From: Mobula birostris
Taxonomy: Eukaryota
Direction: 5' to 3'
Assembly (NCBI RefSeq): GCF_030028105.1
Contig: NC_092370.1
Span: forward strand, 108,700,793-108,764,792
DNA length: 64,000 nucleotides
A program made the translations under genes and the position numbers. This document shows positions 1-64,000 of the stretch, piece after piece. The notes below the pieces were generated by a model. That model searched no databases, was not told the origin of the DNA, and saw only the letters and a program-made list of their open reading frames with translations. How positions within the stretch are numbered: position 1 is the stretch's first letter; every line of letters starts with the position of its first letter.

Positions 1-1716
1 TGCTTTATCCATGCTAGAATCTTTCCTATAATACCATGAGCTCATAGCTTGTTAAGCAGCCTCATGTGTGGCATCTTGGCAAAGGCCTTCTGAAAATCCA
101 ACTACACAACATCAGCCAATTCTCTTTTCGTCTATCCTGTTTGTTATTTCTTCAAAAAATTCCAACACATTTGTCAGACACGATTTTCCCTTGAGGAAAA
201 CATGCTGACTACTGCGTATTTCATCATGTGCCTCCAAGTGCCCTGAGGCCACATCCTTAATAATCGGTTTCAGCATCTTCCCAACCACTCAAGTCAGGCT
301 AACTGGCCTATAGTTTCCTTTCTTCTGCCCTTCCCCCTTCTTGAAGAGTAGAACGACATTTGCAATTTTCCTGTCTTCTGGAACCATTCCAGAATCTATT
401 GATTCTTAAAAGATCATAACTAATGCCTCCACCATCTCTTCAGCCACCTCTTTCAGAACCTGGGATATACACCATGTAGTTTAGGTCACCTATCTACCTT
501 TAGACCTTTCAGTTTCCCCAAGAACCTTCTCTCTAGAAATGTAACTTCACATAATACATCACTTCTGACAACTGGAACTTCCACCATATTGCTAGTGTCT
601 TCCACAGAGAAAACTAATACAAAATACTTATTTTCTTCGTCCATCATTTCCTTGTCCCCCATTACTACCTCTCCAGCATAATTTTCCAGCAGTCTGATAT
701 CGACTCTCGCCTCTCTTTTATACTTTATGTATCTGAAGAAACTTTTGGCATCCTCTTTAATATTATTGGCTAGCTTACTTTCATATTCAATCTTTACCTT
801 CTTAATTACTTTTTTAGTTCCCTTCTGATGCTTTTTTAAAAGCTATCATATCCTCTAACTTCCCACTAATATTTCCTCTACTATATGTCTTCTCTTTGGC
901 TTTTATTTAACTTGTTAGGCACAGTTGTGTCATATTTCCTTTAGAATTATTCTTCCTCATTGGGATGCATATATCCTCTGCCTTCCAAATTGCTTCCAGA
1001 AATTCCAACCACTACTGCTCTGCTGTCACCCCCGCTAGTGTTTTTTCCAATCAATTCTGGGCAACTCCTCTTTCACGGCTCTGTAATTCCTTTTACTCCA
1101 CTGTAATACTGATACTGTACATCTGATTTTAGCTTTTCCTTCTCAAATTTCAGTGTGACTTCAATCATATTATGATCACTTTCCCTGAAGTTCTTTTACT
1201 TTAAGCTCTATAATCACGTCCGGTTCATTACACAACACCCAATCCAGAATAGCTGATCCTCTAGGCACTCTAGAATTTCCCTCTCTTGGAATCCAGCACC
1301 AACCTGATTTTCCCAATCTACCTGCATATTGAAGTCCCCCATGATGATTGTAACATTGCCCTTTTGGCATACATTTTCTAACTCCCTGTGTAATTTGCAG
1401 ACCACATCCTTACTACTGTTTGGGGGTCTGTATAAAACTCCTTTCAGGATCTTTTTACCCTTGCAAATCCTTAGCTCTATCCACAGTGAATCAACACCTT
1501 CCAACCCTATGTCATTTGATTTGATTTCACTTTTTACTTTTCACCTTTTAATGAACAGAGCAATGCTACACCCTCTGCCTTCCTGCCTGTCCTTTCTATA
1601 TAATATCTTTTATTGGACGTTAAGCTCCCAGCTATAATCTTATTTCAGCCATGATTCACTGATGCCTACAACATCAAACATGCCAATCTGTAACGGTGCT
1701 AAAAGTTCATCTACCT
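1..1716 (-). mobile_element. CR1/HER1-like LINE fragment (APE endonuclease to start of RT), runs off the window
   Basis: ORF 1214-1504(-) has GVLYRPP and IIMGDFN endonuclease motifs. DFQKAF..MPH-type RT motif near 60-100. Many frameshifts. Confidence 0.9.
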
Positions 1717-3829
1717 GGTAATGTTGCATTATGTCAATTCATCAATATTGTAAACAAAGCAACAACTTGAAATTATATATCCTTTAAAAATTGCAAAAGA
1801 GCCCAAACAATTAAACAAAATGGATGCCAGTCCATTAAGGGAATTGACCAAAGGTTTCTTACAATTTCTTTCCAAGAGGTGGAGAGGTGGAGGATATTAA
1901 AACTGTAATTTCCGAGTGTGGATTCTAAGTATTCATGAAAACATACTCTTGAAAGCATGGTGACTGGAAAAGAAGAACTAAAATCTAGGGTTTTCTCACC
2001 ATCACTATTACAAAAGATTTCATGGAAAAATAGTGACAGTATACACTGTGTCATTCACTCTCTCAGACTGGCAACATCATGTAGTCAGATATTAGTTGAT
2101 CGGCATCCCAACTCTATTTTCCCATTTTTATTCCATTTGTCTTGAGGCCATCACCAAACAAAAAATGTCTGCCTTGAAGGCTTAAACTGTCTCAGCATTA
2201 ACAGACTTTCGAAGGAGTGAGCTCACCGAACAAAATTATGTTAAGCTAACAAAATGAAGTGCAGAAAACATTTTTAATAATGATAGAAAGAAGTTGCAAG
2301 TATTTACCCATATACTTCACATTTTGCACATTTGAACAGAGCATCAGTGAGGAACAATTAAAACCAGACTTACAAAACACATTAAAAAGCCAATTACTTA
2401 TCAATCATTGATTGAACACACTGAGACCACAAGGATTCCATTCATACCTTTATTGTACTAAGTTTTCACAATGTTCTTATTACTGTATACTAAACAAACT
2501 ACCATTTGAATTGAATAAGACAATGTTGATTAACAATGGTGGTATCATATAAACATAATGATGATTGACAATGTAATACATAAATGTATTAGGATATTAA
2601 TTGAAATGATGACTAACATATTCTAAATGATGACAAGGAAATAATCACATAGAAGTAATATATGAAAGAAAGACCATACTGTACTTCCTGGGCAGTCCAT
2701 TAGGATTTGTTTCCACTCTTGTTCTACGGGTTCTAAATTTCGATCGAAGCAAGTATGAGATCCTCATGAGCCGCCTTAGGTGAGCAATTTGGGAAATGCT
2801 CTCTTTGCATTCTCAGTGTTTCATGAGGCACGGAACAAGTAAGAAGCTGCAGTTTTTGAAGGAGGCTTTGGAAACATACTGGAACTTTTTCAGTGTCTAC
2901 CTAGCGATTTCTTCCCACAATGGATTATCTATCACACCAGATTGGAACAGATTAACTATTTTAAGAGTCTGAAGTCATGAATGCAATTTACCTGCCCAGG
3001 ACCTCAATCATGGACTGGAAAGGATGCCAGTCATCACATTGATTCACTCATCCTCCAGTGGATTTGGAGAATGTTGTGGAAACAGCAAGAATGGTCACTT
3101 TGATCATTTTGCACTAAAATAGACTTCATTTTTTTTGTTCTAATTGTGTTCCTTCTTGTAAAAATTATATATAACTTATGTTCAATTGATGTTTTTCTTG
3201 TAAATACTGCTTATGTGATGCTATGTGCCTGAAATACTGCTGTGAGTAAGCTCATTACTGAACTTATGCATTTGACAATAAACTCAACATTGACTTTGGC
3301 TTTGACACACCTCCAGTTCTTTGCATAGTAGGTGTAAATAATCCCAACCTCACACTCATGTGAAATTACAAAGGCATCTTCATTACCATCAGCTTGATAA
3401 GTGCTGACTACCACCTATGTTGCTCTGTCATCTTGAGGTGGCATGCCCCAAAATTGTGGTGCCACAACAGTTGGACCTCTACAAAATCCAGCATTTTGAG
3501 CACCTATAAAGGGACTCTTGATTTTCCCAGAAGAAAACACTTGGACTAGTTTGATGAGAACGACTGGGTTACTTTAGAGCTATTTCACTGTAAATGAAAT
3601 GTTCCTGGATTAGAAATTGCCCAAAGGGAAGCAAGTCCTTTCTACAGACACCTGAACAATGAGGTTCAACAGAAAATCTAATGACCAATAGGTCGGATGT
3701 TGGAGAAACTGAACTTGAACTATCTATAGACAATATCTCAAGGTGATGCAAGATAACCACAGACTTTCCCTTCATTATACTTCCAAATTGACAAGTGAAT
3801 TATTGTGAGCAGCCTTACACTTACAACTA

Positions 3830-4060
3830 CTCTGCAGTGGATGGTCCCAAACCTGACCGTGAAAGGAGATGGGTTGGGCATGGGGCTAACAACTATATCC
3901 CACTGAAAACCCAGAGTCGCTCCAAAGATCTCATTCCTGGAAGAGGAAGGGTCTTCAAAGATGGGCTAACATAGGGACAACTTGAAAGACTAGCTCTGGA
4001 CTGGGAAGCTGCTGTCATTAACCTGTGCCCCAGTAGGGGTAAAGGGCTTAAGTAAGCAAG
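3830..4060 (+). mobile_element. Short RTE-related non-autonomous retroelement
   Basis: RTE-type gggttgggcatggggcta segment and a (taag)n-like 3' tail (cttaagtaagcaagc). Confidence 0.5.
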
Positions 4061-4089
4061 CAACACAAACAACCCCAGCACTGAGGCGC

Positions 4090-4520
4090 CGTTAATTCAG
4101 TTGGCTCTGATGGGCAGGACATTGCTGATACCAACTTCCAAAAGCAGGCACTTTACTTCAAGTTACTTTATGGCAAGGAATTGCCAGGTGAACAGCAGAA
4201 AAGATTCAAAGATATTCTCAGTCTGTTTGAAAATGTGCAGCATTCTCACCATCAAGCAGAAATTCCTAGTCCATGGCTGCTCACTGAAGAGCTGGAGTAC
4301 TCAGAGTAGTTTGAGAACCATGAGACCTTGTGTTCAGAACATATCAAAGCCCAGCATGAATGATGGAAAGAGTGCACCATCTCCCAGCAGGTACCTGCCT
4401 CAACAGTGGCAAGTCCAGGATCCCACAATAGCTTCATTAGAATCTACAGTACTGGTGTGAAAGCAGGTCATCATTGGCTCCAAGGAATCACCTAAAAAGA
4501 TGGGATTGAGCTATTGCTCA
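4090..4520 (+). mobile_element. Decayed RTE-clade LINE 3' ORF fragment
   Basis: Frameshifted similarity to the RTE C-terminal pattern (DT.LPKQ.L...RKRFKD.L...LK.C.I). Confidence 0.45.
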
Positions 4521-4604
4521 AAACATCATGTGCAAAAGCAATTCAAGTATACCTTTTGGCTACAAAGGTAATGACAGCACATCCAGGGTTAAGACAGTGT
4601 AGCT

Positions 4605-6086
4605 TTAATAGGAAGTAAGCTTTTAAAAACCTACAAAAGACAACTAAAAAAGTCATTAAGAAGGTAAAGGTGGAATATGAATGTAAGCTAGCCAATAATC
4701 TTAAAGAAGATATCAAAAGTTTCTTCAGATATATAAAGTGTAGAAGAGAACTAAGGGTGGATACTGGACCGTTGGAAAATGAGGGTGGAGAGGTAATAAT
4801 GGGGGACAACAAAATGGAAGACAAACTGAAAAGTATTATGCCCCAATTAAGGATGAGGTCTCAGGGGGCACATAATAAAATAGGCTGAAGTCAGCATGGT
4901 TTCCCCAAGGGAAAATTTTATCTGACAAAACTGTTGGAATTCCTTGAAGAAATAACAAGCAGGATAAACAAAGCAAAATCAGTAGATGTACTTCGATTTT
5001 CAGAAGGCTTTTGACAAGGTGCCACACATGAGGCTACTTAACAAGTTATGAGCCCATGGTGTTACAGGACAGATTCTAGAATGGATAAAGCAGTGACTGC
5101 TTGACAAGAGGAAAAGATGGGAATAAAGGGAGCCTTTTCTGGCTGGATGCCAGTGACTAGTAGTGTTCTAGAGGGGTCTGTGTTGAGACCGATTGTTTTT
5201 ACGTTATGTTAATGATTTGGATGTTGACATTGATGGCTTTATTGGAAAATTTATAGATAATAAAAGATGGCAGATGAAATACAGTGCTGGGAAGTATATG
5301 TTCATGCACTTTGGTAGAAGAAATGAAAGGGGTTGACTATTTTCTAAATGGATTGAAAATACAAAAAAAAACTAAGGCGCAAAGCAACTTGGACCTCTTG
5401 TGCAGGATCCCCTGAAGGTTTATTTGCAGGTTGAGTCGGTGGTGAGGAAGGCAAATGCAACGTTAGCATTCATTTCAAGAGGACTAGAATATAAAAGCAA
5501 GGATGTAATGCTGAAATTTTACAAGCTGGTGAGGCCTCACTTGGACTATTGTGAGCAATTTTGGGCCCCTTATCTTAGAAAGGATATGCTGAAATTGGAG
5601 AGGGTTCAATGGAGTTTCACAAAGATTATTCCAGGACTGAGTGGATGTCATATGAAGAGTGTTTGATGGCTCTTGGCCTGTATTCACTAGAACTCAGAAG
5701 GAGAAGGGACCTAATTGAAACCTGTTTAATAGTGAAAGGCCTTAATACAGTGGATATGGAGTGAATGGTTTCTGTGGTGGGACAGTCTAGGAACAGAGGA
5801 CACAGCCTCAGAATAGAGGGGCATCCTTTTAGAATGGAGATGAGGATGAATTTCTTTAGCCAGAGAGGGGCAAAACTGTGGAATTCTTTGCCACAGCCTG
5901 CTTTGGAGACCAAGTCTTTATGCATATTTAAGGCAGAGGTTGATAGATTATTAATTGGTCAGAGGATGAAGTGATACACGCCAGAAGACTGAAGCTGAGA
6001 AGAAAATTGGATCAGCCATGATGAAATGGCGAAGCAGACTGGACGGGCCAAATGGACTAATTCTGCCCCTATATCTTATGGTCTTT
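4605..6086 (+). mobile_element. CR1-like LINE, 5'-truncated with deletions, 3' end present
   Basis: DFQKAFDKVPH, LVRPHLDYCEQFWAPYLRKD and RGHSLRI...NFFSQR motifs. CR1-type 3' tail tatatcttatggtc. Confidence 0.92.
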
Positions 6087-6949
6087 AAAAGTAATTGCTT
6101 TGTATTAATATCCTTAAAATCCTCAAGAAACCAATATTCATTACTGCACTTTCATGTTAAGAAGTTCATTGCACCAGAGGAATGTGCAGTGTGCGTAGCA
6201 ATCTGAGAGTTTAGAAATTAATATTTCGTTATTGCACAATGATTACTCCATTTTGTTCATGCAAATACTGAAGAAATTTGTTGTGACAAAGAAATGCTTC
6301 TCAAGCTTGTAAATAAGTTGTTGCGAAGGGACGTCTAACATGTGAGGAAATGCATTTGTTTATAATTTATGGATGTTTGCATAGTCCGGACATAACCCTA
6401 TTTCAGCAGATTTTTCAACAACTGACAAGGTCCACCGTTCAAATCGCAGAATTTTTATCCTGCTCCTCAGCCTTCCCACCCAACAACAATCTTCTCGAAA
6501 TACTTACAATCAATTGAAAGTGACCAAAAACCACCTCATCGCAAGAAAATAAAGTTCAGGCTAGGATCCGTTTTTTTTAAAAGCATGCTTTTTCTACCTA
6601 CCATGAAGAAGTGTAGACATTATCAGATCATTCAGGGAGCAGATCGCAAATTTAAATCATTGTTTAATATGTACAGGCACATTATAATACACTCGCCGAA
6701 GTTGAAGACCAACTTGCGTAAATTTTTATTTATTTAAACATAGCAAACCGGACAGAAAATATCTTAGTGAAGCAAGCCGATTCACTTCCTGGACAAGTTA
6801 AAAAGATTGCAGAACAGACAATTTTTCGACATTAGCAGCTACATAAAAAAAGACAACCAACCTTTGACTGGCTTGCAGCTCAAAGTGTTCCTAGTTTGAA
6901 GAATCCTAAAAACACCAATCATCGAAGTATCAAAATTTAGGTTTTACCC

Positions 6950-7560
6950 CAGGTTTCCGACTCACTTTAATCGTCGAGTTTTCTGCAGTGTGTGTTTTTT
7001 TTTCACTTGCTCACGTCCGGAGTGCCTTCCTCTCCACTGGACTGCGTGCCTGTATGTGTTACGATACAGGAACCAGCTCCGCTAGCTTTAGTGACCTGAA
7101 GCCAGCGGCTACGAGTTCCTCACTATTCGGGTCTCCGGGACACAACTCTCTCCTTTACTCATTTGCAACTTTGCAGATCCCAACTAAAAGAAAAGCTGAA
7201 TAGGGCAAAACTTCCTTGCTCATCCGGTCTTTATATAACTTCTTTTTTCTTTTCTCCAATCAATGCAAAATTCCACACCCCAAAATCGCACTTCGTCTTC
7301 TTCAGCCGCCTAACTTCGACCCTCAATCTCTGTTTCTTACTTTCAACCACCCCACTGTTTTTTTCCGTGTGAAAGTTCGGCATATGCGTGCGTCAATGTA
7401 ATATGAGCACCAGAAAACCATGACGTGGCGCACACCGCCTCATCTTCTGTAATTGGCACTGCACACATACACACCCGTACCGTACTGTATTAGATGTAGA
7501 AAAGACTGCACACCGCGGAATTGTCCCAGGTATTAGGCGGCGAGCACCAATTACTTAGTT
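6950..7560. promoter_or_regulatory. CpG-enriched promoter-like region, gene not identified (possibly minus strand)
   Basis: Local CpG enrichment in a CpG-depleted background, TGACGTGG at 7421-7428, minus-strand donor-like GTGAG at 7010-7014 and 6961-6965. Confidence 0.4.
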
Positions 7561-8816
7561 AACATCAACTGAAGTCAACCCACAGCTGTCAGGAAAAAAA
7601 AATTAAGAATTAACTTTAGGCATAACTGAAATAGATTGTTAATATATAGATGCTTAATTTTCAAGATTTTTTGTCCAAGTGGTGTGTATTGTCACGTGCA
7701 CAAGCACAGTGAGGTACAGGTACAATCAAAAACTTGCTTTCAGCAACATCGCAGACACAAAAAAATACATAAATTATGACTTAGGAGCAGAATGAGGCCA
7801 TTTGGCCCATCAAGTCTACTCCACCATTTCATCATGGCTCAACCCCATTTGCCTGCCTTCTCCCTGTAACTGTTCACACCCTGACTAATCAAGAAACTAT
7901 CAATCTTTGCCTTAAGTACACCCAATGACCTGGCCTCCACGGTGGCCTGTGACAATGAATTCCACAGATTCACCAGCCTCTGGCTGAAGAAATTCCTCCT
8001 CATCTCCATTCTAAATGGACGATCCTCTATTCTGAGGCTATACCCTCTGGTCCTAGACTCCCTCACCATTGGAAACATCCTCACCACATCCTGCCTCATT
8101 TTTCTAAATTCCAGCAAGTAAAGACCTAGAGACATCAATCGCTTCTCATATGATAAGCCTTTCATTTCCAGAATCATTTTTGTGAACTTCCCAGGAACCT
8201 TTTCTAATGTCAGAACATTCTTTTAAAAAAAGAGACTCAAAACTGCCTACAATACTCCAAGTAAGTCTGATTTTATTCCTTCTACCAAAGTGTAACACCA
8301 TACACTCCCGACACTGTATTCCATCTGCCACTTTCTTTGCCCATTCTCCTAAGCTGTCTAAGTCCTTTTGTAGCCTCCCTTCTTCCTCAACACTACCTCC
8401 CCCTCCACCTATCTTCGTATCGTCTTCAAACATAGCCACAAAACCATAATTTCTGCCATTTAAATCATTGAAATACAATGTAAAGAGAAGCAGACCCCCG
8501 CATTGACCTCTGCAGAACACACAAATCACTGGCAGTCAACCAGAAAAAGCTCCCTTTATTCTCACTCTTTCCTCCTGCCAACCAGCCAATGCTCTAGCTA
8601 TGCTTGTATCTTTTCTGTAATACCATGGGCTCTTAACAGCCTCATGTGTGCAACTTATCAAAGGCTTTCTGAAAATCTAAGTGAATTAACATCCACCAAT
8701 TCTCCTTCGTCTACCCTACTTGTGCTATTCTCAAAGAATTTCAACAAATTTGTCGGGCAAGGTTTTTCCCTTAAGGAAACCATGCTGACTTCAGCCTAGT
8801 CTATTGAGTGCCTCCA

Positions 8817-9397
8817 GGGTACTGGTGAGGCTGTACCTGGAGTATTGTGTGCAATTCTGGTCTCATTACTTGAGGAAGGATATACTGACTTTGGAGGCAG
8901 TGCAGACGAGGTTCACCAGGTTGATTCCAGAGATGAGGGGGTTAGACTATGAGGAGAGACTGAGTCGCCTGGGACTGTACTCACTGGAATTCAGAAGAAT
9001 GAGAGGAGATCTTATAGAAACATATAAAATTATGAAGGGGATAGATACGATAGAGGCAGGAAAGTTGTTTCCACTGGTAGGTGAGACTAGAACTAGAGGA
9101 CATAGCCTCAAGATTCAGGGGAGTAGATTTAAGACAGAGATGAGGAGAAACTGCTTTTCCCAGAGAGTGGTGAATCTGTGGAATTCTCTGCCCAATGAAG
9201 CAGTGGAGGCTACCTCAGTAAATACATTTAAGACAAGGTTAGATAGATTTTTGCATAGTAAGTTAGTTAAGGGTTATGGGGAAAAGGCAGGTAGGTGGAT
9301 ATGAGTCCATGGCCAGATCAGCCATGATCTTATTGAATGGCGAACACGCTCAGCCAGCCAGATGGCCTTCTCCTGCTCCTATCTCTTATGTTCTTAT
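8817..9397 (+). mobile_element. Younger CR1 3' end nested antisense inside the older CR1
   Basis: Open ORF 8804-9304 (LVRLYLEYCVQFWS...RGHSLKIQG...FSQRVVNLWNSLP) and tail atctcttatgttcttatg. Confidence 0.92.
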
Positions 9398-10325
9398 GTA
9401 CCTCAAAACCTCTTCCTTGATACTGGATGCTAACATATTGCTAACCACTGATGTCAGGCTAACCGGCATATAATTTCCTGTCTTTTGCCTCCCTCCCTTC
9501 CTAAAGAGTAGAATATTCACGATTTTCCAATCCCCCCAGAACCATTACAGAATTCAGTGATTCATGAAAGATCATTACTAATTTCTCCATAGGCTTTTCA
9601 GCTACTTCCTTCAGAACTTCTGGGTGCAGTCCATCTTTCCAGGTAACTTAGACCTTCTGGCTTCCCAAGCACCTTCACTCACTTCTTTCCCCTGACACGC
9701 TTGAACTTCTGGCATTCTGCAGGTGTCTTCTCAGGTGAAGTAGGATGCTAAACACTTATTCATGTTGTCTGCTATTCCCTTGTCCCACATTACTACCTCT
9801 CCAACAGTTTGATAATTACCCTTGCCTCTCATTTATACTTCATGTACCTGAAAATTTTTGGTATTCTCTTTTATATCATTGCCTACCATGCCTTCATATC
9901 ACATCTTTTCTCACCATATTGCTTTCTTTCAGTTGCCTTGTATTGGTTTTCAAGTGTTTCCCAGTCCTCTAATTTCCCACAATATTTTACCATATTGTAT
10001 GCCCTCTCATTTGCTTTTACGTTTTCACTTCCCATACTAACTGACGCAAACAATTTCAGCTTCTCCCTCTCAAACTGCATGGTCAATTCTATCATATTAA
10101 GATCACTGTCTTCTAAAGGTTCCTTTACCTTAAGCTCCTTAATCAAGTCTTGTTCATTACATTCCCCTCCCATGCCAGAATTTCCTTTTCCCTAGTGGGC
10201 TTAACCACATGCTACTCTAAAAATCAATCTAAGCATTCTACAAATCCCTTCTCTTGGGATACAGCATCAATGTGATTTTCCCAATTTACCGACATACTGA
10301 AATACCTCATGAATACCCCGTAACA

Positions 10326-10458
10326 GGTCCTGACAAAGGGTCTCGGCCCGAAACGTCGACTGTACCTCTTCCTAGAGATGCTGTCTGGCCTGCTGCATTC
10401 ACCAGCAACTTTTATGCATGTTGCTTGAAATTCCAGCATCTGCAGATTTCCTCGTGTT
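10326..10458 (+). mobile_element. Penelope-derived short repeat with hammerhead-like motif
   Basis: ggtc-CTGACAA-agggtctcggccc-GAAAC-GTC-gact followed by ...ccagcatctgcagatttc, the same terminus as the GIY-YIG Penelope at 37774. Confidence 0.8.
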
Positions 10459-10734
10459 TACTGATCTTTTTACATGGCTTTTCATTCTCCCATTGTAATT
10501 TAAAGCATTTTTGCATGGCTTTTCTGTTTCCCTTTAAAACTTGAACCCCACATCCTGGCTGCTTTTTGGAGGCCTGCATATAACTCCCATCAGGGTCTTT
10601 TTACCTAGCCGTTTCTTAACTCTACCCACAAGGATTCTGTATCTTCTGATTCTATGAACTAAGAAAATTTAGAACTAAGAACATTGCAAGAAAAATCAGA
10701 AAGAGGCCATTTAGTCTTTAATAAGATGTGATTA

Positions 10735-11165
10735 ACATACGAGGTGATGTACTCACTGGAGTTTAGAAGAATGAGGGGGGATCTCACTGAAACCTACTGA
10801 ATATTGAAAGGTCTAGATGGAGTGATCATAGAGAGGGTGTTTCCTATAGTGGGAGAGTTCATAACCAAAGAGCACTGCCTCAGAGTGAAAGAACCTACCT
10901 TTAGAAATGAGATGAGGAGGAATATCTTTAGTCAAAGCGTAGTGAAACTGTGAAATTCATTGCCAGAGCTGATTGTGGTGACAAAGTCATTTGGGATATT
11001 TAAAGTGGAAGTTGATAAGGTCTTCATTAGTCAGTGTGTCAAAGGTTACTGGGAGAGAGCAAGAGAATGAGATTGAGAGGGAAAATAAATCAGCCACAAT
11101 CAAATGGTGGAGTGGACTCAATAGGCTGAATGGCAGAATTCTGCTCCTATCTCTTATGGTCTTCT
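10735..11165 (+). mobile_element. CR1 3' fragment
   Basis: tactcactggagtttagaagaatgaggggggatctc... through ctcctatctcttatggtc. Confidence 0.85.
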
Positions 11166-11338
11166 GATCCAAAATGCTCTCATACTACACCAGCTTTTCT
11201 CATTGCAGATACAGTTAAACTACTTAATATTCCCTGTATATTTCAATGTCATGGCTGAATACCAAATACTTATATCATAATACTCACAGACAAAATTAGA
11301 AAACAGATATAAGCAGAGAAATTCTATTACACAATATA

Positions 11339-12174
11339 CAGTGGATTCCAGTTAATTAAGCAATCAGTTGATCAGGGCAGCCACATATGGGACAACTCTT
11401 AAAGAAGAAAAAGAATCAAGAAAATAGCCATGATTTCCTTCATTTATTTTGGACACTATGCCGTTTAATTGGAGCTGGAGACTATTGCCAAACATTTTTA
11501 ACTAGTGTCAGTCACGGTGCTCATTGTGTGGCTGTTAGAAACTACACTGTGTTTAGTGCGAATAGTTCTTAAATATAGTCAGTTGCGTGTGTTTGTGTTC
11601 AGAGTGGTAATTTTTAGTACTGATAGTTGGCAAGTAATTAACAGTAAGACAATTCAGAAAATATTTTGCTCTCTGCAGTTTCAAACATTCAGGCTTGGAG
11701 GTGCCAGAAATGGCTGACAGTGCAAATTAAATGATTTCTGTACTTCAATAAATTAGAAACTATGAAGAAGTTGAAAATATCAACAATCATCTTAAATTTT
11801 ACAGTGAAGATTTGGAGGATGCAATCCTTGAAAGCACTATTTGAAGGCAGTCCACCATCTGCACTATGTATCAGCATTAATTTTGTTCATTTATAGTCAA
11901 TCAAAAGAACCTGTCAGTGTATACTGAATATATTCCTCTGTTGATAACTACTGGGAACTAATACAACACTTTTTAAATAATATTGTAGTAGCTTTGGCAG
12001 AGTTCTAAGTTATTCTAAATTTCTAATTTATTCAAATTACATAATTTGTTTCTCAGTTAAATGGTAGTTTGTCTTTTCATACCTTTTTAATTACGTCCAT
12101 GAAACTTGGGGCAGGCGCTCAATTGGGCTAACGTGTACTAGTCCCGAAGTGTCCCAATTAATCGGAATCTACTG
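11339..12174. mobile_element. Non-autonomous Tigger/pogo-like (TcMar) DNA transposon
   Basis: TIRs cagtggattccagttaatt (11339-11357) and aattaatcggaatctactg (12156-12174) match 16/19. TA on the left, TG on the right. Confidence 0.75.
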
Positions 12175-12539
12175 TGCTTTGATGTGGACCTGTAGTAAAT
12201 ACAAAATGCCTGATGATGATGCAATTGAGTAAATCAAACTTAAACTGGCTCTATAGCCCCACCATTGAAAACCTAGAGTGAGTGCACATAAGAAAAAGAA
12301 GTACAGGATATTTCAAAATAATTTTTTTTAATGAAAATACAGTGACAATTATATACTTATTCCTCTTTTAATTTTTTTCTCAACTTCTTTGAGCTGGTTA
12401 AACTGAAAGAAGGTGAAATGGCACAATCTCAGGCCAGTAATTTATGATCAAGGGGCCCTAGGGCAAGTTGTAGCACAGTCAGGTGCTGACTGTTCTGCTC
12501 CAACATCATGCCCAGATCCAGAAAACCATCCATTATCTT

Positions 12540-12920
12540 TGTATGAGAGTAAGCTCTGAACTACAAGCCCCTGCCCAGTAGGAAGGCTTTCCTTCTTCTT
12601 CCCTGTTCCATTGTGCAGAAGATACCAAGCTTAAAAACACGTACCACCTGGCTCAAGGATAGCTTCTATACTGCTGTTATAAGACTCTTGAACAGATCTT
12701 TTGTACAATAAAGATGAACTCTTGATTTCTCAATCAATCTCAGTATGTTAGTCTAACCACTATATTCTCTGTAACACTATATTCTATATTTTGTTATTAT
12801 TTTGTCTTTTGTAGTACTTTGATATACTTATAATTGGAATAAATGGTCTGTCTGGATGGCGTACAAAACAATGCTTTACACTGTACTTTAGTACATGTGA
12901 CAATAGTAAACAATTACCAA
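12540..12920 (+). mobile_element. Rex1/Babar-like LINE 3' fragment
   Basis: RYQSLKTRTT.LKDSFY.AVIRLLN-type C-terminus, followed by the typical 3' UTR ending gtacatgtgacaatagtaaac. Confidence 0.6.
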
Positions 12921-12951
12921 TTGATTGTTATGGAAATGTGTAGTACTGTAT

Positions 12952-13420
12952 TTAGAAACATAGAAAACCTACAGCACAGTATAGGCCCTTCGGCCCACAA
13001 TGCTTTGCTGAACATGTACTTACTTTAGAAATTACCTAGGGTTACCCATCGCCCTCTATTTTTCTAAGCTCCATGTACCTGTCCAGGAGTCTCTTAAAAG
13101 ACCCTATCGTATCCGCCTCCACCACCGTCAACAACAGCCCTTTCCACGCACTCATCACTCTCTGCATGAAAAACCTACCCCGACATGTCCTCTGTACCTA
13201 CTTCCAAGCACCTTAAAACTGTGCCCTCTCGTGCTAGCCATTTCAGCCCTGGGCAAAAGCTTCTGACTATCCATGCCATCAATACCTCTCATCATCTTAT
13301 ACACCTCTATCAGGTCACCTCTCATCTTCCACCACTCCAAGGAGAAAAGGCCAAGTTCACTCAACCTGTTCTCATAAGGCATGCTCCCCAATCCAGGCAA
13401 CATCCTTGTAAATTTCCTCT
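12952..13420 (-). mobile_element. CR1/HER1 3' end
   Basis: ORF 13155-13589(-): FTRMLPGL...RLSELGLFSLE...RGDLIEVYK. Tail tagaaacatagaaa. Confidence 0.88.
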
Positions 13421-13449
13421 TTAATACCCATGTTTCCATATCTTGATAT

Positions 13450-13865
13450 TGCTCCTCCATGCAATCCACCTGGGTGGTGGGGTGGAGATACGTTTCTACT
13501 ACAGAAGGTGTAAGGCACTCCTTCCCTCCTCTAACTTGCAGGTCACCCTTGGGCAAGGTGTAGCACCTGCTTAGCCCCCCTCCCCCCACTGATCATGCTT
13601 ACGTGAAGCCATGGGAGCAGATGGTGGATGGTCATATGAGCAGCTGGTGCATATCACAAGTCCTGGTTATGCGATCACTGAAGCCAGGAAGACAATCTTG
13701 GAAGAATATAGATAATGGCTGGGGTCACCAGTGTTGTAAAGTTACTGCCCAGAAGAAGGCACTGGCAAATCACTTCTGTAGAAAAAATTGCCATGAACTA
13801 TCATGGTCTTGGAGACCAGGATTGCTCACGTTATACAACACGGCATATAATGATGCTGCTGATGA
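13450..13865 (+). mobile_element. SINE-like element with RTE/Bov-A-like segment
   Basis: agaagaaggcactggcaaatcacttctgtag resembles the Bov-A/RTE AGAAGGCAATGGCAACCCACTCC motif. (tga)n-like tail. Confidence 0.55.
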
Positions 13866-13964
13866 GATCCACATATTGAAATTTGTTTGTGATCCTTTCT
13901 AGTTCATGATCATCATACTTTCAACATCTTCATCCCTCATTTGGATGGTTGTAGTTTGCTTGCC

Positions 13965-14352
13965 ATTCCAGAGACTCCAACACTAATTAAGGCTGACACT
14001 TTAATAGAAGCAAAGACACCATATTGCACAGTAAGAAACTATTCAGAACACCAAGAAAAAGCTTCATTGTCACAGGTACCATTGTTGGGAGATTGAACTG
14101 AGACGCTCTTTGCCCTTTAGACATAGGATATCCGATAATACTATTCAAAGTAGAGTGATTGATGTTACAGGACAGTATTTTTTTTTACCAAGATCATCAA
14201 AATAACCTCTTGTAGTTATCACATTGATTTTGGAAGTACTTTGCATTGTAATATTCCCCTTTACTAGAACAATAACCACTTAATTGGCCATGACATTCTT
14301 TGGGACCATCTGAGAACATACAAGTTATTGTTTTAAATGCAAACTCTTTATT
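13965..14352 (+). mobile_element. Degenerate DeuSINE (SacSINE1-like)
   Basis: ccagagact...aggctgacact, then ttatcacattg, then ttggc...ctttgggac...taaatgcaaactcttt, in the order of the Deu-domain SINE consensus as I recall it. Confidence 0.55.
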
Positions 14353-14929
14353 TGTCCAAATGCAATTCAGGGAAGACCTTCAAATTATATTGTTAATCTA
14401 TTGGAAACCTGTAATGAAAGCTGAAAATTTATAAAATTCACAGTTTCCAGCAGCTGTGTATTTCAAATTTACTGATGGAGTAGCTTCCCAACCTTTCATC
14501 AGCAGATCTCTATTTTCATTCCATTTATCAAGTAATGTTCTTAAATATAAAAGATGCAAGTGGTTGTGAAGAACATTTCTAATAGTGAATACCTCTGCAT
14601 TTTGTTTGTTCCCAATTTGCCAAACTGAAGATTATCTGTTAACCACATATTTCCTGTCAGATTGTCAAAACATTTATACTACAACGTCTCTCACTACTTT
14701 CAAAAACTTTATCTCACAGAATCTTCCCTCTATTTGTTTTCTTTAGCATATCATCTGTGTATGTGAGACATAGTACATAAGCCACAATGTGGCTTTGAAA
14801 TGTTCTGAAGCATGTAGGAAGAATAAACTGATATTCTGCCACACATTAATTCTAATCTTAATCCTTTGATTACACACCCCATTGTGTACCTCTGTGGGTT
14901 TTGAACTACAGGATGACAGCCCAATTGAA

Positions 14930-15100
14930 AATCAAAATACTGCAGATGCTGGAGATCTGAAATAAAAACGTGAAATACTAGATGGCCAGGTATTTGTGGG
15001 AGGAAAGAAAAAACGGAGATAGCATTTCAGGACTGAACTGACAAAAGGTTTTCAACTGGTAATATTAACTCTACTTCTCTTTCCACAGCAGATCTCTAAA
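14930..15100. mobile_element. Old Penelope-terminus-derived repeat
   Basis: aaaatactgcagatgctggagatctgaaataaaaac ... ctgacaaaaggttttcaac ... ctctttccacag. Confidence 0.6.
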
Positions 15101-16144
15101 CTGATAATAATTTCCCATTTTTAAATGAAAGTGCAAGCCTCACTCAAAACTGACAGGGGATTAACTGATCAACTGTCAAGATAAATAGGCTGTGCTTGCA
15201 TACAGTCAGATTCATATTGCAAGCAAAGGATGGGGATTCTCAATGTGGTTAGGTTGAACAATCTCCTGTTTACAATGCACTTCCATCCACATGTTGACCA
15301 TTTTCAAATGACAACTGGCATCAAGCAGATGCATGGTTTTGGAAGTGGTTGATTTGAAAAGATTTGAAAAGAAAAGGAAGTGGCTGATTCTTAACTCCTA
15401 ATTTTTACACCTTTCCACTCTTTACATTTTCCTCTTTCATCACTCCAAATTATTTTCCAGTGTCACTTGCAGAAACATCTGAAAGATTGATTAATTCTGT
15501 TTCCTCCATGAGTTACCCGACTGTCAACCACCTTCTCCATTTAAATGGATCACAGCTAATCTACAACTCAATTCCATGGCACAGTCTTGATTTGTCACCA
15601 AGAGTTCTAAACAAACTTATGACATTTCCAGCATTTGAAGTCAATCGGAGCATGAAAATATCATCATTTTCAGGGCTCCCTCTAGGTCCCATATCATTCT
15701 GACTTACACAAAAAAACATTTCTATCGATTGCAAAATTCTGGAACTCCGCCTACCTGCACATTGAAAGTTTTCTTTTACCACTTAGCTACAGCAATTCAA
15801 GGAGATAGATCAGAGCCCCACCCTTTAAGATTAGTTGAAGATGGGCAATAAACGTCAGCTTTTACAACCAATGTCAACATATTTCTTTGAAATCCCCGAT
15901 ATTCTTTTGTATTAATTTAATTGTGAGAAACGTTAACTGACTTTTGAAAAGAGTAATGAATTGAAACAAGAGATCCTGCAGATACTGGAAATCTTGAGCT
16001 ACAGACACAAAGTGCGTGGGAAACTCAGCAAGTCAGGCAGTATCAAATGCACATACTTTTTTTTTATTTATCTTGCAGATAATCCCAACCTTTCTCTTCT
16101 CAACTGTTGGTTGGTTATTTGTGTACCACCCTAAAGAGTTGATT

Positions 16145-16306
16145 TCTCGTCAGTTCCAGCACGTCACTTCCCGGAGCTGAGTGGAGACCTAGGAAGTGTC
16201 ATCGGAGATTGTTTCAACATTAAAGTTTTCGCTTCCTGAAATATAAACTGGAATTATTTGCTGTTTTGTTTCCGGAGAGAAGATTTCTGTAATGGTCTTT
16301 TTGTCG
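16145..16306 (+). promoter_or_regulatory. Putative MYD88 promoter and 5' non-coding exon
   Basis: CpG-enriched. ACGTCA 16161, near-GAS TTCCCGGAG 16168-16176, ETS AGGAAGTG 16191-16198, ETS-IRF composite TTTCGCTTCC 16227-16236. Donor-like CG|gtatgt at 16307 and a strong acceptor (tttttccctctccccaccccag|) ending 16635, 24 nt before the ATG. Confidence 0.55.
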
Positions 16307-16659
16307 GTATGTTTTATTTTCAGCGTTGATGGTTTCGAAGTTAAAAAAGAATCTTTGGTTGTTCTCTGCAACATGTATTACACACTACAGTAGATTAATA
16401 TGTTCCTCTTGTATTTGTCGAGTTAACACCTTGGCGGGTCTAGAGGCGGAGATAATTTTAATCTGTTTTTAATGAAGCAAATTATTGCTTTGCATTGACG
16501 GGATGATGTTAAATATCCTCTCTTTCCCGTGAGTTCAGTATGAAGTTGGGAAAATGTGTTATCGTTATACTTTGGAGAGGATAAATAAGCGGGGCCGATT
16601 ATAGAAATTATATTTTTTCCCTCTCCCCACCCCAGTGCAGAGTCCTGTGAACTCACAGG

Positions 16660-16996
16660 ATGTTAAGTTGCACGAAGAAAGGTGAGGAAAGTGCAGACTC
16701 ATCCATGCCCATTGACTTCTACTCTGTCCCTCTGAGCGCCCTGAACGTCGCGGTGAGGAAGAAGCTGGCACTCTTCCTCAATCCCAAGAGTGTAGTGGCG
16801 GCAGACTGGACGGAGCTCGCTGAGGAGATGGGTTTTCATTACCTCGAGATTAGGAACTACGACCGGTTAGAGAATCCTACCGGTAAACTGTTGGACGAAT
16901 GGGGATCTAGAGAGGGTTCTTCCGTGGGCAAATTGCTGGAGCTGCTGAGGAAGATAGAGCGAGAAGATATCCTTGAAGACCTCATGATACCCATTG
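16660..16996 (+). CDS. MYD88: MyD88 coding exon 1 (death domain)
   Basis: ATG at 16660 (caggATG, -3 A) gives MLSCTKKGEESADSSMPIDFYSVPLSALNVAVRKKLALFLNPKSVVAADWTELAEEMGFHYLEIRNY...GKLLELLRKIEREDIL, a MyD88 death domain. Phase-1 donor ATTG|gtaagc at 16996/16997. Confidence 0.97.
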
Positions 16997-17269
16997 GTAA
17001 GCTTCTTGATCTCAAGTTTCCCCTGCATTCTTGTATATGCAGTATTATTATTTTACACCTTGGGGAGCATTTTATACTTCTTTTGCATTTTGCCTTTCAA
17101 TTGCCATCCTCAACTGACAGTGGGTCTACCCTTTCAGTACTTCAAATGAAACATTAAACCAGAGTCGAATCAGCAGTAGTAGGTGAACGTAAAAGATTCC
17201 CCAATACGATTTGGAAAAAGACCCAATGGTATCTAGCTGGTTGAAGTGCAAGATGGTGCTTTGGTGAAG

Positions 17270-18790
17270 CTCAGTTTTCAGTGAGGAGAGCAAACAGCTG
17301 AAAAGTAAGACATTTTTCTTGAGTTGTTAAATGACAGTGGAGTTGCACACTCATCTTGTGAGTTGTGAAATCAGAGAGAAATCTCGTGACCTGGTGATTT
17401 TGTCTGCAGGGAGAGTATCCAGCTGCAGCTCCTCTCAGACTGTGTGAATTGATTGGAGCAGCAGCTGGACTCACTCTGGCAGAGATTTATAAAGATAGGA
17501 AGGTGACTATGCCAAAGGTTCTGTCAAATAGATGGGTGACAGCTAAGAGGGTGGAGAAAAGTCATGCAGGAGTCTCCTTTAGCACTTTCTCTCAAACAAG
17601 TATAAACTACTGTTTTGGATGAAGTTGCGGGAATGTCCTCTTGGGAGAAAATGACAGCAGTGGCCAGATGAGTAGCACCATGACTGGCTCTTGTGTGGCA
17701 GTCTAGGTCAAGTACTAGACAAGCAATAGTGATAGTGGTCTCAGACACAGATAAGTGATTCTGTGGCTGCGAGTGAGACTGCCAGGGCCAATAATGTTTC
17801 TGAGAAGGGACAGGTCATTCTGAAAGAGGAGGGCAAGCAGTCAGAGATCATGATCCATGATGGTGCCTATGACAAGCAGAAAGCGAGATGTGGTCCTGCA
17901 AAGAGAGGCAATAAATTAGAAAGCAGAAGCTGTCTCTGAGTTTACTGGGGCTTTGATAGAGATCTTTGTATTTTCTTTAGTGTCAGGGAAGGTCCCGAGG
18001 AATGGGGAATAGCCAGTATTGTTCCTCTGTTTAAGAAGGGCAGTAGAGACAAAACAGGGATAGCATCTACTTTCATCTGGATGAGTATAGACTTGTTAGG
18101 GAGAGTCGATGTGGTTTTGCATGGACGAGTTCATGTCTGAGAAGCTGGAATATTTTGAGGAGATGACAAGGGTGATTGATGGTATGGCAGTGGAAGTACA
18201 CGTCTACGTAAATGCCTGTTAATATAGTTTTAGACAAGATCGCTCATAGTAGACTGGTCCAATAGGCTAATAGTATTCATGAAAACTTGGTAGATTGAAT
18301 TCAAAATTGGCGTGGCCATAGAGACAGAAGAGATGTTGGAATGGAGTTATTTTGACTACAGATCAATAATCAGTGGTGCTGGGACCACTGATCTGGACAA
18401 AAATATATGATTTAAAAAAAAATCTTGTTGGAGTTGTGCACAATGAAGAAGATTGTCAAATGATATAGCAGGATGTTGACCAATTGGCAATATGGGCAGA
18501 GGTATGGCAAATGAAGTTTAATTTGGACAAGTGTGGGGTGTTGCACTTTGAGAACTCAAATATGAGAGTTAAGTATACAGTAAATAACAAAATCCTTAAG
18601 AGAATTGACGTAGTGAGGGATCTTAGGGAGATAGTATATAAAATTATGAGGGGTCTTTTTCCTTGTGCATAGCTTTAAGGCAGGCAGGGAGTGTAAAGGA
18701 GACTTACATGGCAATATTTTACACAATGTGGTAGGTGCCTGGTACACAATGTCGGGGCAAGTGGTGGAAGGAGACAGGATATCAGTGCTT
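17270..18790 (+). mobile_element. Heavily deleted CR1-like LINE in MYD88 intron 1
   Basis: ORF 18484-18672 WAEVWQMKFNLDKCGVLHF and an upstream PLFKKG-type fragment near 18020. Confidence 0.7.
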
Positions 18791-18809
18791 ATGAGGCATT
18801 TAGGTAGAT

Positions 18810-19410
18810 ATGTGAACTGTCATTCCACAGATGCACAGTACAGAGCATCCTAACAAATTGCATTACTACATGGTATGGGAATTGCACTGTGGCAGACAGG
18901 AAGGCTGTACAACAGGTAGTCAAAACTGCCCAATGCATCACCTGCACCAGCCTGCCCACTATTAAGGACGTAAGTGCAGAAAAGTGCTGGAAAAGGGCCA
19001 GTGGCATCTTAAAGGATCCCACCTGCCCTGCTGATAGACTGTTTGTCCCACTCCTTCAGGGAGGAGGCTGTGTAATATCCACACCAGGACCATCAGACTC
19101 AAAAACAGTTACTTTCCCCAAGTTGTAAGGCTGACCAACACCTTCACCCACTAACTCACCCCACCTCACCCCCCCACACTACCATTACTTTATTATTTCT
19201 TGTCAGTCACCTTAATGTACAAACACTCATGTGTCTAGCATTATTTTATGGATGTGCAAATAATCTATGTATGTAAGCCATATGTATTGCATTTTTATTA
19301 TTATGTTCTTTATTTAATTGATTTTTTTGTGCTTCATCGGATCTGGAGTAACAGTTATTTTGCTCTCCTTTACACTTAAGTACCGGAAATGACATTAAAC
19401 AATCTTGAAA
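18810..19410 (+). mobile_element. Rex1/Babar-like LINE 3' end
   Basis: ESILTNCITTWYGNCTVADRKAVQQVVKTAQCIT...ILKDP motif. Tail gacattaaacaatcttgaa. Confidence 0.8.
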
Positions 19411-19440
19411 ACTGTGAAGGACATGAGAGACATTGGAGAT

Positions 19441-19616
19441 CAACGTACAAAATGCGGGAGGAGCTCAGCAGGTCAGGCAGCATCAATGAAGGGAAATAAG
19501 CAATGGACATCTTAGTCCAAGTCCTGATAAAGGGTCTTAGCCCAAACATCAACTGTTTATTTTCCTTCATAGATCTTGCATGACCTGCTGAGTTCTTCTA
19601 GTATTTTGTGTGTTGA
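19441..19616. mobile_element. Fold-back element made of two inverted Penelope termini
   Basis: Arms 19441-19504 and 19552-19616 are imperfect reverse complements, with a degenerate hammerhead-like core at 19521-19555. Confidence 0.75.
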
Positions 19617-20472
19617 ACTATCAAGGAACTGTGAGAGAGATAGACCATATGTAGTTTAAATTGTAGGAATTGTTGGCATAGACATCGTTGGCCAAACAGC
19701 CTGATCCTGCAGTGTAATACTCTATGTTCATTGCTGTTTTTTCCCAAAGAAATTTCCGTTGCATAAACCATCTGCTGTTTTTGAGATATTTCCCTGCATA
19801 AATCAAATGTTGTGTCTTCTACACAATAGTGCTTGCAGATTAAATGTGCTTCATTGATTATAAAGTAGTTTGGGGAAGAACATCTATGAATAGAGAATTT
19901 CTACTTCCTGTGCAATGTGGAGACATTGGAAATTGTGCTGAATCTGGCCATCTGTCTCTGTAGTTTCACAAAGCATCTGGTTCTTTCGCCATTCTCAGTG
20001 CAGTGTCTCAGAAACTTACGTGAAAAATTCATAGAAGTCAAATCGAGGATCTGGTGAAAGATAAATTCCTTACCCAATTGAGACAGTCTTTGATGATGTT
20101 GTATTTCCTTGTGATTAAGTTTGCTGAAGTCTTAGAATTGGAAATAAATAAAATAAAGGTAAGTCTCTTTTTAGCTCATTCACATAGTGTGGTCACCAGT
20201 GGAAGGCCGGACATTGAGGGTCTATCCCAATTTCCCTTTGAAATGAATGGATTACACTGTCATTTTAGATGGAAGTTGAGAATGAACCACATAGTTAGAT
20301 CTGCAGCTACGTTCAGGCAAACCAGAGGAAGAGTAGTAGGTTTGCTTATGAGGACATGGATTTTACAGCATTCCAGTGATCGTATGGTCACCTTTTGCAA
20401 TTCCAAATTTTTATTTCCAAATTTGTTTAATTACATTTTCAGTGCATTCTCCAACTGCTGTGGAAGGACTTA

Positions 20473-20939
20473 AGCCCAATTTATACTTCTGCGTCAAATG
20501 TACGCCGTAGGTACCGCGTACCCTACGCCATAGGGTGATGTGCACCTCCCCAAAAATGTAACTCACACGTTGCGGCGACGCAGACCACAACAACTGTGAT
20601 TGGTCCGTTTGGTAGCATCACATTTCCTCCTGCACATTTCCAGTTGCTTTTCTCCGCCATGTCTGTACACTGATGCAAAATAAATGTTTGGAGACAATGA
20701 ACCAATTCGTCAAATCTACCTGCTGACATCCGAAAATATTTGTAATGCATTTCTTTGTCCATGTCTCTCACAAAGAAACTCAACGGAGTGGCATAGAAAC
20801 CCCACTGCCAACTAGCATTTTGGCGGGGAATTGCAGAGCAATGCAGACACAACTACGCATGCTCGCTATGGCGTAGGGCTATGCAAAAGTATAAATCAGC
20901 CCTACTGCGTAGCCCGTACGCAGAAGTATAAATCAGCCT
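20473..20939 (-). mobile_element. Non-autonomous PIF/Harbinger transposon
   Basis: TIRs agcccaatttatacttctgcgt / acgcagaagtataaatcagcct with TTA on both sides (20470-20472, 20940-20942). Internal remnant [20 protein letters not shown] is typical of Harbinger transposase N-termini. Confidence 0.85.
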
Positions 20940-20942
20940 TTA

Positions 20943-22910
20943 GACTATAAGACCATAAGACATAGGAGCAGAATTAGGCCATTCAGCCAATCACGACTCC
21001 TTTTCCAATCCATTATGGCTGATTCATTATCTCTCTCAACCATCTTCTCTTGCCTCCTCCCGTAACCTTTGACACCTTGACTAACCAGTAACCTATCAAT
21101 ATCTGCTCTAAATACACTCAATGACTTGGCCTCTACAGCCATACATGGCAATGAACTCCACAGGTTCCCTACCCTCTGGCTAGAGAAATTCCTTCTCATC
21201 TCTGTTCTAAATTGATATCCCTCCATTCTGAGGATGTGCCTTCTGGTTCTAGACTCGCCCACTATAGGGAACATCCTCTCCACATTCATTCTATCTAGAC
21301 CTTTCAATATCAGATAGGTTTCAGTAAGATTCCCCCTCACTCTTCTAAGTTCCAGTGAGTATAATCTCAGAACCATCAAATGCTCCTCAAACATTAACCC
21401 TTTCATTCCTGGAAACATTCTTGTGATCCTTCTCTGGACGCCCTCCAGTGCCAGCACATCTCTTTTGTAGATTAGAGGCCCAAAACTGCACATAATACAC
21501 CAATGCATTCTGGCCAATCTGTTATAAAGCCTTAGCATCACATTCTTGCTCTTGGATTCTCATCATCTTGAAATTAATGCTAACATTGCATTTACCTTCC
21601 TCACCACAGACTCAATCTGCAAGTTAACCTTTAGGGAATGCTGCACAAGGATTCCAAAGTCCCTTTGCACCTTTTGAAATTTCTCCCAGTTTAGAAAATT
21701 GTACACACCTTTAACCTTTCTAACAAAGTGCATGACAACACTCTTCCCTAAACTATATTCCATCTGCCATTTCTTTGCCATTCTCCCAATCTGTCCAAGT
21801 CCTTCTGCAAACTCCTTGCTTCCTCAACACTACCCGTGCCTCCACCTATCCTTGTATTGTCTGCAAACTTGGCCACAAAGCTATCAATTCTGTCATCCAA
21901 ATGGTTGGCATATAACGTGAAAAGAGGCAATCCAAATACAGACTCCTGCAGAGTACCACGAGTCACCGGCAGTAAACCAAAATAGGCCTCCTTTATTCTG
22001 ACTCTTTGCCTCCTCCAGTCAGCCAATGCTCTATCCATGCTACTAGCTTTCCTGTAATTCCATGGGCTCTTATCTTCTTAAGCAGTCTCATGTGCAGCAC
22101 CTTGATAAGGGCCTTCTGAAAATCCAAGTAAACAACATCCACTGACTCTTTGTCTATCCTGCTTGTTATTTCCTCAAAGAATTCCAACAGATTTGTTAGG
22201 CAAGATTTCCACTCAGGGAAACCATGCTGACTTTGGACTACTTGATCATGAGCCTCTTAGCCCAAAATCTCATCCTTAATAATTGACTCCAACATCTTCC
22301 CAACCACTGAAGTTAGGCTAAATGGCCTATAATTTCCTTTCTTCTGTCTCCCTCCCTTCTTAAATAGTGGAGAGACACTTGCAAAGTTCTAGTCCACCAG
22401 AATCTAGTGATTATTGACAGATCATTGCTAATGCCTCCATAATCTCTTCAGCTACCTCTTTCAGATCCCTGGGGTGTAGTCCATTTGGTCCGGGACATAT
22501 TTACCTTCAAACCATTCTGCTTCCCAAATATCTTCTCCTTAGTAATAGCAACTACACTCACTTCTGCCCCGTGATATTCTTGAATTTCTGACATGTTGCT
22601 TGTGTCTTCCACAGTGAAGACTGGCACAAAGTATTTACTAAATTTGTCTGCCATTTCCTTGTTCCCCATTACTACCTCTCCAGCATCATTTTCCTGCAGT
22701 CCATCCACTCTCGCCTCTCTTTTATCATTTATATATCTGAAAAATCGTTTGGTTTTCTCTTTGATATTCTTGGCTAACTTACCTTCATATTTCATCTTTT
22801 CTATCCTCATGCTTTTTTAGTTACCTTCTACTGGCTTTTAACAGCTTCCTAATATTCTAACTTCTCATTTTTTGCTATATTATATGCCCTCTTTTTTTGC
22901 TTTTATGACT
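20943..22910 (-). mobile_element. CR1-like LINE, ~2 kb with 3' end
   Basis: ORFs 20945-22810(-) contain YLDFQKA, KFADNT and WQMEYS motifs. Tail (cttatggt)n on the minus strand. Confidence 0.92.
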
Positions 22911-25906
22911 TGAATGTCACTAATCTAGATGCTGGTCCACTCATTTAACTTTGATGTTAACACGGGCTACAAGAGTATGTAACATGGAACTGTTAAATTT
23001 ACTGGTGTGTGTGCTTTCCTGGGGTGTAAATTATACACATCAGTGTGCTTTTGTGGACAAGATCTACTTGCACTCAAATTTCTTGCCAGTTTCATTATGT
23101 GTTATTTTTAAGAATCAGCATAGATTATGGAACCAAACCTGTACCCTATATTCCTACTTTAATGATGAATTATTTCAATTTTCTAAACAATTTATCAATT
23201 TGTCCACATTAACAACAGCAAATTTTGGACTGGACAATTTTTAATATAGCTCGTATTAATGCTGTAGATATTTTAGAGTCCTAATGACCAGTGATATGCT
23301 AAAGAGTTTGAAAGATATTTAATTTATAACTCTGCCATCTGCATTGCTATAGTTTTTGAATTGTTTATGATCCCAGAATAACCTATAAAAATCATTGTTT
23401 GACAACATAAACGTTGGAGCAATCTTTGGAATGCCTTTATTCCCTATATGAATTGAATACCACTCTCTCCGATGCCTTCGTCAGGCTGCAAGGCACAGGA
23501 GTACCACCAACTGAAATGAGGGAATTGCTTATGCATACGTCACCATCACAAATTAAAGCATATAACGGTGTAAACTCGAAATTGTTGCTTCAGGAAGTTT
23601 ATAACTGAAGACTTAGCAAAAATCCTTATCTCACAGCAAAAAAAAATAAGGTAAACCCTGTGACTTATTGTAAAGCTGGTAAAAGACAGTGATGTTTACT
23701 GTTGTTCAGCAGGAGCTTTACAACTTTAGTTTTGGTACCTATTATCAAGAAAAGGAAGTGAATCTTAAAGGTGCTATTTTTAGTTTGTAATTTTACTGCA
23801 AGGCCAGTTTCCCATGGTTTTTGCATTCGATCTAATTGCTGAGTAATAACGTGCATCCTTGCTTATTCATTTACGATATTTATAATGTATTTAAAGAGAG
23901 CAAAATTTCTACTACCTAGGTCATGCTTTGCAGGACATTTCCCTTATACATGTGTATAAAGATGTAAAATAGTGGCAAGCATGTATATCTCAATACAGCA
24001 GTATACAACCTGGTATCTCTTGTGAAACGTCACTTTCCTATTGTGTTTCTTTACAATTAGTTTTCTTCACCATTGCGGTAATTCTCTATAGTCCTACAAT
24101 TCTCTGAGAACTCTTCCACTGACCCTAGCATCTTGTGCCCCTCTAATTCCCATTGCCTCAATGACTGATGTCTCCCTTTACATACCTTTGTTTACAGCGG
24201 ACTAGTAATTGCATTTTTGCTGGCTATGCAGAAATCATAGCTGGTGACTTTTAATAAATGAATAAAAGTAAAGAATTCCTCATTTTATGTATATTTACTT
24301 ATGATAACTTTGAATACATCAGCTGGTACTGATCACATTTTTGCACAAGCTGGACCCTGTACATTCTCATCATTGTCCTGGAGCTCAATCCTCCAACAAT
24401 ATGATTAGGCAAGATCAGAATACCTTACTAACTGAGAGGTCTCATCTTTAATGTAAAGCTGCACTTCCATCGCCAATAAAAAGTACAGATTACATTTCGA
24501 AGTAACAGTAAGTTTCACATTTCACTTCCCTAGTTTGAGCAAACAGGATTTCAACTATCTTCCTTTCTCATATTTTTATCTGTTACCTGTTTGATAACAT
24601 TTTTAAGAATACAAAGTCATAATTCAGATACACATTCCAGGTGATTAAATACAAATTCAATAGTTCTGTAATGACTTGATCTCAGTCAATTTTTAAATGT
24701 GTAGGCGGAGCAAAACAATTTCACATCTGTTTTACTCATTTTAGCTTGGGGAAATAAAAACTAAAAAAATGATTTCTCTCAGTCGATTTAAAAACTAACT
24801 CAATGCCACTTGCAATGGACAATTCCTGGATATCAGTTTTTCTAAAAATGAAAAAAATCAGCCATAAAATTTAAAAGAATACTGCAGCTTTGTGGACATC
24901 TATCATTCTTTCTCTTTCTCCTTCTCATTCTCGTTAACTATTTCTCGCTCTTTCTACTCTCATTTACTCGTTTTCTCCTTTTCCTTCTCTCTTCCATCTT
25001 CCCCATTTGAAATTTGAAGTTGGTGTTTCAAAATTCAAGAACCCTGATCCAATAATATAGCCACTGATAGCCACTCTTTCTCTAGGCACTGCTACAGCAT
25101 CATTGTCAATGAAAGTTTCCTTCTAAATCAAGGAATTTTTGAATTCTTGGAATATCCTCTTTTCACCTTACTCTCTTCCTCATTGCCCACTTCTTTGTGA
25201 AGGCTATTGATTACTTTGTCTAATCACATTTCTTTGGTTTGGCATCCATTTTACCTGATTTTTACTTTGTTGAATTTCCCTGAGTGATATTTCAATAGTA
25301 GAAAAGTTGTAGAAACATACTGAGTGAGAGAAGAGTGAATTAATCCTTGTATATTATGAGATGAAATATGTTAATATACATGTAGACGAGAGAACTTGAT
25401 ACAAACTTTTTAGAGGAATTGCACAGCATTATGAAGAATATTTTTGAAGTATGCATTATTTTACTTTTAAACACTAAAATTAGAGAATAATGAAAACAAA
25501 AGTAGAAACTAAATCAGCCGAAAGCAATCATACATTCCATACAGTCAGAAAACAAAGGTAAATTGAACTACAGTACTGGAGTAGGTAGTGAATAGCAAGA
25601 AGATAAGATTCATTACAACTTAAGGGTGGCCAGAAATAAATAGGAACTGCTAACATTTTGAGTCTGCAGAATTACAGATTCAATTGATACCAGATCCTGA
25701 GATGACAGATTAGTAGCTAAAATCTTAAGGTATATTCATTGCAGTACCAGTAAGAAGATCCTAGGTTTGATTTCTCCTTCATCATGGATTGGTTAACTTT
25801 GGTAGGGCAAGATGAATCACTCTTATTGACCCTGGATGGCAAAGGATAGCACAATTCAAGCAGGGTTCCATCTGGTAACCATATAAGTTGAAGGTTTCAA
25901 GTGAAT

Positions 25907-26800
25907 AGTCATAGTCATAGTCATACTTTATTGATCCCGGGGGAAATTGGTTTTCGTTACAGTTGCACCATAAATAATTAGATAGTAATAAAACCATAAA
26001 TAATTAAATAGTAATATTTAAATTATGCCAGGAAATAAGTCCAGGACCAGCCTATTGGCTCAGGGTGTCTGACCCTCCAAGGGAGGAGTTGTAAAGTTTG
26101 ATGGCCACAGGCAGGAATGACTGCCTATGACGCTCAGTGTTGCATCTCGGTGGAATGAGTCTCTGGCTGAATGTACTCCTGTGCCCAACCAGTCCATTGT
26201 GTAGTGGATGGGAGACATTATCCAAGATGGCATGCAACTTGGACAGCATCCTCTTTTCAGACACCACCATCAGAGAGTCCAGTTCCATCCCCACATCATA
26301 ACGGGCCTTCCGAATGAGTTTGTTGATTCTGTTGGTGTCTGCTACCCTCAGCCTGCTACCCCAGCACACAACAGCAAACATGATAGCACTGGCCACCACA
26401 GACTCGTAGAACATCTTCAGCATCGTCCGACAGATGTTAAAGGACCTCAGTCTCCTCAAGAAATAGAGACGACTCTGACCCTTCTTGTAGACAGCCTCAG
26501 TGTTCTTTGACCAGTCCAGTTTATTGTCAGTTCGTATCCCCAGGTATTTTGTAATCCTCCACCATGTCCACACTGACCCCCTGGATGGGAACAGGGGTCA
26601 CCGGTGCCTTAACCCTCCTCAGGTCTACCACCAGCTCCTTAGTTTTTTTCACATTAAGCTGCAGATAATTCTGCTCACACCATGTGACAAAGTTTCCTAC
26701 CGTAGCCCTGCACTCAGCCTCATCTCCCTTGCTGATGCATCCAACTATGGCAGAGTCATCTGCAAACTTCTGAAGATGACAAAATTCTGTGCAGTAGTTG
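25907..26800 (-). mobile_element. Rex1/Babar-like LINE 3' part, relatively young
   Basis: ORF 26052-26573(-): KYLGI..DNKLDWSKNT...SRLYFLRRLRSF...FYESVVAS. (gactat)n microsatellite tail at 25907-25925. Confidence 0.88.
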
Positions 26801-27876
26801 ACTTGGTGCTTTTAATATCTGAGCTATGCCATGCTCATTCTCATTTCTGGTTGATCACCATACTGACAGACATTACTTTGGGCAATAAGGAACAGATACC
26901 TGAATGCAGAAAAAGAATTGTTGAAGCTGCCGTAGACATTAGGCCAGGATTCCTGCACTTTGTAATAGAGGGTCTTAATGTGTAGATGATATAATGAAGG
27001 TGAGACCAAACTTGGTTTTAATATTTTCCCCTACAGAAAATATTAAAACCTAGTGGCTGATTTAGGTATCACGTTTAACTTTGTCTTTGAGGCAACAGCC
27101 TCACAGTGGAATGAATGTTTACAGATTGTATGATTCCTTTTGAAATAGAACTCAAACCTAGAAACACATGATTGACAATTGATAAAACTGCTGAATGAAT
27201 TCGATGGCACTTAATACTGGAATGCAGAAATTACACAAAAACTTGTTTTTACCTGAGCATTTTAATATCTTATTGGGGAATCTAGTTTGATGCAGTGGAT
27301 ATCTGTTACTGCTTGTTTTGTTGCACCTCCTGACAACTGAGGATTGGATATGTTGAATAGTTCACAATGGTATCAAACCTCTGCTGACTGTAGGCATTAT
27401 ACTACCGTTACACGTGGAGGACCTTTCAAAGATTGGCAATAATCAAGGGTCACCTTGCCCTTGGAGCTGGAGAATATTGCCAAACAAATAATGACCCGGC
27501 AAAATATGAAGGGGAGTTAGAACCGCTGTACGGTCATAAAGACAGGAGTAACATTCTGATCCCAAGTATCCTTGTAAGACCCGTAAGTAATAAGGAACTG
27601 GGTTATCCATGCCTCTTTAAATATACATGACTTTAAGGAAACCCTATGGCAAGAGATAAGGTACTTAGCAAAAGTAAAGCTAGACCTGTACCACAGAGTT
27701 AAAATGTAGTGTGGTACCCATTATCCAAAATTAATGTTCTGGAGATGGTGAATTTGAATCCCAATATAGCAATGGAAAAGGAGGTAATAGTGATAATAGA
27801 GCTGTTGGGGTATTGCAAGAGTCCAAGTGATAAACTACAGTCCATAAGCAGATGAAACCAGGCAAACTTAGCCAAT

Positions 27877-28416
27877 TAGAACATAGAACATAGAAACCTA
27901 CAGCACATTTCTGGCCCACAATGTTGTGCCGACCATGTAACCTACTCTAGGAACTGCCTAGAGTTACCCTACCGCATAGCCCACTATTTTTCTAAGCTCT
28001 GTATACCTATCTCTTAAAAGACCCTGTTCTATCTGGCTCCACCACCATTGCTGGCAGTGCATTCCATGCACCCACCTCTCTCTGTGTGAAAAACTTATCT
28101 CTGGCATCTCCTCTGTACCTGCTTCCAAGCACGTTAAAACTATGCCCCCTCGTGTTAGCCATTTCAGCTCTGGGAAAAAGCCACAATCAATGCTGTCATC
28201 ATCTTATACACCTCTCATCGTCCATTGCTCCCAGGATAAAAGGCCAAGTTCACTCAACCTATTCTCATAAGGCACACTGTCCAATCCAGGCAACATCCCT
28301 GTAAATCTCCTCTGCACCCTTGCTATAGTATCCACATCTTTCCTGTAGTGAGGTGACCAGAACTGAACACAGTACTCCAAGTGGGGTCTGACCAAGATCT
28401 TGTATAGCTGTAACAA
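27877..28416 (-). mobile_element. CR1/HER1 3' end
   Basis: ORF 28204-28416(-): LQLYKILVRPHLEYCVQFWSPHYRKD. Tail (agaacat)n. Confidence 0.9.
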
Positions 28417-28690
28417 TTGTGACTTACTTGTTAACTCTTAAAATATTAAAGTGTTATTCTTAAGAAAAACCCTGAAGTGTCTGAGTTTAAAAATAATTAC
28501 AAAACCCTCAAACAGCTATTTTCTTTTAACTTGGAAGGGTAAATCATTTTGATCAGAGTAATATGTGAAACAAATTTGGAAGAATAAGATCACTTGGCAG
28601 AAAATTGGGTTCAAAGATAAAAGGAATTTAAGTCTAAAAATTTGTATCAGTGTTTAAGTATCATAATCCATCTTTATTTGTGTTTTACAG

Positions 28691-28777
28691 AAAAGTACTG
28701 CAGAGAACACCTCAATAAACCAGTTCAGGTGCCATCAGTGGATAGTAGTGGCCCAAAGAGCACATGTGGTACTTCAG
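28691..28777 (+). CDS. MYD88: MyD88 coding exon 2 (intermediate domain, 87 nt)
   Basis: Acceptor tgttttacag|, donor TCAG|gtaaga. Encodes (E)KYCREHLNKPVQVPSVDSSGPKSTCGTS(G), matching the MyD88 KP.QV..VDSS motif. Phase 1-1 joins exons 1 and 3 in frame. Confidence 0.93.
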
Positions 28778-28959
28778 GTAAGATCATTTTTCTTACAGGA
28801 GAACAAAGTAACGCTGTTAATATTTGTCACAGCGAGGATTGTTCTTCCTTCCGTTTAAAGATCTAAGCATCCAAGGATGAGTTTTAAAAATAAATATTCT
28901 TGGCTATAACCCTAATGTATGACCTTGATTGCAGCTGAGGACAGTACTATGATGCACCT

Positions 28960-29270
28960 GAGATAATTTCATATCTCTGGTACTGTTTGAGTGAAGTTCG
29001 TACATTCTTCCTTTGGCTGTGTTTCAACCATAGGATTGAACCAAATATATGAATCACATAGCAACATTTCTAAGACATGCCAAGTGTAGATAAAATTAGC
29101 CACTATAAATTGCACCTTACATATAGATAGGTGGTTAAAAGCTGAAGGGACTTGATGAAAAATGGGAAGAATAAATCACAGGAAAACTGAGTGGGAGAAT
29201 AATATTGCTCTCTGAACCAGCAAAGACAAAATGGACTGAAATGACCGCTTTTGATGTTATGTGGAAATAT
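28960..29270 (+). mobile_element. Degenerate V-SINE/HE1-like SINE
   Basis: gtgaagttcgtacattcttcc ... aagacatgc ... aattagccactataaattgc resembles the V-domain SINE layout. Confidence 0.4.
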
Positions 29271-29989
29271 AGACCTGCTTCCTAACTAAAAGCTAAATAA
29301 CTATTATGAGAAAAGGTTTTGGACAATGATTAGAGAAATTTCATAATAATTACTAACTCTGTTGGGTTTATGAGATAGTGAAGAATCATTTCAAAAAGTT
29401 AATTTGTTTTAGCTTGTTTAGACAAAATTAAATCAGACTGTAAGTTATGAAGTATATTGAGGATGAACGTGAAATGATAACCTTGCTATCATGTGTATTT
29501 TATGTAATAACATGCAACTATTGGTCCAAAGCAGAGAACTAAAGCAGTGTAAACATATTTACAGAGAAACATAATGGTCTAATGCTTCAAATTTAGGATT
29601 TTATTTTCTTGGCTATAGTGATGCACCTCTGAAAATATAATACAGCTAGCTCATTTCTGCTGTCTATGTCATACATAAAACCTAAAGGTAAATTCAGTAT
29701 TTCCACCTGATCAATAGGAAGCCATCTGATGAAAGGGATTCAGCTTTTTCTTTGTTTACAAAGATAGTGAGAGGTAACATAGTGTAAAATCATCTAATCA
29801 AAATAATAGGTTTTGTGTGTGGTAAAATTTCAGCTGTCCTTCATTTTAATGGTCAGCACTTACTTGAAAAAAATGGAATCTATCTGGTTTCCCAACTACT
29901 TCTTGGTAGCTGGAAGGACCCAATATTGCTGGAATTGTTGACCATAGCTAGTAATTAATCAGTTGATCCACAGCAGATGCATTGACTAC

Positions 29990-30510
29990 AAGGGTTAGTG
30001 CATCATTGGAATACTATGTGCAGTTTTGGTCACTATACTATAGGAAGGATATGATTAAGTTACACGATACAGAAAATAATCACAAAGATGTTTGCCAGGA
30101 CTGAAGGGCTTGAATACTGGATAGACTGGGACCATTTCTCTTGAAGGATGCTGAGGGGTGACCTTGTAGAGATTTATAAAATTATGAGTACCATAGGTTA
30201 TGTGGAAAGTTAGTTCCACTCCCCCTGGGGTAGAGTACTCTAAAGCTAAAGGGCATAGGTTAAAGGTGAGAGGGGTAAAATTTACAAGGGAGCTGAATAA
30301 AACATATTTCATAGAGAGGGTGGCGGGTAGCTGCTAGAAGAAGTGGTAGAGATGGGTAGAATTACAACATTTAAAACATTTAGGGAGGTTTCTGGATTGG
30401 AAAGGTTGAGAAGAAAATGGGCCTGATGAAGTCAAATGGAATGAGCTCAGGAAGGCACCTAAGTCGGCATGGACAAGTTGGGCTGAAGGACCTGTATGAC
30501 TGAAATGTGA
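29990..30510 (+). mobile_element. Degenerate CR1 3' end in MYD88 intron 2
   Basis: ttggaatactatgtgcagttttggtc...aggggtgaccttgtagagatttataaaattatg...gggctgaaggacctgt. Confidence 0.8.
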
Positions 30511-30725
30511 AGCACAATCTATTCTGTAAATACTGGAAACCCAGAGCAACACATACAAAAGTGCTGGGGGAACTCAACAGGACAGAGAGAAACAAACAGT
30601 TGACACATCGCCAAGACCCTGCATGGGAACTTGAAAGGAAGGGGGAAGAAGCCAGAATAAGCAAGTGGGGGAGGGGAAGGAGTACAAGCTGGCAAGTGAT
30701 AGGTGATATCAGGTGAGGGAAAACT
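30510..30725 (-). mobile_element. Penelope 3' terminal fragment
   Basis: ttctgtaaatactggaaacccagagcaacacatacaaaagtgctgggggaactcaacagg, similar to 37774-37980. Confidence 0.65.
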
Positions 30726-30786
30726 ACTAGCGGAGGAATTCTTTCAGAGCTGTAGGGTATGCATGTACCAGGTGATGGATTAATAA

Positions 30787-31038
<252 letters not shown>

Positions 31039-31896
31039 TGACCACATTAGCAGAGAACTTAGTGTGTCAGTAGTTTGTCATGGGGAATAAGGAGAGTCGT
31101 TCACTATGTTTCTTGAGATTGAGGCATTCAGGCCCATCTTTCCCTTATCAGATGGTCCATCGCAAATGAAATTGTTAACCAATCATTAGCAATTAGTCCC
31201 CATTTACTAGACTACAACAGATCCAGACACAAGGTCTGGATCCCAGCCTCCCAACATTTAAAACCTTAGGAAGACACATGACACCACGTCTTCCCAAGCA
31301 TGCAATACCTCCTGGATATTATGTCTTCTTAGGCTTCGTACAGCATTGTTCTGAAATTAAAATATGTTGGAATCTTTTCTGATACCCTACTCAGAATTCT
31401 TATTCATAAGTATATCTTAACAACATGGCTTGGCAGGAAGCTCAAAATCAAGGAAGGTCATCTGCTAACATAATTCAGGTTCCTCTGCACAGATCATTGA
31501 GTAGCAATGAGGAGCAGAACCCAGAGTTAATATGTCTTTTTCACCCTAGTCGAATATATTCTCCCTAGATATTTCATCTTGTAAGCAATAAATGCAACAG
31601 AGTTTCAAAGATTGAAATTGGAAGCACTCAGAGTGCCTCAGCCAGAAAAGTTTGCTGAGTCATTTGTGGGATGTGATTCAAGCACTAGGAAGTCAAACTG
31701 AAATATTTTTGAATGGTGGATTGAGATCTGAAAGTACATTTCCATAACCGTGATAAATATGTTCGTTCAATTAAGAAAATGTGTTAATAATCAATATTGA
31801 GAGCTTTTTTTAGCATGGATTGATGCCAAGGATGAATACTGAAAAGATGAATTAGAATGGTCACTTACTTCCTCATTTTTGCATGTTGAAATGTTT

Positions 31897-32590
31897 TGAT
31901 TGAATTGACTTTATTTCTTACATCCTTCACATACATGAGGAGTAAAAATCTTTATGTTACGTCTATGTCTGAATGTGCACTGTGCAAATTATAGTAATTT
32001 GTAATAAATAGTATGTATAGTAAGATGTACAACAGAAAAGTCAGTATAGCTGAGAGATACAATTGTCAGTCTGATGGCCTGTTTATGGTTGGGATGACTT
32101 GGGTCCCCAATGATCCTCCGGGTCCTTTTTATGCACCTGTCACTGCAAATGTCCTGAACTGTGGGAAGTTCACATCCACAGATGTGCTGGGCTGTCCGCA
32201 CCACTCTCTGCAGAGTCCTGCGATTGAGGGAAGTACATTTCCCATATTAGGCAGTGGTACAGGCAGTCAGGATGCTCTAAATTGTGCACCTGTAGAAAGT
32301 CCTTAAGATTTGGGCACTCATGCTGAACATCTTCAACCATCTGAGGTGAAAGAGGCGCTGTTTCACCACACAGCTGGTATGTACAGACCAGTTGAGGTCC
32401 TCGGTAATATGTATGCCAAGGAACTTAAAGCCGTCACCCTCTCAACCCCAGATCCATTGACGTCAACAGGGGTTAACCTTGTCTCCATCCTACCTGTAGT
32501 CCACAACCAGCTCCTTTGTTTTGGAGACATTGAGGGAGAGGTATTTTTTTTTTTCTGACACCACTGTGTTCGGATGATGACTTCAGGGTG
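31897..32590 (-). mobile_element. Rex1/Babar-like LINE 3' part in MYD88 intron 3
   Basis: ORFs 31989-32204 and 32363-32620(-): RVVRTAQHICG.ELP...RIIGDPSHP and VDVNGSGVERV. Confidence 0.8.
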
Positions 32591-32790
32591 AGGATTGCCC
32601 TCACTTCTATTCCAGGCCATCTCATCACATTTTGCCAGTAATTATATTTTATCTGTGGACTCCAGTGATCTATAACAAATAATCTTTTTATAATTGATTA
32701 CACTTGTGGGGAACTTTTCCTACTTGAAATTGACGTCAGACAGGGAAGGAAGTTAGTGGTAGTGACTAAAGTACTAAAATTAAATACTAG

Positions 32791-33006
<216 letters not shown>

Positions 33007-33671
33007 TAACTTTTCCATCTTCTCTTTACGAATTTCACACCAATTCATCTTTTTCACTGGTTTGTTCAACATTTGATCTCTTGCTTCAACCTTTGAGCTT
33101 CTCAATTTTTCTCTAATTGAATACTGTTTTATTTTTTAAGAAGTGATATTTACCACAAAGTTTTTCTGTTTTTCACTTGTGAGTGCATAGGCACTCTCCT
33201 CCATTCCGTCATTGAATGATGCCTTGGGAAGCCTTTCCGATTTCCGTAGCAGTTATGGCAAAAATGCATCTTCGTGGAAGCAGTAGAGCCATGCAAACAA
33301 CAAGGTGTAGCAGGGAGTAAAGCAGCTTACTAGCTACCTCCTTGGTACTCTACAGGGTATATCACTGAACCAAACCATACAGAGCTGATTCTGGATATGT
33401 GTGCTCAGCATTGAACCAATTTCAGGCAGAGATTCTGAGTGTGCTGGGACCGCTTCGTGAAGCTCCTTTGCTCTGTCTGCCCAAAAGGCGGGATTTCCCA
33501 AATTGCTACCCATTTCAATTGCTTGAGTTCCTCCGGCATTTTCAGTGTGGTGCTGGATAAAAGCTGGTTTCTGATTTGTATTTTCTGCAGACTTGCTGTA
33601 ATTCAAATTCTATCCAAGGTATAGTCTTAAGTGAAGATAAGTGGAGAAGTAAGATAGTCGACTGGATGTAG

Positions 33672-33872
<201 letters not shown>

Positions 33873-35370
33873 GAGTGCCTAGACAAGGAATGAAACCACT
33901 CAAGTTGATTGGAGTAAAAATTGTATGGGGATTCTACAATAAGATCACTCAGTGAACTATACTCAAGGACTGGCTCTGTTATATTAACTACTTTATGCTT
34001 TCTTCAGTGTTAAAATAACTGAATACCTTTCATCCAGGGGCCAGATTTAATTTAAATGAAAGGAAGTTTTGGAGCAAGTATAATAATGGTTTAGAACATG
34101 TTGCACAGGAAATGCAAACTATGAACTGCCACATGGAAACATCAAACACCATATCTATGCCTTTAAATCAAGCAACCGAAAAGCCTGTAATTAGATTAGA
34201 TATTCTATTTGACCAATTGTGTTTTCACGGGCTCAAAATAGAGCACCTGCTTCTTTCTTTTACCTCTTCCAACCCATGAGAAGATAGTGGCTAGTTATTT
34301 TGTGATAACTTACATTATAAATTACTTCACAATCTAAAATGTTGGCTTTATTGGAGGTAGCCATATAGTCCCCATGGTTACTGAAAATTCAAGCAATACA
34401 GTTGCAGACAAGGTAGTACAATTGTTATTTGTTGCAAGTTCTTCAGACTTCAGGTTAAAAATTGACCTGATGTCAAATGATGATCTTCTTTCAAAGTGGC
34501 ACATGTACTCCTAACTGATATTACAAATTGCATAAAGTGGCAAATAATATCCATTTAGTTTGGAATAAATACATACATTCTCTAATGATTGTATTAATAG
34601 GCTATTCTAGAGTAACAATCCAGGGAGTGAGAGTTCAAAATTTGTTTATTTTCTACAAATGCAACCAAGGGAAGACTGATAAAGCACTTAAAATTGGTTA
34701 AAAAAAAGACTTAATTAAAGTAGACATTAAACCATTTCCACTTTTCACAAGAATTCCAAGATGGGAGGCCATAAACAAAAGATATTCACTAATAATTTCA
34801 ACAGTTGAATCTGTGAAATATTTTTCCACATTGCGTAATGTGTATCGTTGAGGTGTGCACTTCATTGAAGTGGAAATTACATGAACACAGGAGCTGCGAA
34901 GAGGAGGAGAAAATGTTGAATTAGTAAACGAAGAAGGGAAAGAAGAGGCTTATGTGGAAAATTTGCTGATTGGCTTGAAAATTCATTAAAAGTTAGCTTT
35001 AAGGCATTATGGAAAACCATAATGTTTTGTGGAGTATAAAATCTACCATCCTTGTTCAATGGCCTATTTGTTATACCAGTTCCAAACCATTATTGTTGAT
35101 TCCAAACTGCTTTCTGAAGTGATTTATTTAACTATTCAGTTGTATCAAGCTCCTGTCAATACTTCCGAGGGCAACTAGAAATGGGGTGAAAACTACCTTC
35201 ACTAATGGTGTCCATATCAGTGAATGAGAGCTTGCTATCTGACAGAGAATTTGTAGTCAATAGTTGGAACATTAATAATTTCATCTGCATTTTAGAAAAT
35301 GCAATAGAAAGTAGGCTTTTTCCTTTCGACACTGTGGGTATAACTTTTAACCTGCACATTTATTTGTTCA

Positions 35371-35476
35371 CAAGCAAGAGAAAATCTGCAGGTGCTGGAA
35401 ATCCAAGCAACACACACAAAATGCTGGAGGCACTCAGCAGGCCAGGCAGCATCTATGGAAAAGAATACGGTTGATG
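35371..35476 (-). mobile_element. Penelope-terminus short insertion with 11-bp TSD
   Basis: Flanked by ttatttgttca at 35360-35370 and 35477-35487. Confidence 0.8.
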
Positions 35477-35974
35477 TTATTTGTTCAATTTTTTTGCTAT
35501 GGTTTTATGCATTATTAATAAAATCACTTTTTTACACAATTTTTGTTTTCCTTTTTTCGAAACACCAATAAACACTTTGCGGAAGTTTGTTTATCAATTT
35601 CTAATGATTGTTATCATAACACTGCCTTGTATAGTAAATCAAATTCACATGGAAGACATTTAAAAAAAAATTTACATATGGTTTTGTCAAAGGGAAGTTG
35701 TGTTTGTGAGGATGAATGAAAGGGGGCCAATGAAAGTACAAAACTGAATTAACAAAAGACATTCCACGAAGTGTCAGGGAGAAAAAAATATTGCACAAAG
35801 AGTTTGTGGCTTTGTGTTATAGATCATGGAACCAGGCCTTTCAGTCCAATTTCGTCCATATCAGCAATCAGCTTGTACCTTCTGCCTGCATTTGGCTTGC
35901 AGTCCTCTAAAAGTCTCCCACTTGTTACTTGTCTAAATGGCTTTAAAATTTTGTTAATTTAACTTTGTAGGTTA

Positions 35975-37773
35975 AGGTGGCGCTGATAAGTGGCAACTCT
36001 GCGTGCGGCTTTAATAGGAATCATCAAACATTCGAATCAGAACGACTACAGCTGAAATTCACAGTCACAAGCATGGGTATTTAAAACATCTGAAAAAACT
36101 ATTGATACTTAATTGCAGTGATATCAGCGGACCCTGGAAAGGAGACTTGTGTCACGAGAGCAGTTCCCCTTTAAGAAAACAGAAGGGGGATGGCGCGCTG
36201 GTTTACAGGTACAACTGGAAATACCAAGTTCCTATACCACCACTCTTGACTCCTGCTAGTGAATGTACAGTCTCTTAAAATAAAATTGAGGACCCAAGAG
36301 CGAGATTGGTTTACCAGAGGGACATGAGGGATTGCTGTGTACTTTGCTTCATGGAATCATGGCTGTCCCCTGCCATTTCAGACACAGTGTTGTAGCCCAA
36401 TGGCTTCATCATTCTGCATGAAAACAGGACCGCTCAGTCTTCCATAGGCGGAGTAGGTTTTATGATTGATGGTGCCAATGAACAACACAGCTAACGGTGA
36501 CGTACTGCAGACTGTTCACAAAACTAATTCTTTAGCTACTTTCAGATATGATTCTAGTACTAAGCTGTATGCAACTAGAACCTGTGATTTACATTTTGAT
36601 GGTGTGGTGTTGCACTGATTAAGCATTCTGGCACCGTACTGTCTCTGAGAGAGTTTGGTGAGGTTGAAAGCGGAGTGGGTGGCCTGGAGAAGGGGCATGA
36701 GCTAATGCTTGGTTCCATTATTTCTCTCCAAAAGAGGCGTCGAGCAAGGTTGAAGTTGACAAAGATAAGAGCAGAGGATGGGTGTGTGTTGGGTGCCGCC
36801 TGCCTGCACTTGACAGGTCTTCTTCTCCCTCTTGCTAGCTGCTGTCAGAGGGAAGTGCAGGAGTCTTGGGATCCATGCCGCAAGGACTAATTGGTGAGGC
36901 TTGTGGCTGTGGTTTGTTTTGGGGGACTTTGAGGTTCACCTTGCATGTGTTTCTGGATTCTGGTTCCTCCTTGCTTTGCTGTTTTTGATCCGAGCATTCA
37001 ATGTGGACTGGGGTGCTCAGGTGAAGAATGGCTCTCTGGCCTGCAATTGGCCAGCAGCACTGTGCTGAACTGAACGAGACGGTATTATTGGACTCCTGGT
37101 TTGATAGTGTATGTGTTTTTCACCCACTTTTTGCCATTGGCACAATTTGTTCATTTTTCACGCGTTGGATGGTTGATATTTTCTTGAACGGGTACCATGG
37201 TGCTTCTTTGTTTTGTGACTGCCTGTGGGAGGATGAATCTCAAGAGTAGTATTCTGTATAATGTACTTTAAATCTTGGAAACTTTGAACCCCTTGTAGTG
37301 CACTGACATGGCAGTTCTGCTCACCCAACCTGGAACATCTGGTGGTCAAACATCCTCCTTTTTATCTGCCACAGAGTTCTCCGCCATCATCCTGGTGGCG
37401 GTATACAGTCCACCTCAGGCAAACATCAAGGAGGCACTGGAGGAACTGAGCTCCATAATCAACAGGCATGAAACAGTACACCTTGATGCCTTCCCATTCA
37501 TTCCCACTTCTTGCCAGGCTAGCTTGAAGAAGTCACCGAACATCCACTAACATATCGCCTATGGACCCAGAGGAGCCAATACACTTGATCAGTGTTATAT
37601 CATCATCAAAAATGCTTACCATGACATCCCATGCTAACTCTTTGGAAAGTCCAACCACCTGGCTGTACTTCTACTCCTAGCAGAGACTAAAGAACACAGC
37701 ACTACTGGTGAAGACCAAGAAGGTATGGTCAAGTAAGGTGGAGGAGTGCTTACAGGACTGCTTTGAGTCAGTG
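35975..37773 (+). mobile_element. Rex1/Babar-like LINE 5' part (endonuclease), interrupted at 36468-37290
   Basis: NKIED.RARL.YQRDMRDCCVLCFMESWL, then after the insert EFSAIILVAVYSPPQAN..EALEEL, TRGANTLD and LQDCFESV. Confidence 0.8.
36468..37290 (+). mobile_element. ~0.82 kb non-coding retroelement, copy 1
   Basis: Colinear similarity with 48352-49207. Ends in a LINE-type tail (gatgaatctca...aatgtacttt...ctttgaac). Confidence 0.7.
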
Positions 37774-38990
37774 AACACAAAATAATCTGCAGATACTGGG
37801 ATCAAAGCAACACTCACAACACACTGGAGGAACTCAGCAGGTCAGGCAGCATCCGTGGAAACGATGAGTTGATGTTTCGGGCCGGAACCCTTTGTCAGGA
37901 CTGAAGACGGAAGGGGCAGAGGCCCTATAAAGAAGGCGGGGGAGGGTTGGAAGGAGAAGTCTGGTAGGTTCAGTTGAAAAACCAGTAATTTGAAAGACAA
38001 AGGGGTGGAGGAGGGGAAGCAGCGAGGTGATAGGCAGGAAAACAATGGGTAGTAGAAGGAGACGGAACCATGAGGGAGGTGGTAGGCAGCTGGGGGAGGG
38101 GGCAGAGTGACATAGGGATAGAGGAAAGAAGGGGGAGGAAATTACCGGAAGTTGGGGAATTCTATGTTCATACCAAAGGGCTGGAGACTACCTCGATGGT
38201 ATATGAGGTGTTGCTCCTCCAACCTGAGTTTAGCCTCATCATGGCAGTAGAGGAGGTCATGTATGGACATATCTGAATGGGAATGGGAAGCAGAGCTGAA
38301 GTGGGTGGCTACCGGGAGATCCTGTCTGTTTTGGCGGACGGAGCGGAGGTGCTCGACTAAGTGGTCCCCCAATCTGCATCGGGTTTCACCAATGTAGGGG
38401 AGGCTGCACCGGGAGCACCGGATGCAATAGATGACCCCAACAGACTCACAAGTGAAGTGTTGTCTCACCTGGAAGGACTGTTTGGGGCCCTGAATGGCGG
38501 CAAGAGAGGAGGTGTAGGGACAGGTGTAGCACTTACGCTTACAGGGATAAGTGCCAGGTGGGAGATCTGTGGGGAGGGACAGATGGCTGCGGAAAGCGGA
38601 GAGGGGTGGAGAAGGAACGATGTGCTTAGTGGTGGGGTCCTGTTGAAGGTGGCGGAAGTTGCAGAGGATAATGTACTGGATCCGGAGGCTGGTGCCATTC
38701 CCTATCTCAGTTCCTCCGTCTCCACGGCATCTGCTCCAAGGATGAGACTTTCTGTTCTAGGACATCTCAAATGTCCTCTTTCTTTAAGGATCGTGGTTTC
38801 CCTTCTACCGTCATCAATGATGCCCTCACCCGCATCTCCTCCATTTCCCGCACTTCAGCCCTCACCCCATCCTCCCGCCACCACAACAGGGACAGAGTAC
38901 CCCTTGTCCTCACCTACCACCCCACCAGCCTCCGGATCTAGCACATTATCCTCCGCTACTTCCGGCACCTTCAACAAGACCCCACCAACT
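37774..38990 (-). mobile_element. Penelope-like retroelement (GIY-YIG endonuclease) with inverted 5' segment
   Basis: ORF 38142-38468(-): FTCESVGVIYCIRCSRCSLPYIGETRCRL...EHLRS...PVATHF...LEEQHLI...GMN. Hammerhead-like motif at 37866-37903(-). 38696-38990 is inverted relative to the rest. Confidence 0.92.
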
Positions 38991-39419
38991 GAGGATAAGT
39001 AAGTAGCCAGAATTATTGGAAGGATATGGGAATTGATAAAGTTTACAATGTACAAATACACCATAGAGGAACATAAAACCAAGGCTGACATGAATAATAG
39101 TTCTCTTGTGTTGGACTTGTTTAGATGGTCTTTAAATGGTTTTGTGGATGAACTATTTTAATAAGTAGGTTTGACCATTGAACTGCCACATTTAATGATG
39201 CAGGCTCCACTTCATCCTCCTTTGGAATGTCTGTGGCACAGTCAAGAAGCCACAACTTTTAACTGACCAATGATAGCACTACAATGTACTCACAAGAAAT
39301 TCTGCAAATACTGGAAATCCAGAGCAGCACACACAAAATGCTGGAGGAATTCAATAGATCAGGTAGCATCTATGGAACGGAGTAAAGAGTCGGCATTTCA
39401 GGCTGATGAAACATTACAA

Positions 39420-40478
39420 CATCCCAAAGGAACCAAACTAAAAAGCTGATTATTGACTACTGGGAGAGGAAACAGGAGGCCCATGAGCCAAACCTCACCA
39501 GAGGATCAGAGGTGGAGAGGGTCAGTAACTTTAAATTCCTCGACGAAGATCTGTCCTGGAAACAGAACGTTAGTGCCATTACAATGAAGACACAGCATGC
39601 CTCTACTTTTTTAGAAGTCTGCAAAGCTTTGGCATGCCATATAAAACTTTGGTAAACTTCTATAGTTGCAGAGTGGAGAGTTTCCTGACTGGTTGCATGA
39701 CAGCCTGGTATGGAAACACCAATGCCCTTTAAAAGAAAACCCTACAAAAAGTAGTGGATACAGCCTAGTCCATCACAGGCAAAACCCTCCCCACCATTGA
39801 GTACATCTATAAAGAGCGCTGTCACAAAAAAGCAGCACTGATCATCAAGGACCCCCACCTTCCAGGCCATGATCTCTTCTCGCTGCTACCACTGGGAAGG
39901 AGGTACAGGAGACACCACCACCAGCTTCAGTAACAATTTCCACCTCCAACCACCAAGTTCCTGAACCAGAGTGGATAACTTCACTCACTTCAACACTGAA
40001 CTGATTCCACAAACAAGAGAAAATCTGCAGATGCTGGAAATCTGAGCAACACACACGAGTCACGCCGAAGGGTTTCGGCCTGAAATGTCGATTGTACTCT
40101 TTTCCATTTGTTCTGCTGAAGGGTTTCAGCCCGAAGTGTTGACTGTACACTTTTCCATAGATGCTGCCTGGCCTGCTGAGTTCCTCCAGCATTCTGTATG
40201 TGCTGTCCACAAACTATGGACTCACTTTTAAGGATTCTACAACTTAAGTTCTCAATATAATTTATTAATCATTTAGTTACTATTACAATTGTTTTTTTTC
40301 TTTTTGTATTTGCACAATTTGTTGCCTTCTGCACATTATTTGTTTGTCTGTCTTGGTGTGTAGTCTTTCATTGATTATTTTGTGTTTCTTTGTATCTACT
40401 GTAAAAAATTAATCTCAGGGTAGTATATGGTGACTTATATGTACTTTGATAATAAATGTATCTTGAACTTTGAACTTC
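39420..40478 (+). mobile_element. Rex1/Babar-like LINE 3' part with a nested Penelope-derived insert
   Basis: GSEVERVSNFKFL and NFYSCRVESFLTGCMTAWYGN motifs. Tail gataataaatgtatcttgaactttgaac. Confidence 0.8.
40015..40205. mobile_element. Penelope-derived composite insertion with two tandem hammerhead-like motifs and 9-bp TSD
   Basis: TSD tccacaaac at 40006-40014 and 40206-40214. Motifs gccgaagggtttcggcctgaaatgtcgatt and CTGCTGAagggtttcagcccGAAgtgttgact. Confidence 0.8.
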
Positions 40479-41780
40479 AGTCTTGTATTTGGCATCCTTT
40501 CCTCAGAATTTGACACTGTGCCTCCAATAATGTTTTTGAGAAAGCTATATGGTACCTTTCAGGACACCCAAAGGATCATTAAAGTTTTTGAACATTACAC
40601 TCTAATAAAGTAGAAAGAAAGGCTATTTTAGTGAAGCTCACAAGCAATGCAAAACAAACAGATAATGTAATGTTCTTGGTCTTCTTTGGAATGGTATGAT
40701 GGGATAATTTACAATCTGTAGTCAGGTAATACCTTATCCAAAAGGTGGCATCTCTGCCTGTGTTCCATTACCTTGTTATTTCGGTGTTCTGGTGTCTGTC
40801 CTCAGGTCCCGGCTGTAACAACTAAATCTACAACCCTGTGACTCTCAGTACATTCCAACAACTGAGCCCTGAAAAAAAAGCAGTGGTACAACCTGAACTA
40901 TTGACTTTCTTAACTCTGCATTTCTTAATTCTACTTTTCACCACCTGTCTATTTTATCCTACAGAGTCCTATAAATAAAGCTAAAAATATTGCTGAAAGT
41001 AAGTTCTCTCTGGACAGTAAAGAAATGAAACAGAGAATGCTGTGAACTCTATCGGCTCCACCAGTTGATGTGTGAGAAATAAGCATGTTAAATTTTCAAA
41101 CGGACAGCCTTTGTTAAAACTGCTTTCTTTATTTTTGCTTTATTTCAAACAGCTGCCTTGATTTCTAAAAATAGCCCAAAGCCTAACTCAATACCCTAAC
41201 CAATCAATATATGTTCTGAGATAACATATTAAAAGTGAAGTGATAATAACCGCAAGGTATTTGTGTGTCGTATTTCCTATGTAACTTCATAAACAATCCA
41301 GAATCTTTGAATTGTTTTTGAAATTCTAAGATCATGACAAGAGCTAGAATAAATGCACCATTTCTTAAATACGCTGCTGATTTGAAAGGTAACAACACAA
41401 TTGTTTTTATTAAAGGCCTTTTAGATCAAAACCAGGAATTTGAACTACATGTTGCTTTCCCAAACTAACTCATAACTTGCACTACCAAACTGCCTACATA
41501 TGACAATGAAATATATTGATGATAAAATTAGTTATTGAACATGCAAAGAACAAAGGCCTTATGGCATCAAGAAGACAGCCACAATACACAATAAAAATGT
41601 GGCACGGGGCATGGCACTGCATAGAATATATAATACACAAAGTGCATAGAACTGGCAATTGGTTCTCAAAATCTGGGCAGCAAAATTTTGATCAATAGTG
41701 GAGGTTCCTTGGAAACTATGAAAATGAAGTAGTACCAAAATGGACCCTGTTTTGCATGAGATATTACTAACGCATGAGTT

Positions 41781-42705
41781 TTACGGCCTGGATGTCGGGG
41801 TAGAAGGGTGGGTTGGCAAATTTGCAGATGACACAAGGGTTGGTGGTGTTGTAGATAGTGTAGAGGATTGTCAAAGATTGCAGAGAGACATTGATAGGAT
41901 GCAGAAGTGGGCTGAGAAGTGGCAGATGGAGTTCAACCCGGAGAAGTGTGAGGTGGTACACTTTGGAAGGACAAATTCCAAAGTAAATGGCAGGATACTT
42001 GGTAGTGTGGAGGAGCAGAGGGATCTGGGGGTACATGTCCACAGAACCCTGTAAGTTGCCTCACAGGTGGATGGGGTAGTTAAGAAAGCTTATGGGGTGT
42101 TAGCTTTCATAAGTCGAGGGATAGAGTTTAAGAGTCGCGATGTAATGATGCAGCTCTATAAAACTCTGGTTAGGCCACACTTGGGGTATTGTGTCCAGTT
42201 CTGGTCGCCTCACTATAGGAAGGATGTGGAAGCATTGGAAAAGGTACAGAGGAGATTTACCAGGATGCTGCCTGGTTTAGAGAGTATGCATTATGACCAG
42301 AGATTAAGGGGGCTAGGGCTTTACTCTTTGAAGAGAAGGAGGTTGAGAAGAGAGATGATAGAGGTATACAAGATAATAAGAGGAATAGATAGAGTGGATA
42401 GCCAGCGCCTCTTCTCCAGGGCACCACTGCTCAATACAAGAGGAATGGCTTTAAGGTAAGGGGTGGGAAGTTCAAGGGGGATATTAGAGGAAGGTTTTTT
42501 ACTCAGAGAGTGGTTGGTGCGTGGAATGCACTGCCTGAGTCGGTGGTGGAGGCAGATACACTAGTGAAACTTAAGAGACTACTGGACAGGAATATGGAGG
42601 AATTTATTTTGGGGGCTTATATGGGAGGCAGGGTTTTAGGGTCGGCACAACATTGTGGGCCAAAGGGCCTGTAATGTGCTGTACTATTCTATGTTCTATG
42701 TTCTA
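41781..42705 (+). mobile_element. Young CR1 3' end
   Basis: KFADDTRVGG, WAEKWQMEFN, LVRPHLGYCVQFWSP. Tail (ttctatg)n. Possible TSD atgagtt at 41774-41780 and 42705-42711. Confidence 0.93.
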
Positions 42706-42857
42706 TGAGTTAAAGTTGTTAAAGATGTTAAAGTCGCATCTGACACTGTTTTGGTGAGAATGTTAGTACTTATGACACTAAGGTAATGCGCCAAATAAAT
42801 AGTTTCAGACATTACTGTGGACAAAACAGATTTTAAACCAATATTACTATTTAGCAT

Positions 42858-43300
42858 ATCAAAGTTCAAAGTAAATTTATTATCAAAGTATGTATACGTC
42901 ACCTTGACGTTCATTTTCTTGCAGGCATTCACAGTAAGACAAAGAAATACAATACAATAGAATCAATGAAAATCTACACACTAACAAGCAATGTGTAAAA
43001 GAAGGCAAACTTTGCAAATTTAAAAAAAGTAAATAAATAATACTGAGAATGTGAGTTGTAGAGTCCGTAAAAGTGAGTGCATTGGTTGTGGAATCAGTTC
43101 ATAGTTGAGATGAGAACCACATTGGTTCAGGAGCCTGATGGTTGAAAGGTAGTAACTATTCCTGAACTTGGTGGTGTGAGACCCAAGGTTCTTGTATGTC
43201 CTTCTCAATGGTAGCAGTGCGAAGAGAGCATGTCCTGGGTGGTGGGGGACCTTAATAATGGATGCTGTTTTCCTGTGACAGCACTCCTTGAAGACCTGCC
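42858..43300 (-). mobile_element. Rex1/Babar-like LINE 3' end
   Basis: KTASIIKVPHHPGHALFALLP.RRTYKNL...FRNSYY..TIRLLN. Tail (tttgaac). Confidence 0.8.
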
Positions 43301-43498
43301 CAATGGTATAATATTTTGGCTCATATACTGTTTTAACCTCACTGCCAAGTATGAATGCAGTAGCAGAAAAAAACTCCCACAAACATTACTGAAAGGGATC
43401 ATCAATCCTTTTCAGGATAGTAGCTGATAAATTCCTTGGCGGTGTTATTATTACACAAATATTTTGTGGTTTCTAAAGTTTAGTGTGCATCCACTGAA

Positions 43499-44872
43499 TA
43501 ATGTTCCCTCTAATTTTTTTTAGAGCTGTGCAGACCAACAGCAGGAAATTTTTACAGGACCTGAAAACGGTGTGGCACATTAAATGTTTTTTTTTCATAA
43601 TATGCATATGTTACTTTATACTTTATTGTCACCAAACAATTGATACTACAGCGTACAATCACCACAGCGATATTTGATTCTGCTCTTCGTGCTCCCTGGA
43701 GTGCAAATCGATAGTAAATATTAAAAATTTAAATTATAAATCATAAATAGAAAATAGAAAAGGGAAAGTAAGGTAGTGCAAAATAACCAAGAGGCAGGTC
43801 CGGATATTTGGAGGGTATGGCCCAGATCCGGGTCAGGATCCATTCAGCAATCTTATCACAGTTGGAAAGAAGCTGTTCCCAAATCTGGCCATACAAGTCT
43901 TCAAGCACCTGAGCCTTCTCCCGGAGGGAAGAGGGACAAAAAATGTGTTGGCTGGGTGGGCCATGTCCTTGATTATCCTTGATTATCCTGGCAGCACTGC
44001 TCCGACAGCATGCAGTGTAAGGTGAGTCCAAGGATGGAAGATTGGTTTGTGTGATGTGCTGTGCTGTGTTCACGATCTTCTGCAGCTTCTTCCGGTCTTG
44101 GACAGGACAACTTCCATACCAGGTTGTGATGCACCACAGAAGAATGCTTTCTACGGTGCACCTATAAAAATTAGTGAGTGTTTTAGGGGACAGGCCAAAT
44201 TTCCTTAGCTTCCTCAGGAAGTAAATGTGCTGGTGGGCCTTCTTGGCAGTGGACTCTGCTTGATTGGACCAAGTCAGGTCATTTGTGATATTGACCCTGA
44301 GGAATTTAAAGCTTTTGACCTGTTCCGCTTGCGCACCACCGATGTAAATGGGGTGGTGCGGTCCGCTACTCCTTCTGAAGTCAACAAGCAATTCCTTCCT
44401 CTTGCTGACATTAAGGGATAGGTTATTGTTGTGTCATCAGCAAACTTATATATTGAGTTTGATGGAAACTTGGCTACACAATCATGAGTGTACAGTGAGT
44501 ACAGCAGGGGGCTGAGTACACAGCCCCGTGGGACACCGGTGCTCAGAGTGATTGTAGAGGAGAGCTTGTCCCCTATTTTTACAGCCTGGGTCCTATCTGT
44601 GAGGAAGTTGAAGATCCAGCTGCAGATCTGGGTGCTAAGGCCCAGGTTCCTTATCTATGAATATACAGAATGAAAACTGAAAAATCACAAACTTTTGATT
44701 TGATTTATTCATTGAAGGGTAGAATTAAATACAGTACAAAGAAATTCTTTCATGTTTTGTAAACTTTTTCTTGTCTCTCTTTATTCCAGCTATGTGGCAA
44801 CAAAGGTTAGGTGTGCGAGAGCATTTTATTTATTGCATGTCCACGCACCCATGCAGCTTAGAGGTAACAGTG
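43499..44872. mobile_element. Non-autonomous hAT-type DNA transposon carrying a nested LINE
   Basis: TIRs taatgttccctctaa and ttagaggtaacagtg match 12/15. Perfect 8-bp TSD ccactgaa at 43491-43498 and 44873-44880. Confidence 0.85.
43612..44650 (-). mobile_element. Rex1/Babar-like LINE nested in the hAT element
   Basis: ORF 43741-44391(-): VKSFKFL...NDLTWS...YFLRKLRKFG...FYRCTVESIL..CITTWYG. Confidence 0.88.
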
Positions 44873-45454
44873 CCACTGAAGGATATACTCCTAATTTTTA
44901 GACATGCAGAAACAAGCAACTTCTGGACTAGTGCACAGGTCAAAATTTCCCTTCAATTATGGTACAATGGGGAGACCAGGCAAAAGGCACACTGTTCAAC
45001 CTGAGAGAAGGGTGGGAAGATGTCTGAGAAGGACTAACATACACCAAGATTTTATGGAACAATTTTCCTGCTAATGAGGAACAACATGTGAGTCGTTGGT
45101 GAATCTATCACCTCCTGAAGACATAATTTCCAATCAGAGAAAGGATCTTATTATCAGTGTGAGTCAAAGTGTCCATGCCTCTGAAATTTTAGTGAACTCA
45201 GGATGAAGTTGATGATACCTGTAGCATTTCATTTTGTTGTCAAATGTTTCAATGAAAACACAGCAAAGTTTTATTTTCAAAGATAGCCAGCTACATTTCA
45301 TTCTTGCTTTCAAAGAGCAACAGGAGAGTGAGTATATGGTTAGGTGAGTTTTGCAGATTACAATTTTATACAGAATATCATTCATATATTTTGTGAGTTC
45401 CCTTATCAACTTTGGGATATAGAGCAACATAAAGGGGTTCAACTACCTCAATAT

Positions 45455-46660
45455 AATCAGAATCAGGTTTAATATCAAAAACAAGAGAAAATCTGCAGAT
45501 GCTGGAAATCTGAGCAACACACACAAAATATGGAGGAACTCAGCACATCAGGAAGTATTTACGGAAAAAAATACAGTCGACATTTCGGGCTGAAACCCTT
45601 CAGCAGGACTGTTTTAATATCACGGGCATATGTCAAGAAACTTGTTGTTTTGCAACAGCGGTACTTTGCAATACATAATCATAATAAATATAAATTACAA
45701 TAAGAGATATATATAAAAAATAAAATTAAATATGTAGCGAAAACGTAGGAAAACATAGTGATGTAGCATTCGTACATTCATTGTTCATTCAGAAATCTGA
45801 TGGCGGAGGGGAAAAAGCTGTTCCTGTAATGTTTAGTATGTGCCTTCAGGCTTCTATACCTCTTCCTTGATGGTAGCAACGAGAAGGGGGCACGTCCTGG
45901 GTGATGGGAGTCCTCAATGATGAATGCCGCCTTTTTGAGGCTCCGCCTTTTAAAGATGTCCTTGAGGTTGGAGAGGCTAGTGCCCATAATGGAGCTGGCA
46001 GAGTTTATAACTTACTGCAGCTTTCTCTGATCTTGTACAATGGCCCCTCCATACTAGACAGTGATGCAACCAGATAGAATGCTCTCCATGGTACAACTGT
46101 TGAATTGTTCAAGTGATTTTGGTGAGATACCAAACTTCCTCAAACTTCTAATGAAATATAGCCATCATCATGCCTTCTTTGTAACTGCATCAATATGTTG
46201 GACCCAGGATAAATTTTCGGAGATGTCAACACCCAGGAACTTGAAACTGCTCACCCTTTCCACTGCTGATCCCTTGATGAGGGCTGCTGTGTGTTCCCTT
46301 GACTTCACCTGCTTGAAGTCCACAATCAATTTGTTGATCTTACCGATGTTGTGTGCAAGGTGTTTGTTGTGACACCACTCAACCTGCTCATCTACTTCAC
46401 TCCTGTATGCTTCCACATCACCACCTGAAATTCTGCCAACAAAAGTTGTATTATCAGCAAATTTATAGACGGTGTTTGATCTGTGACGAGCCACATAATC
46501 GTTAGTATAGACCGAGTAGGACAGGGGGGTAAGCACACATCTTTGAGGTGTGCCAGTGCTGAATGTCTGCGAGGAGGTACAGTGGACCAGGCTTTGGAGC
46601 ATCTTGATTATAACTGATGGCATGATAACGTTGAATGCTCAGCAGTAATCAATAAAAGCA
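45455..46660 (-). mobile_element. Rex1/Babar-like LINE 3' part
   Basis: ORF 46168-46623(-): GTPQRCVLTPL.YS.YTND...KFADNT. ORF 45778-45987(-) is the C-terminus. Tail (aatcag)n. Confidence 0.85.
45478..45612 (-). mobile_element. Penelope-terminus short insertion with hammerhead-like motif and 10-bp TSD
   Basis: TSD tttaatatca at 45468-45477 and 45613-45622. Minus strand reads acagtc-CTGCTGA-agggtttcagccc-GAAAT-GTC-gactgt. Confidence 0.82.
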
Positions 46661-47374
46661 GCTTTGTAACCAATCATGTTGGCTTCATCCAAATGTTCCC
46701 TCCATCAGAGTTTGCAATGTGTCACACAGCAATGTACCAGACTGAACTCCAATGAATTAGATTTGCTGTGAGTCCGCCCATGGAACTGACATTGATTTGA
46801 TAAAGATCAAACAAAACCTGCATTCCTCTCTGAGGTTTATGATCTCACCTCTCATATTCCCACGTTGCCTATTAGAAAGCTAGCCTTCCCTGATTACGGC
46901 TGGACCGAAAAGTTGTGGTCTGAAAAGGGCCTCCTTGATTCTCATTATGGGTCGTCCAAGGCCATCCTTCTTCTCAGAAAATGAACAGTCTGTCATTTGT
47001 CATCCTACAGCATTGACTAGGAGCATCAGAATATGCAAAAGAACGTGAGCGGCAGGCTCAGAAAAGATGCACAAGTGTGATTATTTGATATCTCTTATGC
47101 AATATGGAATACTTTAGTTTTCATTTTTTTGTTGGTTTTGGCTGCAATTCTTCCATAGTGTCCAAGTAGACAGCAATCATAAGCAACAAGAAACAAAATG
47201 TAAGTTGTGGGAAGGATAATATTACATTTAAAGGTAATGCAGTGAAAACCATTTAGTGCATTAAACATGATAGAGCAGACCATTGGTCTGTCAATAACAT
47301 AACTGAACTATCTGAATCACTCAGGGAGAAGTCTGACATATTCAGCAGAGCCATAGTAATCATAATACACTATT

Positions 47375-47975
47375 GGACTATCAGGTCTCATGGTCTTTCC
47401 CTCCAAAGAGAAAAGCCCTAGCTCACTCAACTTTTCCTCATAAGATATGTTCTCAAATCCAGGTAGCATCCTGATACATCTCCTCTGCATCCTCTCTAAA
47501 GTTTTCACATCCTTCCTATAATGAGGCAACCAGAATTAAATACAATATTCCAAGTGTGGTCTCACCTGTCTTGTATAGAGCTGCAATATTACCTCACTGC
47601 TCTTGAACTCAATCCCACGAGTAATGAAGACCAACACACCATACACCTTCTTAACAACTCTACCAAACTGCATGGCAACTTTGAGAGATCTTGATGTGAA
47701 TCCCTCAAGATCTCTCTTTTTCTACACACTGCAGAGAGTCCTGCTGTTAACCCTTCAAAGTGAATACTATAACCACTTCACAATTTCTGCCACATCCCAG
47801 CCTAGCTCTGCATCCTATCAATATCCTACTGTAACATACAACACCCTTCTACACTATCCACAACACTGCCAACCTCCACATCATTGGCAAATTTACTAAC
47901 TCACCCTTCCACTTCCTTATCCCAAATCACTTACAAAAATCATAAAGAGCAGAGGTCCCAGAACAGATTCCCGTC
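47375..47975 (-). mobile_element. CR1 fragment
   Basis: PHYRKDVKTLERMQRR..RMLPG...LSELGLFSLE. Confidence 0.85.
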
Positions 47976-48351
47976 ACATAATCGTTAGTCTCAGTCATCC
48001 TTTTTTTTCCACTCATCTCCATATCTATAGACTTCCTTGGAGACCAGAAAATGTATTAATTTCGTATTCTGAATTTACTTAACAAATGGGCTTCAGTAGG
48101 CCTCGCTCAATAACTCCTCCTCTATAGTGAATCTAATTGTTAATTTATCTCTTATTGTCACCTATTGTTTGCCTTAGCTTCTTCACATAGAAACTCTTCT
48201 ACCCATACAAATTGTAATCCTGTTAATTAGACCATTACTTCTTTTACTATGTTACACAGGTTATATGGAGAGACAATACTTTTCTCATAATTATTTTATT
48301 TTTCTACACTGGCATTACCTTTTTATTATTAGTATTGTAATTATTTTCTGA

Positions 48352-49207
48352 AGATGGCCCTAGCGAACAACGCAACCAAAAGCGACATCCTTCAGACAGT
48401 TCACGAAACTGCTTCTTTTACTTCTTCTTTCAAATATGATTCTGCTACTATTGGAACCTGTGACTTACATTTCGATGGTGTGTTTTCATGCCGATTGAGC
48501 AATCTGGCTCTTTGTTGTTTCTGAGTGTGTGGCCTAGATGACAAGAAGCCTGGATACAGGGTGCATGCTCATGATCAACTCCATTTCTTGCTGATCTCGC
48601 TGATTAAAGCGTCCAGCAAGATTGAAATCGATGAGGGTGATAGTGGAAGGTGAGTGAGTGTTCAGCGGCGTTTGCCTGAATTTGACTGAACGCTCTCACT
48701 CACTGCTGCCAGAGGAAGGTGGTTGTGTTTGACCATTCTCTCTCTCTCTCTCTCCCCCCCTTTTGCTTGATGCTATCAGAGGACAGTGCCAGAGCATTGG
48801 GTCTTGGACAGGTTTAATTGATGCAGTTTGTGGATTGGACTCTGCAGTTCATGTTACACTGTGTTTCTGGTTTCTGATTACTCCTTTTTATTGCTATTTT
48901 GTGTGATTTTGATTGGGATGGAATGGCTCTGAGGCCTGTAGTCAACGAACAACACAGCACTGAATTGAGCTGAACTAAACAGAACCATCCTAGACTGCTT
49001 CAATGGTTTGATGTTTTATATTCTGTTTTTCACTCATTTTTTTTGCCACTTGCGCAATTTGTTCTCTTTTTTCTGCATTGGGTGTTAGATGATTTCTTTG
49101 AGCAGGTTCCATGGTGGTTCTTTATTTTATGCCTGTCCGTTGGAAGATGAATCTCAGGGCTGGAAACGGCATACATACTTTGATAATAAATGTACTTTGA
49201 ATCTTTG
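48352..49207 (+). mobile_element. ~0.85 kb non-coding retroelement, copy 2
   Basis: Starts aagatggccc, is colinear with 36468-37290, and ends gaatctcagggc...tttgataataaatgtactttgaatctttg. Confidence 0.7.
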
Positions 49208-49354
49208 GTTTTGGAATGTCACCAGTGTAGTTAAATAGGCAATGCACACACTTTCAAGACTTCTATTATCAAAGAGATTTTATGGCTAAGCTTGGGATTA
49301 ATCACATATTACTTCCTGACTAAGTTCATCATTCCTACTACTCCTTATAAACTT

Positions 49355-49823
49355 TGGCCCTTAAGTTTAGAGAAAATAAGAAGTCGGACATTTGACAGAT
49401 CTTTTAAATTTGAGCAAATCTGGCAACCTTTTATCCAATATTTTCATTTAATTTGATTTATTTCTTTTTTTTCGAAGTTTTAGATTTGATCAGAAAGTCT
49501 TTTTTTTGGTCATATCCTCAAAATGGACTGCCCAGCCCTTTTATTTTGTTTTTTTTATATAGTGTAGTGGGATTTTTTTTCCTCATCATTTAAAACTCAA
49601 TGTTTTTTTTCTTTTCTCTTCATAAACTGATAAGAGGAGAATTGCTATTTTCATTTTTTTATTATATATTTATACTAGTTTAATAACATCAATGATTTTG
49701 ACAATGTCTATCTTAATCCCGGTTTATATTGTCACTGATATACATATTTGAGATAATTCTCCTCTTGATTGTATTTATGCTCCTTTTAAATCAATGAAAA
49801 GAATAAGAAAGAAACAAAGAAAG
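49355..49823 (+). mobile_element. L1/Tx1-clade LINE 3' end
   Basis: Reads LSLEKIRSRTFDRSFKFEQIWQPFIQYFHLI*, the L1 ORF2 C-terminal pattern, followed by a T-rich UTR and an A-rich tail. Confidence 0.65.
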
Positions 49824-50184
49824 CTTTGGCCCTTCCATTTTTGGCTACAGGCTTTAAGCTAACCTACCATTTGAAGACACAATATAGTATATTATTATTT
49901 TTGAGTTATATATTATTTTTTGGTCAAAAATTTTCATGTCTTATAATCTGCCCCACAATGACCTATCATTTCTTCACATTTATTCTCTTGTACTCAGTAC
50001 ACTTGCTCTTAACTTGCCAAATCCCATTTGCAAACCTGTACTTGCACTAAACCGTGTAAACAGAAGATGGCACTGTAAACATTGCTTTACCTCTTATCAA
50101 CCAGTATCTAACCACAATAGCACTTTGCATTACTTGACACTGTTAATGTGGGAAAATGTCCCAAAATAAAATATTTAAAATTCC

Positions 50185-51520
50185 GGTTGAGTTGAGTTGT
50201 TCTCTGATATTGGCAATCCATTTACAAATGTTTCATCATTATATGACGAGACATCATCAGAGCACTGTTCACTTGTGGTATGCCCTCCGAATGCTTGGCT
50301 TTTGTATACTTATCAATCAGTTGTGATGTAGGGAGGGGTTCTCATTGCTGATTAGCTGCGTGGTGAACTCTGTGCATTGTCTGGAATTGTGTCTGCATTG
50401 ACTTATAAATGGGATTGCGGTCTACATGTCAGTTTATAGAATTGTTTGTGGAAAACCATGCTTCTAGGAACTCTCTTGCATGCCGCGTGCTTGCTTGCAC
50501 CAGGACTCTCAATGATGCTTAATCGAATTTGTGCCCCTCTCAATCTTCATGGGTAGAGACTAAGGAGAGTTGGTCATGGCACTTTATAGCCAGTTGATGT
50601 TCCATGTGGATAGTTTTCTCCCAGTTTGGCCGATGTAATATTTACTGCAGTCCCTGCACTGGATTTTGTAGACCACATTGGTCTTGTCCAATTGCTTGGT
50701 TTGTTCTTTAGGTCTGCAGAGTACTCTCCTCAATGCTGCAGATGGTTTATGTGAGACCAAAACTTATGTTCTTGGAGCAGTCAGGCTGTCTTTTCTGAGA
50801 TATTTCGAATCTATGGGACAACCCATTTGGTCGCTTCTTGGTTGGTACATTGTCTACATCGTAGGCATCTTCGTATGAAGCTATGTGGGTATTGGTTTCA
50901 TGTGAATACTCCGAAGAGATGTTTCTCCTCTTCATCCTTTAGCTCCAAAGATCGAGAGTGGCACAAATTCCACTGGGCGTCAGTGAAAGGCATGGTGCAG
51001 ACAAACACACGACATGCAAGAGAGTTCCTAGAAGTGTGGTTTTCCATAAACAATTCTATAAACAGACATGTAGACTGCAATCCCATTAATAAGCCAATGC
51101 GGGCAAAATTCCAGACAACACACAGGGTTTACCACACAACCAATCAGTGACAAGACCCCCTCTCTACATCATAATTGAGTTTCCATAATGATGACCAATC
51201 AACTGATTGATAAATATATAAAAGCAAAGCATTCATCTATATGAGGGGTGATTGATAAGTTTATGGCCTAAGGTAGAAGGAGTCAATTCTAGAAAACCTA
51301 GCACATTTATTTTTCAACTTAGTCCCCTCCTACATTTACACACTTAGTCCAGTGCTCGTGGAGCATACAGATCTTGGACCTCCAGAAAGTGCCCACAAAA
51401 GGGGTGATTGATAAGTTTGTGTCCTAAACTGATGATGTTTTCTGGTATGGTGATGAAACATTTACAAATGGAGAACAACTCAACCCAGCCATCAACCATC
51501 TGAGCTACACATTTTCTGAA
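50185..51520. mobile_element. Second-family Penelope-like element in inverted arrangement
   Basis: Minus strand YIGQTGRKL...HQLAIK (GIY-YIG) near 50540-50680. ~50290-50550 is inverted at ~50950-51235 (AREFLE.WFS..NSINRHVD). CTGATGA..GAAAC motifs at both outer ends. Confidence 0.8.
51240..51427. mobile_element. Mariner-type transposon end fragment inserted in the Penelope element
   Basis: ta-tgaggggtgattgataagtt mariner-like TIR, repeated directly at 51401-51427. Confidence 0.7.
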
Positions 51521-52399
51521 TTATTTCCATTTAAATTCATAATGTGTTTGTGGATGTCGAACCAGAGAAGAAAATGTTCTGTGGAATGACCATTAACAAC
51601 TGTGAGTGGGAGAAAGAATTTAATGAGAAGTACAATAGCCAAAGGGTCAGCTGGTCATTAAGGAGAAAGAATTTAATGTAAAGTGGAATGAAGGAATGAA
51701 TGGCTCATTCCACTTACAGAAATATGAACCAGCTGTGCTAGAAGGACAGTCAGCTCACATTTGTTATCCAGCATTCCAGAATCTGTAGATATTTGTAAGA
51801 TGATAATCCATGTATCTACAGTGTAGATAATTGGGCTTTTTTTTGCGGAGGGGGAGGTTTAGTCTCATACTTATCTAGTTTTATTTTTATTAATGCTAAT
51901 TTTCTTCTGTTTCTTATTCTCAGTGAACTCTTACAGGTCTAGTAATACTAGCAAGCTTTATACGTCTTTTCCGTGAAGGGACCATATATTCTCATTCTAA
52001 GTACCAGTCTTGTGGCAAAGTACTGTAAGTCAGCTCTAGGTCATGACAAAAAGCTGTTGAAAGCCTACCACTTTATAAGGGACAGATTTCTAAAATTATA
52101 GGTGTCGAAACGTTTAAAATTTTGCTGTATAATTTTATGTACTTTTCTCTTTTAACAACATAAAACAAAACAATAAAAATACCTTGATAATGATAAAATA
52201 ATAAATTCAGGAAAATTAATGGCTGTGTAGTGTTCTCGTGCAGTGTGTTGAAACTCTGACTAAACACCAAGTTAAACCGGAGCCAATGAAGACAAAGTCA
52301 TAGTAAGGTTAACCATTTACTGTTCACTCTTCCACATTAACATCGTATGGTGAAAACTGTTGATAAAAAAATACAAACATATACAGCGTCTGTTTCATT

Positions 52400-52720
52400 C
52401 TGGAGACCACGCACACTCTCTCCTTTTAGTGAGTGTCTCCAGCTGCCCCGATTTGCGGGCGAGGAGGTCACGTCAAACCGCCGCCGGGCCCGAGCCCACC
52501 CTGCGTTTGAAATTGAAAAGCCGACACGTGCGCCACCCGAACTGCCACTCCCTTAACAGAAACTACGTTAATATTTTTACTTCAAATACTTTCATAGGAA
52601 CTTACGACGTTGCTTCTATAATGTTTCCTTATGGGTAGACACGGAGCTCTTCACGATCATGCTGCACGCATGGCACCCACCTTTACACTTTCTCCGAACC
52701 GGAGGTGATGTCATCACATG
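52400..52720. promoter_or_regulatory. Small CpG island, promoter- or enhancer-like, gene not identified
   Basis: Dense CpGs (ccgccgccgggcccgag), GGTCACGTCA 52466-52475, CACGTG ~52525, TGATGTCA 52706-52713. No TE homology recognised. Confidence 0.45.
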
Positions 52721-54060
52721 CCATGATATACCATAGACAATGAATTTACCTTTGTTAAACTGTAACTTAATTATCAACCTTCAACGTTAATTAGATAATA
52801 GTTACAAATCATTTAAAGCGTAGACCCAACAAAGTCAAATAAATGCCTTAAGGGTAACACAGGCTGCATACTTCATTTTTGAACAACATCCATATAAGTT
52901 TAGTTCTAATTTGCTGTTTCAAGTTGTGCAATTTTCTAAAACAAAACTGTCCTGTGAGGATTGTACATTTTTTTTGGAGGCTTTCTAAAACTTTGCTAAG
53001 TATGATTTTGTCATTCCATTCCATAACTGTAAACAAATTAACCTACAAAATAGGGGCTTTGGGAGAAACAGGTGGCAATCATTGGGCATTTCAGGCCACA
53101 TCAGAGGTGGAAAGGTGGGTGTTGAGTGAGATGTGACCCACGGACCATATGTTATGCACCATAGATCCAGCATTACAACACTCCCTCAATGCTGCACTAC
53201 CTGAAGTGTCAAACTATTTTTAAGCTTTAAATAATAATTGCAGAAAATAAGGACAGAGCCTATTTAAAATATATCCTTTCTTGAGAATTATTTGAAAATG
53301 AGTTGTTTATATATTTCTCCTCTATAAATGGACATAAGTAAACAAGTGACAGTAAGAAAAGAATCACAAGTAACAGAAGACCACAGGACATGAAAGAATA
53401 TTGAGGGATCAAGAAAGAAGAGTAAAAAGAAAATTACAAAGGTAAAGATGCACTATGAACTTAAATTATTAAGGAATAATAAATACCTTAAGACCTAATC
53501 TATCAAAAAAGGAGAAGTTTAATACCTTTATTGAATAAGGACCATGCCAAGGGTAAATATCGGGAGATAGCAGACAGGTGGCGCCAGATCGTGGTGGCTT
53601 GCTGCAAGTTGGTCTTTGCAGATCCATGTTCATTACTTAGTTCTGTATTCATTACTACTATTATAATCAGGCTACTTTTTTAAAATCTAAATTATAAGCT
53701 GTAGTTGCTTCCCCTTGTACTACCTTGATGGACTGCTGTGAGGAAATGATTTGTACTTGATGTCAAGCAAACAACGTTTTCACTGTACCTCAGAACATGG
53801 AGAATAATACACCAACTCCAATTCATTATTGTACTTCATATTTCAGAATCAGATTTAGGTTTAATATCACTGGCATACATCAGGAAAGTTATTGTTTTGT
53901 GGCAGCAGTACACTGAAATACATAATAATAAAAACTATCAATGCCAACAAGAATAGTAGAGGGAGGTACAGAGGCCCAGGTTTTGGAGTTTGCTGATTAG
54001 AACTGAGGGAATGATTGTGTTGAACACTGATCAATACTCAATAAACAGTAGCCTGTCATA

Positions 54061-54195
54061 GGTCCTGAAGAAAGATCTCAGACTGAAATGTCGACAGTTT
54101 GTTCATTTCCATGGGTGCTGCCTGACCTGCTGAGTTCCTCCAGCATTTTGTATGGGTTGCTTTAGATTTCCAGCATCTGCAGAATTTCTTGTGTC
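54061..54195 (+). mobile_element. Penelope-terminus repeat with intact hammerhead core nucleotides
   Basis: gtc-CTGAAGA-aagatctcagact-GAAAT-GTC-gac followed by ...ccagcatctgcagaatttc. Confidence 0.75.
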
Positions 54196-54639
54196 TGCAT
54201 ATTACAATTGTCCATGTGATCCATGTGGAGAGCCAGTGAGATTGCATCCAATGTAGACATGTTGTGGCGATAGGCAAATTGCAGAAGGTCCAGGTCCTCG
54301 CTTAGGCAGGCGTTGATTCTGGCCACGGCCAATCTCTCAAAGCACTTCATCGCCACTGGACAATAGTCATTGAGGCAGCTCACCTTGCTCTCCTCGGGCA
54401 CTGATATGATTGTTGCCCTTTTGAAGTAGGCGGGGATCTCAGACTGCAGCAATGAAAAATTAAAGATGTCCTTGAACACTCCTGCTAGTTGATTGGCACA
54501 AGTTTTCAGAGCCCTAACAGGTACACCGTCATTACCTGACACCTTGCGAGGGTTCATCCTCTTGAAAGATGTTCTGACATCAGCCTCTGAGACAAGAGCT
54601 CACAGGGTCACCAGATGTTGCAAAGATTTACACAGGTGT

Positions 54640-54796
54640 CCAAAGATGAGAAAATCTGCAGATGCCGGATATCCAAGCAACACACACAAAATGCTGGAGG
54701 AACTCAGCAGGCCAAGGAAAAGAGTTAACAATTGATGTTTCAGGCTGAGACGGTTTACTCTTTTCCATAGATGCTGCCTGCATTTTGTATGTGTTG
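54640..54796. mobile_element. Penelope-derived fold-back insertion with 13-bp TSD
   Basis: TSD tttacacaggtgt at 54627-54639 and 54797-54809. Ends caacacacacaaaatgc / gcattttgtatgtgttg are inverted. Confidence 0.8.
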
Positions 54797-55369
54797 TTTA
54801 CACAGGTGTAGTTTTACTTCCCCTTTCAAAGTGTGTATAAAAGGTGTTGAACTCATCTGGGAAGAGGGAAAATACATCAGATGGATGACATCTGATTGAA
54901 GATGATAAATAACAGAGGATGACTTGGAAAACAGATACAGGATAAGTATTAGGCTATTCAACCCATTGAGTTTGCTTTGCCATTCAAACATCGCTTTTTT
55001 TTGACAACCACATTCTCCCAACTTCGTCCCATAACCCTCAACCACTGGCTCATGGGATGGAGGGACAAGATAAAGAAAGGCTCTGAGTAGGATAGTAATT
55101 GGGAGCAGAAGTACAGGAAATTGAACAGACACAGCTGAAAGCTCTCTCTGTTATGTATGGTGGGGGAAACCACAATTAAGGAAGGAAGGCATCGCAGGAA
55201 CACTGCTGTAGAAAGTGTCATTTGAATAGAAATGATGCAGCCCAAGAAACTGGAGGAATGGATTGGAGCCCTCATAGGAAGCGGGATGGTAGGGGGAGTA
55301 GCCAAGATATCTCTGGGAGTTGTTGCTTTACAAATGGTTATTGCGTCTAGGTGGACAAATCCACGACAA

Positions 55370-55630
55370 AGTGGGCGAGAAAGGTTCAATTCACAATTCC
55401 GTCGCATTCACGCTCGCTAGTGCCTCCACGTGACCAGACGAAGGCAAAGCGAAAACTGCCGACGCTCCCTGACGCCACGCACGCTCTCAGCTCCGCAGTC
55501 ACGACATTGATGGGCATCGTTTTATCCAATGGAGGCCGGGCAAGGGAGAGGGGCGGGAGCCCAGGGCGTCCAATGAAAGCCGGAAAAAGGAGGCGGAACC
55601 TATGCTTGTGGCCGGGAGGCATGGTAACTC
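55370..55630 (+). promoter_or_regulatory. CpG-rich OXSR1 promoter
   Basis: High CpG density just upstream of OXSR1 exon 1. E-box CACGTGAC 55427-55434, CCAAT 55526-55530 and 55570-55574, GC box GGGGCGGGAG 55550-55559, ETS CCGGAA 55580-55585. Confidence 0.75.
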
Positions 55631-55832
55631 GGCTGCTGGTAAAGTTTGGGGATTGGGAGTACTTGTATCTCTGAGCGAAAGAGGGAAGTGGGGGTGATCT
55701 ATTAGCGCTAGGCCCGTGGCCCTTCCTTCAGCACGGAGACGAAGAGAAATAAAGGCTGGGCCACGTATTATAATAGACATAGTACACAGTGTGGTGGGAA
55801 ACCCAGACGGTGTAGCTCCATTCACTGCGACA

Positions 55833-55902
55833 ATGTCCGATGACCCTAGCTCCCTGCCCTGGTCAATCCAGAGGGAGGATTATGAGCTCAAGGAGGTCAT
55901 TG
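55833..55902 (+). CDS. OXSR1: OXSR1 (OSR1 STE20-family kinase) coding exon 1; the rest of the gene lies beyond the window
   Basis: ATG 55833 gives MSDDPSSLPWSIQREDYELKEVI(G), versus human MSEDSSALPWSINRDDYELQEVIG. 70 nt, phase-1 donor ATTG|gtaagt. Lies downstream of MYD88 as in other vertebrates. Confidence 0.93.
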
Positions 55903-57929
55903 GTAAGTTGTTTAATAAGCGATTTTCCTTTATGTTTGTTCATTAAAAAATGACTGACCGGTTGGGCTGTCTGAATGGGATGTAGTTGCAGACACCCGGA
56001 GCAGGCCTGCGGGCACCCTGCAGAAGTAATGTAATAAATTATTGGAAGAGGGGTTTGAAGTTGTAGCGTGTTTTTGCATTTTTATTTATACATTTTACGT
56101 GTTGTTTGAAACATTTTAATTTCTATGGGGAAATAAATCTCCAAAGAATGAAAAGAATGGCTGTGAAGAAAGGTAAAGGCCTACTGTGACTGGCCTTTTT
56201 TTGTTGTTTAATAATTTATTCGCTTGTTAAATGGAAGGGGACTATTGTAACGTGATGGGTTTGAGAATGGTTTAATAAAACCGATATTTTACTTTCATAT
56301 TAAGTGTACGGTTCATACACACTGGAATAAGTGTTAAGTATCAAGCACAATAATGGTATAATGTAGTTCATCGCATTAAAATATATAAATCGCCTTTAAC
56401 GAGGCGGTTGATATGCCACGTTTTTAAATCAGCTGATTAACTCTTGAAGCAGCAAATGTCTGCAAGTCAATGATCAGGCCATTTTGTGAAACGATGATGT
56501 ACATATTCTGTTATATCCTGTAGGAATTAAGATGACATGCGTGCAGCATTCTTAAACTTAATTGGTTGCATTGTATTTTTAACAAGATTATTTCCTAGTG
56601 ATTGCAAAGATTGCAGCGTTTATAAAAATCTGAACTACGAGTTAATTGAAGCAGTCACTTCCTTCGATTCAAACTGTATTTGTTAATGAAAAATACTTTA
56701 CAACAGTACTGTTAAGGAGGTGGGGTGTTCATTCTTAAATAACTTGGCCGTCATTCCTCAGTGTTAACTTGAAAAGAATGAGGGATGTGGTGGCCTTAAC
56801 TAATTGGGGTCATACTTGGCACACTGTGTTGATCTTGTCCCTGGTCATTGGGGAAATAAGCTTAATTTCATTGTTCCCAAAGATTTTTGACTGGGCTGAA
56901 TTCTTATCTATATTGAAGTCATGCCAGGGGAGCATGACAAGAAATAACATTTTTGTTTCTAACATTCAGATCTTTGATTATATTGCTCAGTTATGATATG
57001 CCAGTTTATGAACTTGCTCAGCTATATTTTTATAAATTGAAATAACCAAGGTGACTAGTACTACCAAGGAGAGCAAGACTGTATGGAGGTCTAGAATTAC
57101 TGTTTATACAGTAACTTACACAAATGGTCATACTGCTTCATACTCTACTGGTTCTAACATTTTCCTGTGGAGGACAATCCTGCAAATTGCCATTCTTTCA
57201 CTAATAATCTTTTACCTGTGTTATTTAGCTTTTAGGTAATAGATTAGCTTTACTTCAGATATTTGAATGATGAATATACATTTTGTAATTGGTATTTAGG
57301 TTGTGTGCTGATTTTTTTTTTAGCTGTATACATGTGAAGACTAACTGCTAGCAAATGACTGTACAATGTAACATATCAAATTATAGAACTGTTAATTAAA
57401 ATTCACCACTGCTTTTTATAAATACAGAATAATGGGCACCAAAATGAGTAAGTGCAAGCCAATTCACTTGGTACTTTAGCATTAATTTTCTCAGTAACAA
57501 TATAAACTAATGTATGGCTATAATTTAAAGCAAGACCAACTTGCATTTGAAGTACTTTAACAGGTCTTTTAAACATCAAAGCTGTTCACATAATAATAAA
57601 TTGTTTTTGAGTGTAGTGATTGTTACCTGATTCAATGCAATGATATCTTCAGCTGATGTGTTGTACAGAGACTCCTTTTATCTATTTTAGCCCTTGTATT
57701 GTTGATCTTCAATGGCGATAAGGTCTGCAGATGAAATAGCCATCATTCTCATATTCTCAGAAGAGACTGTTTTTTTGCTTTTTGACTGAGACTTATTGCT
57801 GATTATCCTTTGACCTGACTGCAATCTTTGACATAATTGACCACATTTCACCTTTTAATCTCTAAATAGTGGTTCAATTGGCTGACATTGCATTTGCCTG
57901 CTTCAGTACTTATCCATCTAGTCATTGCC

Positions 57930-59043
57930 AAACAAACACCAGAAAGTCAGAAGGCATGGGATCCAAGGAAGTTTGGCCAGGTGGATTCAGAATTGGCTTG
58001 CCTGCAGAAGGCAGAGGGTCGAGGTGGAGAGAGTACATTCAGATTGGAGGATTGTGACTAGTGGTGTCCCTCAAGGATCTGTTCTGGGTCCTCTACTTTT
58101 TGTGATTTTTATTAACGACCTGGATGTGGGGGTAGAAGGGTGGGTTGGCAAGTTTGCAGACGACACAAAGGTTGGTGGTGTTGTAGATAGTGTAGAGGAT
58201 TGTTGAAGTTTGCAGAGAGACATTGATAGGATGCAGAAGTGGGCTGAGAAGTGGCAGATGGAGTTCAACCTGGAGAAGTGTGAGGTGGTACACTTTGGAA
58301 GGACAAACTCCAAGGCAGAGTACAAAGTAAATGGCAGGATACTTGGTGGTGTGGAGGAGCAGAGGGATCTGGGGGTACATGTCCACAGATCCCTGAAAGT
58401 TGCCTCACAGGTGGATAGGGTAGTTAAGAAAGCTTATGGGGTGTTAGCTTTCATAAGTCGAGGGATAGAGTTTAAGAGTCACGATGTAATGATGCAGCTC
58501 TATAAAACTCTGGTTAGGCCACACTTGGAGCACTGTGTACAGTTCTGGTCACCTCACTATAGGAAGGATGTGGAAGCATTGGAAAGGGTACAGAGGAGAT
58601 TTACCAGGATGCTGCCTGGTTTAGAGAGTATGCATTATGATCAGAGATTAAGGGAGCTAGGGCTTTACTCTTTGGAGAGAAGAGGATGAGAGGAGACATG
58701 ACAGAGGTGTACAAGATAATAAGAGGAATAGATAGAGTGGATAGCCAGTGCCTCTTCCCCAGGGCACCACTGCTCCATACAAGAGGACATGGCTTTAAGG
58801 TAAGGGGTGGGAAGTTCAAGGGGGATATTAGAGGAAGGTTTTTTACTCAGAGTGGTTGGTGTGTGGAATGCACTGCCTGAGTCGGTGGTGGAGGCAGATA
58901 CACTAGTGAAGTTTAAGAGACTACTAGACAGGTATAGGAGGAATTTAACGTTGGGGGGTTGTATGGGAGGTGGGATTTGAGGATCAGCACAACATTGTGG
59001 GCTGAAGGGCCTGTACTGTGCTGTCCTATTCTATGTTCTATGT
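57930..59043 (+). mobile_element. Young CR1 3' end in OXSR1 intron 1
   Basis: [21 protein letters not shown]...KFADDTK (RT core) and LVRPHLEHCVQFWSP. Nearly identical to 41781-42705. Confidence 0.95.
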
Positions 59044-61424
59044 ATAAGCTTCTCTTCCTGCTCCTGTATTATAACTTTTAAGGAGTCTTTTTGTATTAAC
59101 CTAATTTTCCTCCCCATCCTCAAACCTGTTCTTTCCTATCTAACAATTGTCTCAAAGCTTGCCTGTGGGGATCAAGGGAACTGCAATTTATTCTAAAATT
59201 ACCTGACTTCTTGAGCACCATGTAGATCAGACGAACACAACTTTTCTATTGAATAATGGGAAGGCAGCTGTTAATTTTGGTCCCTGCCAAAAAAAAACCT
59301 CTCATTAATTAAAGAGGCATCTCTCCATAGATGAAATAGTCACACTACACTGTTCACACCTTGTCATATTTGACCCCCCCCCCCCATGGGCTTAAGGCCA
59401 TATATTCATGCAGCTGGCATCTGAATCTCATTCTGCTTCTTTCTATTCCTGAAACATCTCAATACTCTGCTTCTGTATTAGATAATTGGCTGCTATTCTC
59501 AACAATATTTGTTACCTCCTAGAGTTGTTAGTCTTTGCCTGAGTGCCTTTTTTATTCTATCCTGGAATAAGCTTGACAAATCAAAATAAATTAAAGGTAT
59601 CCTGCCTTGGACCAGATTTTGTTCACTTTTAATATAGAGTCCTGGTTCGACAAAGTGTTTTTAATTTTGTATTTGTTTATGAATGTCTCAATGGGCTGGT
59701 TTCCTCCTGTCTCAGTAATCTCCTTCAGCCTCAATTCTGAGGAATCTAAATTCACCCTCCCCATTCTGATTTTGAGTAATCTTAATTTTATTGTTCCGTC
59801 ATTGACTGCAGAGCCTTCAGCTTGCTCTGTCTTAACTTCTAGAACTCTGCTTCTCTACTTCTGCTTACTCGTATCCAAAGCCTTAATCAAAAGGATATTT
59901 ATTCCTGTATTTAACACAGCTTGTTTTTCACTATATTTTTTGTTTGTGCTCTATTGTTGGTGCAGAATTGCTGCCCTGTTTACTGACTGACACCTGCCAT
60001 GTTTCAAAAGCAGTGCATAGAGTAAAAAGCACTTAATAGGCCTATAATCTCTTTGGCTCACATTTGCTATAAAAACAATAATTTATTGTTACCAATGTTT
60101 GCTTATGCTAGTTTTTAACCATTCTCAACATTTATAGCATTTTTATGTGTAAAAATTTCTATTATGCAACAAAGTTCATTTAAATATTCTGACTCAGTTG
60201 GGAAATTGAGAGCAATTCTTGTGGGCAAGAATATTCTACAGAAACTTGGAGCCACCATGTTGTTTATTAAAACTCAAGTGTGCACTTATTCAAAAAAAAA
60301 TGTTTTGCCACATTGAGCAGAAACCACTGCACCTGAAAGCAACAATTAAAGTAGTGGAGGATGAGGCCTTAGAGAGTGGATGAATTTGGGATTGTTGCAA
60401 CAATAAACTAGCATAAATGGGCCAGGCAGAGTCATCAAAACCTCACTGGTTTCCATCTAGTAAAAACAGTCATCAGATTTGCACTAACCAATCCAATTGT
60501 ATATGTTATGCAGTGCTTTCTCTTTTCTGAATTATTGAATCATTTCACTTCTGGAAGTATTTATAATTCTCTGTGGCTGAAGTATGTTGTTTATTTAAGT
60601 AAGATATACATGGCCTGATGCTGTGCCTGCCTTGGGTTTCACTGCGTAATATTGGTCTTATGATTGCATTCCTTGTCGATACTGAATGCCCTTTTGAAGC
60701 TCTTGATGTAGGCCTGCATTTCCTGAATACTATTTCCTAACAACTTACAATGCTGGACATTTATATGGCGTTAGAGTGATGTATGCAGCTATTGTCCAGC
60801 TTGTAAACTACAGGTCCTGCTTCTGAGTTTTGGATTTTTTTGGTATTAGATTAAAAAAGATCAAATGAGAGAAGAGTTTAAAATTTGGTGCAGTGTTATT
60901 CCATGATGCATTTGCCTCTGCCTGTTTCTCCAGCCCAAAGACCTTAGTAGTAGATTATTTATAATTGTCAACTGAATGACATAGGATGTCCATTTAGACT
61001 TTTCTGTTTTAATTCTATTGCAAAATCTGTTAAGTGGGACAGTTCTACAGTATGGCTTTTTTCTTAACTTATTAAGGTGCTGGAGTTGGAAAAAAATTTT
61101 ATATGCTAGTACTATTCAGTAACATGATACTGTGTCAAGCTCAACTTTCTAGTAAAGATCTGCACAGGCCAATGATAATCTGAAGGGCTAGCTAATAAAT
61201 GGTGACCTTGCAGGACAAACCCAAACCTGGAAAACAAATCGAAACACCTCCAATTTCATAACTGAACTCCAATCCGCTCTGCTGTAATATCTTAATGTCC
61301 CTATTTCCTAAAAAGCATGATGCTGAGAACACTGGGAAAGAAACTGAACCAGTGGCTTATAAATGTTTACAGTGAATTTCTTGTTTATTTAGTCAATAAT
61401 CTAGTTTGCAAACTAAGTGCAATG

Positions 61425-62020
61425 CAAGAATACTGGAGGAACTCAGAACGTCAGACAATGGGTGTAGGAGTAGGCCATTCAGCCAGTACAAAAAGGTGAT
61501 CTGAAAGGGTAAAGAAAAAACTGGCAGGTGGTAGATGGGTCTAGGTGATGGGGAAATGTTAGAAGCTGGAAGGTAATGGGTAGAAGTGACAAAAAGCTGA
61601 AGAAGGAGGAATCTGATAGGAGAGGACAGTGGAACATAAAGGGTGTGTGGAGCGGAACCTGTGGGAATAATGTAATGGGCGATGGATACACTGAGAGGGT
61701 GAGGAGGGGAGGGAGATGGAGTGATAGCCATTGGTGTAAGGAAGTAAAGGGGGGACAAAGAGGATTGTTTACTGGGAGTTAGAGAAGTCGATATTTGTGC
61801 TTTGATGTTGGAGATGACCAAAGTGGGATGTAAGATGCTGTTCCTGTGTCCAACATCCTCCCCTCACACTGGCGCCACTGTCAGACATGTCGGGAATGGC
61901 AGGTGGAATTAATATGGTAGACCACCGGGACATCCCAGCTGGTGTGGACAGATCAAATGTACTCGATGAAATTATCTCTCTCCCCCCCCCCCCCCCAATC
62001 TGTATTGCATCTCACTGATG
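61425..62020 (-). mobile_element. Degenerate Penelope-like element
   Basis: Colinear with 37800-38400: tactggaggaactcag, purine-rich UTR, gatgctgttcc, aatctgtattgcatctcactgatgta. Confidence 0.6.
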
Positions 62021-62739
62021 TAAATCCTTGGGTGAATCTAAAATTATGTATTCATATGCTTACTTGCCCTTTTAAGTTAGTTTGTCACTTTAAATGTCTT
62101 TGAGCTGCATCCACAAAACTTCTTTGCTCTTGTAGCCACTGCAAATTATTTCCAATTATGCTACTTGTTTATTCTGTTCCTCCTAAAATATGATCAGTTC
62201 ACATTGTCAGTTTTTTGTCCATTGTATGTTAGTATTCTCTTAATATGCTGCTATGCTCGTTATTACCATGTTGTCAAATTTCATATAGTTGTATATTTTA
62301 AAATTGGGCTATCAATATCCAAATGAAAGTTAACTTTTTATATAAGCAGCCCAATAATTGTACTTGGAGATCCCACAGCATACACATCGCCATGAGAGAG
62401 AGAGAAATATTATCTACAGTTGTCTCAAATGTATGTTTTATTATTAACTTTTTATTCTCATAAATCCATTATTCTGTGTTATTTGAAACCCTTTGTATCT
62501 ACTTGCAGAACCTTGATTGGCAGTTTTCGTTATATCAAGTAATTCAGACAGTTGATGGGTAAATAAGTCGGTGCTGGTTTATCCTTAATAACATTTGCTT
62601 GGCCATGTAAGGATTAAGTTTGATTTTGACAGACATAAGTCATAGTTCTGCATTACAACATAGACTGACCTCTCTTTACTTGATTTCTACCATTTTTTTT
62701 CTGAACAGAACATTTGTAGTAGTGCTTCCCAAGGGTCTG

Positions 62740-63640
62740 TATGGACCACTTCTGTACACACCATATGGCAGTTATTTGGTTGGCTTTGTTGCCAAGTTTA
62801 CAGATAATATGAAGATAAGTGGAGGGGCAGGTAGCGTTGGAAGCCAAGAGACTGCAGAGGGACTTAGCCATAGGAAAATGGGCAAAGAAATGGCAGAAGT
62901 GTAGACTATTTTCTAAACGGGGAGCGAAAATCAGAAACCAGAGCTGTAAAAGGACTTGGGAGTCCCCATGCAGGATTCCCTAAAGGTTAACTAGCAGGTT
63001 TAGTCAGTGGTAAGGAAGGCAAGTGCAATGTTTGTGTTCATTTCCAGGACCAGAATATAAAAGCAAGGATGTAATGCTGGGGCAGACCACACTTAGAATA
63101 TAGAGAGCAGTTTGAGGCCCCTTATCTAAGAAAGGATGTGCTGGCATTGGAGGGTGGTCCAGAGAAAGTTCATAGGAATGATCTCAGGAAAGGTTGACAT
63201 TTGAGGAGTATTTAATGGGTTTCGGCCTGTACTTGCTGAAGTTTAGAAGAATGTGGGGGGGGGGGATCTCATTGAAACCTATTGAATATTAAAAACCTAG
63301 AGTGTTGGACTTGGAATGTTTCCCTTTAGTGGGGAACGTAGGACCAGAGTGCACAGCCTCAGAATAGAAGGACGGACATCCCTTTAGGACAGAGATGAGG
63401 AGGAAGAACTTTAGCCAGAGGGTGGTGAATCTGTGGAATTCATTGCTGCAGACAGCTGTGGAGGTCAAGTCATTGTGTATACTTGAAGCAGAGATGGGTA
63501 GGTTGTTGATTAGTAAGGGTGTCAAAGGTTATGGAGTGAAGGCAGGAGATTTGGATTAAGAGGGATAATAAATCAGTCATGATCAAAAGGAAGAGCAGAC
63601 TCAATGGGCCAAATGGCCTAATTCTGCTCCTGTGTTATTG
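62740..63640 (+). mobile_element. CR1 3' part, degenerate
   Basis: FVAKFTDNMKISGG, agagatgaggaggaagaactttagccagagggtggtgaatctgtggaattc, and 3' tail ctaattctgctcctgtg. Confidence 0.85.
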
Positions 63641-64000
63641 TATAATTCTTCCAGTAGAACATTGAACTGTATTTTTAAAGAAAATGAATTCATTGTGCAG
63701 AAATGTAATAAGAATATCTAAATTTATTAATTTTATCTTTTGATAAAGATTATTGTGATTGGTTTAGTCGTAAATTATGAACTGGTATTTAAGTGGACAA
63801 TTTGCGTTCTCTTATAAAATGAACTGACTTTTGGATTATGAGCATGATGACTATTCAGTAAAAAAAAAGATGCTGCATCATTGCAGTATAATTTTGATTG
63901 ATCTTCATTAGGTTTCCTTACCTGGCTAACTGAGTCGCTCACAAGCCACTTCTGATGTACTTTTCTAAAGAAAAGCCTTAAATATACAGAATTTTTAGAA

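What the first reader, a model, noticed from the sequence alone, without database searches (positions are those of the whole stretch)
10326..54195. Dispersed Penelope-derived repeats carry minimal type-I hammerhead ribozyme motifs
Seen: at least six copies share the layout stemI-CTGNNRA-a-GGG(loop)CCC-GAAA(C/T)-GTC-stemI'. They are 10326-10361(+), 19521-19555(+), 37866-37903(-), two in 40063-40145(+), 45573-45612(-) and 54062-54095(+). The 45573 copy has a 6-bp stem I (acagtc/gactgt) and a 3-bp stem II but CUGCUGA instead of CUGAUGA. The 54062 copy keeps CUGAAGA, GAAA and GUC but stem II is eroded. The 10326 and 37866 copies show G8->A, consistent with CpG decay of CTGACGA. Known: Penelope-like element termini encode minimal hammerheads with a palindromic ACGT in place of stem III and are thought to cleave as dimers. 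Inference: this genome has a very abundant, retrozyme-like non-autonomous family with two core variants (A6 and C6). Most copies here are probably inactive.
Basis: partly seen in the sequence, partly recalled or inferred. Interest (0 to 1): 0.7.

Follow-up and report, generated by a model that had tools for sequence, protein, structure and literature searches.

The report
Penelope end-repeat hammerheads with A6C lineage
The repeats are real but are decayed, cut-short ends of a protein-coding Penelope-type jumping gene carrying an already known tiny self-cutting RNA motif; the one unusual point is an older lineage that spread to likely tens of thousands of copies with a core letter change (A6C) that would be expected to slow cutting (cutting untested).

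Summary
The motif is present at all six sites (seven cores; 0 hits in 5 shuffles). It is the minimal type-I hammerhead in the pseudo-LTR of an autonomous Penelope-like retrotransposon (RT + GIY-YIG, Neptune-type linker), likely in a shark or ray genome of 4.0 Gb. The 37866 copy follows a GIY-YIG remnant, and 7 of 20 long loci are pLTR-ORF-pLTR units of about 3.5 kb. The copies are 5'-truncated or inverted insertions, not retrozyme arrays. About 410,000 copies cover the motif (extrapolated); 38,763 match an intact A6 pattern exactly. None of the seven window cores is canonical and intact. The C6 variant is real: 24 of 26 copies picked only by upstream sequence carry it, they form one older clade (about 9% diverged), and their endonuclease shows purifying selection. 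Core and stems are conserved between lineages far above synonymous sites, without double-sided covariation. No clear pile-up of copy ends at the cut site. Cleavage is untested. The scan has noted this motif many times on other DNA (54 notes), and A6C in three notes.

The parts
10326..10461 (+). pLTR end fragment starting at stem I; A6 core with G8A; includes the 3' tail
19433..19619 (.). Inverted pair: 19433-19504(-) arm and 19519-19619(+) arm whose core has G8A and lacks G12; lies in an intron of a MYD88-like gene
37772..37903 (-). 3' pLTR with hammerhead (TCCG-loop subfamily; G8A, 16.2 and stem I decayed)
38160..38693 (-). C-terminal ORF remnant of the same element: CxxxCxxC linker and GIY-YIG endonuclease, ending about 260 nt before the hammerhead
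38705..38986 (+). Inverted 5' piece of the same insertion (ORF residues 552-645 of the 816-aa reference frame)
40007..40215 (.). Complex insertion: inverted tail (40007-40056 -), C6 core a (40058-40107 +, C3/U4 broken), C6 core b (40110-40215 +, A15.1G)
45479..45611 (-). C6-lineage pLTR end starting at stem I, flanked by a target-site duplication of about 10 bp; the most intact window copy
   Evidence: (as L048)
54061..54198 (+). Old pLTR end starting at stem I; A6 core kept, stem II eroded
35367..35478 (-). Same repeat, truncated inside the hammerhead (no core); like fragments at 15966-16045, 30512-30620, 39287-39406, 54641-54751
50200..51178 (.). Second PLE family (Penelope/Poseidon-like GIY-YIG, inverted arms) with its own minimal hammerhead at about 50222-50265(-): same core, unrelated stems

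Best explanation
These are 5'-truncated or inverted, decayed ends of an autonomous Penelope-like retrotransposon whose pseudo-LTR carries a minimal type-I hammerhead, which likely cuts only in source elements as a dimer or with the element's protein. Shown: the element is a unit of about 3.5 kb, pLTR-ORF(RT, GIY-YIG)-pLTR; the hammerhead lies 190-350 nt after the ORF end and about 135 nt before the likely start codon of the next unit; copies end at two sites about 75 and 103 nt past the predicted cut (the optional tail). Inferred: reverse transcription starts at those two internal sites on RNA that is not cut at the 3' hammerhead, runs back through the motif and usually stops early or folds back, which scatters hammerhead stubs through the genome, where they decay neutrally (mostly CpG). 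Inferred: in source elements the motif is under selection and would cut at GUC when two copies pair through the ACGU palindrome. Shown: one older, protein-coding lineage fixed A6C and still amplified. Inferred: fast cleavage is not rate-limiting for retrotransposition.
For: GIY-YIG remnant beside the 37866 copy. An 816-aa frame of the same family hits Pfam RVT_1 (E 1.5e-7) and GIY-YIG (E 6e-5), both above cut-off. Two same-strand hammerheads 3.51-3.65 kb apart in 7 of 20 long loci, which were chosen for long ORFs or an upstream pLTR. In 600 kb of random DNA, 3' ends fall at model positions 107-111 (23 of 129) and 135-138 (38 of 129), none at the cut. Inverted pairs 23 of 54 neighbours, tight tandems 3 of 54. 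Between subfamily consensuses core plus stems differ at 1-2 of 29 sites against 27-51 of 105 third codon positions (p 0.04 to 2e-6) and 79-122 of about 226 3'UTR sites. C6: 74 of the first 100 listed non-A6 matches are C, 15 G, 11 T (hand count); 24 of 26 readable copies picked by upstream sequence only; one clade of 34 rows with 31 C (96/87) on a tree that excludes the motif; endonuclease consensus without stops and 25 synonymous against 8 non-synonymous codon differences from the sister lineage. The same layout, tail, inversions, protein-assisted cleavage and dispensability for in vitro insertion are reported for PLEs (PMC4209133, PMC11167929, 10.1101/2021.04.23.441226).
Against: No cleavage data: only contigs, no raw reads, were offered. 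No double-sided compensatory change inside this family; the stem changes are one-sided (C-G to U.G, G-C to G.U), so conservation could partly reflect a promoter or protein-binding role. About a quarter of copies that reach the core begin within 3-8 nt of it (15 of 63 random; 12 of 43 and 23 of 76 in pattern-chosen loci), which plain random truncation does not explain. No full-length C6 element with two pLTRs was fetched. The tree's bootstrap had not converged (0.959), and 31 of the 34 clade rows came from loci chosen by likeness to one C6 copy.
Confidence: 0.88

Rival explanations
1. A non-autonomous retrozyme-like family: short hammerhead units in tandem, expressed as circular RNAs and mobilised in trans by the PLE protein.
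For: Most copies carry no ORF sequence (56 of 75 random). Two small tandem arrays exist (88-nt and 105-nt units), and 40063-40145 holds two cores.
Against: In both arrays the junction is not at the cut and destroys the core or stem I, and the units share private changes. Tight tandems are 3 of 54 neighbours. Tandem Repeats Finder finds no such array in the window. 5' ends are heterogeneous. Published retrozymes are tandem repeats with canonical type I motifs (PMC7229834 passages; 10.64898/2026.07.22.740005).
Confidence: 0.05
2. The stub that starts at stem I is a defined short transcript (start site at stem I) that is copied on its own, SINE-like, beside the full element.
For: Start pile-up at stem I. 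13 of 59 such copies have a target-site duplication of 9 or more ending within 12 nt of the core (control 4 of 173). Four window copies begin there.
Against: These stubs occur in several subfamilies and carry each one's diagnostic letters. No shared 5' leader or spliced exon was found among 99 copies examined. A stop of reverse transcription at the base of the long hairpin, or the start of the full element's own RNA, explains it equally well.
Confidence: 0.12
3. The motif is a non-cleaving relic kept for another job (promoter, splice acceptor or protein-binding fold), which is why A6C was tolerated.
For: A6C fixed in a successful lineage. No clear cut-site pile-up. A6 monomers are predicted to fold into a long hairpin that buries the core. 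A pyrimidine tract and AG precede the core, and in D. virilis an intron ends at helix I (PMC4209133).
Against: The other 10 core letters, both stems and the ACGT palindrome are kept across lineages. An unrelated PLE family in the same window keeps the same core with different stems. A PLE hammerhead of Anolis cleaves with protein (PMC11167929).
Confidence: 0.15

Closest known systems
[quoted passage not shown]
   Same: Type I; no helix III loop; palindromic 15.2-16.2; extra nucleotide between A9 and 10.1; G10.1-C11.1 in most lineages; mostly single dispersed motifs from truncated PLEs; reported in Neptune and Poseidon elements of fishes.
   Different: Stem II is short (4 bp with U.G). No shark or skate name occurs in the searchable supplement (file 1 could not be searched). 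The core variant described there is U3-A8, not A6C. The exact intact count here (38,763) exceeds the 4,000 and 9,000 given for coelacanth and Xenopus, by a different method.
EN+ PLEs, Neptune/Nematis type (Craig et al., 10.1101/2021.04.23.441226; passages read)
   Same: Single ORF with RT, CX2-5CxxC linker and C-terminal GIY-YIG with CCHH-like residues; partial tandems; inverted 5'-truncated arm; optional tail of about 30 nt.
   Different: Neptune against Nematis was not tested by RT phylogeny; no reference sequences were on hand.
PAc Poseidon of Anolis (Frangieh et al. 2024, PMC11167929; parts 1-2 of 4 read)
   Same: Two internal 3' end sites downstream of the hammerhead define the tail; templates are uncut at the hammerhead.
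   Different: There the ORF starts inside stem II; here the likely start is about 135 nt past the cut. Different clade.
Bcep176 A6C hammerhead (PMC3088659 passages; PMC7151607 part 1 of 4)
   Same: The same natural A6C core change; slow in Mg2+, good in Mn2+ in those ribozymes.
   Different: That is a single phage ribozyme. Here A6C is fixed in an animal retrotransposon lineage with an estimated 7,000-69,000 copies; activity untested.
Non-LTR retrozymes (PMC7229834 passages; 10.64898/2026.07.22.740005 parts 1-3 of 5)
   Same: Type I hammerhead; pLTR-related sequence; high copy number.
   Different: Retrozymes are tandem 150-450 nt repeats with an intact motif in each unit and no ORF; these copies are single or inverted ends of an ORF-bearing element.

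Membership tests
PLE minimal type-I hammerhead | Core CUGANGA...GAAA...UH with stems I and II | tested here: met
   Met in A6 subfamily consensuses and 38,763 exact genome matches. The C6 lineage departs at position 6; all seven window cores depart somewhere.
PLE minimal type-I hammerhead | Palindromic helix III stub and extra base between A9 and 10.1 | tested here: met
   ACGT and the extra A in the three main consensuses.
PLE minimal type-I hammerhead | Located in the pLTR of a PLE | tested here: met
PLE minimal type-I hammerhead | Stem covariation | tested here: inconclusive
   Only one-sided, pair-keeping changes within the family; strong conservation against synonymous sites; wholly different stems around the same core in a second PLE family.
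PLE minimal type-I hammerhead | Self-cleavage as dimer or with protein | not testable with these tools
   No raw reads; the genomic cut-site test is weak.
EN+ Penelope-like element | One ORF with RT and C-terminal GIY-YIG | tested here: met
   Pfam RVT_1 and GIY-YIG in an 816-aa frame.
EN+ Penelope-like element | Partial-tandem pLTRs, inverted 5'-truncated arm, optional tail | tested here: met
Neptune clade | CX2-5CxxC linker before the endonuclease | tested here: met
   Seen in the translations; shared with Nematis and Naiad, so not unique.
Neptune clade | RT phylogenetic placement | not tested
   No reference PLE proteins on hand.
Non-LTR retrozyme | Tandem short repeats with an intact hammerhead in at least two consecutive units | tested here: not met
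   3 of 54 tight tandems in 600 kb; the two arrays read have broken cores or stem I. Not scanned genome-wide.
Non-LTR retrozyme | No protein-coding source | tested here: not met
   Both A6 and C6 lineages are ORF-linked.
Non-LTR retrozyme | Abundant small circular RNA | not testable with these tools
   Only contigs were served.

The most novel reading that the evidence does not exclude
The A6C lineage is not a crippled ribozyme but a re-tuned one. In A6 copies G5-A6-C7-G8 can pair with the CGUC at the cut site and lock the monomer in an inactive hairpin, whereas C6 removes that pairing and leaves stems I and II open (predicted share of the open fold 0.18-0.31 in 3 of 3 C6 copies against 0.001 or less in 3 of 3 A6 copies). 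A6C would trade chemistry for folding, perhaps with a Mn2+ preference as in Bcep176, giving a natural, genome-scale pair of ribozyme alleles with which to test what PLE hammerheads do.
Probability: 0.15. Interest if true: 0.65.

Novelty: new variant of a known kind. Interest (0 to 1): 0.33.

Why it matters
The motif itself is known and the window copies are debris. What PLE hammerheads do in vivo is still open. A protein-coding lineage that amplified with A6C, while everything else in the motif stayed conserved, suggests the fold matters more than fast cleavage and gives a ready A6/C6 comparison for the bench. I found no paper on A6C in a PLE, but Lunse et al. on PLE hammerhead variants could not be read and may already list it.

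Tried and rejected
Rfam scan: no hammerhead family hit. PDB sequence search with the 816-aa frame: 0 matches. Pfam on the two window remnants: none; their identity rests on the longer relatives. Cut-site pile-up: 1,079 matches with a purine before the 3' cleavage product against 562 at a control site 3 nt further; 10 of 30 read loci were true truncations in each set (by eye), about 360 (187-570) against 187 (97-297). Of the 10 at the cut, 8 join an inverted arm, 7 of them with 1-4 nt shared letters, so this is inconclusive. Spliced 5' exon before stem I: rejected, no sense skipped-intron junction among 99 copies, and target duplications abut the start. Quasi-palindrome origin of C6 (pairing with the TTCG loop): not needed, since C6 also occurs with the CTCG loop. 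RNA evidence: no RNA holder on record and no raw reads; contigs cannot show ends or expression. The joint near the acceptor-like site was set aside because the same position is a junction hot spot in runs not guessed to be RNA. Lunse et al. is not held; it is cited only through PMC6765202.

Full report
Observation. The six sites hold seven cores with the stated layout. A profile built from 68 genome copies finds 16 fragments in the window and 129 in 600 kb of random genome stretches, against 0 in the reversed control. An ungapped test gives 6 window hits and 0 in 5 shuffles. Rfam has no hit. The genome is 4.0 Gb in 4,715 contigs; 'shark or ray' is my recollection of these repeats and the wording of earlier scan notes, not a call result. 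None of the seven cores is canonical and intact: 10326, 19521 and 37866 have G8A; 40063a has lost C3/U4; 40110b has A15.1G; 54062 has an eroded stem II; 45573 is whole apart from C6 and one wobble.

What it belongs to. The 37866 copy follows a frame with a CxxxCxxC linker and a GIY-YIG domain, whose 5' part is inverted. That peptide has 186,203 first-look candidates in the genome and an N-terminal piece 8,290, as expected for heavy 5' truncation. An 816-aa frame of the family passes the Pfam cut-offs for RVT_1 and GIY-YIG; a second frame hits both below cut-off. In 7 of 20 long loci two same-strand hammerhead regions lie 3.51-3.65 kb apart around the ORF (loci chosen for long ORFs or an upstream pLTR). 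The likely start codon is about 135 nt past the predicted cut (read; inferred). In the random set 3' ends cluster at two sites, 23 and 38 of 129, about 75 and 103 nt past the cut; none ends at the cut and 3 of 129 start there. Of 54 neighbour pairs within 1.5 kb, 23 are tight inverted pairs and 3 tight tandems. The two small arrays I read have junctions away from the cut and broken cores or stem I. This is the PLE insertion anatomy described in 10.1101/2021.04.23.441226 (passages) and PMC11167929 (parts 1-2), not that of retrozymes (PMC7229834 passages; 10.64898/2026.07.22.740005 parts 1-3).

Abundance. Exact patterns: 38,763 intact A6 motifs and 461 intact C6 motifs, with reversed controls 0. 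From 600 kb, 126 distinct fragments, 61 covering the motif and 15 intact by a relaxed rule extrapolate to about 840,000, 410,000 (310,000-520,000) and 100,000. This is high but not unique: a section title in PMC7229834 gives up to 120,000 for axolotl.

Selection on the motif. Three main subfamilies were resolved from 161 ORF-linked copies on sequence that excludes the motif. Their copies differ from their own consensus by about 1%, 3% and 9% (13, 30 and 30 copies). Between consensuses core plus stems differ at 1, 2 and 1 of 29 sites, against 36, 27 and 51 of 105 third codon positions and 35-54% of 3'UTR sites. A second PLE family in the window (50200-51178; GIY-YIG without the linker, Poseidon-like by motif) carries the same core with unrelated stems.

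The C6 variant. Among 1,894 non-A6 matches the first 100 listed are 74 C, 15 G and 11 T, with no C on the TCCG loop (hand count); random mutation from A would favour G. Thirty loci were fetched by likeness to the endonuclease end and 3'UTR of one C6 copy, without the motif: 29 were printed, 2 lacked position 6, and of the 26 left after removing the query 24 are C6, 1 A and 1 T. C6 copies form a clade of 34 rows (31 C; 96/87), sister to the youngest A6 family; 2 of the other 127 rows are C6; the bootstrap had not converged. The lineage's endonuclease consensus has no stop, keeps YIGET and CxxC, and differs from the A6 lineages mainly synonymously (25 against 8; 33 against 14 codons). It makes up 4 of 61 random copies, about 27,000 (7,000-69,000), and I saw no young member. 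Contigs from four other coded organism labels laid on a C6 copy keep C6 in 34-69% of depth (biased towards the query, relatedness unknown). A6C is known from phage Bcep176, with kobs below 0.1 per minute (PMC3088659 passage) and a Mn2+ preference (PMC7151607 part 1). Folding predicts that A6 monomers bury the core in a long hairpin while C6 monomers leave stems I and II open (3 copies each).

Mechanism. Shown: anatomy, linkage, subfamilies, conservation. Inferred: copies come from reverse transcription started at two internal sites on RNA uncut at the 3' hammerhead, with early stops and fold-backs; cleavage, if any, needs a dimer (PMC4209133) or the protein (PMC11167929). Unexplained: 15 of 63 random copies that reach the core start within 3-8 nt of it, some directly at a target duplication (13 of 59 against 4 of 173), with no spliced leader. 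This lead came from earlier notes; an RNA start or a reverse-transcription stop both fit.

Verdict. A real, known kind of motif; the retrozyme label is not supported; A6C in an autonomous lineage is a modest new variant. Searches found no paper on it, but Lunse et al. was not held and one supplement file of PMC4209133 could not be searched. The scan has 54 notes on this motif in at least 20 genomes and three on A6C.

Noticed in passing
window 16651-17010(+) and about 30800-33900(+): MYD88-like gene: death-domain exon (Pfam Death, E 1e-14) and TIR-like exons; the 19433-19619 pair lies in an intron, with its sense core broken.
   Followed up: partly
window 50200-51178: Inverted remnant of a second, Poseidon-like PLE with a different minimal hammerhead (predicted cut after GUU); an older family with 73-85% identity between copies.
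   Followed up: yes
L308, L299-L310 and listing: The youngest subfamily has fixed C11.1->U, giving G10.1.U11.1 or an alternative A-U register that absorbs the extra A; it is the commonest intact form.
   Followed up: partly
L257:2800-3150(-); L144:3254-3550(+): Small tandem arrays (88 and 105 nt) running from the first 3' end site back to the core; local duplications or repeated template jumps.
   Followed up: partly
L354, L366, L378, L385: Inverted-arm junctions that use stem I complementarity or a short palindrome as microhomology.
   Followed up: partly
sequence just 5' of stem I in all subfamilies: Pyrimidine tract ending in CAG or TAG, with a branch-point-like TACTAAC in some young copies: resembles a splice acceptor at helix I; no spliced copy was found.
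   Followed up: partly
window, many sites (e.g. 8789-9304, 20945-21559, 41780-42701, 43741-44654, 58112-59043): Dense fragments of non-LTR retrotransposons (CR1/L2-like and Rex-like by recall); 41780-42701 and 58112-59043 are 87-95% identical copies.
   Followed up: no
L181, upstream of 4948(-): The long PLE frame is inserted in what looks like a hAT-type DNA transposon remnant (recalled resemblance).
   Followed up: no
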